Assembly: GCF_024521635.1 (NCBI RefSeq)
Contig: NW_026250408.1
Coordinates: forward strand, 124,001 to 188,000
DNA: 64,000 nt
Origin: Tricharina praecox
Lineage: Eukaryota
Direction: 5' to 3'
Of the stretch, positions 1 to 64,000 are shown piece by piece. The number at the start of each line of letters is the position of its first letter. Positions within the stretch are counted from its first letter, which is position 1. The notes beneath the pieces are model-generated. The model searched no databases. It was not told the DNA's origin and worked only from the letters and a program-made list of their open reading frames with translations. A program made the translations under genes and the position numbers.

Positions 1-877
1 ACTTAATCGGGCGTCCACTCAAGCACCAAGCAAGCGCTCAAGTGACCTGCCTGGTCCCGAGGGCTGAAGGCTGAAAGCTGAAAGCTCACATACCAGGTAC
101 ATACTATCCGCCGTCGCGGCGCCGGTGCAACCGCAGCTGTAGCTGCAGGTGTGCCAATGCTTCGATGCTTCAATGCTTCGAACGGGTTTGAGAAATAATC
201 GTGCTGTGCGATGGGGAAGTTGATGGTTTCAGAAGCAGAATCAGAATCTATGTATGTAGATGTCGCTGAGTCGCCGACGCGTGTGTGGGACTCTGGGTTG
301 GTGATGATAATTGGCGGCACGACGGGCCGGGGGCGCGGTCGCGGTCGCCGGTCACGGGAGAGTACTCTAGCCGAAGCCTAAAGGAAGGGGGATCGCGACT
401 CGAGACTCACGACTCACGACTCAAAATTTCCTTCCCCATCCCTCGAACTTCAAACTTCGAAGTGTTGCGATTCTCGATGAAAAATTCTCGCCGAAAAGCC
501 AACGTCGTCACTCGTCCAAACTTCAAGGAAGGTATTGCACATTTGTCATTGGTAATATTTGCACGCCCGGGGGCTGGAGAATCCTGTCTATCTCATGATT
601 GCTTCTCCTTCCAAGACTGAAAGGAGGTGCAAGAGCGAGTGTCCTAGATATGGTCGGCAGGTGTTGATATGGATTACATGGTGGTTAGAACTGTGGCTGG
701 TTTGCGTTTTCTCACGAATCTCACATCACATCACCAAAGGAACAAAACGTACTATGGCCAGCCAGTAAATTGTACTCTCCACATATCCCCAAATCCGCAT
801 AGCTAGCAGATACGCAGCAGGCGATATACACGTACAAATAAAGAAAGTAACTCTGGTCAACAGCATTTCTCATCCCA

Positions 878-960
878 TCCCTCATCCCTCATCCATCATC
901 CCATCCATCATCCCATCCATCATCCCATCCATCATCTCTCATACCACATCATCATCTCTC
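878..960. repeat. CATCC/CATCCATCATCC-type simple repeat downstream of ena1
   Basis: Directly visible tandem catcc/catc units. Confidence 0.7.
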
Positions 961-1028
961 ATACCCATACCCATCCAAAATCATAAACCCCCACCCCTCC
1001 CAACGCCGCCAACTCCAACACCGCCACC

Positions 1029-4000
1029 CTACTTCGTCCTCACCTCCAGCATACTCCCATTCTCCATCTCCTGGATCACGGGCTTCTTATACCCAGCGCT
1101 CCCCCATCCCCTCCAGCGCTTAATCGCCTTCCAGCCCTCGACGACACTCAAGTAGACAACACAGCACCCCACGACCACGCCCCACTCCCAGCTGATAGCC
1201 ATGTGCTTGAACACGACAGTGTTAAACACAGGGACATACACCACGGGGAAGGTGACAAAGAAGCCCGCAACGACCGCCCAGAACAAGAAGCGATTATACC
1301 AGACCGCATGGAAAACCGCGAACGGGCCGGTATGGCGCTCAGGGTTAAGCCGAAACAGCGAGCGGGTGAAGTGCTTCACCTCCCAAGCGGTGAGTAGGAG
1401 TAGGAACGAGAGGACGGAGAAGACTGTAGCGCGGGCGCGGAACACGGCGTCGCAGGTCTCGTTGTAGCCATGGTTGCAGTCGCGGCCGAGGTTGCCGTCG
1501 TTGGCGCCAAAGATGACGATGACGAAGGACACCAGACACAGGACCCCCATGGTTATCCCGTATAACATCTTGTCGATGATGACTTCCCACGTGAAGACGC
1601 CGGTGCGCAGGTCGTGCGGTGGACGCGTCATGACGTCGGGGCTGGCCTCCTCGAGGCCGAGGCCGAGTGCTAGGAACGACGACGTGATCATGTTGACCCA
1701 TAGGATCTCGAGCGGGGAAAGCGGGAAGACGGAGACTTTGTTCTGATCCTGGAAGGAGAGACCGATGAGGAGGAGGACAACTTGCGAGATGTTGGAGATC
1801 AACAAGTGCATGATGAACTTCTGGATGTTGTCGAACAGTCTTCGTCCCTCCTCGACGGCGCGGACGATCGATGCGAAGTTGTCGTCCGTGAGAACCAGAT
1901 CGGCGGCGTCCTTGGCAACGTCCGAGCCGCTGAGTCCCATGGCAATACCAACATCGGCTCTGGCGAGGGCTGGCGAGTCGTTGACACCATCACCGGTCAT
2001 GACACAGAAGGCGCGACGGCGATGAAGCGCCTCGACCATGCGGACCTTGGTGGTGGGAGAACATCTGGCGATAACCTTGGGGAGCGCAGGGAGTGCATCC
2101 ACCTCGGCGTCGGAAAGAGCGTCGAAGGCGGTGGCAGTCATGACCATGGTGCTGGCGAGAGCGGCGGGCATGGCTGCCTCCAAGATACCAACTTCGTGGG
2201 CGATCGCAGTGGCGGTACGGATATGGTCACCGGTGAGCATGTGGACTTCAACACCGGCAATCTTGCAGCGGCGGACGGCGTCCTTGGTCTCCGGTCTCGG
2301 GGGGTCGTAGAGTCCAACCAATCCCAAGAAGTTCATGTTGCTCTCGACCGAATTGCGGTTGGCTGCGTCGGAGCGGTCGATGCGCTTGTGGGCGACACAG
2401 AGGATACGGAGTCCTTCGCCGGCAAGCCGCTCAATCATATCCATGATCTCGGCCTTCTGGTCTTCGGGGATGGCGAGCGTAGGAACAATGACCTCACCGG
2501 CACCCTTCATGAAAGCCTCGATAGTATCACGGCCCTTGTGGTGGTAGACGATGCTCATCCTCTTGACGGTCGAATCGAAAGGATGCTCCGCAATCAAGTC
2601 CCAGTCACCGGAAGCCAGGAGATCCTGCTTTCCCTTTCCAAACCTCATTGCGAGGACCTGAAGCGAGATCTCGGTGGGCTCTCCGTTGGCGGTCCACTGT
2701 CCAACCTTCTTCTCGGAGGACATATTGGTGTCATCGTTACGAGAAACGGTCGACAGGTTGCAGGTAGCAATGGCCTCAAGGAAACGCTCCAACTCCGGGT
2801 GCTTCTCAACAAGAGAACCATCGACAGCCTTCTCTCCGAGGAAGACCTGGCCACTCGTGGGATCGAAAGGACCTTCAACACCATCCACCTTCAACTCTCC
2901 GAGACCGGGAATGAACGCCTTGCGAGCAACCATCTTTCCCTGCGTCAGGGTACCGGTCTTGTCGGAACAGATGTTGGTGACACCACCGACGGCCTCGAGC
3001 GCCTGCATCTTGCGGACGATAACGTGGCCCTTGGCCATGGTCTTCGTACCGACGGCCATGGTGATGGTGAGGACGGCAATCAGCGACTCGGGGATGACGG
3101 CCACCGCAACACAGATACCGTAGATCAAGACTTCATCGGAGATTTTCCACTATTCTCGGTTAGAATGCACAATCATAGAAATTCGTAGGACGGAAGGAAA
3201 TACCTTGGATGCCGAGAAAACGATGATGGCGAGCAGGATAGCGAAACCAAACAGGAGCAGCGCGAACTTGCTGAGCTTGACCTGCAAGGGGGTACCAACA
3301 AGTCCAAGAATGTTCTTTCCCGACTCCTTAATCTTCCTCAGGAATCTCTTGAAGGGCCCGCCCTGCCTCTCCTTCTTTCCTCTAAGCAACTCGGCGATGC
3401 TACCTACCTCAGTCTGCATACCCGTGGCGACGACAACACCGAGAGCACGACCCTTGGAGACAGTACTCGACGCCCATACCATATTGTGGCGATCGCCAAT
3501 AGGGCAGTTGGCGTCGGTGACAAGGAACGCCGGGTTCTTTGCAATCGGTAGACTCTCTCCAGTGAGCAAAGCCTCATTCGTCTCCAAGTTCATGGCCTCA
3601 AAGACCCTAAGATCGGCGGGCACGACATCACCAACAGTGATCTTGACGATGTCGCCGACAACCAGCTCTTCCGCCTTGATCTTCTCGATCTTGCCTTGGT
3701 TCCGGATGACCGTGGCGATGGGGGCAGACAGGGAGTGCAGAGATTGCATGGTTTTTTCAGCGCGGTAGTCCTGGACGAAACCGATCACGATGTTGAGACA
3801 GATGACGGCGGCGATGACGGAGCCTTCGACATAGTCGAGCATACCGAACGAAGCTGCCATGGCAATGAGGAGAACCTGCGAGAAACAGTTAATATCATTC
3901 GTATCGTCAAGGTTGTGTTGGCTCTGGTCGTCATCTTGTCCGGTATGTCTCCGTTTTGTCAGGTTTGAAATGGGACAAAATATGCTGGTACTTCGAGTTT

Positions 4001-5241
4001 GGATTTTCGGTCCTCTCTCTCTGCGAACAAAAATGCGGTGCAACATGATAGGGGGGAAGGCGATGATAAAGAACACAGGCATAGAATGAGCCAATGGAGG
4101 ACGAATCCAACCAGAGGCTGTACAGGGTATTATGCTCCACTCTCCTCCATCCCAACAGTAACAATTTACAAACACACACTCGTAAAATAAAACAAAACCC
4201 GCTCCGATCTGAGTGACAAGGAATGAAGGGAGGAGCAGGAGCAGGTTATCGGATCAGTCTCTTCTCCGAAGAGGTGGGGTAAATGCAAGAGGACAGAGCC
4301 ACGAAACCACGCCAGTCGAGGGGTACGAACGCGGGAAATCGCGCCGCCCGCCATCGACCTCGCAGGGTTGTGGTGGTATAATACTCTCCGTAGAAACGGA
4401 TGGAGTAACCATGGCTCTCGTGTCACCAAACACGTTTCCCCGATTACCCCGCACATAAGTACGGAGATAAGCCGGAAGCAAGGGGGATCGAGTATGGCAA
4501 CAAGAAGCGCACGCGAAGCGAAACAAAGAGCAAAGTAAAGACGGGGGGTTAGCCTACCAAAGTCAAACTGTTGGAAACCTGTCTCAGGAGCACACCCCAC
4601 CAGGTGATGCCTTCTCCGGTGGTCAGGGTGTTGGGTCCATCGGCCAGAAGCTTCTCTTGAGCAACGGACGTTTTGAGACCCATAGCCATGTCCACGCCGA
4701 GAACCGCAGCGACAGCTCCGGCGTCGGCGGTGTGCGGATTCTTGCCGTCGTAGAAGCCCTTCATCTCGATATCGATGGTGGTCTCATCCGTCTCGACTGC
4801 GGTCACCGAAGAATTGGCGGAAACGGGAGCGGTCGAAGTCGAGGTGTCTCTGATGGACGTCACGGTCGTCGAAGGGCTTATCTGCTGCCGTTGCTGCGAG
4901 ACGAAACCACCCTTGGGCTGCTCCGTCGGAGAGCCCGCGTGAGACGCGCCATAGTCGTAGACCTTGACGTGGTGTCCGGTAGCGAGCTGGTGCGTGGTTG
5001 TTGATTCAAACGGCTGCTGGGGCCGTGCAGTCACGTCGACTGGATCGTTGTGGGAGATAGGAATGCCTCCTGCCGGCAAGTGATAGGGCGGATTGGGCCC
5101 ATTGCCGACAGAAGGCTGCGGTATAGGCGGCGGGTCGTCATTACAACCTTCCTCGCTGGCTTGGACGGTGACGAGGCCAGAGTGCTGGTTGATGGGAGAG
5201 GTGGTTGGGGAAGAGGACGAAGCGGGAGTAGAGTTCACCAT
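1029..5241 (-). CDS. ena1: ENA-type (P2D) Na+/K+-exporting P-type ATPase; exons ~5241-4558, 3875-3204, 3149-1029
   Basis: Motifs LTGES, CSDKTGTLTQGKM, MLTGDH, MTGDGVNDSP. The TQGKM and GVNDSP variants and IPESLIAVLTIT fit fungal ENA pumps. GT..AG introns join ORFs 4549-5241, 3150-4175 and 1029-3128 in frame. Confidence 0.92.
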
Positions 5242-7056
5242 TCAATAGAACTGGAAACCTGACGAAGTTTGTATAGATAGATGAAGGAAGACGAAGCGGT
5301 TTGGGGGGGGGGGGGGCAAAGTAGTAGTTGTAAGATACTATTTGAAGTTTCGACGATTGAGGTGAGCTTCCAGAGATCAAGAAGGCGGGTAGGAGGAAGG
5401 CAATCTTTGAGGGTGATGGGAGGGGAGCATATATACCTTTTTTCCCTTTTTATTGACGAGCTCTAGTGCTTAAGATGATTGGGGCTATTCTGCTTAGTTG
5501 CGAGATGTGGATGGGGACTTTGAAAGATATGACGATGGGGGGGAGGTGTGTGTGCAGGGCCAGGGAGGTTGGTTGGTTGACGGGCTGGGTTTGTTTCTCG
5601 CCGCCGAGCTGCTGCGCCTCGGCTCGCCAAGCTTTCAACAAGCTATCGCTGGCCAATCACCATGACCGCCAACCTCGCCATGGAGCGCGCTGCACAGGGT
5701 GGCATCAACAGAATTGAATTGCGAAGAAGCACGCAAAATCAGGACAATTACCAGTAACTATCGATTCGATTCGCTGATTCAGGCTCAATGTTTCCCACGA
5801 CGAACCGGCTGCAAAGACAGCTCAGGACTTCCGTCATAGCTACTAGCTGTCTAGTACCAGGGATAGATAGTTCCTAGCGCCTACCGGCATGGTACGTACT
5901 ATCTACATGGAATCATCGCCTCAATGGCGAACGAACAGAGCGAACACTGACAGCGAACAAGATTCGGCACGAGAAAGTACAGCAGAGAGAGCTCGTCGCG
6001 ATCCTGAGCTGCGATTCTACCTACATACCCACCGGTATAGCTTCGCAGCCCTACCGGCTCCGGCCATCCATCCCTGTGCAAGGGAAGCATCTGCCATCGA
6101 CTGGGTGGCATGCCAACATGGCGCCACGTTCCCCAGTCGTCCATTATTCGGCCGCATCTGGACCCCGTGAGCACGGGTGTGTCTTGCTTCCCCGCACTGG
6201 AGTGTGGGTGCTCCGGGGAGAAGCCATGCCGATCAGGGTAAATCGCATGCCAGATTGTCTATCCGTCTACTCATGCCCCTCCTCGACGGTCCCCAAAAGA
6301 ATGAAAACGCGGAGAAGAACGAAAAAAGGAAGCAGAGAAGAAGGGAAACAACGGCGGGAACGCAGAGGAACAACGGAGGCAGAAACGGCCCCCAACGGAC
6401 GTGCATCGCCACGGGCCATTCCGGAAGCAAAGCGAATATCACCTATAGGCGGGCTCTTGTCGCACTGGACCAATCAAGAAGCTACCAGTACATGGTGGTG
6501 CTCTACCTGCTCTACCTAATGCAATGCCTAATGTGCAATATAGGTACACATGTACCAGCACTTTGCTTAATACTGTGCGATAGCACCCATCTGCCGTATC
6601 GAATCGCAATCGATAAGGACGAGACCGAGCCTCATCTCGACGATCCGCCGCCGACACACGGCAGACTAGGTATTAACCGACATCCATCCGCTGTTATGAT
6701 ACAAACGACTCCAGGGAACACGGGCAAATTCGTCCACCCTGGCGAACTCACGAGCACTTGCACGCCTGAAACATTGCGAACACGGGACTTCGGATGCGAT
6801 TGCCGCCTCCGGCCATGCACGATCCACTCCCTTAGCCGACGCCCCGCGATCACGAACACGTGACGTGCTGACTCTTCGTGAATCATGATCGCAGCATGAA
6901 GACAGCGTGGGGGCATCTCATTCCCACCCTGCGATGTCGCTTCTTGTTGGCACAGGTAGGCGAGTAAGTACCCACGGCAACGGCTGAAAGGATGTTTCCT
7001 CGTGTGCTGTCTTCGTCCCTGTTCCGGGCGGGCTCGTTCGTGGGAATCCTCAAGGG

Positions 7057-7151
7057 GCCAAGGTTTCTCCGGCCAAGCTGCGGGGTTGCAGGAGCTGACG
7101 ACGCAGAGCTCTAGTTGGCCAAGCCGACAGGATTACCGAGCTCAAGCCAAG
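7057..7151. promoter_or_regulatory. Cluster of 4 GCCAAG sites (PacC/Rim101-type GCCARG)
   Basis: GCCAAG at ~7057, 7072, 7118, 7146, upstream of the ENA ATPase start. Confidence 0.5.
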
Positions 7152-8043
7152 CCGACAGCTAGGATTTCTGATTATCTATCGTGCCCAGAATCCAGATATT
7201 GCGGTAGCCCGGCACCGGGCCGATATCCGCCGCCCTGATTCATTGGCCGCAAGGAACGAACCCGGCCGAGTTGCCCGGAGATCGGACTGCGACCGATGAA
7301 ACAGTTGCAGCTCTCACCGCTGCTGCGAGCGAGCACGGAAATGAGAACACGGTTTACCGAGCCCGCTCATGGATATTCCCCGCGACGCCTTGTCGACGCC
7401 GTCGGTGGGATGTGCTGCCCGTCCAGCTGCTTCGAGCAGCTTCCAGTTCCGCCACCGGAATGTTTTCTTCCGCGCTGCTCTCTAGCCACATCATGAGCGA
7501 TCCGCCATCCCACATTTCCTGCTTTTTTGTTTCCTCTAGCTCTACGCAGCTAGCTCTACGCAGCTTCTTTCTCGCTCCTCTAGGTACCATTGGTCTACAA
7601 AACTTTCTAGAAACCACCAAACATCCTCGTCTGCCCGCCGTTCGCACTTGCGGCTCTTGGCGAGCTTCCAGGTCTGGACCCAATCCCACCCAGTCCCACT
7701 CAGTGCTCACAACCACGAATCATGACAAAGTGGCGGTATCTAACCAACCTTTCATTGGTTTGTAATCACCGATCGCTGTGGCGGTACCAAGGAAGTAATT
7801 ATTCGCCACAGTCTGCTGGTCTGCTGCGGACGCGAGTGCTAACGTGTGAACGCCGTCATTCTCACGGTACTCCGGTATCTCCCCACTACGCAGACCACGC
7901 CGTATCTACATGGAAAGAGAAACCATGTCCCCCGCCCCCATCGCCACGAACCACGATCTGTTGCGCGCAGATAACGGTCACCACTTCCCATCCCCATCCC
8001 CGGAACCTGAAGCGGAGTGGAGTGGAGTGCGATCTGGTCTCAA

Positions 8044-8183
8044 GCCAAGTTACCAGCTAAGCGGCCAACCAGCCCAGTCACCAACCAGCCAAGCGGCCAA
8101 GATCCAGCACGGAGCGGCGCCGCCGTGGAGCCAAGTGATTCCAGCGTCAGCCAAGCGGGCCCGTCGGGCTCGGCTCACTTGGC
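8044..8183. promoter_or_regulatory. Cluster of 6 GCCAAG/CTTGGC (PacC-type) sites
   Basis: GCCAAG at ~8044, 8088, 8096, 8130, 8150 and CTTGGC at ~8178. Confidence 0.5.
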
Positions 8184-8504
8184 TGCGTGCTGTTTGATGC
8201 TTGCTGGCTTGTTGGCTTGTTGGAACGGGAATTTAGAGCCTTGGACCTTGGGGAGTTGGAGCTTGGGAGGTTGGAGCCTGGGAAGTTGGGGGGCGCGGAG
8301 GTGAGCTCCGTCGCGTTGGCTTTGTCTTTGTATCTGTCTTCGGCGGATAACTGTTCATCAGCATCAGAGAAATGGGAAATTGTTTCTATGGGGCGGAAGT
8401 ATCGTGGATTTACGGTTCGAGGGACTAGTTTCTCCGCAAGTGTTTCCGGCAGGATATTGTTAAAATTGGCTATAGACTATAAAACTGACCGAGCGACATC
8501 AAAC

Positions 8505-8576
8505 GACTCCGTGGCGCAATGGTAGCGCGTCAGATTCCAGACCTGAAGGTTGCGCGTTCAAATCGCGTCGGGGTCA
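8505..8576 (+). tRNA. tRNA-Trp (CCA), intronless
   Basis: Acceptor stem GACTCCG/CGGGGTC, D-arm GCGC-AATGGTA-GCGC, anticodon loop TT-CCA-GA, T-arm GCGCG-TTCAAAT-CGCGT, followed by T-runs (Pol III terminator). Confidence 0.95.
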
Positions 8577-9659
8577 CTAAATCTTTTGTTTTTGCTCTGC
8601 TCTCTTCTGTTTTTGTTCTTGCTTCACTAGCGGTCGGGGTTATGGGAGCGTGTGTGAATGTTGATGGTGGGGAGTGTAGGGGGGCGAGAGTGCGCATCCA
8701 CCCGGATCGTTGTGGTGACTCTACATAGCAGCACAGAAGAATAGATTGGACGCGCGGATCCGGAGATGTTGGCATGAATAGGCTTCCGTGAATAAATTTA
8801 TACGGTGGACAGTGGAGACCGAGTGCTGTCGGCGGGGGAGTAACCTTCAGTAGCACCTTGGGCTACTCGTAACCTTCGGCAGCACCATGGGGCGAGTAAC
8901 TCTCGGACCAAGAAGTCTGAAGTCCAAAGTCTGAAATCTACAGTCTGTATATGAAGAAAGATCTCGCCGCTGGTGTGATTGTTGCGGTATGGAAGTGATT
9001 GTCTCTCCCGTCTACCCAAGTGGGTATTTCAACACCAGCTTTTGGCTACCTATGGTACAAAAGACTCATGGAATCCGTGGCTCCCCGCTGTGTGCGAGTA
9101 CATCGCTCAAAATCTAAAATCTAAAACACATGGGCGAAATTGAAACTAAAACAGAATGATATATGTCCGGTATTTAGAGTACCATCTTCCTCACGAGTCT
9201 CTGACTCGAAATGTCTATGGCTACTTCCTGTCGTTTTCCGGTCGGCGTGCACGAGTGAGCCGGCTAGAATCTAGACACGAATCCGTTTCCATCAAGAATT
9301 CGACCGTTTGCTTGCTAGAGTAGAGTAGAGTAATTGTGGATCTCAGCGAAAACGACGGAATCGCGGTCGCGGGTGATGATGGTCGGGTGATGATTCGTGC
9401 TTCAGCTTCCGTCAAGCAGCAAGCAAGCACGTGTATTTTAGCTTTACATACTCTGGAAAAATACATTCCTCACTTCCACCTATGGTTATTGTAAGGCGGT
9501 GATTGCCGGGAAGTAGTAACTTGGAAGTATGAAGTAGGAGGGTAGAGATGTGGTGTCTGAAGGCGGAAGACGGGAATCGAATGGTGGTGTGGTGAGGAGT
9601 ATCGATAAGCCTTCGGCGGAAGAACGGGAGGTGCCGATACATAGTAGATCCGTACATAG

Positions 9660-12600
9660 ATATGGTGTATTTTGGATATTCCAACAGCCGGTGTTGGACT
9701 TGTCACGTGTTGGAAGATTATATCGAAGGCGATCAGAGATGTGAAGTGTATTGCATTGTACCTATTGGTATGTAGTACCCAAGTTACGGGAAGAAGAACT
9801 ATTCTAATATAGACGGCGTGAGGTAGTACCTAGGTAGGTTCCAATCCCTCTGAGCCCAACCCCAGCCCCAGCCACCTCCTGACGTTCGTCTCTCCGCTGT
9901 CTCATATCCTCCGCCTCAGATCCGTCGCCGCCCTGTCTTCAGCAGCGGGCCTGGCAGGCTGCTAGGTAAGTACAAGGCATGTACCTAGCAGTTACCGATA
10001 ATCGACGTCTTTCCTCCTCCGATGCTAGATGTCGAGGTTAGAGAAGGAGCGGACGACAGAGCAGGATCGGAGTAGGCAGGTACTCAACTGGTTCGGATAA
10101 ATGATAAATCCCCGCCACTGGTGAGCGAGGGCATGATATGTAGTGATTATATCGTTGAAGTTGTCGTCGCATTGGATAGTGAAGCGAGAACGCAGCGGCC
10201 AGCAGGTTATATCTGGTGAAGTAGGTTGCGCGGCCTCGCCCACCAGTGACCGTAGCCCAGGCTTATGCCATGCTGGAGTTAGCCTGGTATGGTCAGCGCC
10301 GCTATAGTAAAGACAACGAACTCAGTCCGGCCAGCTAGGTAGGTACTTACACCGTTCTTCGGGCTAGCTGCCCCTCCCGCTTCCCGCCCCGCCCCCCACC
10401 CCGGGACCTCCTGTGTCTGCAGCCGCAGCACCACTGGGGTGCATAATGGGTGTATGGTGCAGGGGCGGGGCGAAGATGGGGAGACTGAAGCGACTGGGTA
10501 GCCGCCCATCTGCGGCCGCCGGCACGCTTGATCAGCGGCAAGTAGTTGTGTTGTGTTGTGTTGTATTATGTTGTATTATGTTGGGTTGTGTTGTGATGTG
10601 AGAGAAGGAAGAAGTGGTAGGTGGGGAAGAAGTGATGGGAGATGAAGACGGTACGAAGAGCGGGTTGTGGGCCGTGAACTGTGGTCCGTATGTGACGTAC
10701 ATCACGATTGTCGAAGACTGTACGAAGGGTAGGGTTGCGGCCCTTCCGCCGAGCTTTTCGAGTAACTATGCCGAGCCTCTACGCCGACTAATCGAATCCA
10801 ATTCCATAATAAAAGTTATAAAACTAGGACGGTCAGCGCCAGTGAGCATAGCAATATAAAAGTACGCAGTGACGGCTTGTTTAGCAGGTTCTCGAGAATT
10901 GGCTTGCCTAGTAGGTACTCTATTCGAGAACGATATCGGCATAATTCACTGATCGCACCGGGCAGTGACGGGTGTAGTAGGTGCTCGACAGGTTCGACGA
11001 TCCGCTGCCAGATGGCCGGAGGGGTTCCTCCCGGCTCGAGTGCTCTCGCGTGCGCCGCCTGTGGGTCTGTCCACCACAGAAGTTAGCCGTTCACATTTTG
11101 ACTACTTACATAATAGTGGACTTCGTTTCCGGTGTCACGGTCGATCGACTCCGTGGACACGATGATGTCAGGAATTGGCGGTGGTGGTGGCGGTGGTGGT
11201 GGCGATATCCGCGCCTGCGTCTTCCGCTTCCTCTCCCTCTACCTCTCCCTCTCCCTCTCCTTGTGCACCCATCGCACTCAAAAATTGCGCTCAACCATCA
11301 CCTTCATCCACTCATCCTCTCCACTCGTCCTTCGATTTTCCGAACGCGCCGAGTAGGTACATACCGGTTGTCAAACTTTACGGCGACGTTTGCACGAATA
11401 TGGTTTGCACGAATAAGGTTCCGCGGTGGACGAGTGAACGGCCGTGGTGGACAGCTGCGACCGAGTGTCGACGAGCACATGATTACGCGGCAAACTTTAC
11501 GCGGCAAACTTTTAGGCGGCACCTCATAGAGTAGAGAGAGGCCTCGCTGCTGATGATACTTTTGCTGTGTCGTATCAACTACCAATGCTCTGTCGTGCTA
11601 TGTATTCGTGTATTCCAGCACTGGCTAACTCAAGCCCATCAACTAACCACCGGCGAGAGAACATCAATTTGTTGCGCACCAAGAACAGACATTCACATGT
11701 CATCGGTCATCATCTCCCTGTACAGGGCACAGCCACAGTATCCTGCTGCGCGCTCATGTTCTGCCTTTCCTCCTCCACCTCCTCCTCTTTAGTGATGCAG
11801 CATATTTACCTCGCCACGCTGCAGCCATGCACGCGAGTGATATCGCATGCAGAACAATACCTACCTTAGTAGATACTCGGGAATCCGGATTTCACCTACG
11901 AGCCCATGTATCGTAGGATACGTAGATACATATTGAGCAGAGCAATAGACAGTGAAACAGTCTATTGATTTATCTCAGCTAAGGCAATGCACATACTCTA
12001 CTACGAATCGCACCGCTACCAACCCTCCAACCCTCCAATCCTTTATATGACACGACTCCTCCACCGACCACCCACCCAAACCCCGAATGAATTCCTCTCA
12101 CCGACCCGCTCACGTCGTCAGTGGACTTCCCTATCACGAGGCTTGTAGAGTCGGCTGTAAGCTGGGGGTATCCGTCCGCATATCGCCAACCCCGCCAACC
12201 CCGCCAACCCGAGAACCATAGCTACTACTACCTAGCACTATAGTGCAATATCCTCAGCCCGCCTACCTCCACCAGTGACCATATCTCATCCGACCGGAAA
12301 GCCGTCCCATGCGCCGTCTCACCCGCCGCACTAGCCAGCGGCCAGCAATCAGGGTGGAACTTTACCTATGGACTTGATGTATTTTCGATATTCTAACAGC
12401 CGGTGCCGGACACGTCACGGGTTGCACGATTATATCAAGGCAATCATAAATGTGAAGTGTATTGTATTGTATTGTAGCAGTATTGGTACATATGTGGTAT
12501 GTTATGGGAAGAGAAACTATTCTAATATTGATGGCACGACAACCGTCAACACGACTTCTCTCCTCCGGTGCTAGATGTAGAGGTTAGAAAAGGAACAGAC

Positions 12601-15600
12601 GACAGATCACAGGATCGGAGTAGGTACTCAACTGGTTCGGATAAATGATAAATCCCCGCCACCAAGGCCCAAGGTCGATTGTGTTACTGAGGATGTTTGT
12701 ATCGTTGTAGTTGTTGTTTTGTTGTGTTAGAAGCGAGAGCGTAGCGGCCCGCAGGTTGTCTGCGGTGTGGGAGGCTGCGCGGCCTCGCCCACCATACCTA
12801 GCCCACTCGTCTGCCCAGGCAGGCGTTCACCTGGTATAGTCAGCGCCGCTATAGTAAACCCGACCAAGCAATCCGGCCAGCTAGGTAGAGGAAACACTTA
12901 CGCCTTTCCTCGCGGGAAGTTCAGTCGGATTGAGGCTCGCGATCGATCTCATGTTTGTATTCGGCCAACGCTCTCGGATAGCTCTCCGAAGTACGCCAGC
13001 TTCGGCCCCCTCAATCCGCAGGATTCTGCGGACACCATTCTCTATTGCATGCCCCAGCCCCCCACCCCCGCGGGAAGCACCGCTGGGATGCGATTTCCCA
13101 GGGCGCAATGGATCGTCGAAATCCATTGGGCGCAGCCTGAGTGGAGCTGGATGAGCTGGAGGAGCAGGAGCAGGAGGAGGAGGATTATGGGGTCGATATA
13201 GACGTGAGGTATTGTTGTAGTTGTATGTAGCTGTCACGGTTGGCGTGGTTGTCGTGATTATGGTGGTCGTAGTTGTCGTAGTTGCCGTGGTCGTATTATT
13301 GTATTGTTGTGTTGTATTATTATGTCCTATCTTTGCTGTTGTAATGTAAAAGATGTGAAAGAAGGAAGGAAGAAGTGGTGGGTAGGGAAGACGGTACGAA
13401 GGGTGGTTTGTGGACCGTGGCCGTGGCCGTGGCCCGTGTGTGACGAACGTCACGAACGTCAAAGACTGTACGGAGGGTAGGGTTGCGGCCCTTCCGCCGA
13501 GCTTCCATGCCGAGGTTCTGCCTCGAGCTTCTATGCCGACTAATCCAATTCAATTCCACAACAAAACCAAGTGCATAGGATCGCAAGAGCCAGAGTGAGC
13601 ATACCAGTACGTGCCGGCTTATCTAGTAGGTACTCGAGAATCGGCGTACATAATCCATTTATCCCACCGGCGGCCGGTGTACCCGATATAGTAGGTTCGG
13701 GGGGATCTGCGGCGCAACGCCTATATACCTACCGTGCATTATCCCAACGCGGCCGTCGGTTCTTACACGGGACCTCCGAATCTCCCAGCATCGTACTCAC
13801 GAGTCACTGTAATGTCATACCTAGCGAGCATGTCTGCGCCGCTTCCCTCAAAGCTTAGAGATCCGACAAGACATGTAACATGTATCCAGGTATCTACATG
13901 GTACATTATCTCCGCAGCACGGGTGATTGTTCATGAGTGGCTCTGTCCAATGTGTAAACTCCAGAGTCCAGACTCCAGAGATCCAACAGGACATGCGACA
14001 CCTCTTTGCAACGCGGGTCATAGTTCATGGTTAGTCTACCATACCTAAGTATGTAGGTACTATATAGATGGGTGGGTAAGTAGCTCTGGGCTGTCGGTGT
14101 TTTGCCATGCGTTCCAGTCACCTGTGTGATATCGTCGTCCTGTACAATGACCACCGCGTTTCCTCCCAACGAGGTCTCTCCTTGTGCACCCATTACACTC
14201 TACTACCGGTAGTACCTTAACCTTCATCCACTCCTCCTCCTTCCACTCCTCCTTCATCCACTCGTCCTCCGATTCCCCGAACGCGGCGAGGCCGGTACCG
14301 GGTTCTCCAACTCAAGCCTACCTACCTCCTACGTAACCTGCCTACACACCGGCTATCAAACTTTAGACGCCCGAAGACGCCCCGAGACGTTTGAACAAAT
14401 AAGGTTTCGTGGTGGACGGTGGACGGTGGACGGTGGACGGGTGGACGGGTGGACGGCCGCGACCGAGTGTCGACGAGCATGTGGTGACGCGGCAAACTTT
14501 AGGCGGCACCTAATTAAGAGGGAGGCATCGCTGCTAATGATACTTTTGCTGTTTCGAATCAATTATCGCTGTCGTTCTATCCGTATGTCACAACACCGGC
14601 CAACTCAAGCCCATCAACTGACCACCGAGCTCTGCCCCGCCAACATCACCAGATATCACTCTCAACCACTCTCTCACTCTGAACCGCAAATCTTCAGTTT
14701 TCTAGATAACGTGAAGCGAAATGAGTTCCATTCCTGTGAGCATCGCCTGCTCCAACTTCCCAGTACGCCCCCCTCTCAGTCTTTTTTGCCTAGCTCCCCA
14801 GCCCTTCTCTGTTTCTTTGTACCTTGCCTTCAGCCTTCCACGCTCCATCCCCCCGCGCCACCCTGCAGGCCAATGTCGCCAATCCCCCCAATGCCCCCCC
14901 CCGGGGACCTCCTATATCCGCGGCCACCATGTACTAGTATCCGGCAGCGATAGAGTTTCCGTGGTGGCCGCGGCCCGCAGCACCACTAGGGTGCATATTG
15001 GGCATCTGGTGCGGCCTTCTCCAACTCATTGTTCGGATTCGGATTCGGGCAAAGTGTTTTGGTAAAGTTGCAAAAAGATCTTGGATCCATTGGCACTTTT
15101 TTTTTATTAAAAAAAGACACCGTCAGCATTGAGAGTCCTGTACAGCCTGCAGGAGCATTGAGGGTGTCGGGTAGTTAATGTGTCGCGGGGTATAGGCCGG
15201 AAAGTCAGGAAATCATGAACTTACGTTGGTATCCTCGCGCGCACTATGCACCGGACCTCCGCGAGCTCTTTCATCAGCTTCTTGGTGACGCTGGTTTTCG
15301 TTGTTGTTGACCTGGTTGTTGTTATTGTTTTGTTGTTTTATTATTGTTTTATTATGTTGTATTATTGCTGTTATGTGATGTGAAAGGAAGAAGAAGTGTG
15401 GATGGGGAAGACAGTACGAAAAGTGGTTTGTGGACCGTGGACCGTGGACCGCGGACCGTGGCCCGTGGCCCGTATATGACGAACGTCACGAACGTCGAAG
15501 ACTGTACGAAGAGTAGGGTTGCGGCCCTTCTGCCGAGCTTCTACGCCGAGCTTCTACGCCGGCTAATCGAATTTCATAATAAAAAAAGGACCGTCAGCGC

Positions 15601-18300
15601 CAGAGTGAGCATAGAAGTACGCAATGCCGGCTTGACAAACTACAGAGTCGAGAATCGGCGTACTTGATAGGTTCGACGATCCGCTGCTGATCCAGCCACT
15701 CTGCATACACATATCACATCACATCACATACAGAGGCCGAGAGCCGTGTGCATACGTCTGTAGAGTAGCTGGGGATCCACCTGACTCGAGTGCTCCCACA
15801 TGAGCCGCCTGTGGGTCTGTCTACGATAGAGGTTCGCCGTTCGCGAATTGACTACACAATAGTGGACATTGCTTCCGGTGTTGCGGTCCATGGACTCCGT
15901 GACTCCATGATATCGCGAATTGGGGGTGGCGGTGGTGGTGGCGATATCCGCGCCTGTATATCCCTCTTCCTCGCCGTCTCCCTCTACCTCTTCCTTTCCC
16001 TCTCCCACTCCTTGTGCACCCATCGCACTCAACAATTTCAACCTTCACCTCCATTCACTCGTCCTCCAATTCTCCCAACGCGGCGAGTGCGGTACCGGTT
16101 ACTCTAACTCCAACTCAAGCCTACCTACCACCTCCATACCGGCCGTCAAACTTTAGCCGCCCGGAGACGTTTGCACGAATAAAGTTGCACGAATAAGGTT
16201 CCACGGTGGACGAGTGGACGGCCACGACCGAGTGTTGACGAGCATATGGTTACGAACATATGATTACGAGCATATGGTTACGTGGCAAACGTTAGGCGGC
16301 ACCTCACACAGGTAGAGAGAGGCCTCGCTACTGATGGTACTTTTGCTTTGTCGAATCAATCATCTCTGTCGTTCTATCCGTATATTTCAACACTGGCTAA
16401 CTCAAGCCCATCAACTGATCACCGAGCTCAACCACGCCAACGTCACCGAAAATCACTCTCAACCACTCTGAACCGCATAATCTTCAACTTTCAACAACGG
16501 GAAGCATAGTCTAGATACCTAGGCTGCATGCGAAATAAACTGAAGATCTCTCTCTCTCTCAACAACGGGAAGCGAAATGAATTGCATTCCATTCCTGTGT
16601 ACGCCACCTGCTCCAGCTGCCCAGCACATCCCCGCTCGTATCGAGGGCGAGGATGGACTGAATATTCGCCCGCCGTCGCCGTGTATGTGCAGTGAAGGAT
16701 TGCTGGTACTGGTACTTATGGATGTGATGAATGCAATATTCCAATACCTAGTGTTGGACATGTCACGTGTTGGAAGATTACATCAAGAGCGATCAGGGAT
16801 GCGAAGTGTAATGTACTTATTGTATTGGTATGCTGGTATGCTGTATTATGGGAAGAAGGACTATTCTAATATAGACTGCGTGACCACCCCCAACATGACT
16901 TCTCTCCTCCGGTGCTAGATGTAGAGGTTAGACAAGTCGCGGACGACAGATCATAGGATCAGAGAAGGCAGGTACTCAACTGGTCGGATAAATTATAAAT
17001 CTCCGCCACCAAGGCCCAAGGGCTGTGTTGTGGATGTCATAGTTGAGTGCAGACCCTTACGGTCGTTACGGGGGTCCCACATTCCCTGGAACTGCGCGAA
17101 GTGCTTGAGGAACGTCGGGTCGGTAAAGAGAATGTCGTGTAGCAGCCGTCTTCGTCGACATGGTGGTTTCTTTGGTGCCGCGGGGTGGCATCGTGGCGTG
17201 AGGTGCGCTGTGCGAAAGGCTTTCGGATGTGTGTTGGTGGTTGGTTTCGGGAGACGTTGGAATTGGGTTTCCAGCTCTGGCTCATGCCCAGGCTGGCCGT
17301 CACCTAGTATGGTCAGCACCGGTATTGTAAACACAGCCAACTCAGTCCGGCCAGCTAAGTACTTACGCCTTTCGTCGGGCCCGCAGCCCCCCCCGGGGAC
17401 CTCCTATGCTCCCGGCCGCAACACCACCGTGGTGGATATTGGCTGTGATGTGCGGCCTTCCCCATCTCATTGGTCGGATGACTCCGACCAATGAGATGGA
17501 GAAGGCGGAAGGTGGAGGGGCAGGGCGAAGAGGTAGGGCGAGAAGCGAAAGGATATCCGCCCGCCCATCGGCGGCCTGCTTGATCAGCGGCAAAAGGTTG
17601 TGCTGTTGTGTTGTTGTATTGATAAGTTGTGTTGTGTTGTGATGTGAAAGACGGAAGAAGTGATGTGAAAGGAAGAAGAAGTGGTGGGAGGGGAAGACGG
17701 TGGGAAGGGTGGGTTGTGGACCGTGGACCGTGGCCCGTATGTGACGAACGTCACGAACGTCGAAGAATGTACGAATGGTAGGGTTGCGGCCCTTGTGCCG
17801 AGCTTCTACGCCGAGCTTCCGCGCCGACTAATCCAATTGAATTCCACCATAAAAGTTATAAAACTAGGACCGCCATAGCCAGAGTTAGTGAGCATAGAAG
17901 TACGTATACGCAGTGCCGGCCTGCCTACCTAGTACCTACTCGAGAATCTGCGTGCTTGACAGGTTCGGCCCCGGGGATCCGATCCGCCGCAGATCCAGCC
18001 ACTCTGCATGCATGCACTTCACTTCCGGTGGTGCGGCCGGTGTACTATATAGACTCCAATGTCCGGCGCGAATTGGCAGTGGCGGTGGCGGTGGTGGTGG
18101 GGATATGATATATCCGGTTCTACATATGATTCTCCCTCTTCCTCTCCGTCTTCCTCTCGTTGTGCAACCATCGCACTGAGCCTTCTCATTGGACACAATC
18201 TTCACCTCCGCCATCCGCACATCGTCCATCGTCCATCCTCCATCCGCCCCGAGTCTGGTATTACTACCGACGTACCGTACCGGCCAATCCAAAGCTCAAT
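9660..18300 (+). repeat. Left array of 4 degenerate modular repeat units (~2.0-2.8 kb)
   Basis: Core GTGACGAACGTCAC..GAAGGGTAGGGTTGCGGCCCTTCCGCCGAGC (with substitutions) at ~10724, 13472, 15508, 17773, plus shared flanking modules. Limits approximate. Confidence 0.9.
12517..13300 (-). pseudogene. Degenerate 3-exon gene-like unit within repeat unit L2
   Basis: Open exon ...PMDFDDPLRPGK...IRERWPNTNMRSIASLNPTEL, intron GTAAGT..GCTGAC..CAG (~12901-12831), second intron ..CTAAC..TAG, last exon HRRREVVLTVVVPSILE* (12570-12517). No clean ATG, and exon 2 has stops. Confidence 0.45.
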
Positions 18301-18559
18301 CCTACCAGCTACATACCCAGTAGGCAGAGAAAGATGTCAGGACTCTACTCTTGGGTGGCGGTGGTGGAGGTGGATTGATGTACCCATTACCCACCTACGG
18401 TATACAGCTACAGAACTGTGGGATCGAACATGGCTCATCACCCGATATCATAGCTATTTACAGGTACTTGTGTCTGCCACTCGGGTCTCTAGAGATTGTC
18501 CACGGCCAGTACATACACTCATAACTCATTCGACAACATACATCGCCAATATACATCCC

Positions 18560-20114
18560 CTACTCAACCCCAATAGCCTGCGGATTCCAAAACCGCATCT
18601 CAGGATCAACCCTCCTCTTAATGCTCAGGAGCCTCTCATACTTCTCACCATAATACAACCCATGCGCCACCTCCGCGCTGTACGTGGGATCGACATAATT
18701 CGGGTAGGCCATAAACTGTGTCTCGCCCTGGGGCTCTGTAATACTCCTTGACAGCGCGTCCATAAACTCGATGCCCTCAGCGGGATACGGCCCCGTCTGC
18801 GCCACATCCGAGATGGAGTACAGCTGCAGCGTGAAGAACGCGGTTCTGCCCGCGTAGCTGGCGCCCTCCGCGTCCCCGTTACTGATCCGCGAGTTCGCGC
18901 CACCGTATAAGTCGGCGATGACCCACCACGGCACCGGCGCATCGGTAGCATCCGCGACGAAGCCGAAGAAGCTCGCCAGACTCGCATTCCCCAGCGCTTC
19001 CGGCGTTACCACGCTCTTTGCAAAAAACGTGCCGTGCTCAGTGTACTCCTTCGGCTGCGGCAGCTGCCCGCCGTTATTAAACGACACCAGCGCGTCGAGG
19101 TACGGCAGCTCCTGGACGCCGTGCACGGTATCTGCCGGCCACGCGGCGAGCAGCGGCGCGATGGTGCTGTCGAACCCTGCGCGGGACCCCCAGAACACGC
19201 CAGAGACGAAGAATTGCGGCCCGAGCTCAATAGCGGGAGTGCGCAGGAACAGGCGCACGGCGAGGTTCGACGGCGCGGAGTGGGCGAAGCCCTGGGTGGC
19301 GGCAAAGATGGCCGCTTGTGCGCCCGGGGAGGTGGAGGAAGGGAAGGTGTAGTTGTATACCACGCCGTTGACGGGCGCCGCGAAGGTGCGGAAGCGGAAG
19401 GACGTGACGAGGCCGAAGGAGGAGCCTGCCCCGCGCAACGCCCAGAATAGGTCCGCGTGCTGCGTGGAGGAGACGCGCCGGAAGGTTCCGTTCGCAAGGA
19501 CTACGTCTAGCGACAGGATCGTGTCCAGTGTTGTCCCCCACATCCGACTGGTGAAGCCGAAGCCGCCGTGGAGGGCATGGCCAGAAATACCAACCCTATA
19601 CCAGTCAACCCAGCCCACCCCCCCATCCCCGCACTGCAGTAGGTACTCACCCAGGACACAACCCATGAGGCAATGCCCTCCCTGCACTCTCAAACAAATA
19701 CGTCGCAATATCGCCCAACCTCCTCCCCGCCCCAACAGTCGCCACCTGGGTCTCCGCATCCACCTCCAGCGTCCGAAAGCGTTTCATATCGACAACCAGC
19801 GAGCCATTTTGTCCACCCAGTCCAAACGCAGCATAACTATGGCCGCCAGAGCGCGCGGCAACTTTTGCGCCGTAGTGGCCTGCGCAGACGACGGCCGCCG
19901 AGACTTGCAAGACTGTGGTGGGGACCGCGAGCGCCACGGGCACGTAGGGGAGGCGCAGGTTGAACGGGAGGATTGCGGTGGTGAAGTTGCCGGCGGAGGC
20001 GGGGGAGGAGGAGGAGGGCGTGAGGACTGGCACTGAGGCGGCGAGGAGGCATTCTGGCAGTGTGGTGTGCGCCGCGGCGGAGGCGAGGAACACAAGCTGC
20101 AGTAGGAGACGCAT
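18560..20114 (-). CDS. Secreted FAD-linked oxidoreductase, AA7/BBE-like (oligosaccharide oxidase family); intron ~19596-19650
   Basis: Signal peptide MRLLLQLVFLASAAA, ARSGGHSY (His-FAD), HGLCPG|VGISGHALHGGFG (Cys-FAD), and C-terminal BBE motif YPNYVD..YYGEKYERLLSIKRRVDP. Confidence 0.92.
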
Positions 20115-20773
20115 GGCGAGATGGCGATACGAAACGTGGGGAGTCCGTAACCAGGTCGCTGGATGTGGCTCGTTAAGTACCTGTCCGAGGTGATCAGGCA
20201 GAATCAGTGCGGAAAGTCGGAAGGCGAGATCAGCCTGCTATACAGTAGTAGATGGGATGTATGTGCATATCGTATTTATGTCGTGACGTTCGCATTCTCC
20301 TCATACATAGCAGTCGGCTGAGTTCCATCCCGCAGTCGGTTGTCTCTCTCTAAATGCCCCTGACTTACTTTGCTGTATGTATGTATGGTACTCTAGAGTC
20401 TAGATAGTACTTATACCCGGGATCCGGAGAGCTTCCCCATGGGGCGGGTAGCCGGCCACAGTTCCTCCGGCCGATTGGTTGAGGAAGGTCGGTCGGTCGG
20501 ACTCATCGCAGTATGCAGCTTTCGTTATTTGCTTTTTTCATTCCGCGGTGCCGTACCGTAGAGACTCCATGCAGCACGCCTACGCGTCGTCCAACGTCAA
20601 TGAGCACCCACAAAAGTACGCCCCGCGCGAGTGCCTTCCCATGACTGCACCGGATATGTAGGCCGGATAGAATTTCCCTTTATTCGCACGCAAGCAACCA
20701 ACGCCTAACTCCACGCACCTCGCAATCCCCCTCTACCATCTAGCCACCCTCTACCCCTCCCGCTCCCACGCAT

Positions 20774-21768
20774 CTACAACCTCCCCCTCTCCCTCACCCT
20801 ACAAACGACAACAGAATTAACCACCTCATTCCATGGATGCACAACCAGTAGCACATCCAAGCCAAGCGCTTGCAATTCGGCGAGCTCAACCTCCTGATAC
20901 AGCAGCCTCCTCACACCATGTGCGCTCCTCAACATCAGCAGCGCACCATTCCCACACCTGCGCACCACGCTCCTAAGAATCTCTCGCTTCTCGTTTGCAC
21001 TGCCACCCACCAGCCCCGCGAGCACAACGACATCAAACTCCTCGAGCGCGACCTCCTTGGCGTCCGCGCACTCGAAGGACAGCCGTGCGGCGGCCCCGCC
21101 GAGCCGCGCGCACAGCGAGCGCGATACGCTGATTGCCTGTGGGGACATGTCGATGTTGTGGATTCGACGCGGCGGGGGTGAGAGGAGGGTGGACAGGCAT
21201 ATCGAGGTTAGCGGGAGCGGGCCGGAGCCGATGAATGCGAGCGAGCCGATGGGCGCAGGGTGTACCGCGGCGAGCGCGGACAGCTCGAGACGAGATAGGT
21301 CCATGTAGTTCTGGTAGTAGGGGAAGGCGCGGAGTGAGGTCCATGCTGCTGTCATCAGCACCACTACCACAACTCTACACGCCGCGGAGAGGGGTACGCA
21401 CCTTCCTCGCCCCTCCCCTCCTCCGCCAGGATCCTATTAGCCCACCACGCCTCGAGCAGGAACTCGCCCTCTGAGCACTTCGCGCGCAGCGCGTTCGCGA
21501 TGGCGCGGACCCGCCGGTCCTCGAGGATCGCGGCGGCGGTGGCGGAGTCGTAGGGCCGGATGCATAGCGATACAAGCTCGGAGAAGGCGGCGTTTACGGA
21601 CGGCGACGGCCCCAGCGACGGAGAGCGCTGGAATACTGCGTAGATGCGCAGGATCGAGGCGGTGATCGCAGTTGTGGGCGTGGAAGTGGGGGCGGCCGTG
21701 GGCGTGGCGACGGCGCGCGCAGGCGGCGGCAGAGAGGAGGGAGCGGGTAGGGTCGCGGCGGAACTCAT
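20774..21768 (-). CDS. nas: Nicotianamine synthase (NAS family); intron ~21346-21401
   Basis: PSPSVNAAFSELV, CSEGEFLLE, FPYYQNYMDLSRLE, AFIGSGPLPLTS, LRSAHGVRRLLY and EVVNSVV are characteristic NAS motifs. Confidence 0.9.
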
Positions 21769-23544
21769 GAGAGCAGGGTGAGGTTCTTGCTGGATTGTGC
21801 TGGTCTGGTCTTGTCGGCGGAGAGGGGGGGGGGGGGGGGGGGGGAACAGAACAGGAAGACACGCCCACCATGATAAACGCAGCCCTCTTTCTCCTCCCCT
21901 CCTCCTCCTCGTATTTCTCCTCCTCCTCCCTGCGGTTACAACAGCGGGACCCCGCATCTTGCACTCGCTCGTCGGGGAGAAAAAACACCCCTCCCCACCC
22001 CTCCCTCCCCCACCACCACGATACTCACTCACTTCACCAACCCCCCACTTCGGAGAAATCTGCAAACTGCAAACACCTTGGTGGGAGCGAGCGAGGGAGC
22101 CTGCATATGCAAGGGACACATCATCCATCACGAGCTTAAATAGCTTTGCAGACCTGCAGTGGGTTAAGTTCGGAACTTCGGAGGACGAGGAGGAGCTTGA
22201 GGAGGAGAAACAGAAGTGAACTGACTGGTCGCTACGGTTTTCACTTTCTCGCTCGGTGCGGTGCGGAGCGGAGCGGGGTGGAGCGAGGGGCACTATCTTA
22301 CCTACTTTATCACGCTAGAAAAGGCCGGAGACGAAACGAGACGCTATTCCACCAGCCTACCAGGGATGGTGGAAGATATTTCTTTCGTTTCTTTCGTTTC
22401 GCACCTACGGTGGGCGAAGAGAACTTAGAAGTATGACGATGTTGGGTTGGGTTGGGCGGGGCCAGCAAGGTGTCCATGTGCACCTCCGCCATACTATAGA
22501 GTACATACATACATCATACATCATACGGCATGTACAAGGGGCGGGCAGAACATTCAACAGAGAAGGCACACACAGCAGGAGGATGGGGAGCGAGGATCCG
22601 AAACCATGAATCATGGAGCATGCGGCTATCCACCCATCCATGTGTATGTATGTGTAGAGTTTTACGGGTGCAGGGTGCGGGTGTGCGGATCAAATGCGGT
22701 GCGGTGCCATGCGATGCGATGTGGCAGACGATGTTTGGTCCCGTATGTAACGATGAGGGTGTATGAGGGTGTATGTACATACGGTGTTGGCGGAGCGGGT
22801 GGGAAGTACGGAGGGATGGATTCAAACTGCGCTGTGTGCGTACATAATGGGATACGGTGCGTGATTCCGGGTTTCGGCGTGTGCCACAGTCGTTGAAAAT
22901 ACCTGTCAAACCAGAGTTGTATGGGAAGTCAACGAGTGATCCCGACGGGACCACGGACGCAGGGCAGCCACAGCGGATCCCGTGGCTGAGCTGCTTTGTC
23001 ACAGCACCAGCACGAGCACGAGATAGGTACGGTGTCTAGTATCACGTGCCAGCAACTCAGGTACCATGGTCCAGTCCCATCAATGACCACTGTCACAAGT
23101 AAACTCCAATCGCTCCCGGCAACTTCTATGTAATATGCATTCCCTCTTCCATTCCTCTTCCATTCCTCTACGTTTCATCACCTCTGCGCTTCATAGCTCC
23201 ATACACTGCCACTACGGTATCATCTCATCTCAACATGTACATTCAACCTCCATACCTCCATACCTCCACACCTCCATACCTCCATACCCTCCATACTCCC
23301 ATACCTGCATACGCTCTCTTCCAGTCTTCCAGTCTCCCAGTCTTTGCATGATAAGTATGTGCATACAAACATCCATCCCATCTCATCTCATCCCACCCCA
23401 TCCCATCCGCCACCCCCGCCCTCTCCCTCTCCCCCTACCACCCACCATCCACCACCACCATCGCTCCATCTAGAAATCGAAAGAAAGAAACAAAAGAAGC
23501 AAATACACCAATCTCCGGCCGCAACATCTGCACGCCAAACAGAA

Positions 23545-23597
23545 CAAACACCACAAACACAACAAACACAACAAACACAACAAACACAACAAACACG
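23545..23597. repeat. (ACAAACACA)n microsatellite
   Basis: Directly visible. Confidence 0.8.
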
Positions 23598-23951
23598 ACG
23601 AACGACGAACGGCGAATGACGACGTAGAGTAAAAGGGGCGCAATGCAACGCCCGCTCCGTAGGTGAGTATTAAGTCCGCCGACAAGCAAGCAAGCTATGG
23701 TAAAGAACAAGAAGGATAGAATAGGATAGGATAATAACAGTGTAAGAAGTAAGTACGGTACTGTCGTATGTACACCGACCGGGCGGATGTATGAGTGTAT
23801 GAGTGTATGTACTTAGGGTAGGAAGTAGGTAGGCTCGCAATAAAGTATGTGTGTGTGTGCAGACACGCACCCGCCCGCTTTCACCACCGCCGCATGTCTA
23901 AGGTAATAGAAAGAGAAAGAAGAATAAAAACGACGAACGATGGGTATAATG

Positions 23952-24011
23952 CCTCCCTCCCTCCCTCCCTCCCTCCCTCCCTCCCTCCCTCCCTTCCTCC
24001 CTCCCTCCCTC
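23952..24011. repeat. (CCTC)n microsatellite
   Basis: Directly visible. Confidence 0.85.
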
Positions 24012-24085
24012 CAGAACCCGCGAAAGGAACCGAAAAGAATATAAACGCCCAGCCCCTGCAGGCAGTGTACCGGTGGTAGTGGCGG

Positions 24086-24744
24086 TTAGCTGAGCACGAC
24101 GCCCAGCGCCGCCGCCAGCGCAATGATGGTAAACATTATCCCGACGTATATAGCGATGACCCAAGTGCGTCTGTAGAGCGCTGTTTGTCCACTGTCAGCA
24201 TTGTCCCCATCCCCCAATGTCCCCATCCCCCCCCCAATAACCCCCTCCCCCCATCCCCGCGTCCAAGGAAGAACTCACGCCTCGTCTCGACCTCTTCACT
24301 CATACTGCTCGCGACGGTCACAGTATCCGTCCCCCCACCCCTCCCCCCTCCCCCCTCAAGATCGAAACCCCTCACAATCCTCGGCCCATAATACTCCCCC
24401 CCAACCTGCCTCAGGTACTCAGACGCGATGATACTCTCCTTCGACCCATTACCATCATAGACCAGATCGCAGCTGGCGCGCATCGCCGACGTCGGCGGAA
24501 ACGACACCGGCCGCGGGTGAGGGTGCGTAGGCGGCTGGCGGCGCGGTACGCGCGGGCCGCGCGCGCCCCCCGCGCCGCCGGTGGAGTGTCGTGAGTGGGG
24601 CGCGCCGAGGCCGCCGCTTCGGGAGGGGGGCGGTGTGGAGTGCGGCTGCTGGTGTAGAGATGGCTCTGAGCGGGAGGGGATCCGGGAGATGAAGATTGAG
24701 TCCTCCGGCACGGGGGAGAGCGGCGGTGGTGGTGGTGGCTGCAT
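24086..24744 (-). CDS. Hypothetical Pro/Gly/Ser-rich tail-anchored membrane protein; intron ~24181-24278
   Basis: Splicing GTGAGT..GCTGAC..CAG gives ...EVETRPLYRRTWVIAIYVGIMFTIIALAAALGVVLS*, a C-terminal hydrophobic helix. Confidence 0.65.
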
Positions 24745-26651
24745 TGCGTGGTGAGGTAGAGGGTGAGGTAAGGAGGTGGGGTGTGGGCTAGTGTGTGCCG
24801 GTGGCGGGCATGGGCGGCGCAGGCGGCGATAGGGGGCGGTGGGGAGCGCGGAAGTGCGTGGTGGTGGAGGGCTTGCGGGCTGATGATTCGCTCGATTGAT
24901 CGTTCGTTCGTTTGCTTGTGCGGGAAGGAAACGAGGACGGACGACGGCAAACGGGGGTGGGCGGTTGAAGCTGGAAAGGAGTGTGTAACGGGGGCGGGGG
25001 GGGGGGGGGGGCGGGAGGGGAGGGGGCGGTCAATGGATCGGATCGCGCGCACACGTCAGAAAGGAGAGAAGGAAGGGGGGAGGGAGCGAGAAAAGAGCGT
25101 GTAACCCGATCGGGGCAGCGATCGACCAGCGGAGAAAAATGAAGCTGAAGAAGCAGCGAACGGACGGAAAAGACAGACACAGACAGGCGTGGACGAGGGG
25201 GCAGAAGAGACCGAGAGAGACAGAGACAAAGAGATAGAGAGAGAACCTGCGCTGCAAGCGGAAAAATCTCCCGGATGGGTTGGAGAACTTTGAAGGGAGG
25301 ACATGCCGTAACTGCACGCATGCATCCCTCCCGCGCCATGCTTGTTACGGCTGTGGTGCGACCGACGGGCTGGAGCGATGATGCGGCCGGTTATCGCAGC
25401 TAATTTATTAAAGGGGGCTATTTTGGGGTGGAATTTGCCGGTGTTTGAACTTTGAACTTTGAACTTTGGGACAAGCCTTTCGAGGTGGTTGACATCATCG
25501 TGCTAGATTTCTTGGCTTTGAGAGCTGTACCGTGCTATGTGGAGAATGTAGAGTAAACTCCACGCCGTCCTCGCGCATAGTGATGAGCTGCATCATGTGT
25601 GCAAAAGTCCGCCTTCTCGCGTCCCACAGTCCACTCGGATCGTTCACTGGATACCGGTAGATGCTCTATCCTCGCCGGCAGCCCGGCAGAAAGTAAATCC
25701 TTGCCGGCGTACCTAGTGTCCCAGGGCCGTTTAAACTCGCAAACTCACCGCAACGGATGCGACGGCGAGAAGTGAGTACCTGGTATGTACTCTATGCGAA
25801 CCTCCAGCGACCAGTCAACACCAGCACCAGCACCGTCGTCATTCTTCAGTGCTCACGCGATCTACTCATTTTCCCGTCCCCTAGATCTTAGGTACCGATC
25901 GTATGACAGCTGGAGGTGGTGGCGGGATCATCATACGCTCCCCGCACCCGCAGTCGATCTTGAGGCGATCGCTGACTTTATGCACAGCATAGGTACCTGG
26001 GTAGGTATTCGAAGATCGATCATCGGGCCTCCACCTATTAGACTACTAGTATTTAGAGTATGTATGTCACGTTTCCTCGGCAGAGCGCATATCCAACAGC
26101 CCATATCGAATCACATCGGGTCTCTAGTAGGTGTGGTAGGTATAGTAGTGGCCTGGTCCGAAACCACCTCGGCCTCAGCGATCCTCTGCAACGCGGCATA
26201 CGCATCGGAGGTGCATTGGAAGGATATTCTACGGCATGTGCAGGCATGCGCAGTATGTAGGGTATTTCCGAGAAACATCGCGCTCATGTACTGTCACTCG
26301 GAGCCGGCGAAAAAAAATCGCAGGGAAGATTCGGTGACCAAACCTTACTGAAGCCAAGAGCAGGAGGAGGGGGGTGAGTTTGACTGGAGAGTACCTAGTA
26401 CTTCTCCTCAGTGTACTACCAGCTCGAGCCGCGCGCAATCGTCCCCGGGAATGAACGGCTGAAGCCTGGTGCCCGAAGGGATGGCAGAGAGAGGAAAGTG
26501 CAGTGCCAGACGTGTATGGATGCACTTGTAGATTTGGGGATTTGTTGAGGTACTACGGTAACTGGTAGGGCTGAAGAAAGACAATGCATGGTGCTTTCAA
26601 GTTCCGGTATCTGCACTGAGCAGAGACGACGGTAGTGGACTGTGGACACTG

Positions 26652-26815
26652 GAAAGTGAGGAAGGCGGCGGTATCTGCAGAGGCTACTGGTATCTAGTGA
26701 AAAGTGAAGAAGGCGGCGGTATCTGCAGAGGCTACTGGTATCTAGTGAAAAGTGAAGAAGGCGGCGGTATCTGCAGAGGCTACTGGTATCTAGTGAAAAG
26801 TGAAGAAGGCGTCGG
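26652..26815. repeat. 48-bp minisatellite, ~3.3 copies
   Basis: GAAAAGTGAAGAAGGCGGCGGTATCTGCAGAGGCTACTGGTATCTAGT repeated nearly perfectly. Confidence 0.9.
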
Positions 26816-27182
26816 CATATCATAGATACGAGCCCTGTTTCATCATTTCGAGAGCGGCGGATAGTCATTCCCCAACTTCAACCGGGCGAGCACTGGGATC
26901 GCCCCGCCCTCCTCACTGCTCACTACTCACTGCTCACTACTCACGGTCTGATGAATCGTGATACTCCATCACAGGCACATAACTCATGAATAAACCGTCC
27001 GTCCATCCATCCTTCCACCCATCCATCCGCACAAGCAAAGTAGATAAAAGTAGATAACGTATTACCAACACCTACCGCACCGCCATCCACATCCCAAACC
27101 AACCCAAAACCAAAACCAAAAAAACGCCATCCAAGTTCCCACCCCTCAGCGACTCCCCCTTCCCTCCTCCCCATACGCGCAC

Positions 27183-28002
27183 CTACCGCCCCTCATGTCT
27201 ATACCCATCGGCGACGACGCCCCTCTCGGCAGCAGTCTCACTGACAGGACTAACGGGCGTATCATCCTCATCCCGATTCCCATGCCCATGGCTGTGGTCT
27301 AGCCCGCGCTCATACGGATCGGCAAACGGGTCCTCATGGCGGCTCACAGTGCTGACACTGACGCTCCGGTCGCGCTGGGAGTCCTCATACCGCGGCGGGA
27401 TCTCGGCGCCGGGGGGGCCGGGGTAGTACTATCATCATCAGCCCACATCCAACACCACTACCACTATCCAGCACTATCCAGCATCAGTCGGGGGGGGCAG
27501 GGGGGGGGGGGGGGGGGGGTACCTTCTCGCCATACGCTGCCGTGCCGCCCGCGCCCGCTCCGCCGCGGAGGTTCGCCGTGCTCTCAGCAGCAGACGCAGC
27601 AACACTCATTTCCGTCTCCGTCCCCATGCTCCCGTCTGCGGCAGCAGCAGCGGCGGCGGCGGCGCGCCTGCGGCGCCGCCAGATCATGAACCCGCCTATG
27701 GCCAGTAGCAGCAGGGCTACGCCCGCGAGCACGGGCAGGATTATCGCCACGGGGTGGATACTATTCTCGTTGTTGTTGCCGGAGGAGACTAGCGAGGCGC
27801 CGGTGGGGACGCCGTTGCCGTTGGCAAGGTCGGCGGCGGACGTGCCCGTGGGGGTGGAGGTGCTGGAGGGGCGCCGCCATCGCCGGTCGTCGTCGTCTGA
27901 GTCCGTGTCGTCCGTATCGTCGTTCCAGCCGTTTTTGTGTGCGTCGGCTAGGGCGTGCGCGAGCGGGATGGGCGCTGGGAGGGGGTGCGCGCGGGGTGCC
28001 AT
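27183..28002 (-). CDS. Single-pass membrane protein with PPxY and DPF motifs in the cytosolic tail; intron ~27429-27522
   Basis: TM segment VAIILPVLAGVALLLLAIGGFMIW followed by RRRRR. The spliced second exon reads YYPGPPGAEIPPRYED..HEDPFADPY..GR*. Confidence 0.75.
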
Positions 28003-28481
28003 TGCTGCGGGGTGCGGGGTGCTGGGTGGTGTGTGGATGGGATAGGTGGGCGGTGGGATTTGTTCGGCCGGTCCGGAACAGTGAGCTCTCCTTCAGTATT
28101 CAATATTCAGTCTCCTCTAGGCTCTCCCTCCCTTCCCTCCCCCAGCGCAGCGGAGAAGGGGCACGCCTCTTTATGATATGCCCGACTCCTCACCGTCCCT
28201 TCCTCGTCCCACACACACTCCACTCACACTCCACCCACACCCACCCACGCAGACTCCGACTCTTTCGCGCGATAGGTTACGGCAGAGTGAGAGCGCGAGT
28301 TTGTGTGTGGGTGCCGGCCTGGCCATTCACGGCGAGGCACATCACACTCTGCAGCAGTGCAGCAGTGCAGCAGATCAGCCCCGCCGCTGCGGTGTAATCT
28401 GCGACTTCGCTTTACTCTACATACACACTCGGTGGTTACTTGTGTGGAGTGTTGTACTTCATGCACGGACGGGCTGGGACA

Positions 28482-28537
28482 GGACTGGGCGAATGGGACT
28501 GGGCGAATGGGACTGGGCGAATGGGACTGGGCGAATG
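28482..28537. repeat. 14-bp tandem repeat (GGACTGGGCGAATG) x4
   Basis: Directly visible. Confidence 0.85.
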
Positions 28538-31076
28538 GGGGCTTGGTGATATGATACTTTGCTCCGATTTATATTGCTGTGCTGAAAACACTGGGTTGTG
28601 TGATGGGTGATGTACTGGTACCTCCAGGGTACGATGGAGTATTTCCGCAGGAGGCAGTCGGTGACATGGCCGGCAGTGGATTACCGAGTCGCTGGTGGAG
28701 GGAGTCATGGAGTCGGACGAGTGAGCTTTGGCGAGTGAGCTCAGAGCTGGCGAGGAGGAGGAGTGGTGGGGGTGAGCGAAGCGGGGTAAGTGCCGTATTA
28801 TCGTGGGCACTCTTACCCATGATGTGCAGTACGTGGAGTACATGCGAACGACACAGGGATGCAGCCAGCCAATAGGTGGAGTAATCAATGCGCACGGCAC
28901 ATGCTGGGTGCTTTTCTCCATTTTGTTTTTTGGCGGTGGAGTCCTGACGAGTATGATACGAGGAAGAGGGAGACGCCGGAGGAAGCTGACGATCTTTGCT
29001 GTCCTCAATTCCTGAGGCCCGTATGGCAGACAGTGGACACAACAATCGTGCTCGGCGTCAGCCCGGGCGGGGGTGATCCCAGGTTGGTCGAGCATGCCTA
29101 TCCGGCGTCCGACTGTCTGCCTGTCTGTCGGACGAAGGGCGTAGAGTAGATGTCGATGGATGGCGTACGCGGCCCCGGAAGACGGACCAGAAGCAGATAC
29201 TCCACCAGTGACAACCGAGTGACAGAAGTCTGCAGTCTGCCCCCCACATCGAAAGCAAGTCGATCGACGGAACAGAGAGTTCTCGGCGAGCTTCGCCTAT
29301 TCGACGGAACCGTAAGTCTATCTATAACCGGAGTCTGCATATGGAGTACTCTACATACGGTAAATACTTCGTGCTTCCAGAATCGAGGCTGTGTAGATGC
29401 ACGGTGAAGCATAGCCGTGTGGAGCACTGGAGTTTGGCGTGACGAGCCGGGAGCTACTCGCACGAAAATAGATCAGCGCTCGTGCTCTACATAGACTCTA
29501 CATAGAGTCTAGTTAGCTCGGTCTCACAGTGTCACAGAACACAGTCTCACAGATCATCACGTAAGTCATACCAAACTTCAAAGTACTCTACCGACAAGGC
29601 GACAGCGCCAGGGCGACAGCGACAGCGCCAGGGCTCAAAGCTCAGAGCTTGGGTATGGTCATGACAATGCTGGGCGTATGATAATGTACCAGTACGTACC
29701 GGCGAGGACCCGTTGCTGTAGTCTGTCGGTGTCGCTCTCGACGCCGACCTGACGGAGTGCGCGTTCGTCGCCGTCCTTCGACCGAATAAAGTAGCACGAC
29801 TTACAAGTGTGTCGAAACCCATAGCTACCGGTAATCGGCCCAAAGTGACCGAGAGTTAGGTAGAACGGCCCGACTGACGAGCACCGATAGTTAATCGGCC
29901 CAAAGTGACCGACAGTTAATCGGCCCGACGGACAAGTCGTTGATGAGAGAGGACTATCCGCGAATCCTAGCAGTCTGGTCGCGGAGCCTCTCAAACCTCG
30001 TGCCGAAGTGTGCGCGGTCGAAAAAACTATAGGATTTTCGAAGAGGTGACGATGTCCGACTAGCGCCCGTCGGGTCCGTATGTAGGAATTCGACTGGGCG
30101 AGGCTGGCCGAGGCGTGCGAGAACATTGCTTCTGGGCGGCGAGGATACCGTACCGGCACATACCGTATGTGAGCGACACGGGCGAATTCTCGGGTTGAGT
30201 AGACACTCGAGGGCTGGAATTCAGCCTTTACCAACTTCTCACTTCCTCTAGTACTCTACCTATGACATAGCCACGGCCAGTTCGTCTATGTACGAACGCC
30301 ACCGTTCTTATCATATCGCCACAATCGCCACAATCGCCACAATCGCCACAATCTCCAGCTCAGCCCCACGATAGGCATTCTAGCGCCCGCCCGTCATCCC
30401 GCTCGCTCGTCCGCCCGTTCATCCGTCCTCTGCTGCCGCCACCGACGAGGAAAGGAAAGGAAAGTGGCTTGCATTTGCATAAGCACACCCACTACACTGC
30501 GCCTAGAGTCTGGAGTCTGGACAGCCGCCCGCCCGCTCATGATAATTATGCCGCCCGCCCTTCCTACCCGCCGCAGCTCGCAGGTTACATCAGGCCATGC
30601 ACCGCCACCTCTACCGCCACCGCCACATCCACCGGGCTCTAGATATGCTCGTTGCTGGCACCCCACCCGCACCCCACCCGCAGACCAGGTTCACCATTCA
30701 CCTCATGCCTGCGACCGCCATGCCTGCGACCGCCGCGCCGTGCCTTATGTGATGTCGGAGACTCGGAGGCTGGCCGGTCTGGTGTAGAGTGTTTTCTACT
30801 CTACTCTACTCTACATACTATGATTCCCAGCAAATGCACTTTGAGCTGCAGATTAGAGTAGATCACCCCCGGCGTCCGACGCAGCGTCGGCGTCACCGTG
30901 ACGATATGCATGCCGAAAGCCTCGCCGAAATGCACGCCGAAATGCACGCTGGACTCAAAGGTCTGCGGCGTATGTACATACAAGGCGGCGAGTGGCGTGG
31001 TGGGTACATACCTCATACTGCAGAGAAGAGTACAGAAGAGAAAAGAGGAGAAGAGGATTGCATTGCATTGCAGGAG

Positions 31077-31138
31077 CTGAGAGTCTGAGAGTCTGAGAGT
31101 CTGAGAGTCTGAGAGTCTGAGAGTCTGAGAGTCTGAGA
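31077..31138. repeat. (CTGAGAGT)n microsatellite
   Basis: Directly visible, ~7 units. Confidence 0.85.
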
Positions 31139-33628
31139 CGACACGTAGGTACTTGCATAACATGTACCTACTCTAAGGGTCGGTCTCCCTCCCTCCCATC
31201 ACGACTCCCATCACTCCCATCATGACCCGCAACACGTGGGTTCGCTTCTACGGTAGTAGATAACCAACTCCCTATCTCCCTATCTACGGAATCGTCACTT
31301 CCCTCCCTTCTTCACTTTTCCACCGAGAATGCAAAAATTCCAATCTCCGTCTCGCTTGTAGACCATCTCTACCATCTATCTCCGTGGCAAGCAAGCAAGT
31401 CCCGAGTGTCTTAGCTAACCAACTAGCTGGACATGGGGGCGTGGCGTGGCGGACCAGGATCATCTCTCTTGGAGGGCATCTGGGAAATTGGGAAATTGGA
31501 AGTTGGGGAGGGCGATTGGGATTGAGGGAGGCCAGCGATAGTTACGGAGATGAGGAATATTAATCGGTTTGTGTTCGATTGTTGTTGGTTTCTGGTTGTG
31601 ATTGATTGAAGATTGAAGAGAGGGAATGGCGGTAGTTATTGTACTCATAGGGCGGTTGTATGGCCACAGCAAGGCCACAAGCAAATTGAGCGAGGATGGG
31701 CCAGCGGGAGCCCCTGGCTTGCGGGAGTTTTCTGTTTCGCTGCATCGCTGGTACGCTACTGGGTAGCTGCTAGTATCTACACTGCTAGGCCAAAGTGCTA
31801 GTTTACTCTAGAGCATCATCATCATCATCATCGCGATGTGATCGGCGGCGACGGCGGCGGCGCGGCGGCGTGACGGCGAAGAGCCGTGATGGATGCGGTG
31901 GTTCTGGTTGGTGCGTGAGCGTCTGTCTGAGGTCTCCGCCATAGGTAGAATAGAGTAACATCAGCCCCGATTTCATTCGTTCATTCGCTCCTCCTTCAAG
32001 GCTGATCCTCGCGCGAAATGAAGGTGGGAGCCTGTGTTGTGATTGCTCGAGAGGCTTGCAGACTGCACACGCCTATCATCCGTATCTCTCGTCAGCTGTG
32101 GAGAATTCCTCCGCCGCCTCCACCTCCACCTCCACACCGGTGCGCAGTCAGGCCTTCAGGCAGTCATTCCTCTCCGCTGTTTCGCGCCTCTCCTTCAATA
32201 CCGTATCTTCCCCGCATGTTGCCGACCGACCGCACTGCACTTGCATGGGGACACATTGACACTGCCTGTGGCCTTCCGTATTACATACTGCCTGTTGCCT
32301 GTTGCCTATTCCCAGGTATCCACCAGCCAAGCGAGCGAGCGTCGAGCGAACATCCGATATCCACAGATCTTTATTCTCGAGACTCCTCCGCGCGCGCGCG
32401 CTCTCGTCCGCCGCCGTCTTGCGGCCATCCATATCCACCGTGTCTCCTCTGTCAGTCCGTCTCGCTGGCAAGATGGCAAGACTGCTGTAGAGTAGAGTGA
32501 GTACTTGCCGGAGCGGACACTAATCAGGATACGGTACATGTCTGGTATGATGTCTGGGAGTACACGTCCTGCTGCATCGACGGCCGGGGGAAAGAGAGAA
32601 AAAAGCAAAGAAAGACACCAACCACGGTTGAGCGCGTCGGACATCCGCGCAATTGAGATCAATCGCGCAGCGTGACTGGATTAGGCGACTCTCTCTCTCT
32701 CTCTCTCTCTCGATTGCCTGGTGGTGGTGGTGGTGGTGGTGGTGGTGGTTGGGTTGCAGTTGTTGGTGCTGGTACATATTGGTGGTGGTGGGATTACGCT
32801 TGTATTGGTGGTGGCTCTGCTGCTGCTGCTACTGGCCAGCCAGATGTGATCTGCAGTCCCAGAATACCCAGGATGTACTCTAGGTAACCATCCACATCTT
32901 CTAGGTATTCTAGGTAGATACATAGGTACATATCGACGACAACAAGACAAGCACCAGCACAAGCACCGTCAGTTCAGTTCAGCTCAGCTCAGCTTAAACC
33001 ACCAGGCTTCTCTTCCTTCTCCATTCATTCTCTCCCGCCCCCCATCCCAGCCAGTCCAGCCCCACGCCCCGCCCCCCCCTTCCTTCTTCCCCCCCACCAC
33101 ACTCCCGAGTCGAGTCCTCATTACTCTAGCCGCACCTAAATACTATACTTACACCTAGCTGCTGCTCAACGATAACTTTTCGTCGAGTCCTGCTCATACC
33201 TACCATACTACACTCCATTCTCGACTCGATCCGCCTCCACGTCCACGTCTCCGTCTCCAAATCCCACCTCCCACGTCTCGAAGTCTCCCTGCCCATCCAT
33301 CGGAATCTGATCCGTCGGCTGCAGCTGCGCATCACCCGGGTACTACCCACGTTTACGCACCCCATCCATCTACATCCGCATCGGCACTTGATCGACTCCC
33401 GTCGCCTGCCTGCCCGCCCGCCTGTCCAGGTCAGCACTTCCACTTCCACTTCCATTGCCCGTCCGTCCGCTCGGCCTGCTACTCGGGTGCGCAGCGCACT
33501 CACTCACCCACTCTCCCTGCTTTCGCGGTCGAAACTGACTTTCCGATCGAATAAGGTTCGTCACATCGCACCTGTCAACACACAGACACACACACGCACG
33601 TACACACACACACACACATACACACACG

Positions 33629-35004
33629 ATGTCCAACTTCCGTCCAACACGTCCCACATCGTCTCCCGAATGGCGGCCGAGGACACATGTTTCCTTCCGG
33701 ATGTGTGCTACCCTTCCAAGTTCCAATTCAGCTGCGAGGGCGGGGGCGGGGGAGGCGGACATGTACTGACGGGCGTAGAACCTTACCGCCATCTACTTAT
33801 GCCAGCACCATCGACGTCGTCGGATCGTGGGATAACTTTAGCACTGCCATGCCGCTGGAGCAGGATAGGCGCGTTGGCCGCGATGTCTGGAAGGCCATCT
33901 TGACGCTCAATGGAGGCCTCGAGATGGGGAGTGAGCATTTTTATTATGTGCGTGCCCTACATCCGGAGTGGACACTCTCCCCCGGGTACCGACCCACGCG
34001 AGTGTACTGACCCGTGCGTGCGGATAATTAGTTCTTGCTGGACCGGAAAAATGTCATGCCCGATCCGCAATCGCTACCATCGTCGCTAGCGGTACATCCA
34101 CGCACCGGCCGGTTAATGTCGACGTTGTTCGTCCCGGTCGAGTTGCCGCCGACGCCGGAGCCGGCGGTCAAGTTTGCGCAACAACAGCAGGTGGAGCGGT
34201 CGGATACTCCGGTTTCGTCGATGGGTACCATCGGCTCGTCGGTGTTTGCTGATTTCGATGGAGACGGTGATGATACTTTCATGCAAGCGTTCGTGCAGCC
34301 GAATCCGCAGCAACCACGGCATATCGAGAACAACAACAACAGCGGCAGGAAAGGCAACACCTTCCGGGAGCGATTAAGGGCGCGTAGGAGCTCCCTTGCA
34401 TCGCCAGGCCAGGAGGAGGAACAGCCCAAGCCCAAGCGACGGCGGGGATGGGGACTGCAGCTCAGCGTATCGACCGCATTACTCCGGATGGGCTACCGCA
34501 CCCCCGCCTCGGACGGACTGGAGTCGAAAGAGGATCTGCAATCGCCACCGCGCCGCGACGAGGACGCCATCGCCGACATCGTCGGCTACCTCCGCAGCAA
34601 CGACGCCGCCACACCCAAGGCATCGCAGTACATCCTCCCCATGCCCACCACGCACCCCCACTCGACCGCGTCATCGGTGTACTCGCAGAACCCCGACCGC
34701 CCCAGCCTAAGCCCGAGCCCGGGAATGTACAGCTCCTTCTACAGCAGCGAGGACGACGAGGACGAGCTCGCTACGCCTGTCGATGTCGCGTTTCCGAAAT
34801 ACTACAACTTTGATGAGCTGAAAGGCGCCGACGCGGGATTGGTTCAGGGTAAGGCGCGCGCAACCTCTCCCCGTAGTGGTGGTGGTGGTGGTGGTGGGGG
34901 CAGTGCCGTCGCTAGAGTGTCTGCGCGAACAGGTCGTCGGCGAGATGGCGTGGCAAAGGGAGATTGTCGGGGAGCATGGGTACCTCGGGAGTGTGGTCGT
35001 TTGA
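33629..35004 (+). CDS. CBM48/AMPK-beta-like glycogen-binding domain protein with long disordered C-terminus; exons ~33629-33702, 33779-33947, 34032 onward
   Basis: Spliced N-terminus THVSFRITLPPSTYASTIDVVGSWDNFSTAMPLEQD...GLEMGSEHFYY|FLLD matches CBM48. The C-terminus EIVGEHGYLGSVVV* needs a small intron (~34849-34903) or an indel; otherwise the ORF ends at 35063. Confidence 0.75.
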
Positions 35005-38000
35005 AGTTTGCTTCCTTTGTCGGCCTCTTGTGCGGGAATATAGACGGTTTCGGTTGTCGATGATTTGCGCTTGCGTTTCAGTTTGTTTTGCGACTGTTTT
35101 GCACTGTTTTGCACATATGCGGGATTCTTCCCTTTCCCTTTCTCTTTCTGCTTCGGTCACTGAAATCACATCACTCTGCTCGGCTTTTTTCCTTTTTCTT
35201 TTTCTTTTCACTTTTCTCTCGATCATGGCATTTTTTAGCTGTTATTTTCCTTTCTCATGGGGGCATTGAAGATTGCATTGGAGGGGTTTCGTTCACTACT
35301 ATCTTACTGACTTACTGGCTTACTTGCACATACGCACATCATACATGGACATTCATACACGGTCACGGCAACGGTCGTTCTGGGAGTTTTATTCTTTTTC
35401 TTTCTTTTTTCTTCGCTTTTTTCTTTTCAGGGGGGATTTTCTTTTTGCTCGTTTGGGGCTTTCCTTTTTCTTTCTTTCGGGTGGGTGGGTTTGGGGGTTG
35501 GGCATTGTGGGGACAATGGGCTGGGTTGGGCTGCAGGGGAACGGGGGGTGGTGATGGAGCGTGGAAGCCTGGAAGCCTGGAAGCACGGTAAAAGTGATGG
35601 AAAAGTGCTGGGAAGCAAGGCAAAACGGACGGAGAGGGGGAAGAAGAAGTGCTGGGAAGCTGGAAAGCTGGAGCAGGCGGTGTCGTAGGAATGGAATTCA
35701 TTTCACTTCCCGTTCTTGGGAGTTAAAGATTTTGCAGTTCGAAGTGAGAGAGTGAGTGATGCTTAGTGATGCTTCTTGACGTTGGCGGGGTTGGCGGGGC
35801 TGAGATCGGTGGTTACAGTAGGCTTGAGTTGGCCAGTTTTGAGATACCTATACGGATAGAACGACAGCGATACTTGATTCCATAGATACAGCAAAATTAT
35901 CATCAATAGCGAGAGCTCTCTCTACCGAAGGAGTATGAAGGTTTGCCGCGTAAAGTTTGCCGCGTAACCACATGCTCGTCGACACTCGGTCGCGGCCGTC
36001 CACCCGTCCATCAATCCACCACGGAAGCTTATTCGTGCAACCTTATTCGTGCAAACTTCGCCGGGTGGGTAAAGTTTGATAGCCGGTATATACCTACTCG
36101 GCGCGTTTAGAGGATCGGAGGACGAGTAGATGGAGGTGAAGGTTGGAGGTCAAGATTGAGCGCAATTGTTGAGCGTGATGGGTGCACAAGGGGAGGGAGA
36201 GGAAGAGGGATACAAGCACGGATATCGCCACCATTCATAGATTCGACGGAGTCCATGGACCGCACCGGAAGCGAAGTCCACTGTTAAGTATGTAGTGAAT
36301 TTGTGAACGGCGAACTTCTGTGGTGGACAGTCCCACAGGCGGCTCATGTGGGAGCACTCGAGTCGGGTGGAACCCCTGCAGCAGTTACGGCTACGGCTAT
36401 GGACCGGCTACATCTACATCTACAGCTATCTTCTTCCTTGTATACGTCACGCTCTACTACACGGCTCAAGGCTTTTGGATGTGATCTAATGTGATGTGTG
36501 CAGAGTGGCTGGCTGGCCATCTACCAGCGGATCGTCGAACTTGTCGAGTACTTGCAGAGTGCAGAATGGCTGGCCATCTGGCAGCGGATCTTCGAAATTG
36601 TCGGGTACCTACAACCTACTACACCCGTCACTTCCCGGTGGGATCAGTGGATTACGCCCATATCGTTCTCGAGTATCTACCGGGCAAGCCGATTCTCGAG
36701 TACCTACTTGGCTAGCCAGCACTGCGTAATTCTATACTTCTATACTTCTATACTCACTCTAGCACTGACGGTCCTAGTTTTATTGTGGAATTCGATTAGG
36801 TAGTCGGCGTAGATGCTCGATTAGTCGGCGTGGAAGCTCGGCGGAAGGGCCGCAACCCTACCCTTCGTACAGTCTTGGACGTTCGTGAAGTTCGTCACAT
36901 ACGGGCCACCGTCCACGGTCCACAAACCACCCTTTGTACCGTCTTCCTCTCCCATCACTTCTTCCTTCCTTCTTCACTTCACTTCACAATAGCAAAGATA
37001 CGACACAGAAATACAACATAACAATAATACAACCACGACAACTACGACTACGACCACCATAATCACTACAACCACGCCAACCGTGACAACTACATACGAC
37101 AATTACAATAATACCTCACGTCTATATGGACCTCATAATTCACCTCCTCCTCCTGCTCTTCCAGCGCCTCCAGCGCCACTCGGGTGGCGCGCATTGGATC
37201 TCAATGAGCCATTGCGCCCTGGGAAATCACATCCCAGCCGTGCTACCCGGGGAGGGGGGCAAGGGGCAAGCAATAGAGAATGGTGTCCCCAGAATCCTGC
37301 GGATTGGTGGGCCGAAGCTGGCATACTTCGAAGAGCTATCCGAGAGCGTCGGCCGAATACAGACATGAGATCGATCGCGAGCCTCAATCCGACTGAACTT
37401 CTCGCAAAGAAACGAAGAAAGACGTAAGTATGTTCTCTACCTAGCTGGCCGGATTGCTTGGTCGTGTTTACTATAGCGGTGCTGACTATAATAGGTGAGC
37501 GCCTGCCTGAGCATGAGCTAGTGCTGGGTGTGGCGGGGCGGTACAGCCGCCCTCACCACGTACTACCTGCCAGCTGCCGCTGCTTCCTTGAGCAACTCAA
37601 TAAAACAACAACCGGATATTCAGCCCATCTTCGCCCTCGATGCGAACGGGAATGTACCAGGGGGCTCGAGCAGGTAGCGTACATAGGAATGGAATGGAAT
37701 TCGTTTCACCTCCCGTTGTTCTTGAAGGTTGGAGCTTTTCTGGTTCGTAGTGAGAGTATGAGTGATATATGGTGACGTTGGTGACGTTGGCGGGGCTGAG
37801 ATATGCGGTTAGAACGACAGCGATAATTGATTCGATACTGCAAAACTATCACCTGCAGCGAGGCCTCTCTTTAGAGTATATGAGGTTCCGCCAGAACTTT
37901 GCCGCGTAACCATGTGCTCGTCGATACTCGGTCGCGGCCGTCCACCCGTCCACCGCGGAACCTTATTCGTGCAACCTTATTCGTGCAACCTTGTTCGTGC

Positions 38001-40711
38001 AACCTTATTCGTGCAAACGACTCCGGACGTCTAGAGTTTGATAACGGTATGTAGGTGGAGGTGAAGGATGAGCGTGATTGTTGGGTGCGATGGGTACTAG
38101 GAGATGGGGAGGAGAGAGAGATGGAGAGGAAGAGGGATATCGCCACTACCAGCATCACCGCCAATTGGCGATATCAAGGATTCCATAGACTGCACAACCG
38201 GAAGCGAAGTCCATTAACAGTCAATTCGTGAACGTCGAACCTCTGTGGTAGACAGACCCACAGGCGGATCATGTGAGCGCACTCGCGTCAAATGGAACCC
38301 GCCAGCTGTTACGGATACGGCTATGGACGGGCTATATCTACAACTGTCTTCTTGTGTACGTGAAGCTCTGCTCTACATGACTCCCGGCGTTTGGATGTGT
38401 TGTGATGTGATGAGTGCACGTAGAGTGGCTGGATCCGTAGCGGATCCCCCGAACCTGTTGAGTAGGTACAGCGGCCACCGGTGACCGGTCACCGGTGGGG
38501 AGTGGATTACACCGATATCGTTCTCGCGTACCTACCAGGCATGCCAATTCTCGAGTTAAGCAAGGCGGTACTGCGTAATTCTATACTTCTATAGTATGCT
38601 CACTTTGCCTCTGTCTCGCTCTGGCGGTCCTAGTTTTATAACTTCTATTATGGAATTTAATTGGATTGAATTAGTCGGCGTAGAAGCTTGGCATAGTTAC
38701 CCTAAAAGCTCGGCGGAAGGGCCGCAACCCTACCTTTCGTACAGTCTTCAACGTCCGTCACATACGGTCCACGGTCCACGGTCCACCCTTCGTACCGTCT
38801 TCCTCTCCCACCACTTCTTCCTTCCTTCTTTCACATCACTTCTTTCTTTCACATCACAACAGAACACAACGTATGCAACATAAAAATACAACCACGACAA
38901 CTACGACTATCATATGACTGCCTTACGACAACACGACAACCGCGACAACCTCGATAGCCGCGATGATCCGCGGGGCTGCAGCGATTAGCACCGCCCCCGG
39001 CGGTGGTATCGAGTTACCCAAACCACTTGATTTCAACCCCAACTTTCCTGCTTCAAGCGCCGGGGGAGAGACCCTACCTCCAGTGATTGGAGCCGGGCAA
39101 ACATATCACCCCACATCCACCACCTCCCCCCCTTCCTCCACCTACTAGCACCCCCGAACCACCCGGGCCGCGCCCAATGGATCTCAACGATCAATTGCGC
39201 TCTAGGAACCTGTATTCCAGAGGTGCTTCCCGGGTGGGCAGGGGAGGGGGAGGAGAGAGAGCATGCGAGAGGGGGGCTGCTGGCCCCGGCCGCAGAAAGA
39301 TGTAAGTACTCTACATGTCTGAACGGATTGCTTTGGTTGTATCCACTAGGTATAGTGGCGCTGACTGGGGGTTCTTGATAGGTATGGGGAGGCCTCGCAG
39401 CCATCGTTATTATCCACCACCTGCCGGCTGCCGCTGCTGCCTCCTTGAGCAACACATTAAAACAACAACTACAACTATACAACCATCATCAAAAACCCTT
39501 AGGCCTTGGTGGCGGAGATTTAACATTTATCGTTTATCCGAACCAGTTGAGTACCTACCTTCTCCGGTCCTGTGATCTGTTGTCTGTTCTTTGTCTAACC
39601 TTGACACACAGCATCGGAGGAGAGAGGTCATGTTGGCGGTAGTCACGCTGGCTATATTAGAATAGTTATTTTTCCCATAATATTGCATACATACCAATAT
39701 AATACATTACAATGCAATACACTTCACTTCTCTGATCGCCTGTGATGTAATCTTCCCACATGTCCAATAATAGCTAGCTATCGGATCATGATCGCAAATA
39801 CATCACATCCATAAGTACCAGTAGCAACAATCCTCCACTGCACATGCACGGCGACGGTGAACGGAGATTCAGTCAATCCTCGCCCTCGATGCGAGCCTGG
39901 ATATGCTTGGGGGCTTGAACAGGTGGCGTACATAGGAATGGAATAGAATTCATTTCGCTTCCCGTTCTTGAGGGTTGAAGGTTTTCCAGTTCGGAGTGAA
40001 TCAGAGTGATATCCGGTGATGTTGGCGGGTTGAGCTCGGTGGTTACGGAGCCAGTGTTGAGATATACGAATAGAACGACGGAGATAATTGACTAGCCCCG
40101 GCAAAAGTATCATCAGCAGGGAGGCTTCTCTCCACAGTATACGAGGTGCCGCGTAAAGTTTGCCACGTAAAGTTTGCCGTGTAACCATATGCTCGTCGAC
40201 ACTCGGTCGCGGCCGTCCACCGCGGAACTTCCACCGCAGAACCTTATTGGTGCCACCTTATTCGTGCAAACGTCTCCGGACGGGATAAGTTTCATAGCCA
40301 GTATGGAGGTGGGTAGGTAGGTGGGTTTGGGTTGGAGTTGGAGTAACCGGTACCTACCGGACTCGGAGCGTTTGGAGAATCGGAGAATCGGAGGACGAAT
40401 GGATGAAGGTCGAGTGGAGAGGAGGAGTGGATGGAGGCGAAGGTTGAGCGCAATTGTTGAGCGCTATGGGGGCACAAGGAGAGGGAGAGGAAGAGGGAGA
40501 GGAAGAGGGGTATGCAGGCGCGGATACCGCCGCTACCACCACCGCCACCGCCAATTGGCGATATCATGGAGTCGACGGGGTCGATAGACCGCACCACCGG
40601 AAGCGAAGTCCACTGTTGTGCAGTCAATTCACGAACGTCGAACTTTTAGAGATCCCACTCGATTCCACTGGCGGCTCATCTGGGAGCACTCGAGTCGGGT
40701 GGAACCCCCAG

Positions 40712-40954
40712 TGTTGAGAATATAGGTGTGAGATGATATTATTCGGTTGCTTGATTCATTCGCAGAACACAGTGGATGACCAGCTAGACATACCCGACAG
40801 TAAAGCAGAACAAGCAGCAAGTATGAGAATAAACAAGTTTCTCGCGGCGCACTCGAGGAGGCGCAAAACATGGCGCATATGACCAATGACAAATGTGTAC
40901 TATCTTGGACGAGTGACAACGGTGGCCTTTCAGCCAGAACCGAAAATCGCAACA
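40712..40954. mobile_element. Solo LTR (243 bp) with 5-bp TSD CCCAG
   Basis: CCCAG|TGTTGAGAAT...AATCGCAACA|CCCAG. The sister repeat unit at ~36370 (GGAACCCCTGCAGCAG) lacks the insert. Confidence 0.85.
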
Positions 40955-43246
40955 CCCAGCAGCAGCCGCGGTTTTGAGTAGACAGGCTACATCCATCTAC
41001 AACTGTCTTCTTGTACGATACTTACCTTATACACGGCTATCGGCGTTTAAATGTGATGTGCAGAGTACAGAGTGGCTGCCCGGATCGTCGAAATTGTCGA
41101 GTACCTACACCGGTGGCCGGTGGGTGGGATAGGTGGATTACGCCGATATCGTTATCGAGTACCTACCAGGCAGGCCGATTCTCGCGGTAGGTACGCCGGT
41201 ACGTCTATACTTCTATACTTCTATGCTCACTTTGGTGCTGACGGTCCTAGTTTTATTGTGGAATTGGACTTGATTAGTCGGCGTAGAAGCTCGGCGCAAG
41301 GGTCGTAACCCTACCCTTCGTACAGTCTTCGTCACCCACGATCCACGGTCCACGGCCCACAACCAACCCTTCGTACCGTCTTCCCCACCCACCACTTCTT
41401 TCTCCTTTCACATCACTTCTTCCTTCTTTCACATCACAACACAACCCAACTTAATACAACTTAATACAATACAACAACACAACTATTTGCCGCTGTTCAA
41501 GCAGGCCGCCGATGGACGGGCGGCAATGGACGCTGATTCCCCAGATGGAAGAGGCCACCAGTCGATCAGCTCGATCCTGAACAACAATCATGCCGGCACC
41601 ACTGGTGAGGATGTTCCCATCGAGTCGAGTCTACTCGCTCTTGGGATTGTTAACAGTGCCGAATTGACCCCGGACCCGGATATACTTTCGCTCTCGCTGC
41701 TCCATCTTCGCCCTGCCCCTTTACCTTCTCCATCTCATTGCCCGGATCCAACTCCGACCAATGAGATGGAGAAGGACGCACATGACACCCAAGATCTACC
41801 ACGGTGGTGCTGCGAGCCGCGACCACCATCGCCAGGCAATCGCTGGCGGATACATGGCGGCCGCGGACACAGGAGGTCCCCCAGGGGGTCCCCCAGGGGG
41901 TGGAGGAGTGGGGGGTGGAGGGGGGGCCCCAGCTCCCTCCCTCCCCGTTCACTCCCTTACTTTCTACTTCGCATTTCGGCTTGTCACACGCTTCCACCGA
42001 CAACCTACAGGTATTTACAGTCCATCTCCCCCTACCACTTTCTCTCCACCTGCTAGCCCGACGAAAGGTATAAGTACCTAGCTGTCCGGGCTGAGTTGGC
42101 TGTGTTTACTATAGCGGTGCTGACACGGACGCCTGGAAGCAGCAGCTGCAGTTCACCTCAAGCCGAGCAGGTTCCTTCTACGCGGGATATCATCGAAGAA
42201 GTCACGATGATTCCCGCAACTTCCTTTCGACGCCGTTTGATGATGGCCGTTGCTATCATGTTTGCTGTATCTACGGATTGCTCGGGATCAGCGACGAAAA
42301 CGGAATCCGGCTGCTACACGACATTCTATTCACCGACCCAACGTTCGTGAAGCACTTCGCCCAGTTCCAGGGCATGTGGGAGCACCGGAACGACCGCAAG
42401 AGTCAGCATTCAACGATGATATCCCACACATAGCCCTTGGGCCATGGTGGCAGAGATTTATCATTTATCCGAACCAGTTGAGTACCTACCTTCTTCGATC
42501 CTATGATCTGTCGTCCGCGACTTGTCTAACCTCTTCATCCAGCACCGGAGGAGAGAAGTCAGGTTCGCGGTGGTCGCGCCGTCGATATTAGAATAGTTCC
42601 TCTTCCCGTAGTAATACTGCATACATACCAATATAATACATTACAGTTAAATTCTCTGATCGCCTGTGATGTAATCTTCCAACAAGTCTACCATTAGCGA
42701 TGGGAAAATCACATGCATAAGTACTAGGTAGTACCAGCAATCATCCACTGCACATGCACAGCAAATATGGACGCAAATTCCGTCCATCCTCGCCCTCGAA
42801 GCGAGCAGGCATGTGAAAAAGTATTTGACTGTGGGATGAGTGGTTGGTCGATGAAGGAATCATGCCAGATAAAGGGCTGGAGGGTAAGTAGTGGCACGAT
42901 CTTTGATAGTAGAGTGTGTAAATTGCTCTATCTAGCTGGAACAAATCATTACTGCACGTAGTTTTATCTGTTCAACAGGTACCTATCTATCTTACGGTGC
43001 ATGGGTACACAGGTGAAAGTCGGTTTTCCGACTATTGTTCAGATCTGCATACGATATCACTCACGCACATTGCTGCAGCGAGGTGGGGTAAATATCGAAA
43101 CACTTGTGAGCGAAGGTTAGGAAGGAGACAAAGAGAAGGAAAGAGAGGTGGTCCACAGCGGAGGTGTTCGCGGATGAGTGGTGCAGCGATGCAATTCTAC
43201 AGTTCCTTGCAACGCCGGATATGGGGAGGAAACCTTCGCCAGGCCT

Positions 43247-43293
43247 GGAGGAGGAGGAGGAGGAGGAGGAGGAGGAGGAGGAGGAGGAGGAGG
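43247..43293. repeat. (GAG)n microsatellite
   Basis: Directly visible. Confidence 0.85.
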
Positions 43294-43432
43294 AAAGCAT
43301 CGCATCGGGGGTAGATCATGAGTGCTTAGCAGGATACCGTGTCTGCATCTTGTGCAGGGAGGTGAGGGGCGACGAAATGTGATTGTCTGTTCTTGGTGCA
43401 AAAAAAATTGATGTTCCCTCTATCTCTCTCTA

Positions 43433-43780
43433 GATGATACTCTCATGCAAGCGTTTGAGCAGCCTCGTCCGCAGCAACCACGGCATATCAAGAACAACAA
43501 CAAAAACAGCAGGAAAGGCAGCACCTTCCGGGAACGATTAAGGGCGCGTAGGAGCTCCCTTGCTTCGCCGGGCCCAGAGGAGGAATAGCCCAAGCCCAAG
43601 AAACGGCGGGGATGGGGCCTCCAGCTCAGCGTATTGACGACGATCCTCCATATGGGCTACCGCACCCCGGCCTCGGACGGATTGGAGTCGAAAGAGGATC
43701 TGCAATCGCCACCGCGCTGCGACGAGGACGCGATCGCCGACATCGTCGGCTACCTCCGCAGCAACGACGCCGCCACACCC
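43433..43780 (+). pseudogene. 348-bp duplicated internal fragment of the CBM48 gene (source 34269-34616)
   Basis: Colinear copy including MGYRTPASDGLESKEDLQSPPR.DEDAIADIVGYLRSNDAATP, with a CAG>TAG nonsense change at ~43586. Confidence 0.92.
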
Positions 43781-46061
43781 GGAGCACGTGGCTGGATCTA
43801 CAGACTACAGCGGATCCCCCGAACCTGTCGACTCTCGAGTATCACCAGCCGCCGGTGGGATAAGTGGATTGCGCCAATCGATTCTCGAGTACTACGCAAG
43901 CTGGCACTGCGTACTTCTATACTTCTATACCCACTCTGCCTCTGTCTCTCGCTCTGGCGGTCCTATTTCTGTAATTTGTATTGTGGAATTCGATTGGATT
44001 AGTCGGCGTAGAGCCTCGGCGTGCATAGAAGCTCGGCGGGAGGGCCGCAACCCTACCCTTCGTACAGCCTTCGACGTGTGTGACATTCGTCACACACGGT
44101 CCACGGTCCACGGTCCACCTCCTACTCTTCGTACCGTCTTCCTCACCCGCCACCTCTTCCTTCTTTCACATTACAACACGATAATACAACATAATAAAAC
44201 AATAATAAAGCAAGAAAACAACAGCAATTAGCGCTACAACAACGAAAACCAGCGTCACTAAGAAGTTGAAGAAGGAGCTCCCGAAGGTCCAGTGCATAGT
44301 GTGCGTGATGATACCTCCGTAAGTTCCTGACTTCCTGACTTTCGGCTTATACCTGCGACACATTCATTACCCGACACCCTCAATGCTCCCTCCTCCACAG
44401 GACTCTCAATGCTGATGCTGACGGGTCGCCTCTGGAACAAAGTGCGGAGGTCACGGATCTAACAAGCCGTAATCGAGACTACCAATCGTCGGAAGATCGC
44501 AGAAAAAAGAGTATGGTGGGATCAAGTTGGGAAGACGCAAAGTATGTTTGAGAGTGTTGGGCTTTTGTGAGATCGGGGTTTAGTTTTCAGTCTTGGCCTG
44601 TTTTCAAAGTACGACCGGATCAGAGATCTTTTTACAGCTGATATCTCGGCCTCAAATTTCATGCTTGAAGCATTGGAGGAGAGAAGTCCAACACTCCCTA
44701 CATAGCTACATAGCTATTGGAGCTTCGCAAACACATCACCCCACAACTACCGCCTCCTCCTCCAGCTCCTCCAGCTCCAGTCGGACCGCGCCCAATGGAT
44801 CACAACGATCCATTGCACTCTGGCAACTTACATTCCAGCGGTGCTTCCCAGGCGGGGGGGGGGAGCGACATCATATGGGGGGCTGCTAGCCTCGGCTGCA
44901 GAATGGCGTAAGTACATCCTCTACCCAGCTGGCCGAACTGCTTTGGATGTATTTCCTATAGCGGCGCTGACCATACCGACTGCCAGATGAACGCCTGTCT
45001 GGGCATAAGCCCGCATCAGGGAAAAAAAATCCGTTGGGTGCGTGTAGACGGTCCTGACTCTGGTAACGCTGGGAATGTCCTCGAGCTATTGCATAGAGTG
45101 AATGCCTAGTTATTTCCAGTATGAACGACCAATTCCCAAGGCTGGGCTATGATGGAGGAGGCCGCGCAGCCTCCCTCACCGTAGACGACCTGCCGGCCGC
45201 TGCGTTCTCGCTGCACAACACAATAAAACAACTACGACCATACAATCATCCTCAATAACACAATGGGCCTTGGGCCTTGGTGGCGGAGATTTATCATTTA
45301 TCCGAACCAGTTGAGTACCTATCTACTCCGATCCTATGATCTGTTGCCCGCTTCTTCTCTAACATCTACACCCAGCACCGGAGGAGAGAAGTCATGTTGG
45401 CGGTAGTCGCGCCGTCTATATTCGAATAGGTACCTAGTTCTTATTCCCATAACATGCTACATACATACCCATACAATAGAATACACTTCAAATCTCTGAT
45501 CACCTTTGATATAATTTTTCAATAAGTCCACCACCAGCTATTGGGTGGAGGTAGGCCGGCTGATGATGGAGGACTACGGTAAGGTGATAGCTAGGTATGG
45601 CTGGTATTGGCACAACTCGGAGTATAGTATGTACACTTCCGTAGCTAAGACAAATCTTTATTGCAGGTATTTTGATCTGTTAAATAGTTACCCATCTATC
45701 CTACGATGCCTGGGTATGCAAGTGTAATCCGGATTCCCGAGTATTGCTCTGCATGAGATATCAGTCACGCGCATGGACCACCACTGGCACCGATTTCTTG
45801 TAGTGCACCTTACGGACGGGACTTTTAGAATCCCATCCGGTAGGGAGGTAGGTAGATCCACTGAAAAACCCTCCGACGGAGTGTGGTATATCTCCACGAT
45901 GGATCTATCCCCTCTTTTGAGTTGTGGAGCCGAGAGTCAATGCTAGAAATCATCATTTCCCCAACCAGCTAATATCGAACGGTGAACCCCACCGCCGATG
46001 AGCATCCCCAACCATAAGTTCCCGAGAGCTTCAGGCTGCCTCTATGTACGGCTGGAAGCAA

Positions 46062-46808
46062 TTAGTACTCCACAGGTCCAAACCACAAATATTCCGACAC
46101 GATGAGAGTGAGTCCACTCGCAACTCCAATCGCGACTCCCGCGACTCCCGCCTAGAGAAAAAAAGGCTGTCAGCATAATACATCCCTACCCACCGAGTCC
46201 CCCGCTCAAAACACACCTTTTGTTCCCTCCCCCACCCCGCTCTCAGCGGCTCAAGCAAGAAGACCACCAGTCCCGCAAGATAGAGTATGATACACATTCC
46301 GAGGAAGGTATGCGCCAGTCCCAACGAGAAGACACAGATGCCCCTCCATAGCACGCCGGTGCGCGTCTCGAATACGCGCAGAACCTTCTCGATCCGGTTC
46401 AGTGACATGGCGTGCGCCTCCACCGAGCCCAGGTAGATCGACGCGAAGCCCGTGAATATCGACGCGTACCAGAACGCCAGCACTGTCCAGTGCGCTGTCG
46501 CGATGGCGCCGAACTGGAGGCTTGTCGCCACGACTGCTACGACGAGGGATGCCTAGAACATCACGTCAGCAATCGAACCGAACCTCCGCGGTGGAGGCGG
46601 GGGTATGGTGACAAACCACAACGCCGACAGATCGCATGTATTCGTTTCGCCAGTCTAGAAATTCCTTGATCGCGGCGCCGCGTGGACCGCCGTCGTTCAC
46701 GATGGCTTCCAGTTTTATGTACAGGACTTTGAAGAGAGGCATGGTGTTGAAAAAGGGATGTATCGGTTGCGAGCGCGGTGTTCTTGCCATCGCTGTCGGC
46801 GTTGACAT
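46062..46808 (-). CDS. Uncharacterised small multi-pass (about 4 TM) membrane protein, 3 exons
   Basis: Spliced product ...NEYMRSVGVV|ASLVVAVVATSLQF...AHWTVLAFWYASIF...FLGMCIILYLAGLVVFLL...GREQK|AGVAGVAIGVASGLTLIVSEYLWFGPVEY*. Start codon uncertain. Confidence 0.65.
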
Positions 46809-47613
46809 TGCTGCTATAGTCGTTGCAGAAGGGCCCAATTAACTGGGCAATGAGGGATCCAAGGTCGACGATATCTGTATACGATGATCAGTAGTTATGC
46901 ACTGCTATGTACGGACCTTTTTTTTTGACAAGCGTAAAGGGGCCAGATGATCCCATGAATCTCCCCGCCGAGACTTGCATTATTCCGCAGTTGTCGGATA
47001 CGATGGGGTATGGATTGTACTAGTAGCTGTCATGTGTCTACCTGTCATTGACGATGTTTCAGAGTCAGCTGTAGTTAGAACTTTGGCATCCGAGATTTTG
47101 TGAGATGTGACTGGACATGATGTCTCACTCCCGTCACCATCCATTCCGGTCGAATATGCAGGATGCTGGGTCAAGTTGCGGTTCGGTCCTGGATCGTTCA
47201 GTGACTAATTACTAGTAACTGCTATGCAACCCATTCCTTTCATGCCGTATGTAGATTATTTTCTGCGCATAATCTACGGATTAGTTAGACCAACCCCCGC
47301 AACCTTTAAATAAGGCATTATCGGATGAAAGCTTGTGGAGAACGATGGGTTTGTGCGCCCAGAACGGCCCCGGACACCAGGAACCACTGGCTGCTCAGCT
47401 CTAGCCGTCGCATACAGTCGCCATGTCCAATGTCTCAGGAAGGATTTCGACTCTCATTGGACTTTATTGGACGAAAATTGTTTGAGGACGCTGAGTTCAA
47501 GTCTAGGCAACGGCCGCTTTCGCCGGTGGTGATAGGATATGACGCTAAGAGGGACCTCGCCAGGCTAGTCCGCGTAGAATTTAGAGGGCTCGACTGACTG
47601 AAGGCACGACCAT

Positions 47614-47733
47614 CTGACAGGCTTGACAGGCCCGACCAACTTCGAAACCTGACAGGCCCGGATAACTGACAGACCCGAATACCGAATACCTGACAGGCCC
47701 GACTAACTTACACACCTGACAGGCCCGAATACC
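47614..47733. repeat. Irregularly spaced TGACAGGCCCGA-type motif, ~6 copies
   Basis: Directly visible; resembles transposon subterminal repeats. Confidence 0.6.
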
Positions 47734-48182
47734 TAGACGGCCACTCAGCTAGTGATGATCAAACAAAAAAACCGCCTGCAGCGCAAGGCGTGTCACATGA
47801 TACGTTCGCGTGATATCTAGTGCTTCACTGGTGATGCGAAAAACAAAAACCATCACCACCTCGAGAGGTTCTCGGTCATAGCCAAGTCACTTACTGGTAA
47901 CAGATATCCCAGATACGTAGTTATAGTCAATTCTCACGAGACAATTGTAGCTAAACCCCTCAAATGTATCAAGATTTCCATGGTCCTAGATCCAGGACGT
48001 TTTGCCGCGCTGTTTCGATCGGTTAGAATTCCGTCCAAGCAGGTATCATCGGAGAGAATTGTATGGATATGAACAGTAGACGGAACTGTGGAGTTGAGGC
48101 ACAGGTCACTTGACGGATACTGATAAGTCCTCTTTCCAACTGGCAGTGAAAGCAGTTTATAGTAACAATCAAACTACCTAGG

Positions 48183-49667
48183 TTATAAATCACAAACAAG
48201 CTGCACTAACTGAAAGTCTGACGCCTGAAAAATAAATTGAAATGCCTACAATATAATCCACCCGCTAACTGAACCAGTTCGTTGGCTCCAATATTCACAG
48301 CCCTGCACTCACCTCCGAGATGTGATGCCGCACGATCTCAAAGGTTGAATCCTGAGGGCTACTAAACTTGACGATGTTGGAATGGTCTTCGTGTACCGGA
48401 ATCGCGACCTCCGAATCGCCCGGCAGGTCAAGCAAAGCCGAGTCATTAGCCACCGGAAAAAACCAGTCACCACTCCTACTAAAACCACCACTCGGACCCT
48501 ATTCACGATTACTATGCGATAGATGAATGTACCCTCGGTAGTGCCGGGAACGTACCTTGACCAACTTTCGGGACTTCTTGGTCTCATAGAAGCTGAAAAC
48601 CTTGAACTTCCCTACCGCAGCGATTCCGATGAAGCCTTCCAGTTCAGTTCGTAGTTCCTGCGAGCTCGTATCGATCGATTCCACTAGCCGCGTTCTTTCC
48701 GGCTGTTCATTTCTATCCACCATACTCAGGATATCTTCCGTCAAAAGTCCGCGATGTGGCGTGCCGAAGAACATGATGCCGCGAGTGGCGGTGAAGATCG
48801 CATATTGCGTAGGATCGGCAAATTTTTCAGCTCTGGCCGCGGATACTAAAGTCTGCGAGAAACGTTGATTCATCCGTCAGTGTCCAAGTACCTAACCTAG
48901 CACGGTGTGGCGCAACTTACTTGAGCCACGATGATACCACCAAAGCTGTGACAAATGAAGATAAGTGGCCGATCCGTAGACTAAATCCCACTATTAGCCG
49001 TATCATAGTAGCCGGGAAAGCATTTACATACCTCCGTCAATCTTCGCGTCATTTTGAGATCCTCTATAAACGCACGTTTATAGTCTAGTATCCTGTGCAT
49101 GCCCACGGTGCTCCCTAGTTTGGAGTCGTAGCCGTATATCATTGTTCTGCAAGTGGGAAAACTTTCCGAGAGGAAGTCGCGAAGCCACATCTTTCCGGAT
49201 TCTCTTGACCTCCAAGATCCGTAGGCATGGCCGTCGAGGCCCGTGACGGCGACGATACTATGGGCGACATCCATAAGTACGCAATTGCATCGGCATTATC
49301 CTAGCTAACTAGCGTCGCTAGTGGAGGCTTACTCGGCAGTGACAGCAACTCCTTTCGTTGTGGGATAGAGCTGTGTGAGTCCATGAAAATTCCTGTCGAA
49401 CAACAGCTGTCCCTTCTCAGTATCAATCAGGACGCTGTCGCGATTTCTGATCATCTCTTCTAGAGATGTCGGTGCTTTTGGTAGGAAGGTAACCAGCGCA
49501 ACGTCAATGACATCGTGCGAGTAACACCCGGGGGAAATCATCGCCTGGATCTGGATGGTTCCATCCTCGGAGAAGAGCTTCTCGAGTGCCGTGACCAATT
49601 CCTGTTCGGTGAGGGGGCGTTTGATCCCGGTGGCTCTGTAGACTGCTGGACGTGATGATGGTGCCAT
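48183..49667 (-). CDS. Stand-alone SesB/SERAC1-like alpha/beta-hydrolase (NLR N-terminal effector type), ~6 exons
   Basis: IVAVTGLDGHAYGSW, MWLRDFL, TMIYGYDSKL, RPLIFICHSFGGII (nucleophile elbow), GIMFFGTPHRG, FSFYET, EDHSNIVKF. The last short exon (48245-48183) is tentative. Confidence 0.85.
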
Positions 49668-49864
49668 GATGTTGTTTGTATGTGTCTCTGACTGTTTTTA
49701 CCTGCCTATCGACGGTGGGACCGACAGTTGTGAGGGTGAGTCCCCTGGGACCCCCGCTCTTCGAAAAGGTGGGGAAGTTACCTGCTTCATGCGCGGCAAT
49801 GGATGCGGGCGCAATGACGCTAGTACGAAGATGGCCACAGCCAGGTGATACTCAGTGACTCGCA

Positions 49865-50135
49865 TCCTGACGGCGACAGTCAAGTGAAGAATTGTGAGCG
49901 GTGGATTGTGAGTCTGCAGTTTGGGTTCAGGGGTTATCAATGATGTTCTACCTCGATTCCAGTAGCAATGCGAACAAGAATGCGGCCTTTGCGTGGTTTG
50001 ATCTGGCCAAGGGCAAGAGCGGTCAACCGTCCGTGCAGTCCGTCTTTGTTGTTGCCCGAGACGGGACGGAATTACTCGGGCTGAGGAGAAGAACTATAGT
50101 CGTCCGGGCTGGCGAATTGAGGATAGATACCCTAT
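49865..50135 (-). mobile_element. Second degenerate fragment related to the Copia gag 3' end
   Basis: Shares CGGCGACAGTCAA..GAAGAATTGTGAGCGGTGGAT and ATGCGAACA..GGTTTGATCTG..CAAGGGC with 51117-51230. Confidence 0.6.
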
Positions 50136-50687
50136 AGGGTCTCGAATGGACTAGGATATATGTATGCAGTGAGGAGACTCAGCGGCAAAGCCTTTCATCC
50201 TTACCAGTAACTATCCCCTACATGCCGGGGCGGTTGTAACTTTGTTAAAGTATAGTAGAGTACATGCGCATGCCCGATCGAAAAGCGCCACCGCATTTGC
50301 ACGATTGCTTCGGGGAACGTTTTATTGAAGTCCGTACGGCTCGAATGCATATGATATCACTCGCTAGAAACATATCTGCTCCGACATGGATTAGATCAAA
50401 TTCATGTACTCGCAGCGTGTATATCGCTATGATCTAGTGTAGATTCTAGGGCGGTGAATAGGGCCTCCAGTCGGTCTTTGGGGATGTCTGACATGGGACG
50501 GAATTAATCGGGCGGAGGAGAACAAGAACTACATCCTTCCGGGCGGGCGAAATGAGGACGGATATTGTTGAAACGAGATGAAGATGTCAATTGCAACTAT
50601 GGATAGGGCGGTGTTTAAATACACAGTGAGCGGCCAAATTCTTGGTGCCGAGTCCATACTTTAAGGTTCCAGATGCTGAATCCACCT

Positions 50688-50848
50688 TTAGGTTCTGAAG
50701 CCGGATCCAGAATCTAGGTTCTGTCTTCCAATTGCTTGGCCGCCCATGGCGTCGCCAGAACCTACCTTAACATCGTCTAGGTTCTGCCATCCGATCGGTC
50801 GTCGCCAGAACCTGCCGTCGCCAGAACCTGCCGTCGCCGGAACCTGCC
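50688..50848. repeat. AGAACCTGCCGTCGCC tandem units with inverted AGGTTCTG copies
   Basis: Directly visible; ~3 direct 16-bp units and 3 inverted half-sites. Confidence 0.6.
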
Positions 50849-51116
50849 TCAACAGATACCCTACAGGGCCCGGGATGGACTGGGTCACATGGGGACTGCT
50901 GGCGGCGGCGCCCGAATGAAAAATTTTCAATATAAATACACAGGAATCTCAAATCCATCACAATGCCCGTGCCTACCACCCCCAGCACCGTTGTCTATCC
51001 CACGAGCCCACCCGAACCCTAGTCCTCTGGAAAACATGCCCGGGACGGGCCCGCCGTACAATCCACTAGCGTAGTGCTAGACTGTAGTCCGGACGGACGG
51101 TTCACTACCCTAACGT

Positions 51117-52076
51117 CGGCGACAGTCAAACGAAGAATTGTGAGCGGTGGATGATTATTCTGTCGTTTAGGTTTGGGATGCGAACATGAATTTGGCCTTG
51201 ATTTGGTTTGATCTGAACAAGGGCCGGGGGAATTGAGCTACTTCGTCCTTAGATGAGAGGCAGTGACGTCGCAGACGATCCCAGTTACTGTTGGAGCTAT
51301 TGAGGTGGTTCGGAAGAGACCCCCCATCAACTAGCTTTCTGTCGACCACTGCCTTGAGGAGGGCTATTGTGGTCTCGGCCGTTTCGAGATGGTACCGGGT
51401 CTTCAGCGCTTACCATGCTTCTGCGGCGGTTTGTGCCAATGCAGTGGTGGGGAGGATGGTGGGATCGACGGCCATGTTGATCATATGGTGTGCTTGGGCG
51501 GTGACGACATCCCATTTCCTAGCAGAAATGTCGGTCGCACGGGTGCCGGTAGCGGGGGTATCCAAGGTCTCAGGTGTTTTACCGATAATACTTTCGGTCT
51601 GTCGTACGAGTTCGCCGTTGACGATTTCCCACAAGCAGCATGCTTTAAAGGCAACGCTCCAGGTCCTGGCCCAGACGGCGTAGTTACTCTGGTCAAGGAG
51701 TTTTGGTAGGCTATCGAGGTCTAGCGAGGTGGCGTCAATGCTGGGGGCCATGGTTGCGGATTGGGGGGGGGGGGGGGGGGGTGGATCAATTCGGGACGGT
51801 GGGGTATGATTGTGGTCCTAATGCAGCAGGCCCGGGCTCATAACGTGCTGTCTGGACGGTGTGGGGAGAGGAGATCGTGCAGGGAGAGGACGCGGTATAG
51901 AGGGAGAGAGAGGGGGAGAGAGGGAGAGCTTATGAAGGACAATAGTTCCAATGGTGTATTAACTTCCCGACTCGATAAAGAACAGATGCAAAAGAACGGG
52001 CAACATGGTGAGGTTTATATAGGAGAAACAAAAGCCTAGGCCCTACTATAAATTTCCTGACATACGTCTTCCAACA
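51117..52076 (-). mobile_element. Truncated Ty1/Copia retrotransposon relic: 5' LTR (~52076-51846), PBS, disrupted gag
   Basis: LTR TGTTG..CAGCA followed by cGTTATGAGCCC (Copia-type GGTTATGRGCCC PBS). Gag LPKLLDQSNYAVWARTW..LWEIVNG..AHHMINMAV..TAAEAW*ALKTRY is UBN2-like with an in-frame stop. No pol. Confidence 0.8.
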
Positions 52077-54748
52077 AACTATGTCGCTCTATCTTACTCG
52101 AATGTTTTAGCTTAATCGCGAAACTCCTACGTATCGCTCAGCTGTGGTGTCGAATAAAGGCTATAAGCACAGGCCGGACCTAAACCCCACTCCCGCCAAG
52201 CTACCGAGCGAGGCTCTCGTCACATGCTCTCAACGCTGCTAAGCCACCCTGGCCGAGCTTCTGCCACGTGCCTCTGATCCTCGCCAATCCTCCACGCGGA
52301 TCAAGACCCCTATCACGTCGCCAGCCACTGCGCGAGCCACACACCAACGCCACATTTTTCTACAAATTCAACATCTCTACGTACCTGGTAGGGAATGCTT
52401 AGAGGAATGACTGTTATCTAAATGTTAGTTGGGTAATGTAGGGCCTGCTTGGGTGTCAACTGCATTTCGAATCGGCCATACAAAAAGTGAGATGCAGTAA
52501 TTCGAACCATGAGTTTTGGGGGAATGGGTGACTGTTTGGCACGCCATCCCAAGTTGAGAATTTCAGAAACTGTATATTGCCGACTGAGCCACAATACATA
52601 TGAAAAGTATGGCGTGCTGTTGAAAATCTGGGTTGCCGAACGGGTGATCAGAGGAGATGAGAGTTTGCAGCTGTTAACCGAACGGGTCCCAAAAGTGAGT
52701 GTGTGGCAATGGGAAAAAGGAACAAAGAGCGATTAACTGGGCTGTGGGTGAGGCGTCGGCCGTAGAGTATTTTACTTGCCGTAGGTGACAGGTATGATTG
52801 TTGCACAACTACAGCGGCGTTGCGAGAATTCCACCCGGGTTTTAGGATAGGAGTACCGGGGGAGCCCACGGAAACTCACCAACTATCCAATTATCTCTAC
52901 TACCATTACTAGTTCTATCACCAACCACTATGAGCGTGCGGCATACAAAAACACACCGTAGCTAATCGTCAGCTGCTTCGGAACCGGTGTTCTTCAACTG
53001 CCGATCATCACAAAGATACTCGAGTAATCAGAGTACCTAATCAAGTAGTTGCCTACGCACCTGCCACCAGCCACCTGGACCGCCGCGGAGGGTGTGGTGA
53101 GGTGCCGTGGATCTTCTGTGGCACGCTCGGGGCAGGGCTCATCCGTGTCTGATGCAGCTGGCGGGTGGAGTGGCAAGGGCGGAAGAGCTTTGGTACTCTA
53201 TTTAGGCGCCACGGAAGGTGGCGGAAGCGAGTAATTAACGATAGGCGGTGATGGTAGTGACGTCTTCGTCATGACAGCCTACGGGTAGGATCCAATCAGG
53301 TCGTGTCACTCGGAATGACAAGTCCATAAACATGTTTGGCCCAAGGGTTTTTCCGTGACTCCGCACGACATGAGCCTCCTCATTTCCGCTAGTCTAACTG
53401 ATTGGTATCTATAGGTATAGCTGGTAGAACGATGACAGGGAGAGGAATGATAGGAAGTGGTAGTGTTGGAGACCGAGGCTGGTGAGAAGACGGGAATCTG
53501 GGGACGAGGGCGAATAGGGTTGGCGTTATGTTGCTTGATACCTGTAATCTCCGGGTGATGGTAGCGGTAAGAGGCTGTACGGTTGTTACTAGTGAGGCCG
53601 TTTGGATGTTGTGGATATATGGCACGTGAAACGACACAGCAAGGGCTGCTGAGGAGCGATTGAGAGTAGGCATACATCCTTTATCAATTTGAGGTCCCAT
53701 CGACCGTGATATGAGCCCTCAAAAGAACAACGGTATCCAGAAAACCTATAAATAACAGCTCCCCGCTCCCACTCTCTCCCATCTTTCTTCATCGCAACTA
53801 CACAATCAAAATATGTAGGTCCTCCCACTCCTCTCCCCTCCGCTATCCAGTTTGACAACTGCGCTCACAGTCAAATAGATGATTGCCCCATCTACTCCTG
53901 CCGCCCACGGGCACCTGCTCCGATATCGCGCTACTATCAAGGCGCCCGTCAAGGTAAGCCATTCACTCTTCCCCGAACCACACTTCAGTGCATCATCCAC
54001 TCACTCGATTTGCACACAGCTCTCGCCGCACTTCCTCCCCAAGAAGAGAACCTCTCGCCCCACAAAGGCCGGCTCTTGGCCGACTGGGGCGAAGGTGACC
54101 AAACCGCCACGCGCCAAGGTACGATCATTCATGCTTCTCCATGTCTGTAAGTAAATCTCTAATAAAACTCGAAGGCCACTGCCGCCAGTGCCGCCGCCAA
54201 GGGTCGGTCTAAGAAACCGGCAAAGACCAGCAAGCACCGGATGGTTCTCACTCCCACTGGCGGGAAGTGAATCATCCAGGTCACCGAGGGGGAGGAGGTG
54301 CCTGCGGGCGCGATCTCAGTCGAGATCGTGGTCCTGGCCTCCCACCGGTTTTTGGACTGGCATGCGGTGGCGGGGCTTAAGGGAAGGGGGGAGATGGAGG
54401 GGGAGGCACAAGGTGAGGAATAGCCAGCTATTCCTCAGCTCAAATAAAATTATATTTTTTTCAAGTCCAATTTCTCGTGAACCGTTCGTAGTGTGCCGGT
54501 GTTGTCATTCAGAAATACGCCTGAATTTGCCTTGGCTATGTAGGACATCCAAGAGAGCAGGCGCCTCGCTGGCCCCGCCAACGTTGATGTGTAGGTACAA
54601 CTGAGCATGAGGTATCACCCAGTGTTCTCTCCATCGCGGCTAGATATCCTGAGAATTTCACAGACAAATGCTGAAGGCTAATTACGGTCGTTTCTCGTTA
54701 TGTATACGCACTGATAAACTACTAGTATGTACATTGTAGGCCATCTGA

Positions 54749-56624
54749 TCACGCATCCCTCTTGTCTGCGCCAGTAACCTCGACCTCGACCACTCCCTTC
54801 TTGTCCATCATCTCTTTCTCTCCCTCGTCGACCACGTCCAGCTCGCCAAAGAGGGCGTCCATGCGCTCCAGCGAGACTCCCTTGGTCTCTGGAAGGACGA
54901 AGTACACCGAGATCTGCGGTAGATATGCACGTTAGCCAGAATTCTCTAATCACTTATCGCCTCCGGGGAGAAGATATACCAATGCAGCGACGTTGAGCGA
55001 AAACAGCAGCCAGTAGCTCTTGGGTCCGACTTGTTCGTTGAACCGGGGCCAGGGCTGCGTGAGTGCGAGGAGACACGCGGTCTGTCCTAACATACTCAAT
55101 CCGAACGCTTTGTCACGCACGTGCTGCGGGAAGATCTCGGTTGCTACCACGGGCGCGATCGGACCGTTGCTCCAGCAGTAGGTTAGACCGACGATGAAGA
55201 GCATCGCTACTTCGACTACTGCGGCGGCTTTATTCCTGTTGTCGGTTAGTCGCCATGAACGGAGTTGAGTGGAAGGGGGAAACGAACCCGTTGTCCGGGA
55301 AAGATGTGGTGAGCGATGACAATATCAGCAGGGCGATGGATTGGATCGCAAAGCCGGCCATCAACAGCGTCTTCCGTCCGTACTTATCAACGGTGAAGGT
55401 ATTGACCAGGACGATGAACAGCTGGATGACGCTCTGGATTCCATTGATCGCCAGCGCCTGGGACCCGGAGTCCCATCCGAGTGATTTGTAGATGAGCACG
55501 GCGTACATGGTCAGCGCCGCGATTCCGCCCACCTGCTGCAACGCAGCAGCATAGAATCCGTACGCGAGACGCTTCCGCATCGCACCGGACTTGAGAAGCC
55601 CAAAGTATCCCGGGATCGCGTGGCGCAGCCGGTACTCGCGGGAGAGCACTAGTTCGCGGAACTCGGCGCGCACGTGCTCGCTCTCCACTGTTCCGGAGCG
55701 TAGCTTGGCGAGCGTCTTCAGTGCGTCTTCGGGCGCGTCGGGGTATTTCTCCAACTATTCCCTACGGATCAGTCCTGTTCCTGCCGGATGGGGTGGGGTG
55801 ATGGAAGCGGAACGTACTAGCCATCTCGGAGACTCGGGATACCAAAAGGTCACAGCGATGAATGCGATTCCGATGGGGATCTGGATCAGGTTGGACACCC
55901 GCCATGCGATGTTGTATGGGGACTGGTGGAACGACATCCCGTAGCCGCTCCAGAACGCGATCAGCGCGCCGAGCTGGTAGCCGAACTGCGCTACAGTCCC
56001 GACGAACGAACCACGGAGCCGTGTGGGTGCACATTCCGCAACGTACAAATTTCTACTCGAGTTGGAGTGGGTGTGCAAAAGAGAATGGTCCGAGGAGAAG
56101 GGACTTACGTTGCTACGTAGACACAACCGAATCCGAGGCCGGTGATCATGCGCCCCACGATCAGGACCGCATAGGTATTCGGCACGCACTGGACCACACT
56201 GGTGGAGGTCAGCGACGGTCCTCCTCCCATCCCCAAACATCGATACGAATGGAAACGTACACGCCGATGATCATGGTGACGATCGAAATCCGGAGTGCCC
56301 AGAGACGTCCAACATAGTTCGCTAGGGTTCCGGCGACAAACAGCTGTGCGACACCTGTGGTAGCCCAAGGAATGGTAGCAATGACACCGCTCCTGTTGGC
56401 ATCCACTTGGTAGTAGTCCTGGAACTGTTTATCGGCCAGGATAACGCTCATGATCGAAGCGTCGTAGCCATTGAAGCAGGTGGAAAACACCATGCCGTAC
56501 TGCGCGTGCGCGTGTGAGCTCCGGGCAACATCTCGACTAGTTAAGGCTTCGGACAGTGACGACTCACCAACAGCAACGCGGCATATCGATCATCCGGGGG
56601 TAGAAATCTGCTCAGGAACCCCAT
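54749..56624 (-). CDS. MFS sugar porter family transporter (multi-exon)
   Basis: FNGYDASIM, YVGRLWAL, LIVGRMITGLGFG, YVAECAPTRLRG, PESPRW, QQVGGIAALTMY, VDKYGRKTLL, TEIFPQHVR, LPETKGVSLE. Confidence 0.93.
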
Positions 56625-58544
56625 TCTCGCTTAGGTTTCCTATTTCCGGAGGTATGATTTGTAAATAACTAACTGTGGGTAAAGGCAACAGCCACCAAAC
56701 ACAGGAACAGAAATGAGACGAAGAAGACCCGAACGACTTTGCTATTCTTTATACGAGCTTGTTTTTCCGTGCCGGACATCGATAACCCGAGAACCCAGGC
56801 TCGTGGTCGACGCCGCTACCGAGAAACCATAATCCGGAAGATCTGCATGAGCGGTGTGATGCTTGGTATGCCACCCATCAGTTCTCATGCGAGTTTTCGC
56901 GGCTGATGTTATTTGATTTAACCGCGGGGTTGGACTGTGGGGAGGGTTGGGGGCCCGGGGAGCTAGCGGGGTTGCGGAGTGTGGGGTGATGATCATTTCG
57001 GCGGGGTAAAGTCGGCATATGTACATAATGTAGTCAATTACTGCAGGCCTGAGACAAGGCACTGCCTTGCATCGATTTAGCCAGCTACGGTACGAATACG
57101 CAGACTTGACACCTCGACGTATGTAGCTAACGGCAATTATTGGCGAGGACGCGGTCGCTTGACGGCGGATATAGCTTTCGGGTACGGTAGTTCTACATAG
57201 CATCATAAATCGACCAAACGCTTTTGATTGTCATACCACCCTGCGTCGATACCTAGGCCAGCTAACGGCCCGCTTGGACGGCCCCGTTCTGCACTTCCGT
57301 GTCCATCGATGGGGCAATACCGGTGCGGCAGGTTCGATCCTCGAGAGCGTATGCGTGACCAGAACTGCACAAATTGTAGTCAAATGCGCTTCCCAGGCCT
57401 TCCAGTCTTCCGGACCTAGACGCTGAATCTCGCAGGGACTGGGGATCATTGTCTCCATCTGCTGTCACGTGCATGATATCAGTCGTAGCGGTGGGTGGGT
57501 GGCGGTGGAAGGATTATTGGCGAAGCACGAGCGGATAAACCCGCAATGCCACGGACAGAAGGGGCTGCATCAGTGCGGCGAGGCAATAGTCTGGCTCGTT
57601 ACCCGAACCGAAAACGGGTTCGGTCCAGCACACTCACTGGCCGCAGAGGGTACATACCGGTAAGTGCATACGTAACTACCGGTAGGCCGTGTGACTCGGG
57701 TGCATAGCCGAGAGGCTTCACGGGGACGCTGGCGGAAGTATGCATACGTGAGGCGCTGTCGTTTTGTCTTGTCTTGTCGTCGTCATCCTCGTCGTGGTCG
57801 GCTTTTGCATCGCTAACTAGGAGCCGCTTCGGTCGTCAGCTGCATTTTCAAACCTTGAGTTTCTGAGAAGTTGAAGGTTACCAAAGATGTAGCTGCAAAC
57901 TCTCATCCCCCCGGATGACCCGTTCGGCAACCCAGATATTCAACATCACGCCGCACATCTTGCTGGTATTATGGCTCAGTCGATAATATGCAGTCTCTCA
58001 AATTGTTAACATGAGGTGGTGTGCCGAACGCTCACCCATCGCCCTGAAACTGCGGGGTTCAAACCGCATCTCGATTTTGTGGTAGATTCAAAATGCAGCT
58101 GGCACCCGAAACGGCCGTAAATCTATCGCTATCGTTGAATTGGCTGAATTCCCATTCAGTATTCCTCATAGCTTTCTGCCAGCCGCTCACATCTCGCGTC
58201 GGGAGCCCAATTTATGCTCAATTGCCGAACATCACTGGCTAAATCTATGGATAACCGTTGACAAAGCAAATACAAATGGTACGTTAACCGTCTCTAGATA
58301 TGCGCGTGGTCTCGGATGTCGGCATACGTCTCGTGCTCTCCCGCCGGGGACATGGTTGATACATATTCGGGGCTCCAGCGGATATGCATGTACATCCGTT
58401 CGGTGGAACGACTGCTCGTTCACAAAACACAACCCCCACTGCCCAGACGCTGAGTCCCATCGCCGAAGACGGAAGGAAGACTGAATCTTGGTTTCTACGG
58501 AGAAACAGCTTATCCGTACATACATCAAACGGACCCACCCTGAT

Positions 58545-60696
58545 TCACTCCGCCAACCTTCTGAGGCCTACTCTCAACATGCCCTTGCCTCCTCTGTTCC
58601 CCCGAAAGTAGAATGGCACAAATACCAGATCCTTCCGCTCCTTGAAGGTGTCTTTTGTCCGTTGCATGGTACCGTCCACATCCAACAACGCACCCCCGCC
58701 AGGACTCTTTATCCGCACAAACGCCTCGCCTGTACTGGCGTCGGTGTGGTTCTCTTCTACGAGCGAGACCACCGGATCGAGGTACGTAGTCTATACCTGT
58801 CAATCGAGTCGTAGGCACGAGAATGTATGGGGGTTGGGGACTCACCTTGAAATGATCGTCGACCCACGAATGATCCGCATCCTCGACGCAATAGACGACG
58901 GGCCCTCTCGCGACCGCGATCGTATCCCTGCCAGTGAACGGATGCGGACGCACAAACCTTGGGGTGAGATCGAAGTTCACCTCGAACTCCGATGCGCCCT
59001 CGAGGATATACTTCCTTCCCACCACCGGGTACGGCTGCTTCTCCGGGATCGTCGTCCACTTCGGGATCCGCGACTTGATAACGACAGTGACCTCGGTCGG
59101 TGCTGTGACGCGGTACGAAACCTTGCCGTCCCACGGGTAGTTCGTGATCTGCTCCAATACCACCTCGCCGTGGCTGGTGGGGATACGCAGAGTCGCGGCT
59201 GTGTGCAGGTGCACGGTGACCTCGATCCTGTCGGGGGATTGTTCGCGCCACGACCATATGTAGCCGCCTAGTGTGGCGAATAGCCGAGTGACATTTGGTG
59301 GGCAGCATGCACATTCGAACCATTCGTCGCGTTTTGAGGGGTCGTTGGGACACGATGCTAGTTGGTTGACGTACGTGAAGGCTTTGCCGTCGAGTGATTT
59401 ACTGCCCAGAATCGTATTGTAGAGGGCTAGCTCCATGGCGTCCGCGTAGTCACCGTCGGGGTCGATCTACCCCGGTCTTAGCGGGCGTGCCAGAAGGCAA
59501 AACAGCAAGGTGGGGAAAATTACTGCTAGCATCCTCTCCGCCATCATCATGATTCCAATGCTAGCGCACGTCTCGGCGTAACAACCTCCCTCGTCCGTTG
59601 CCTGTGGAAGGAGGTAATCGATCCCGAAGCCCTCCCATTGCTTCACTGCGCCGATGCCACCAGTTTCGTACATCTTCTGCTCCACCATGTTGCGCCAGAG
59701 CCTTTTCAGTGCCACCTGGTACTCCTCCGACAGGGTAGAATCCAGCCGTACGAGATCCGCGACGGCGGTGTAGAGGTACATCGCTCTCACCGAGTGGCCC
59801 TCGATCGTTTGCTGTTGGGTGATGGGCGTGAGCGCCTGCTGATACCAGTAACTTCCCTTCTCTGGGTAGTACCGAGGGACCTCGTTCTCTCTGTCCCCGC
59901 GCTGCTTCATCTCCCAGTCGTAGAAGTGCTTACCATCCTGGCCCGTAAGGTTTCCGCGCTCGATGAGGAAATATTTGGCAAGCCGCAGATGTTTCTCGTC
60001 GCGAGTGATGCCATACAGCCTCAGCAATGCCAGCTCGATCTCGGGATGGCCGGGATATCCGTGGAGCTTTCCGTCTTCGGGTCCGAACTTGCGGTCTATA
60101 TGGTCCACGTACTTGACGATCGGATCTAGAAGACGACGGTTCCCGAAATGGTTGTGGTGCGCGATTGCCGCCTCGATCAGATGTCCCGCGTTATACCTTC
60201 ACCGTAACATCAGTGAATGTGCGTCGAGGCTCCGCCGCTGCAGCCGCCGCAGCCCATCAGGAACTCACATCTCGTGCAGATCCCTGACGTTTGTCCAGCG
60301 CTGTTCGGGCGCCACCACGGTAAAGTGGATATTCAGATAACCATCCTCCTGCTGGGCTCCACGGATCATGTCCACGAGTTCCTCCACGGCGTTTTCCACC
60401 GCCGCATCTTCACTCACGGCCAACGAATACACCGCCCCCTCGATCCACTTCGCAACGTCCGAATCCCAGAAGAGATGGTTTGGAACTGGCCAGTGCGTCG
60501 GCGGATCGTCGTAGCTCGGATGCCACTTGAGCTTGAACGCGTCGTACCGCCCCGTCGTCTTGAGCATGTGCAGCTGGAATGCGAGCGTGGTCGTCCTAAC
60601 ACCGGCGGTTTGCTTTCCCCAGAACGAGCCGCTGGGGAGACTTGTGGAGCCATAGGAACATTGAGGGTAGTCTGAGCTACTCGGGGATCGCGACAT
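58545..60696 (-). CDS. GH127 beta-L-arabinofuranosidase-like (DUF1680), no signal peptide; exons ~60696-60269, 60196-59524, 59466-58846, 58790-58545
   Basis: FWDSDVAKWIE, HEMYNAGHLIEAA, GHPEIELAL, GHSVRAMY, WEGFG, YAETCASIG, WFECACCPPN (Zn/Cys catalytic set), ARGPVVYC. Confidence 0.93.
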
Positions 60697-62505
60697 GTTG
60701 GTGAGGGTCCGAAGAGTCTCTTGAAGAAAAAAAAACGAACCACAAAACGGTCCAATGTCTCGAGATCTCTGCTGTGTTGCGAGTAACCGTACGAGCGTGA
60801 CAGCAGCCACGAGAGATTAGAGATGAGGCCGCTGATGTAGAGCGGACGATGACTCGTCGTCCCTACCCAGACGGTGATCTAGAGGACATCGCCATCGGAT
60901 AACATGACGTATCAACTTGGTCTCGGTTTGTTTCATGCCGAACGGGAGGGGAGGGATATGCCCGGTTAAATTGACAGGCTAATTAATGTCCCCCACCCCC
61001 GCGCTGTCGCGTACGCAGACCTAGGGCGGCATGCAGAAGGACGAACCCGGGAATGCCCTTGGAAGAACTCGGCATCTTCAGCATGCAAGTTACATTTGTA
61101 TCCCCACCACCCACCGCCCACCCGCCGCCGGAATCCGGACGTTACATAAGGGCAAGCTTCACTGATCTTCTCCTCTCCGCTTAACACGTTCCGACGGCTC
61201 ATCAAGGTAGATGTATTCTGCATACGCTCAGCTACTGGTACGACCGAGAGCGGGGTTTCCAGTCGGCTATACTGGATCGACGCGTCTGTATGATGCTCAC
61301 TGCTCAGTGGCTAAATGGAGATCGACGTTGCAGGACCCTGGGGAACCCGGTTACGCTACCAGCACCTATTGCGGGTGGGCGCTCACATTACACGGCGTGA
61401 AGATCAATCGCGCGGGGGGAACTGATGTGGGGTGGCGCTACTATATGTAAGTACATCCTCTATTCTACGTTCTTATGTAGTCCGCCGCACGGGGAACATT
61501 CCGCAGAGCATGCAGTTGACGACTCTCGTGGTCGTATCCCTATTGATCAGGCCCCCTAACGCTTTGTATTTTGCCGAACCGTCTCCCGGTCGAACTACGC
61601 TGGATAGTGCGCGAGCTCAGTTGGAGTGACCAAGGATATTTCAACGGGATCTCAGAGTAATTTGCGTTCTTTGTCACCGGTATTGCCACTCTGGGAGATA
61701 TTAGTAGCGCTAGAGCTGTAGCCCAGTACATATATCTCCTCATTGGGTGATATGCCTGGGGCTCCCTATACAAAATTGCCGCACATCAAGGCCGACCAAC
61801 TAATTAACCAAGACTCCCATATATTATCTAGGTGTATAGGAAGAAGCTTTAAGGTCTATTGTATTATTCTATAGATCCCTTTGAATTTTTACCTGTGGTG
61901 TCGTTGAATAAACCCAAGGGTGGGGGTGAGCAGTTTTTACACTCCGAGTTTATGCACCAATAGGTACGAGTAGAATATGTCCTACTCTCATCGGCATTGT
62001 CTACAGGCAAAAACTTCGGCTTACCGATATTGAGTGCATCGTGACAAACACCCGGCTGTGGGCCTTAGCGACTCTCAAAGGTTCCGCCTAATATCGGCGA
62101 AATATCCACTTCCTGAAGGGACCCTGGTGCTCCGGCGCCACCACTCAGCTGAAACAAGGACCACCGAAAACCAAGAATGCAGTGCAGGGTCAGATAGATT
62201 GTACGCCTGCAGTGTCGCGGCTCGCCACGGTGATGGTGCAGTACCTTGCATGGCTAAGTAGCTCTGGGTAATATGGTAACGTCCGGCACTGTAGGGTAGG
62301 CACAGGTTCATCCTCAATATACATCATCGTGGATTAATTGATACTTGGATGTTCACCATCTCGGTGTCAGTCTTCCCCGAAGACCTCCCCACCCTCTCGG
62401 AGGTGGTGATACCACCCATGAACAGATCGGTATATATTCTATTGCCAGTATGCTCCTCATGTTGTTTGCATCATCGATCCCATTCCTGCGGAACATTCTA
62501 ACACA

Positions 62506-64000
62506 ATGCGGTTCCATACATTGACCTCTCTTGCCGTGTGTGCTCTGGCGAGCATTTCATCCGTCTCCGCTGCTGTCGACAACGCGACTGGTATGTCATC
62601 CCGTACTTTGTGTCTAATGACTGAGGTGATGCTGACTTCATGTAGCCGTTGTCGACTTCTCTGTCACCCGTGGAACGCCCCAGCAGTACGGCAGTGGTGT
62701 GCTGTACGGTATTCCGGACACTTCCATCGATACTTGGCAGATCCCGAAGACATTCTACACCGAGATTGGCATCAACCATGGGCGTGGGGGAGGCTCGCAG
62801 GTAGCCGGTAAGGGGTGGATGGGAGGAGAAGCAGATTACGAGGTATGTCCTCCTCATCCGACATCCCCACACACAACTGAGGGGGTATTTACTGACCGAC
62901 CAATCACCAGGCACGAATCGAATCGGCATATCAGAACTACCTCCATGTTCGCGCCCTAGGCGGTCGCTTCTTCCTCCTCAACTCCGCGCTCTGGGGAGCC
63001 GATGGCCTACAAACCGCCAGCGACCCGTTCCCAGGCGACAACGGCGACTGGGCATCGTACGACGCGTTTCTCGTCCGCGTAGCAGCCGACATCAACCGTC
63101 TCGGCATGACCGAAGGGCTCATAGTCGAGCTCTGGAACGAAGCCGACTACAACGCTGGCTTCTGGACGGGCCGCACCCTCGACCAGTTCATGGACACCTG
63201 GGGCTGGGCATATCACCGGCTGCGGCCGCTCCTGCCGAAGGAGGTCCTGATCTCCGGGCCTGCTTTCGCCACGGAATTGCAGGACGGCGGTCCTTGGCCG
63301 CAGTGGTTCGAGTACGCGAAGACCAACGGCAGTATTCCGGATATGTACACCTGGCACGTGCTGTTCCAGCCCGGCGGAACCGGCAATGATGTGCAGTGGA
63401 GCAGGTCGCAGCTCGATGGACTTCTGGATAAATATGGCCTGCCGAAGAAGCCGGCATCCGTCAACGAATAGTACTTACAACTCCTTCGCACGAGTCGGTT
63501 GAGTCATTGGCTAATGGTATATCATAGCGCCATCCCCGAGACCCAAAATCCCGGATACTCCGCGTACACCATCTCTGCGCTCGAGCGCTACGATACCTGG
63601 GGACTTCGTGCCAACTGGGTATGTACCACACTCCACCGTTTCCACTTCCCTTTCGATCACCCACTGATTTTTCAAGGCCATGGGCGGAGCGCTCCACGAC
63701 TATCTCGCCTCATTAGTCGGCAAGCCCGACAACACCAACGGCGGCGTGTACGACCCGTCCTCGGGCGGCTACTGGGCAACCGGCGAATGGCACCTGTACA
63801 AATACTACTACCAGGCGCAAACCGGAGTCCGAGTAGCATCTACACGGTCCACGGACGGGTACTTCGATGTATTTTCGACCTGGAACAGCAAGAAGGGCAA
63901 GGGCGCGCTCATTGCAGGGACGAATGGAAAGACCGGGACCTATCAGATCCAGCTCAAGAGTCTGCCGAAGGTGGGGAAGAAGGGCAGCACCGCCGTCAGA
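62506..64000 (+). CDS. Secreted clan-A glycoside hydrolase, GH39-like; runs off the window end
   Basis: Signal peptide, SGVLYGIP, GRGGGSQ, LWGADG, PGDNGDWASYDAFL, ELWNEAD (acid/base), PDMYTWH, SVNE|Y (nucleophile), GLRANW. Confidence 0.8.

Follow-up and report, generated by a model that had tools for sequence, protein, structure and literature searches.

Two oppositely oriented arrays in a 64,000-nucleotide stretch of the Tricharina praecox genome (hereafter the window) were found to be a decayed, non-coding tandem repeat with kilobase units, that is, a macrosatellite. Repeat search, self-BLASTN and alignment of the cores revealed eight diverged units with shared modules, four on the plus strand and four, together with a tail remnant, on the minus strand. 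The units follow one another head to tail with homologous tail-to-head junctions, and their start-to-start distances in the repeat search were 2036-2931 nt. Both the left array (9663-18249, plus strand) and the right array (35494-45776, minus strand) face a central 17-kb gene block. Within the 64-kb window the repeat was confined to this one locus, as self-BLASTN detected no unit module beyond the arrays save one weak 97-nt match. Overall, the arrays bore less resemblance to an active mobile element than to a tandem duplication that had decayed and been divided by an inversion. Nothing relevant on a fungal macrosatellite was found in the literature searched. The layout of the locus was as follows:

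9663-12370, plus strand: unit L1, full length
12371-14890, plus strand: unit L2, nearest relative R1, with a private segment at 13704-14175
14891-16700, plus strand: unit L3, without head modules
16701-18249, plus strand: unit L4, nearest relative R3, cut off within its post-core module, near the equivalent of L1 position 11350
18250-35493, no strand: enclosed single-copy block between the two arrays
35494-37724, minus strand: unit R1, without head modules
37725-39769, minus strand: unit R2, delimited by sequence comparison
39770-42699, minus strand: unit R3, delimited by sequence comparison, nearest relative L4
42700-45598, minus strand: unit R4, with a copy of a gene tail in place of the post-core module
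45599-45776, minus strand: remnant R5, tail module alone, 67.5% identical to L1 11825-12024

A full-length unit such as L1 consists of head, pre-core, core, post-core and tail modules. This order was constant across units, the deletions differed from unit to unit, and whole modules were absent from several of them; the core was the sole module kept in all eight. An earlier reading made from the sequence alone (the sequence-only reading) had placed four cores on each strand and described modules in the same order but variably deleted. Its eight positions proved correct by core word and core alignment, the modular arrangement was borne out by self-BLASTN and unit comparison, and the self-comparison and multiple alignment that it had proposed displayed the repeat in all eight units. 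It had also listed AA7, NAS and CBM48 genes in the enclosed block. The first two were recovered by Pfam, whereas the third had only a sub-threshold match:

18560-20237, minus strand: AA7/BBE oxidase gene (Pfam)
20774-22314, minus strand: nicotianamine-synthase-like (NAS) gene (Pfam)
ending at 35063, plus strand: gene with a weak CBM48-like match (AMPK1_CBM, E 0.12, 13 bits versus a cut-off of 26.8)

The block also holds ORFs without a Pfam match, and G+C content was 0.50-0.61 across the window.

Comparison of the units revealed a pairwise identity of 66-88% with many indels, and the longest exact match between units, a GGA microsatellite aside, was 44-45 nt. Nothing pointed to collapsed or misjoined repeats; units that differ by 12-34%, with numerous indels and such short exact matches, argue against them, and an assembly artefact can effectively be excluded because of the level of pairwise identity. 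The best pairs, both across the arrays, were L2-R1 (1191 bits, 79% over 1493 nt) and L4-R3 (1024 bits, 78%), the same two likenesses that the sequence-only reading had pointed out. Pairs in mirror order scored low (742, 645, 294 and 332 bits for L1-R4, L2-R3, L3-R2 and L4-R1, respectively), which agreed with its view that one array does not simply mirror the other. Two other likenesses that it had drawn held in part. L3 resembled the start of R4 locally (15123-15585 versus 44415-43975, 79%) but not beyond that stretch, and the likeness between 11.85-12.3 kb and 45.55-45.78 kb was weak, reaching 67.5% over 200 nt (11.85-12.0 versus 45.6-45.78 kb). Trees of the modules were star-like, with L and R units intermixed.

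To explain this layout, we favor an account, with about an even chance of being correct, in which a promoter-like intergenic segment long ago gave rise to a single tandem array that was split by one inversion and then decayed by slippage, deletion and filler-DNA repair. First, unequal crossing-over or replication slippage would have amplified an intergenic segment of ~2.7-2.9 kb head to tail in a single brief burst, and the copies would have remained unmutated by the RIP of the host genome. A single burst before the arrays separated is suggested because the star-like trees mix L and R units and the best pairs cross the arrays. Second, a single inversion would have split the array into two halves that face each other from either side of the 17-kb block, with one breakpoint within the array, in the unit now represented by L4 and the R5 remnant, and the other beyond the AA7 gene. 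An inversion rather than a mirror duplication is indicated by the low scores of the mirror pairs. It is also supported by L4 stopping mid-unit and the outermost right piece being a tail only, so that the two are complementary and non-overlapping, and by the colinearity of L3-L4 with R4-R3, which in the undivided array would be neighboring copies of a two-unit block. Since then, the units have drifted singly: substitutions have accumulated, 7- and 14-nt motifs have changed in copy number (which differs among units), modules have been lost, and short pieces of genes have been inserted.

Three observations fit less easily with the inversion. Complementary truncation of L4 and R5 is expected by chance about half the time, and the breakpoint that we propose leaves ~0.5 kb of the unit unaccounted for. 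Moreover, the undivided order (L1 L2)(L3 L4)(R4 R3)(R2 R1) corresponds to types ab-cd-cd-ab, which needs more than one duplication step. On the other hand, it appears unlikely that the layout arose without any inversion, through a palindromic amplification in which an array with units that had already diversified underwent inverted segmental duplication. Such a duplication would explain a unique spacer flanked by inverted homology as well as the intermixing of L and R units, but the closest pairs were not mirror pairs, and neither trees nor pair scores revealed an L-R pair clearly younger than the pairs inside one array. The sequence-only reading had also suggested that inverted homology lets the central block invert. 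The longest exact inverted match was 44 nt, so that inversion by present-day homology is unlikely, whereas one past inversion is the explanation of the layout that we prefer.

The best-conserved part of the unit was a 39-nt word in the core, which was located by alignment and word search as follows:

10718-10756, plus strand: best-conserved core word (L1)
13466-13504, 15502-15540 and ~17767-17805, plus strand: further core words
36834-36872, 38706-38744, 41287-41325 and 44029-44067, minus strand: core words of the right array

Seven of the eight units matched this word with at most 3 mismatches, compared with no match in 100 shuffles, and the eighth copy, that of L4, was visible in the core alignment rather than in the word search. 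Across the seven matching units there were 8 mismatches in total to the query, which is the sequence of L1 and R1. Invariant columns were clustered: the best 40-column window contained 31 of them in the core (reached in 26 of 5000 shuffles) and 32 in the post-core module (reached in 1 of 5000). Several promoter-like features were present in the unit, namely a ~40-nt core with palindromic sites, followed by TATA-like boxes and a CT-rich tract. The inverted-repeat search further identified a palindrome:

17455-17506, no strand: palindrome with 24-nt arms and a CCAAT/ATTGG box in each arm (homologue in R3 at 41724-41775)

From the islands of lower divergence, it seems that constraint may once have acted, or may still act, on some cis-elements. 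It is nevertheless very unlikely that each unit is a working non-coding element under selection, for instance a promoter-driven ncRNA gene or a cluster of sites that regulate or insulate the enclosed block. Such a role would agree with the clustering of conservation in core and post-core, with the few core mismatches compared with the 66-88% identity elsewhere, and with the palindromic sites, CCAAT palindromes, TATA-like boxes and CT tract. However, no Rfam family reached its gathering score in the arrays, none of the 29 predicted core base pairs showed a compensatory change (the core offers little variation for such an analysis), several units had lost whole modules, and only two exact words of at least 16 nt were common to four to five units. 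One reading frame of the core, used as a profile against 1.84 billion protein representatives, gave no match, which is weak evidence for the absence of relatives. A 26-nt core word had no exact match in the prokaryote collection, and a 17-nt core word returned nothing in the literature searched. We think that the arrays have no dedicated function today. In a compact fungal genome, one would not expect ~19 kb of seemingly useless DNA to have been kept at ~25% divergence, and this does not sit well with the explanation that we favor; the clustering of invariant columns may likewise mean that the units have some role.

The units encode no protein. None of the 148 ORFs in the arrays with 65 aa or more reached a Pfam cut-off, the best E-value being 0.016 to unrelated families, and no transposase, RT or helicase ORF was present among them, as the sequence-only reading had stated. 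Its proposal of a birth-and-death gene array, by contrast, found no support. ATG-initiated ORFs with 20 aa or more numbered 205, and their widest family spanned three of the eight units; the spacing of adjacent mismatches modulo 3 (810, 1517 and 1041 in classes 0, 1 and 2, respectively) was lowest in class 0, with no codon periodicity; indels between units were also not multiples of 3. Pheromone or other small-peptide genes were ruled out, since no small ORF was common to more than three units. An ORF specific to L4 and R3 (42095-42430) had no usable match in an Atlas search, and tblastx and blastn comparisons of the segments private to single units with the remaining window gave only low-complexity matches. 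Finally, the transition/transversion ratio of 1.1 and normal RIP indices ruled out a RIP-degraded repeat.

Two units contained fragments of genes:

41523-41675, plus strand: 153-bp insertion private to R3, 84% identical over its 51 codons to the database protein P0001 (residues 146-195)
43433-43780, plus strand: 348-bp copy in R4 of the tail of a neighboring gene (parent 34269-34616, 90.5% identity)

The parent of the R3 fragment is absent from the window, and its insertion site is uninterrupted in L4 and L1. A protein-database search with the 260-aa R3 ORF recovered only the embedded P0001-like fragment. P0001 had no Pfam match above cut-off; its N-terminal LYHKLHGVHRP presumably resembles the end of a GATA zinc finger. 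The copy in R4 occupies the place of the post-core module of other units and has a stop codon where the parent codes for Gln, and the tail ORF of the neighboring gene had no relative among longer proteins. Because each fragment was private to one of the eight units, both were inserted after the amplification and not captured and carried along. They may represent filler DNA from double-strand-break repair.

The fragments are also relevant to the suggestion, made in the sequence-only reading, of a locally amplifying Helitron or pack-type element. Local modular amplification and gene fragments within units were indeed observed, but the hallmarks of such elements were not. We regard it as quite unlikely that the unit is a DNA transposon of the non-autonomous kind (Helitron, Helentron or pack-type) which inserted or replicated in tandem and gained host gene fragments. 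The non-coding units, the star-like trees, as after a burst, and the two host gene fragments would be in line with it, and three Helitron copies in tandem are reported for Metarhizium acridum in the available part of one source (PMC5148889). Several tail-to-head junctions, with TGTATTT(T) followed by a short hairpin, bear a loose resemblance to the ends that the same part gives for FoHeli1/2, with ATTTT at the 3' end and a hairpin at the 5' end. However, at the left array edge homology continues ~25 nt upstream of the ATTTT junction, and thus this junction is not an insertion boundary. Candidates for a hairpin with CTRR numbered 0-4 per unit per strand, with no position common to more than two units, and the scan for Helitron ends that had been proposed, run for the hairpin with CTRR, found no such structure at homologous positions. 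The absence of a Rep/Hel or transposase domain from the 148 ORFs, the restriction of both fragments to single units and the lack of a copy beyond the arrays in 64 kb also argue against it. Neither were there inverted repeats bounding the units: the 17 and 31 inverted pairs within 3.5 kb were all low-complexity or internal, and the terminal inverted repeats that mark the element ends of TIR transposons, MITEs and Pack-MULEs were lacking. No tandem Helitron array with gene fragments in filamentous fungi was found in the literature searched.

A different kind of mobile element was considered on account of a purine tract of 15-19 nt that lies shortly before the core in all eight units, with TG directly after it:

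10600-10614, plus strand: purine tract of L1
13357, 15382 and 17667, plus strand: starts of the other purine tracts of the left array
44167, 41409, 38832 and 36975, minus strand: starts of the purine tracts of the right array

This is the arrangement expected where a polypurine tract adjoins the 5' end of an LTR with TG as its first bases. The units would then be non-autonomous LTR retroelements (LARD- or TRIM-like) repeated as LTR-internal-LTR-internal, with the core representing the U3 promoter region of the LTR, a reading that seems quite improbable. In its favor, the core is the only module in every unit, TCCCACC, the reverse complement of the GGTGGGA after the purine tract, occurs ~300-340 nt downstream in five of the eight units, and TATA-like boxes lie between the two. 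However, G rather than A comes after the candidate end TCCCACC, no canonical CA end was seen, and no primer-binding site starting with TGG was seen next to this candidate. Apart from one 12-mer with 2 mismatches, the arrays had no match to the tRNA-Trp of the window, the sole tRNA compared. In addition, the arrays start and stop in 'internal' modules rather than in LTRs, no target-site duplication was identified, Pfam found no gag or pol remnant in the 148 ORFs, and purine- and CT-rich tracts are common throughout the window. Still, the resemblance of purine tract, TG and promoter-like core to the start of a retroelement LTR counts against the explanation by tandem duplication and inversion. 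It is also conceivable, but rather unlikely, that the unit is an undescribed non-autonomous mobile element of filamentous fungi, most likely retroelement-like, that multiplied in tandem at one locus; its copies would have served as landing sites for host gene fragments, and the 40-nt core would be a cis-site for the mobilizing machinery.

If the tandem array split by an inversion is the correct explanation, the locus would be a record of how a fungal chromosome is reshaped, by a tandem burst that escaped RIP, one inversion, and slow decay with templated insertion of fragments. In studies of synteny and inversions among relatives, the arrays might then be of use as a marker, and they would also amount to a small collection of repair scars. 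They do not point to a new biological system, and their importance would be greater if the unit were a dispersed unnamed element, or if the cores were bound or transcribed.

Several known systems share part of this organization. In centromeres of the fission-yeast type, inverted repeat arrays surround a central core, and the oppositely oriented kilobase arrays described here likewise bracket a central domain. The central 17 kb, however, carries ordinary genes (AA7, NAS) at G+C 0.50-0.61 and the units are not mirror-ordered; a centromere-like layout was ruled out by gene content and G+C. LARDs are a type of non-autonomous LTR retroelement. TRIMs are also described as such a type in the available part of another source (PMC6934838). 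Tandem LTR-internal arrays of these elements resemble the units in the purine tract and TG of each copy, the promoter-like block that follows and the non-coding 'internal' part of ~2 kb, whereas no TG...CA ends, primer-binding site or target-site duplication were found in our units, and the arrays do not end in LTRs. Helitron2-like elements of Pezizomycotina have non-coding derivatives, carry host gene fragments and are on record in tandem copies, and their ends are TCAG-hairpin/ATTTT or TGCCT/CTCCTGT with an asymmetric terminal inverted repeat, according to the available part of PMC5148889. Judging from the hairpins with CTRR, the inverted repeats and the left array edge, our units appear to have neither end pair at consistent positions, and they differ further in the absence of a Rep/Hel domain and of a canonical hairpin with CTRR at consistent positions, and in fragments that are private to single units. 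Finally, macrosatellites are tandem segmental duplications with kilobase units, for example human arrays of the D4Z4 type. Compared with the latter, the Tricharina units are fungal, old, diverged (66-88%), not homogenized, devoid of an ORF and arranged in two inverted halves, but they share with them the head-to-tail units of 2-3 kb, an origin by unequal exchange as we propose it, and a local distribution within the sequence seen.

The two arrays of repeat units described in the sequence-only reading were borne out by repeat search, self-BLASTN and alignment, and its description of the structure holds. The left (L1 to L4) and right (R1 to R4) arrays both read toward an enclosed block at 18250-35493:

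9663-12370, + strand, unit L1, head-to-tail
12371-14890, + strand, unit L2, head-to-tail
14891-16700, + strand, unit L3, head-to-tail
16701-18249, + strand, unit L4, head-to-tail
37724-35494, - strand, unit R1
39769-37725, - strand, unit R2
42699-39770, - strand, unit R3
45598-42700, - strand, unit R4
45776-45599, R5, a tail-only remnant

The units have a single module order (head, pre-core, core, post-core and tail) with modules variably missing: the head is missing from L3 and R1 and the post-core from R4, and L4 stops inside its post-core. The core was the best-kept part of the unit. A 39-nt core word was found in seven of the eight units with at most three mismatches and in none of 100 shuffles, and the eighth core was visible in the alignment of all eight (A1). 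A 26-nt core word had no match in the prokaryote collection, and the remaining 45 kb of the window contained no unit sequence beyond one weak 97-nt match.

The window resembles filamentous-fungal DNA, judging by its G+C content (0.50-0.61), its single tRNA-Trp gene and its long exons, which specify a P-type ATPase, an MFS sugar transporter, a GH127 glycosidase, a BBE/FAD oxidase and a nicotianamine-synthase-like protein. The left array edge lies ~1.1 kb from the sole tRNA-Trp gene, tRNA-Trp(CCA) (8505-8577, + strand), which is outside the array; speculatively, such proximity could reflect, for example, targeting of tRNA genes by retroelements. Most of the central block between 22.3 and 35 kb had no Pfam match, and simple repeats were abundant there. 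The block also contains a 48-nt minisatellite (26653-26815; 3.4 copies, 98% matches), and the gene previously read as CBM48 is an exon-like ORF (33555-34007, + strand) whose AMPK1_CBM match was sub-threshold (E 0.12, 13 bits; cut-off 26.8). Right of the right array is a gene-poor region of ~9 kb (45800-55200), in which ORFs of 90 aa or more gave no Pfam match at E 0.001 before the MFS transporter, which starts near 54953; a short direct repeat (50036-50129 and 50468-50564) is also present on this side. A separate inverted pair (52451-52672 and 57891-58107; ~220 nt, 77% identical), in which every frame of either copy is interrupted by stops, constitutes a further small family of repeats with no relation to the arrays.

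Aligned unit pieces were 66-88% identical (68-79% for unit pairs chained over all aligned pieces), and exact matches between the two arrays did not exceed 44 nt; thus, a collapsed or misjoined assembly is very unlikely. Because exact matches are this short, present-day flipping of the central block via the arrays is also unlikely. RIP was ruled out as the source of unit divergence by the substitution counts (2141 transitions and 1934 transversions over 24,823 aligned positions) and by the TpA/ApT and (CpA+TpG)/(ApC+GpT) indices, in which the arrays resemble the flanks. Adjacent-mismatch spacing modulo 3 was 0 in 810 cases, 1 in 1517 and 2 in 1041, and common indel lengths in the units included 13 and 14, among others. 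The earlier suggestion of a birth-and-death gene array fails, since the widest family among 205 ATG-initiated ORFs of at least 20 aa spanned only three of the eight units. Among stop-to-stop ORFs of 65 aa or more, none of 148 reached a Pfam cut-off. No Rfam family reached its gathering score in the arrays, where the sub-threshold matches were hairpins scored as animal microRNAs, and none of the 29 pairs predicted by RNAalifold for the eight cores showed a compensatory change. The arrays are real, old and non-coding.

With regard to sequence make-up, the core has a palindromic GACGAACGTC-type site, around which an internal direct repeat of ~30 nt is arranged. Some 60-100 nt downstream there are TATA-like boxes and, farther on, a GGT run resembling Gly codons and a tract rich in CT. 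In the head there are a short hairpin and a CACGTG box, a palindrome common to L4 and R3 has 24-nt arms with CCAAT boxes, and 7- and 14-nt motifs are present in two to six tandem copies, the number varying by unit. Judged by these motifs, the unit appears to us promoter-like. Invariant columns were clustered in the unit alignments: the best 40-column window had 31 in the core (equalled in 26 of 5000 column shuffles) and 32 in the post-core (1 of 5000). Constraint on the units is nevertheless modest; just two exact words of at least 16 nt were common to four to five units. The word GTAGGTAC, which resembles a fungal 5' splice-site word, or its complement occurred 17 times in the arrays (9600-18250 and 35494-45776; 29% of the window) versus four times elsewhere.

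Some units also contain gene fragments. The 260-aa ORF of R3 had one match among database proteins, P0001 (256 aa; E 8e-15), over 51 residues at 84% identity (encoded at 41523-41675). This 153-bp piece proved, on alignment with L4 and L1, to have been inserted in R3 only; the gene from which it derives lies outside the window. In R4, a 348-bp copy (43433-43780) of the neighbouring gene's tail (parent 34269-34616) is 90.5% identical to its parent, has the same orientation, carries a stop codon at a parental Gln and occupies the place of the post-core module of other units. In the same unit, a perfect (GGA)16 microsatellite (43247-43294) lies next to this copy. Thirteen further unit-private segments (70-472 bp) had no match elsewhere in the window. 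Since each identified fragment is confined to one unit, we consider both to be filler DNA, introduced by break repair once the units had been amplified, rather than mobile-element cargo. A module restricted to L4 and R3 (16984-17153 and 42303-42472, 85% identical) has, antisense to the unit, a protein-like stretch in both copies (…LLHDILFTDPTF.KHFAQFQGMW…) and could represent a gene fragment captured at an earlier time; an Atlas search gave no usable match.

Maximum-likelihood trees of the core (eight units), post-core (six) and head (six) were star-like, with left and right units interleaved and mostly weak internal support. By summed BLASTN bits, the best unit pair was L2-R1 (1191 bits; 79% over 1493 nt), followed by L4-R3 (1024 bits; 78%); both outscored the mirror pairs L1-R4 (742 bits), L2-R3 (645), L4-R1 (332) and L3-R2 (294). 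Together, trees and pair scores indicate that one burst gave rise to the units before the two arrays separated, that the arrays did not expand independently, and, in agreement with the sequence-only reading, that they are not simple mirror copies of one another. An inverted duplication, which would also give two opposed arrays, appears rather unlikely. The layout would be accounted for most economically by one head-to-tail array that was divided by a single inversion, one of whose breakpoints fell within the array. L4 ends mid-unit (approximately L1-equivalent position 11350) and R5, the outermost right-hand piece, is a tail alone (L1-equivalent 11825 onward); the two are complementary, with ~0.5 kb lost between them, a fit that, taken by itself, chance would produce roughly one time in two. 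L3-L4 are colinear with R4-R3, and L1-L2 with R2-R1; in the undivided array, L3-L4 would have stood beside R4-R3 as adjacent copies of a two-unit block. We infer such a single-inversion history, and our favoured reading, a macrosatellite, now decayed, that one inversion cut in two, has in our judgement an even chance of being correct.

A transposon-derived unit of the DNA type seems quite improbable. The Helitron/pack-type element proposed from sequence was unsupported by the tests run in the window: no inverted repeats were found at unit boundaries, and candidates for a hairpin plus CTRR (0-4 per unit per strand) were never common to more than two units. At several tail-to-head junctions, TGTATTT(T) is followed by a hairpin, loosely recalling Pezizomycotina Helitron ends as described in PMC5148889; however, homology at the left array edge continues across this junction. 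An LTR-type origin seems equally doubtful, although one lead points to it. In all eight units, a purine tract of 15-19 nt and then TG lie 5' of the core, and the complement of the bases that come next recurs ~300-340 nt downstream in five of the units, an arrangement like that of the two ends of an LTR. Neither a CA end nor a primer-binding site nor a target-site duplication was found alongside this block, and the arrays do not terminate in blocks of this kind.
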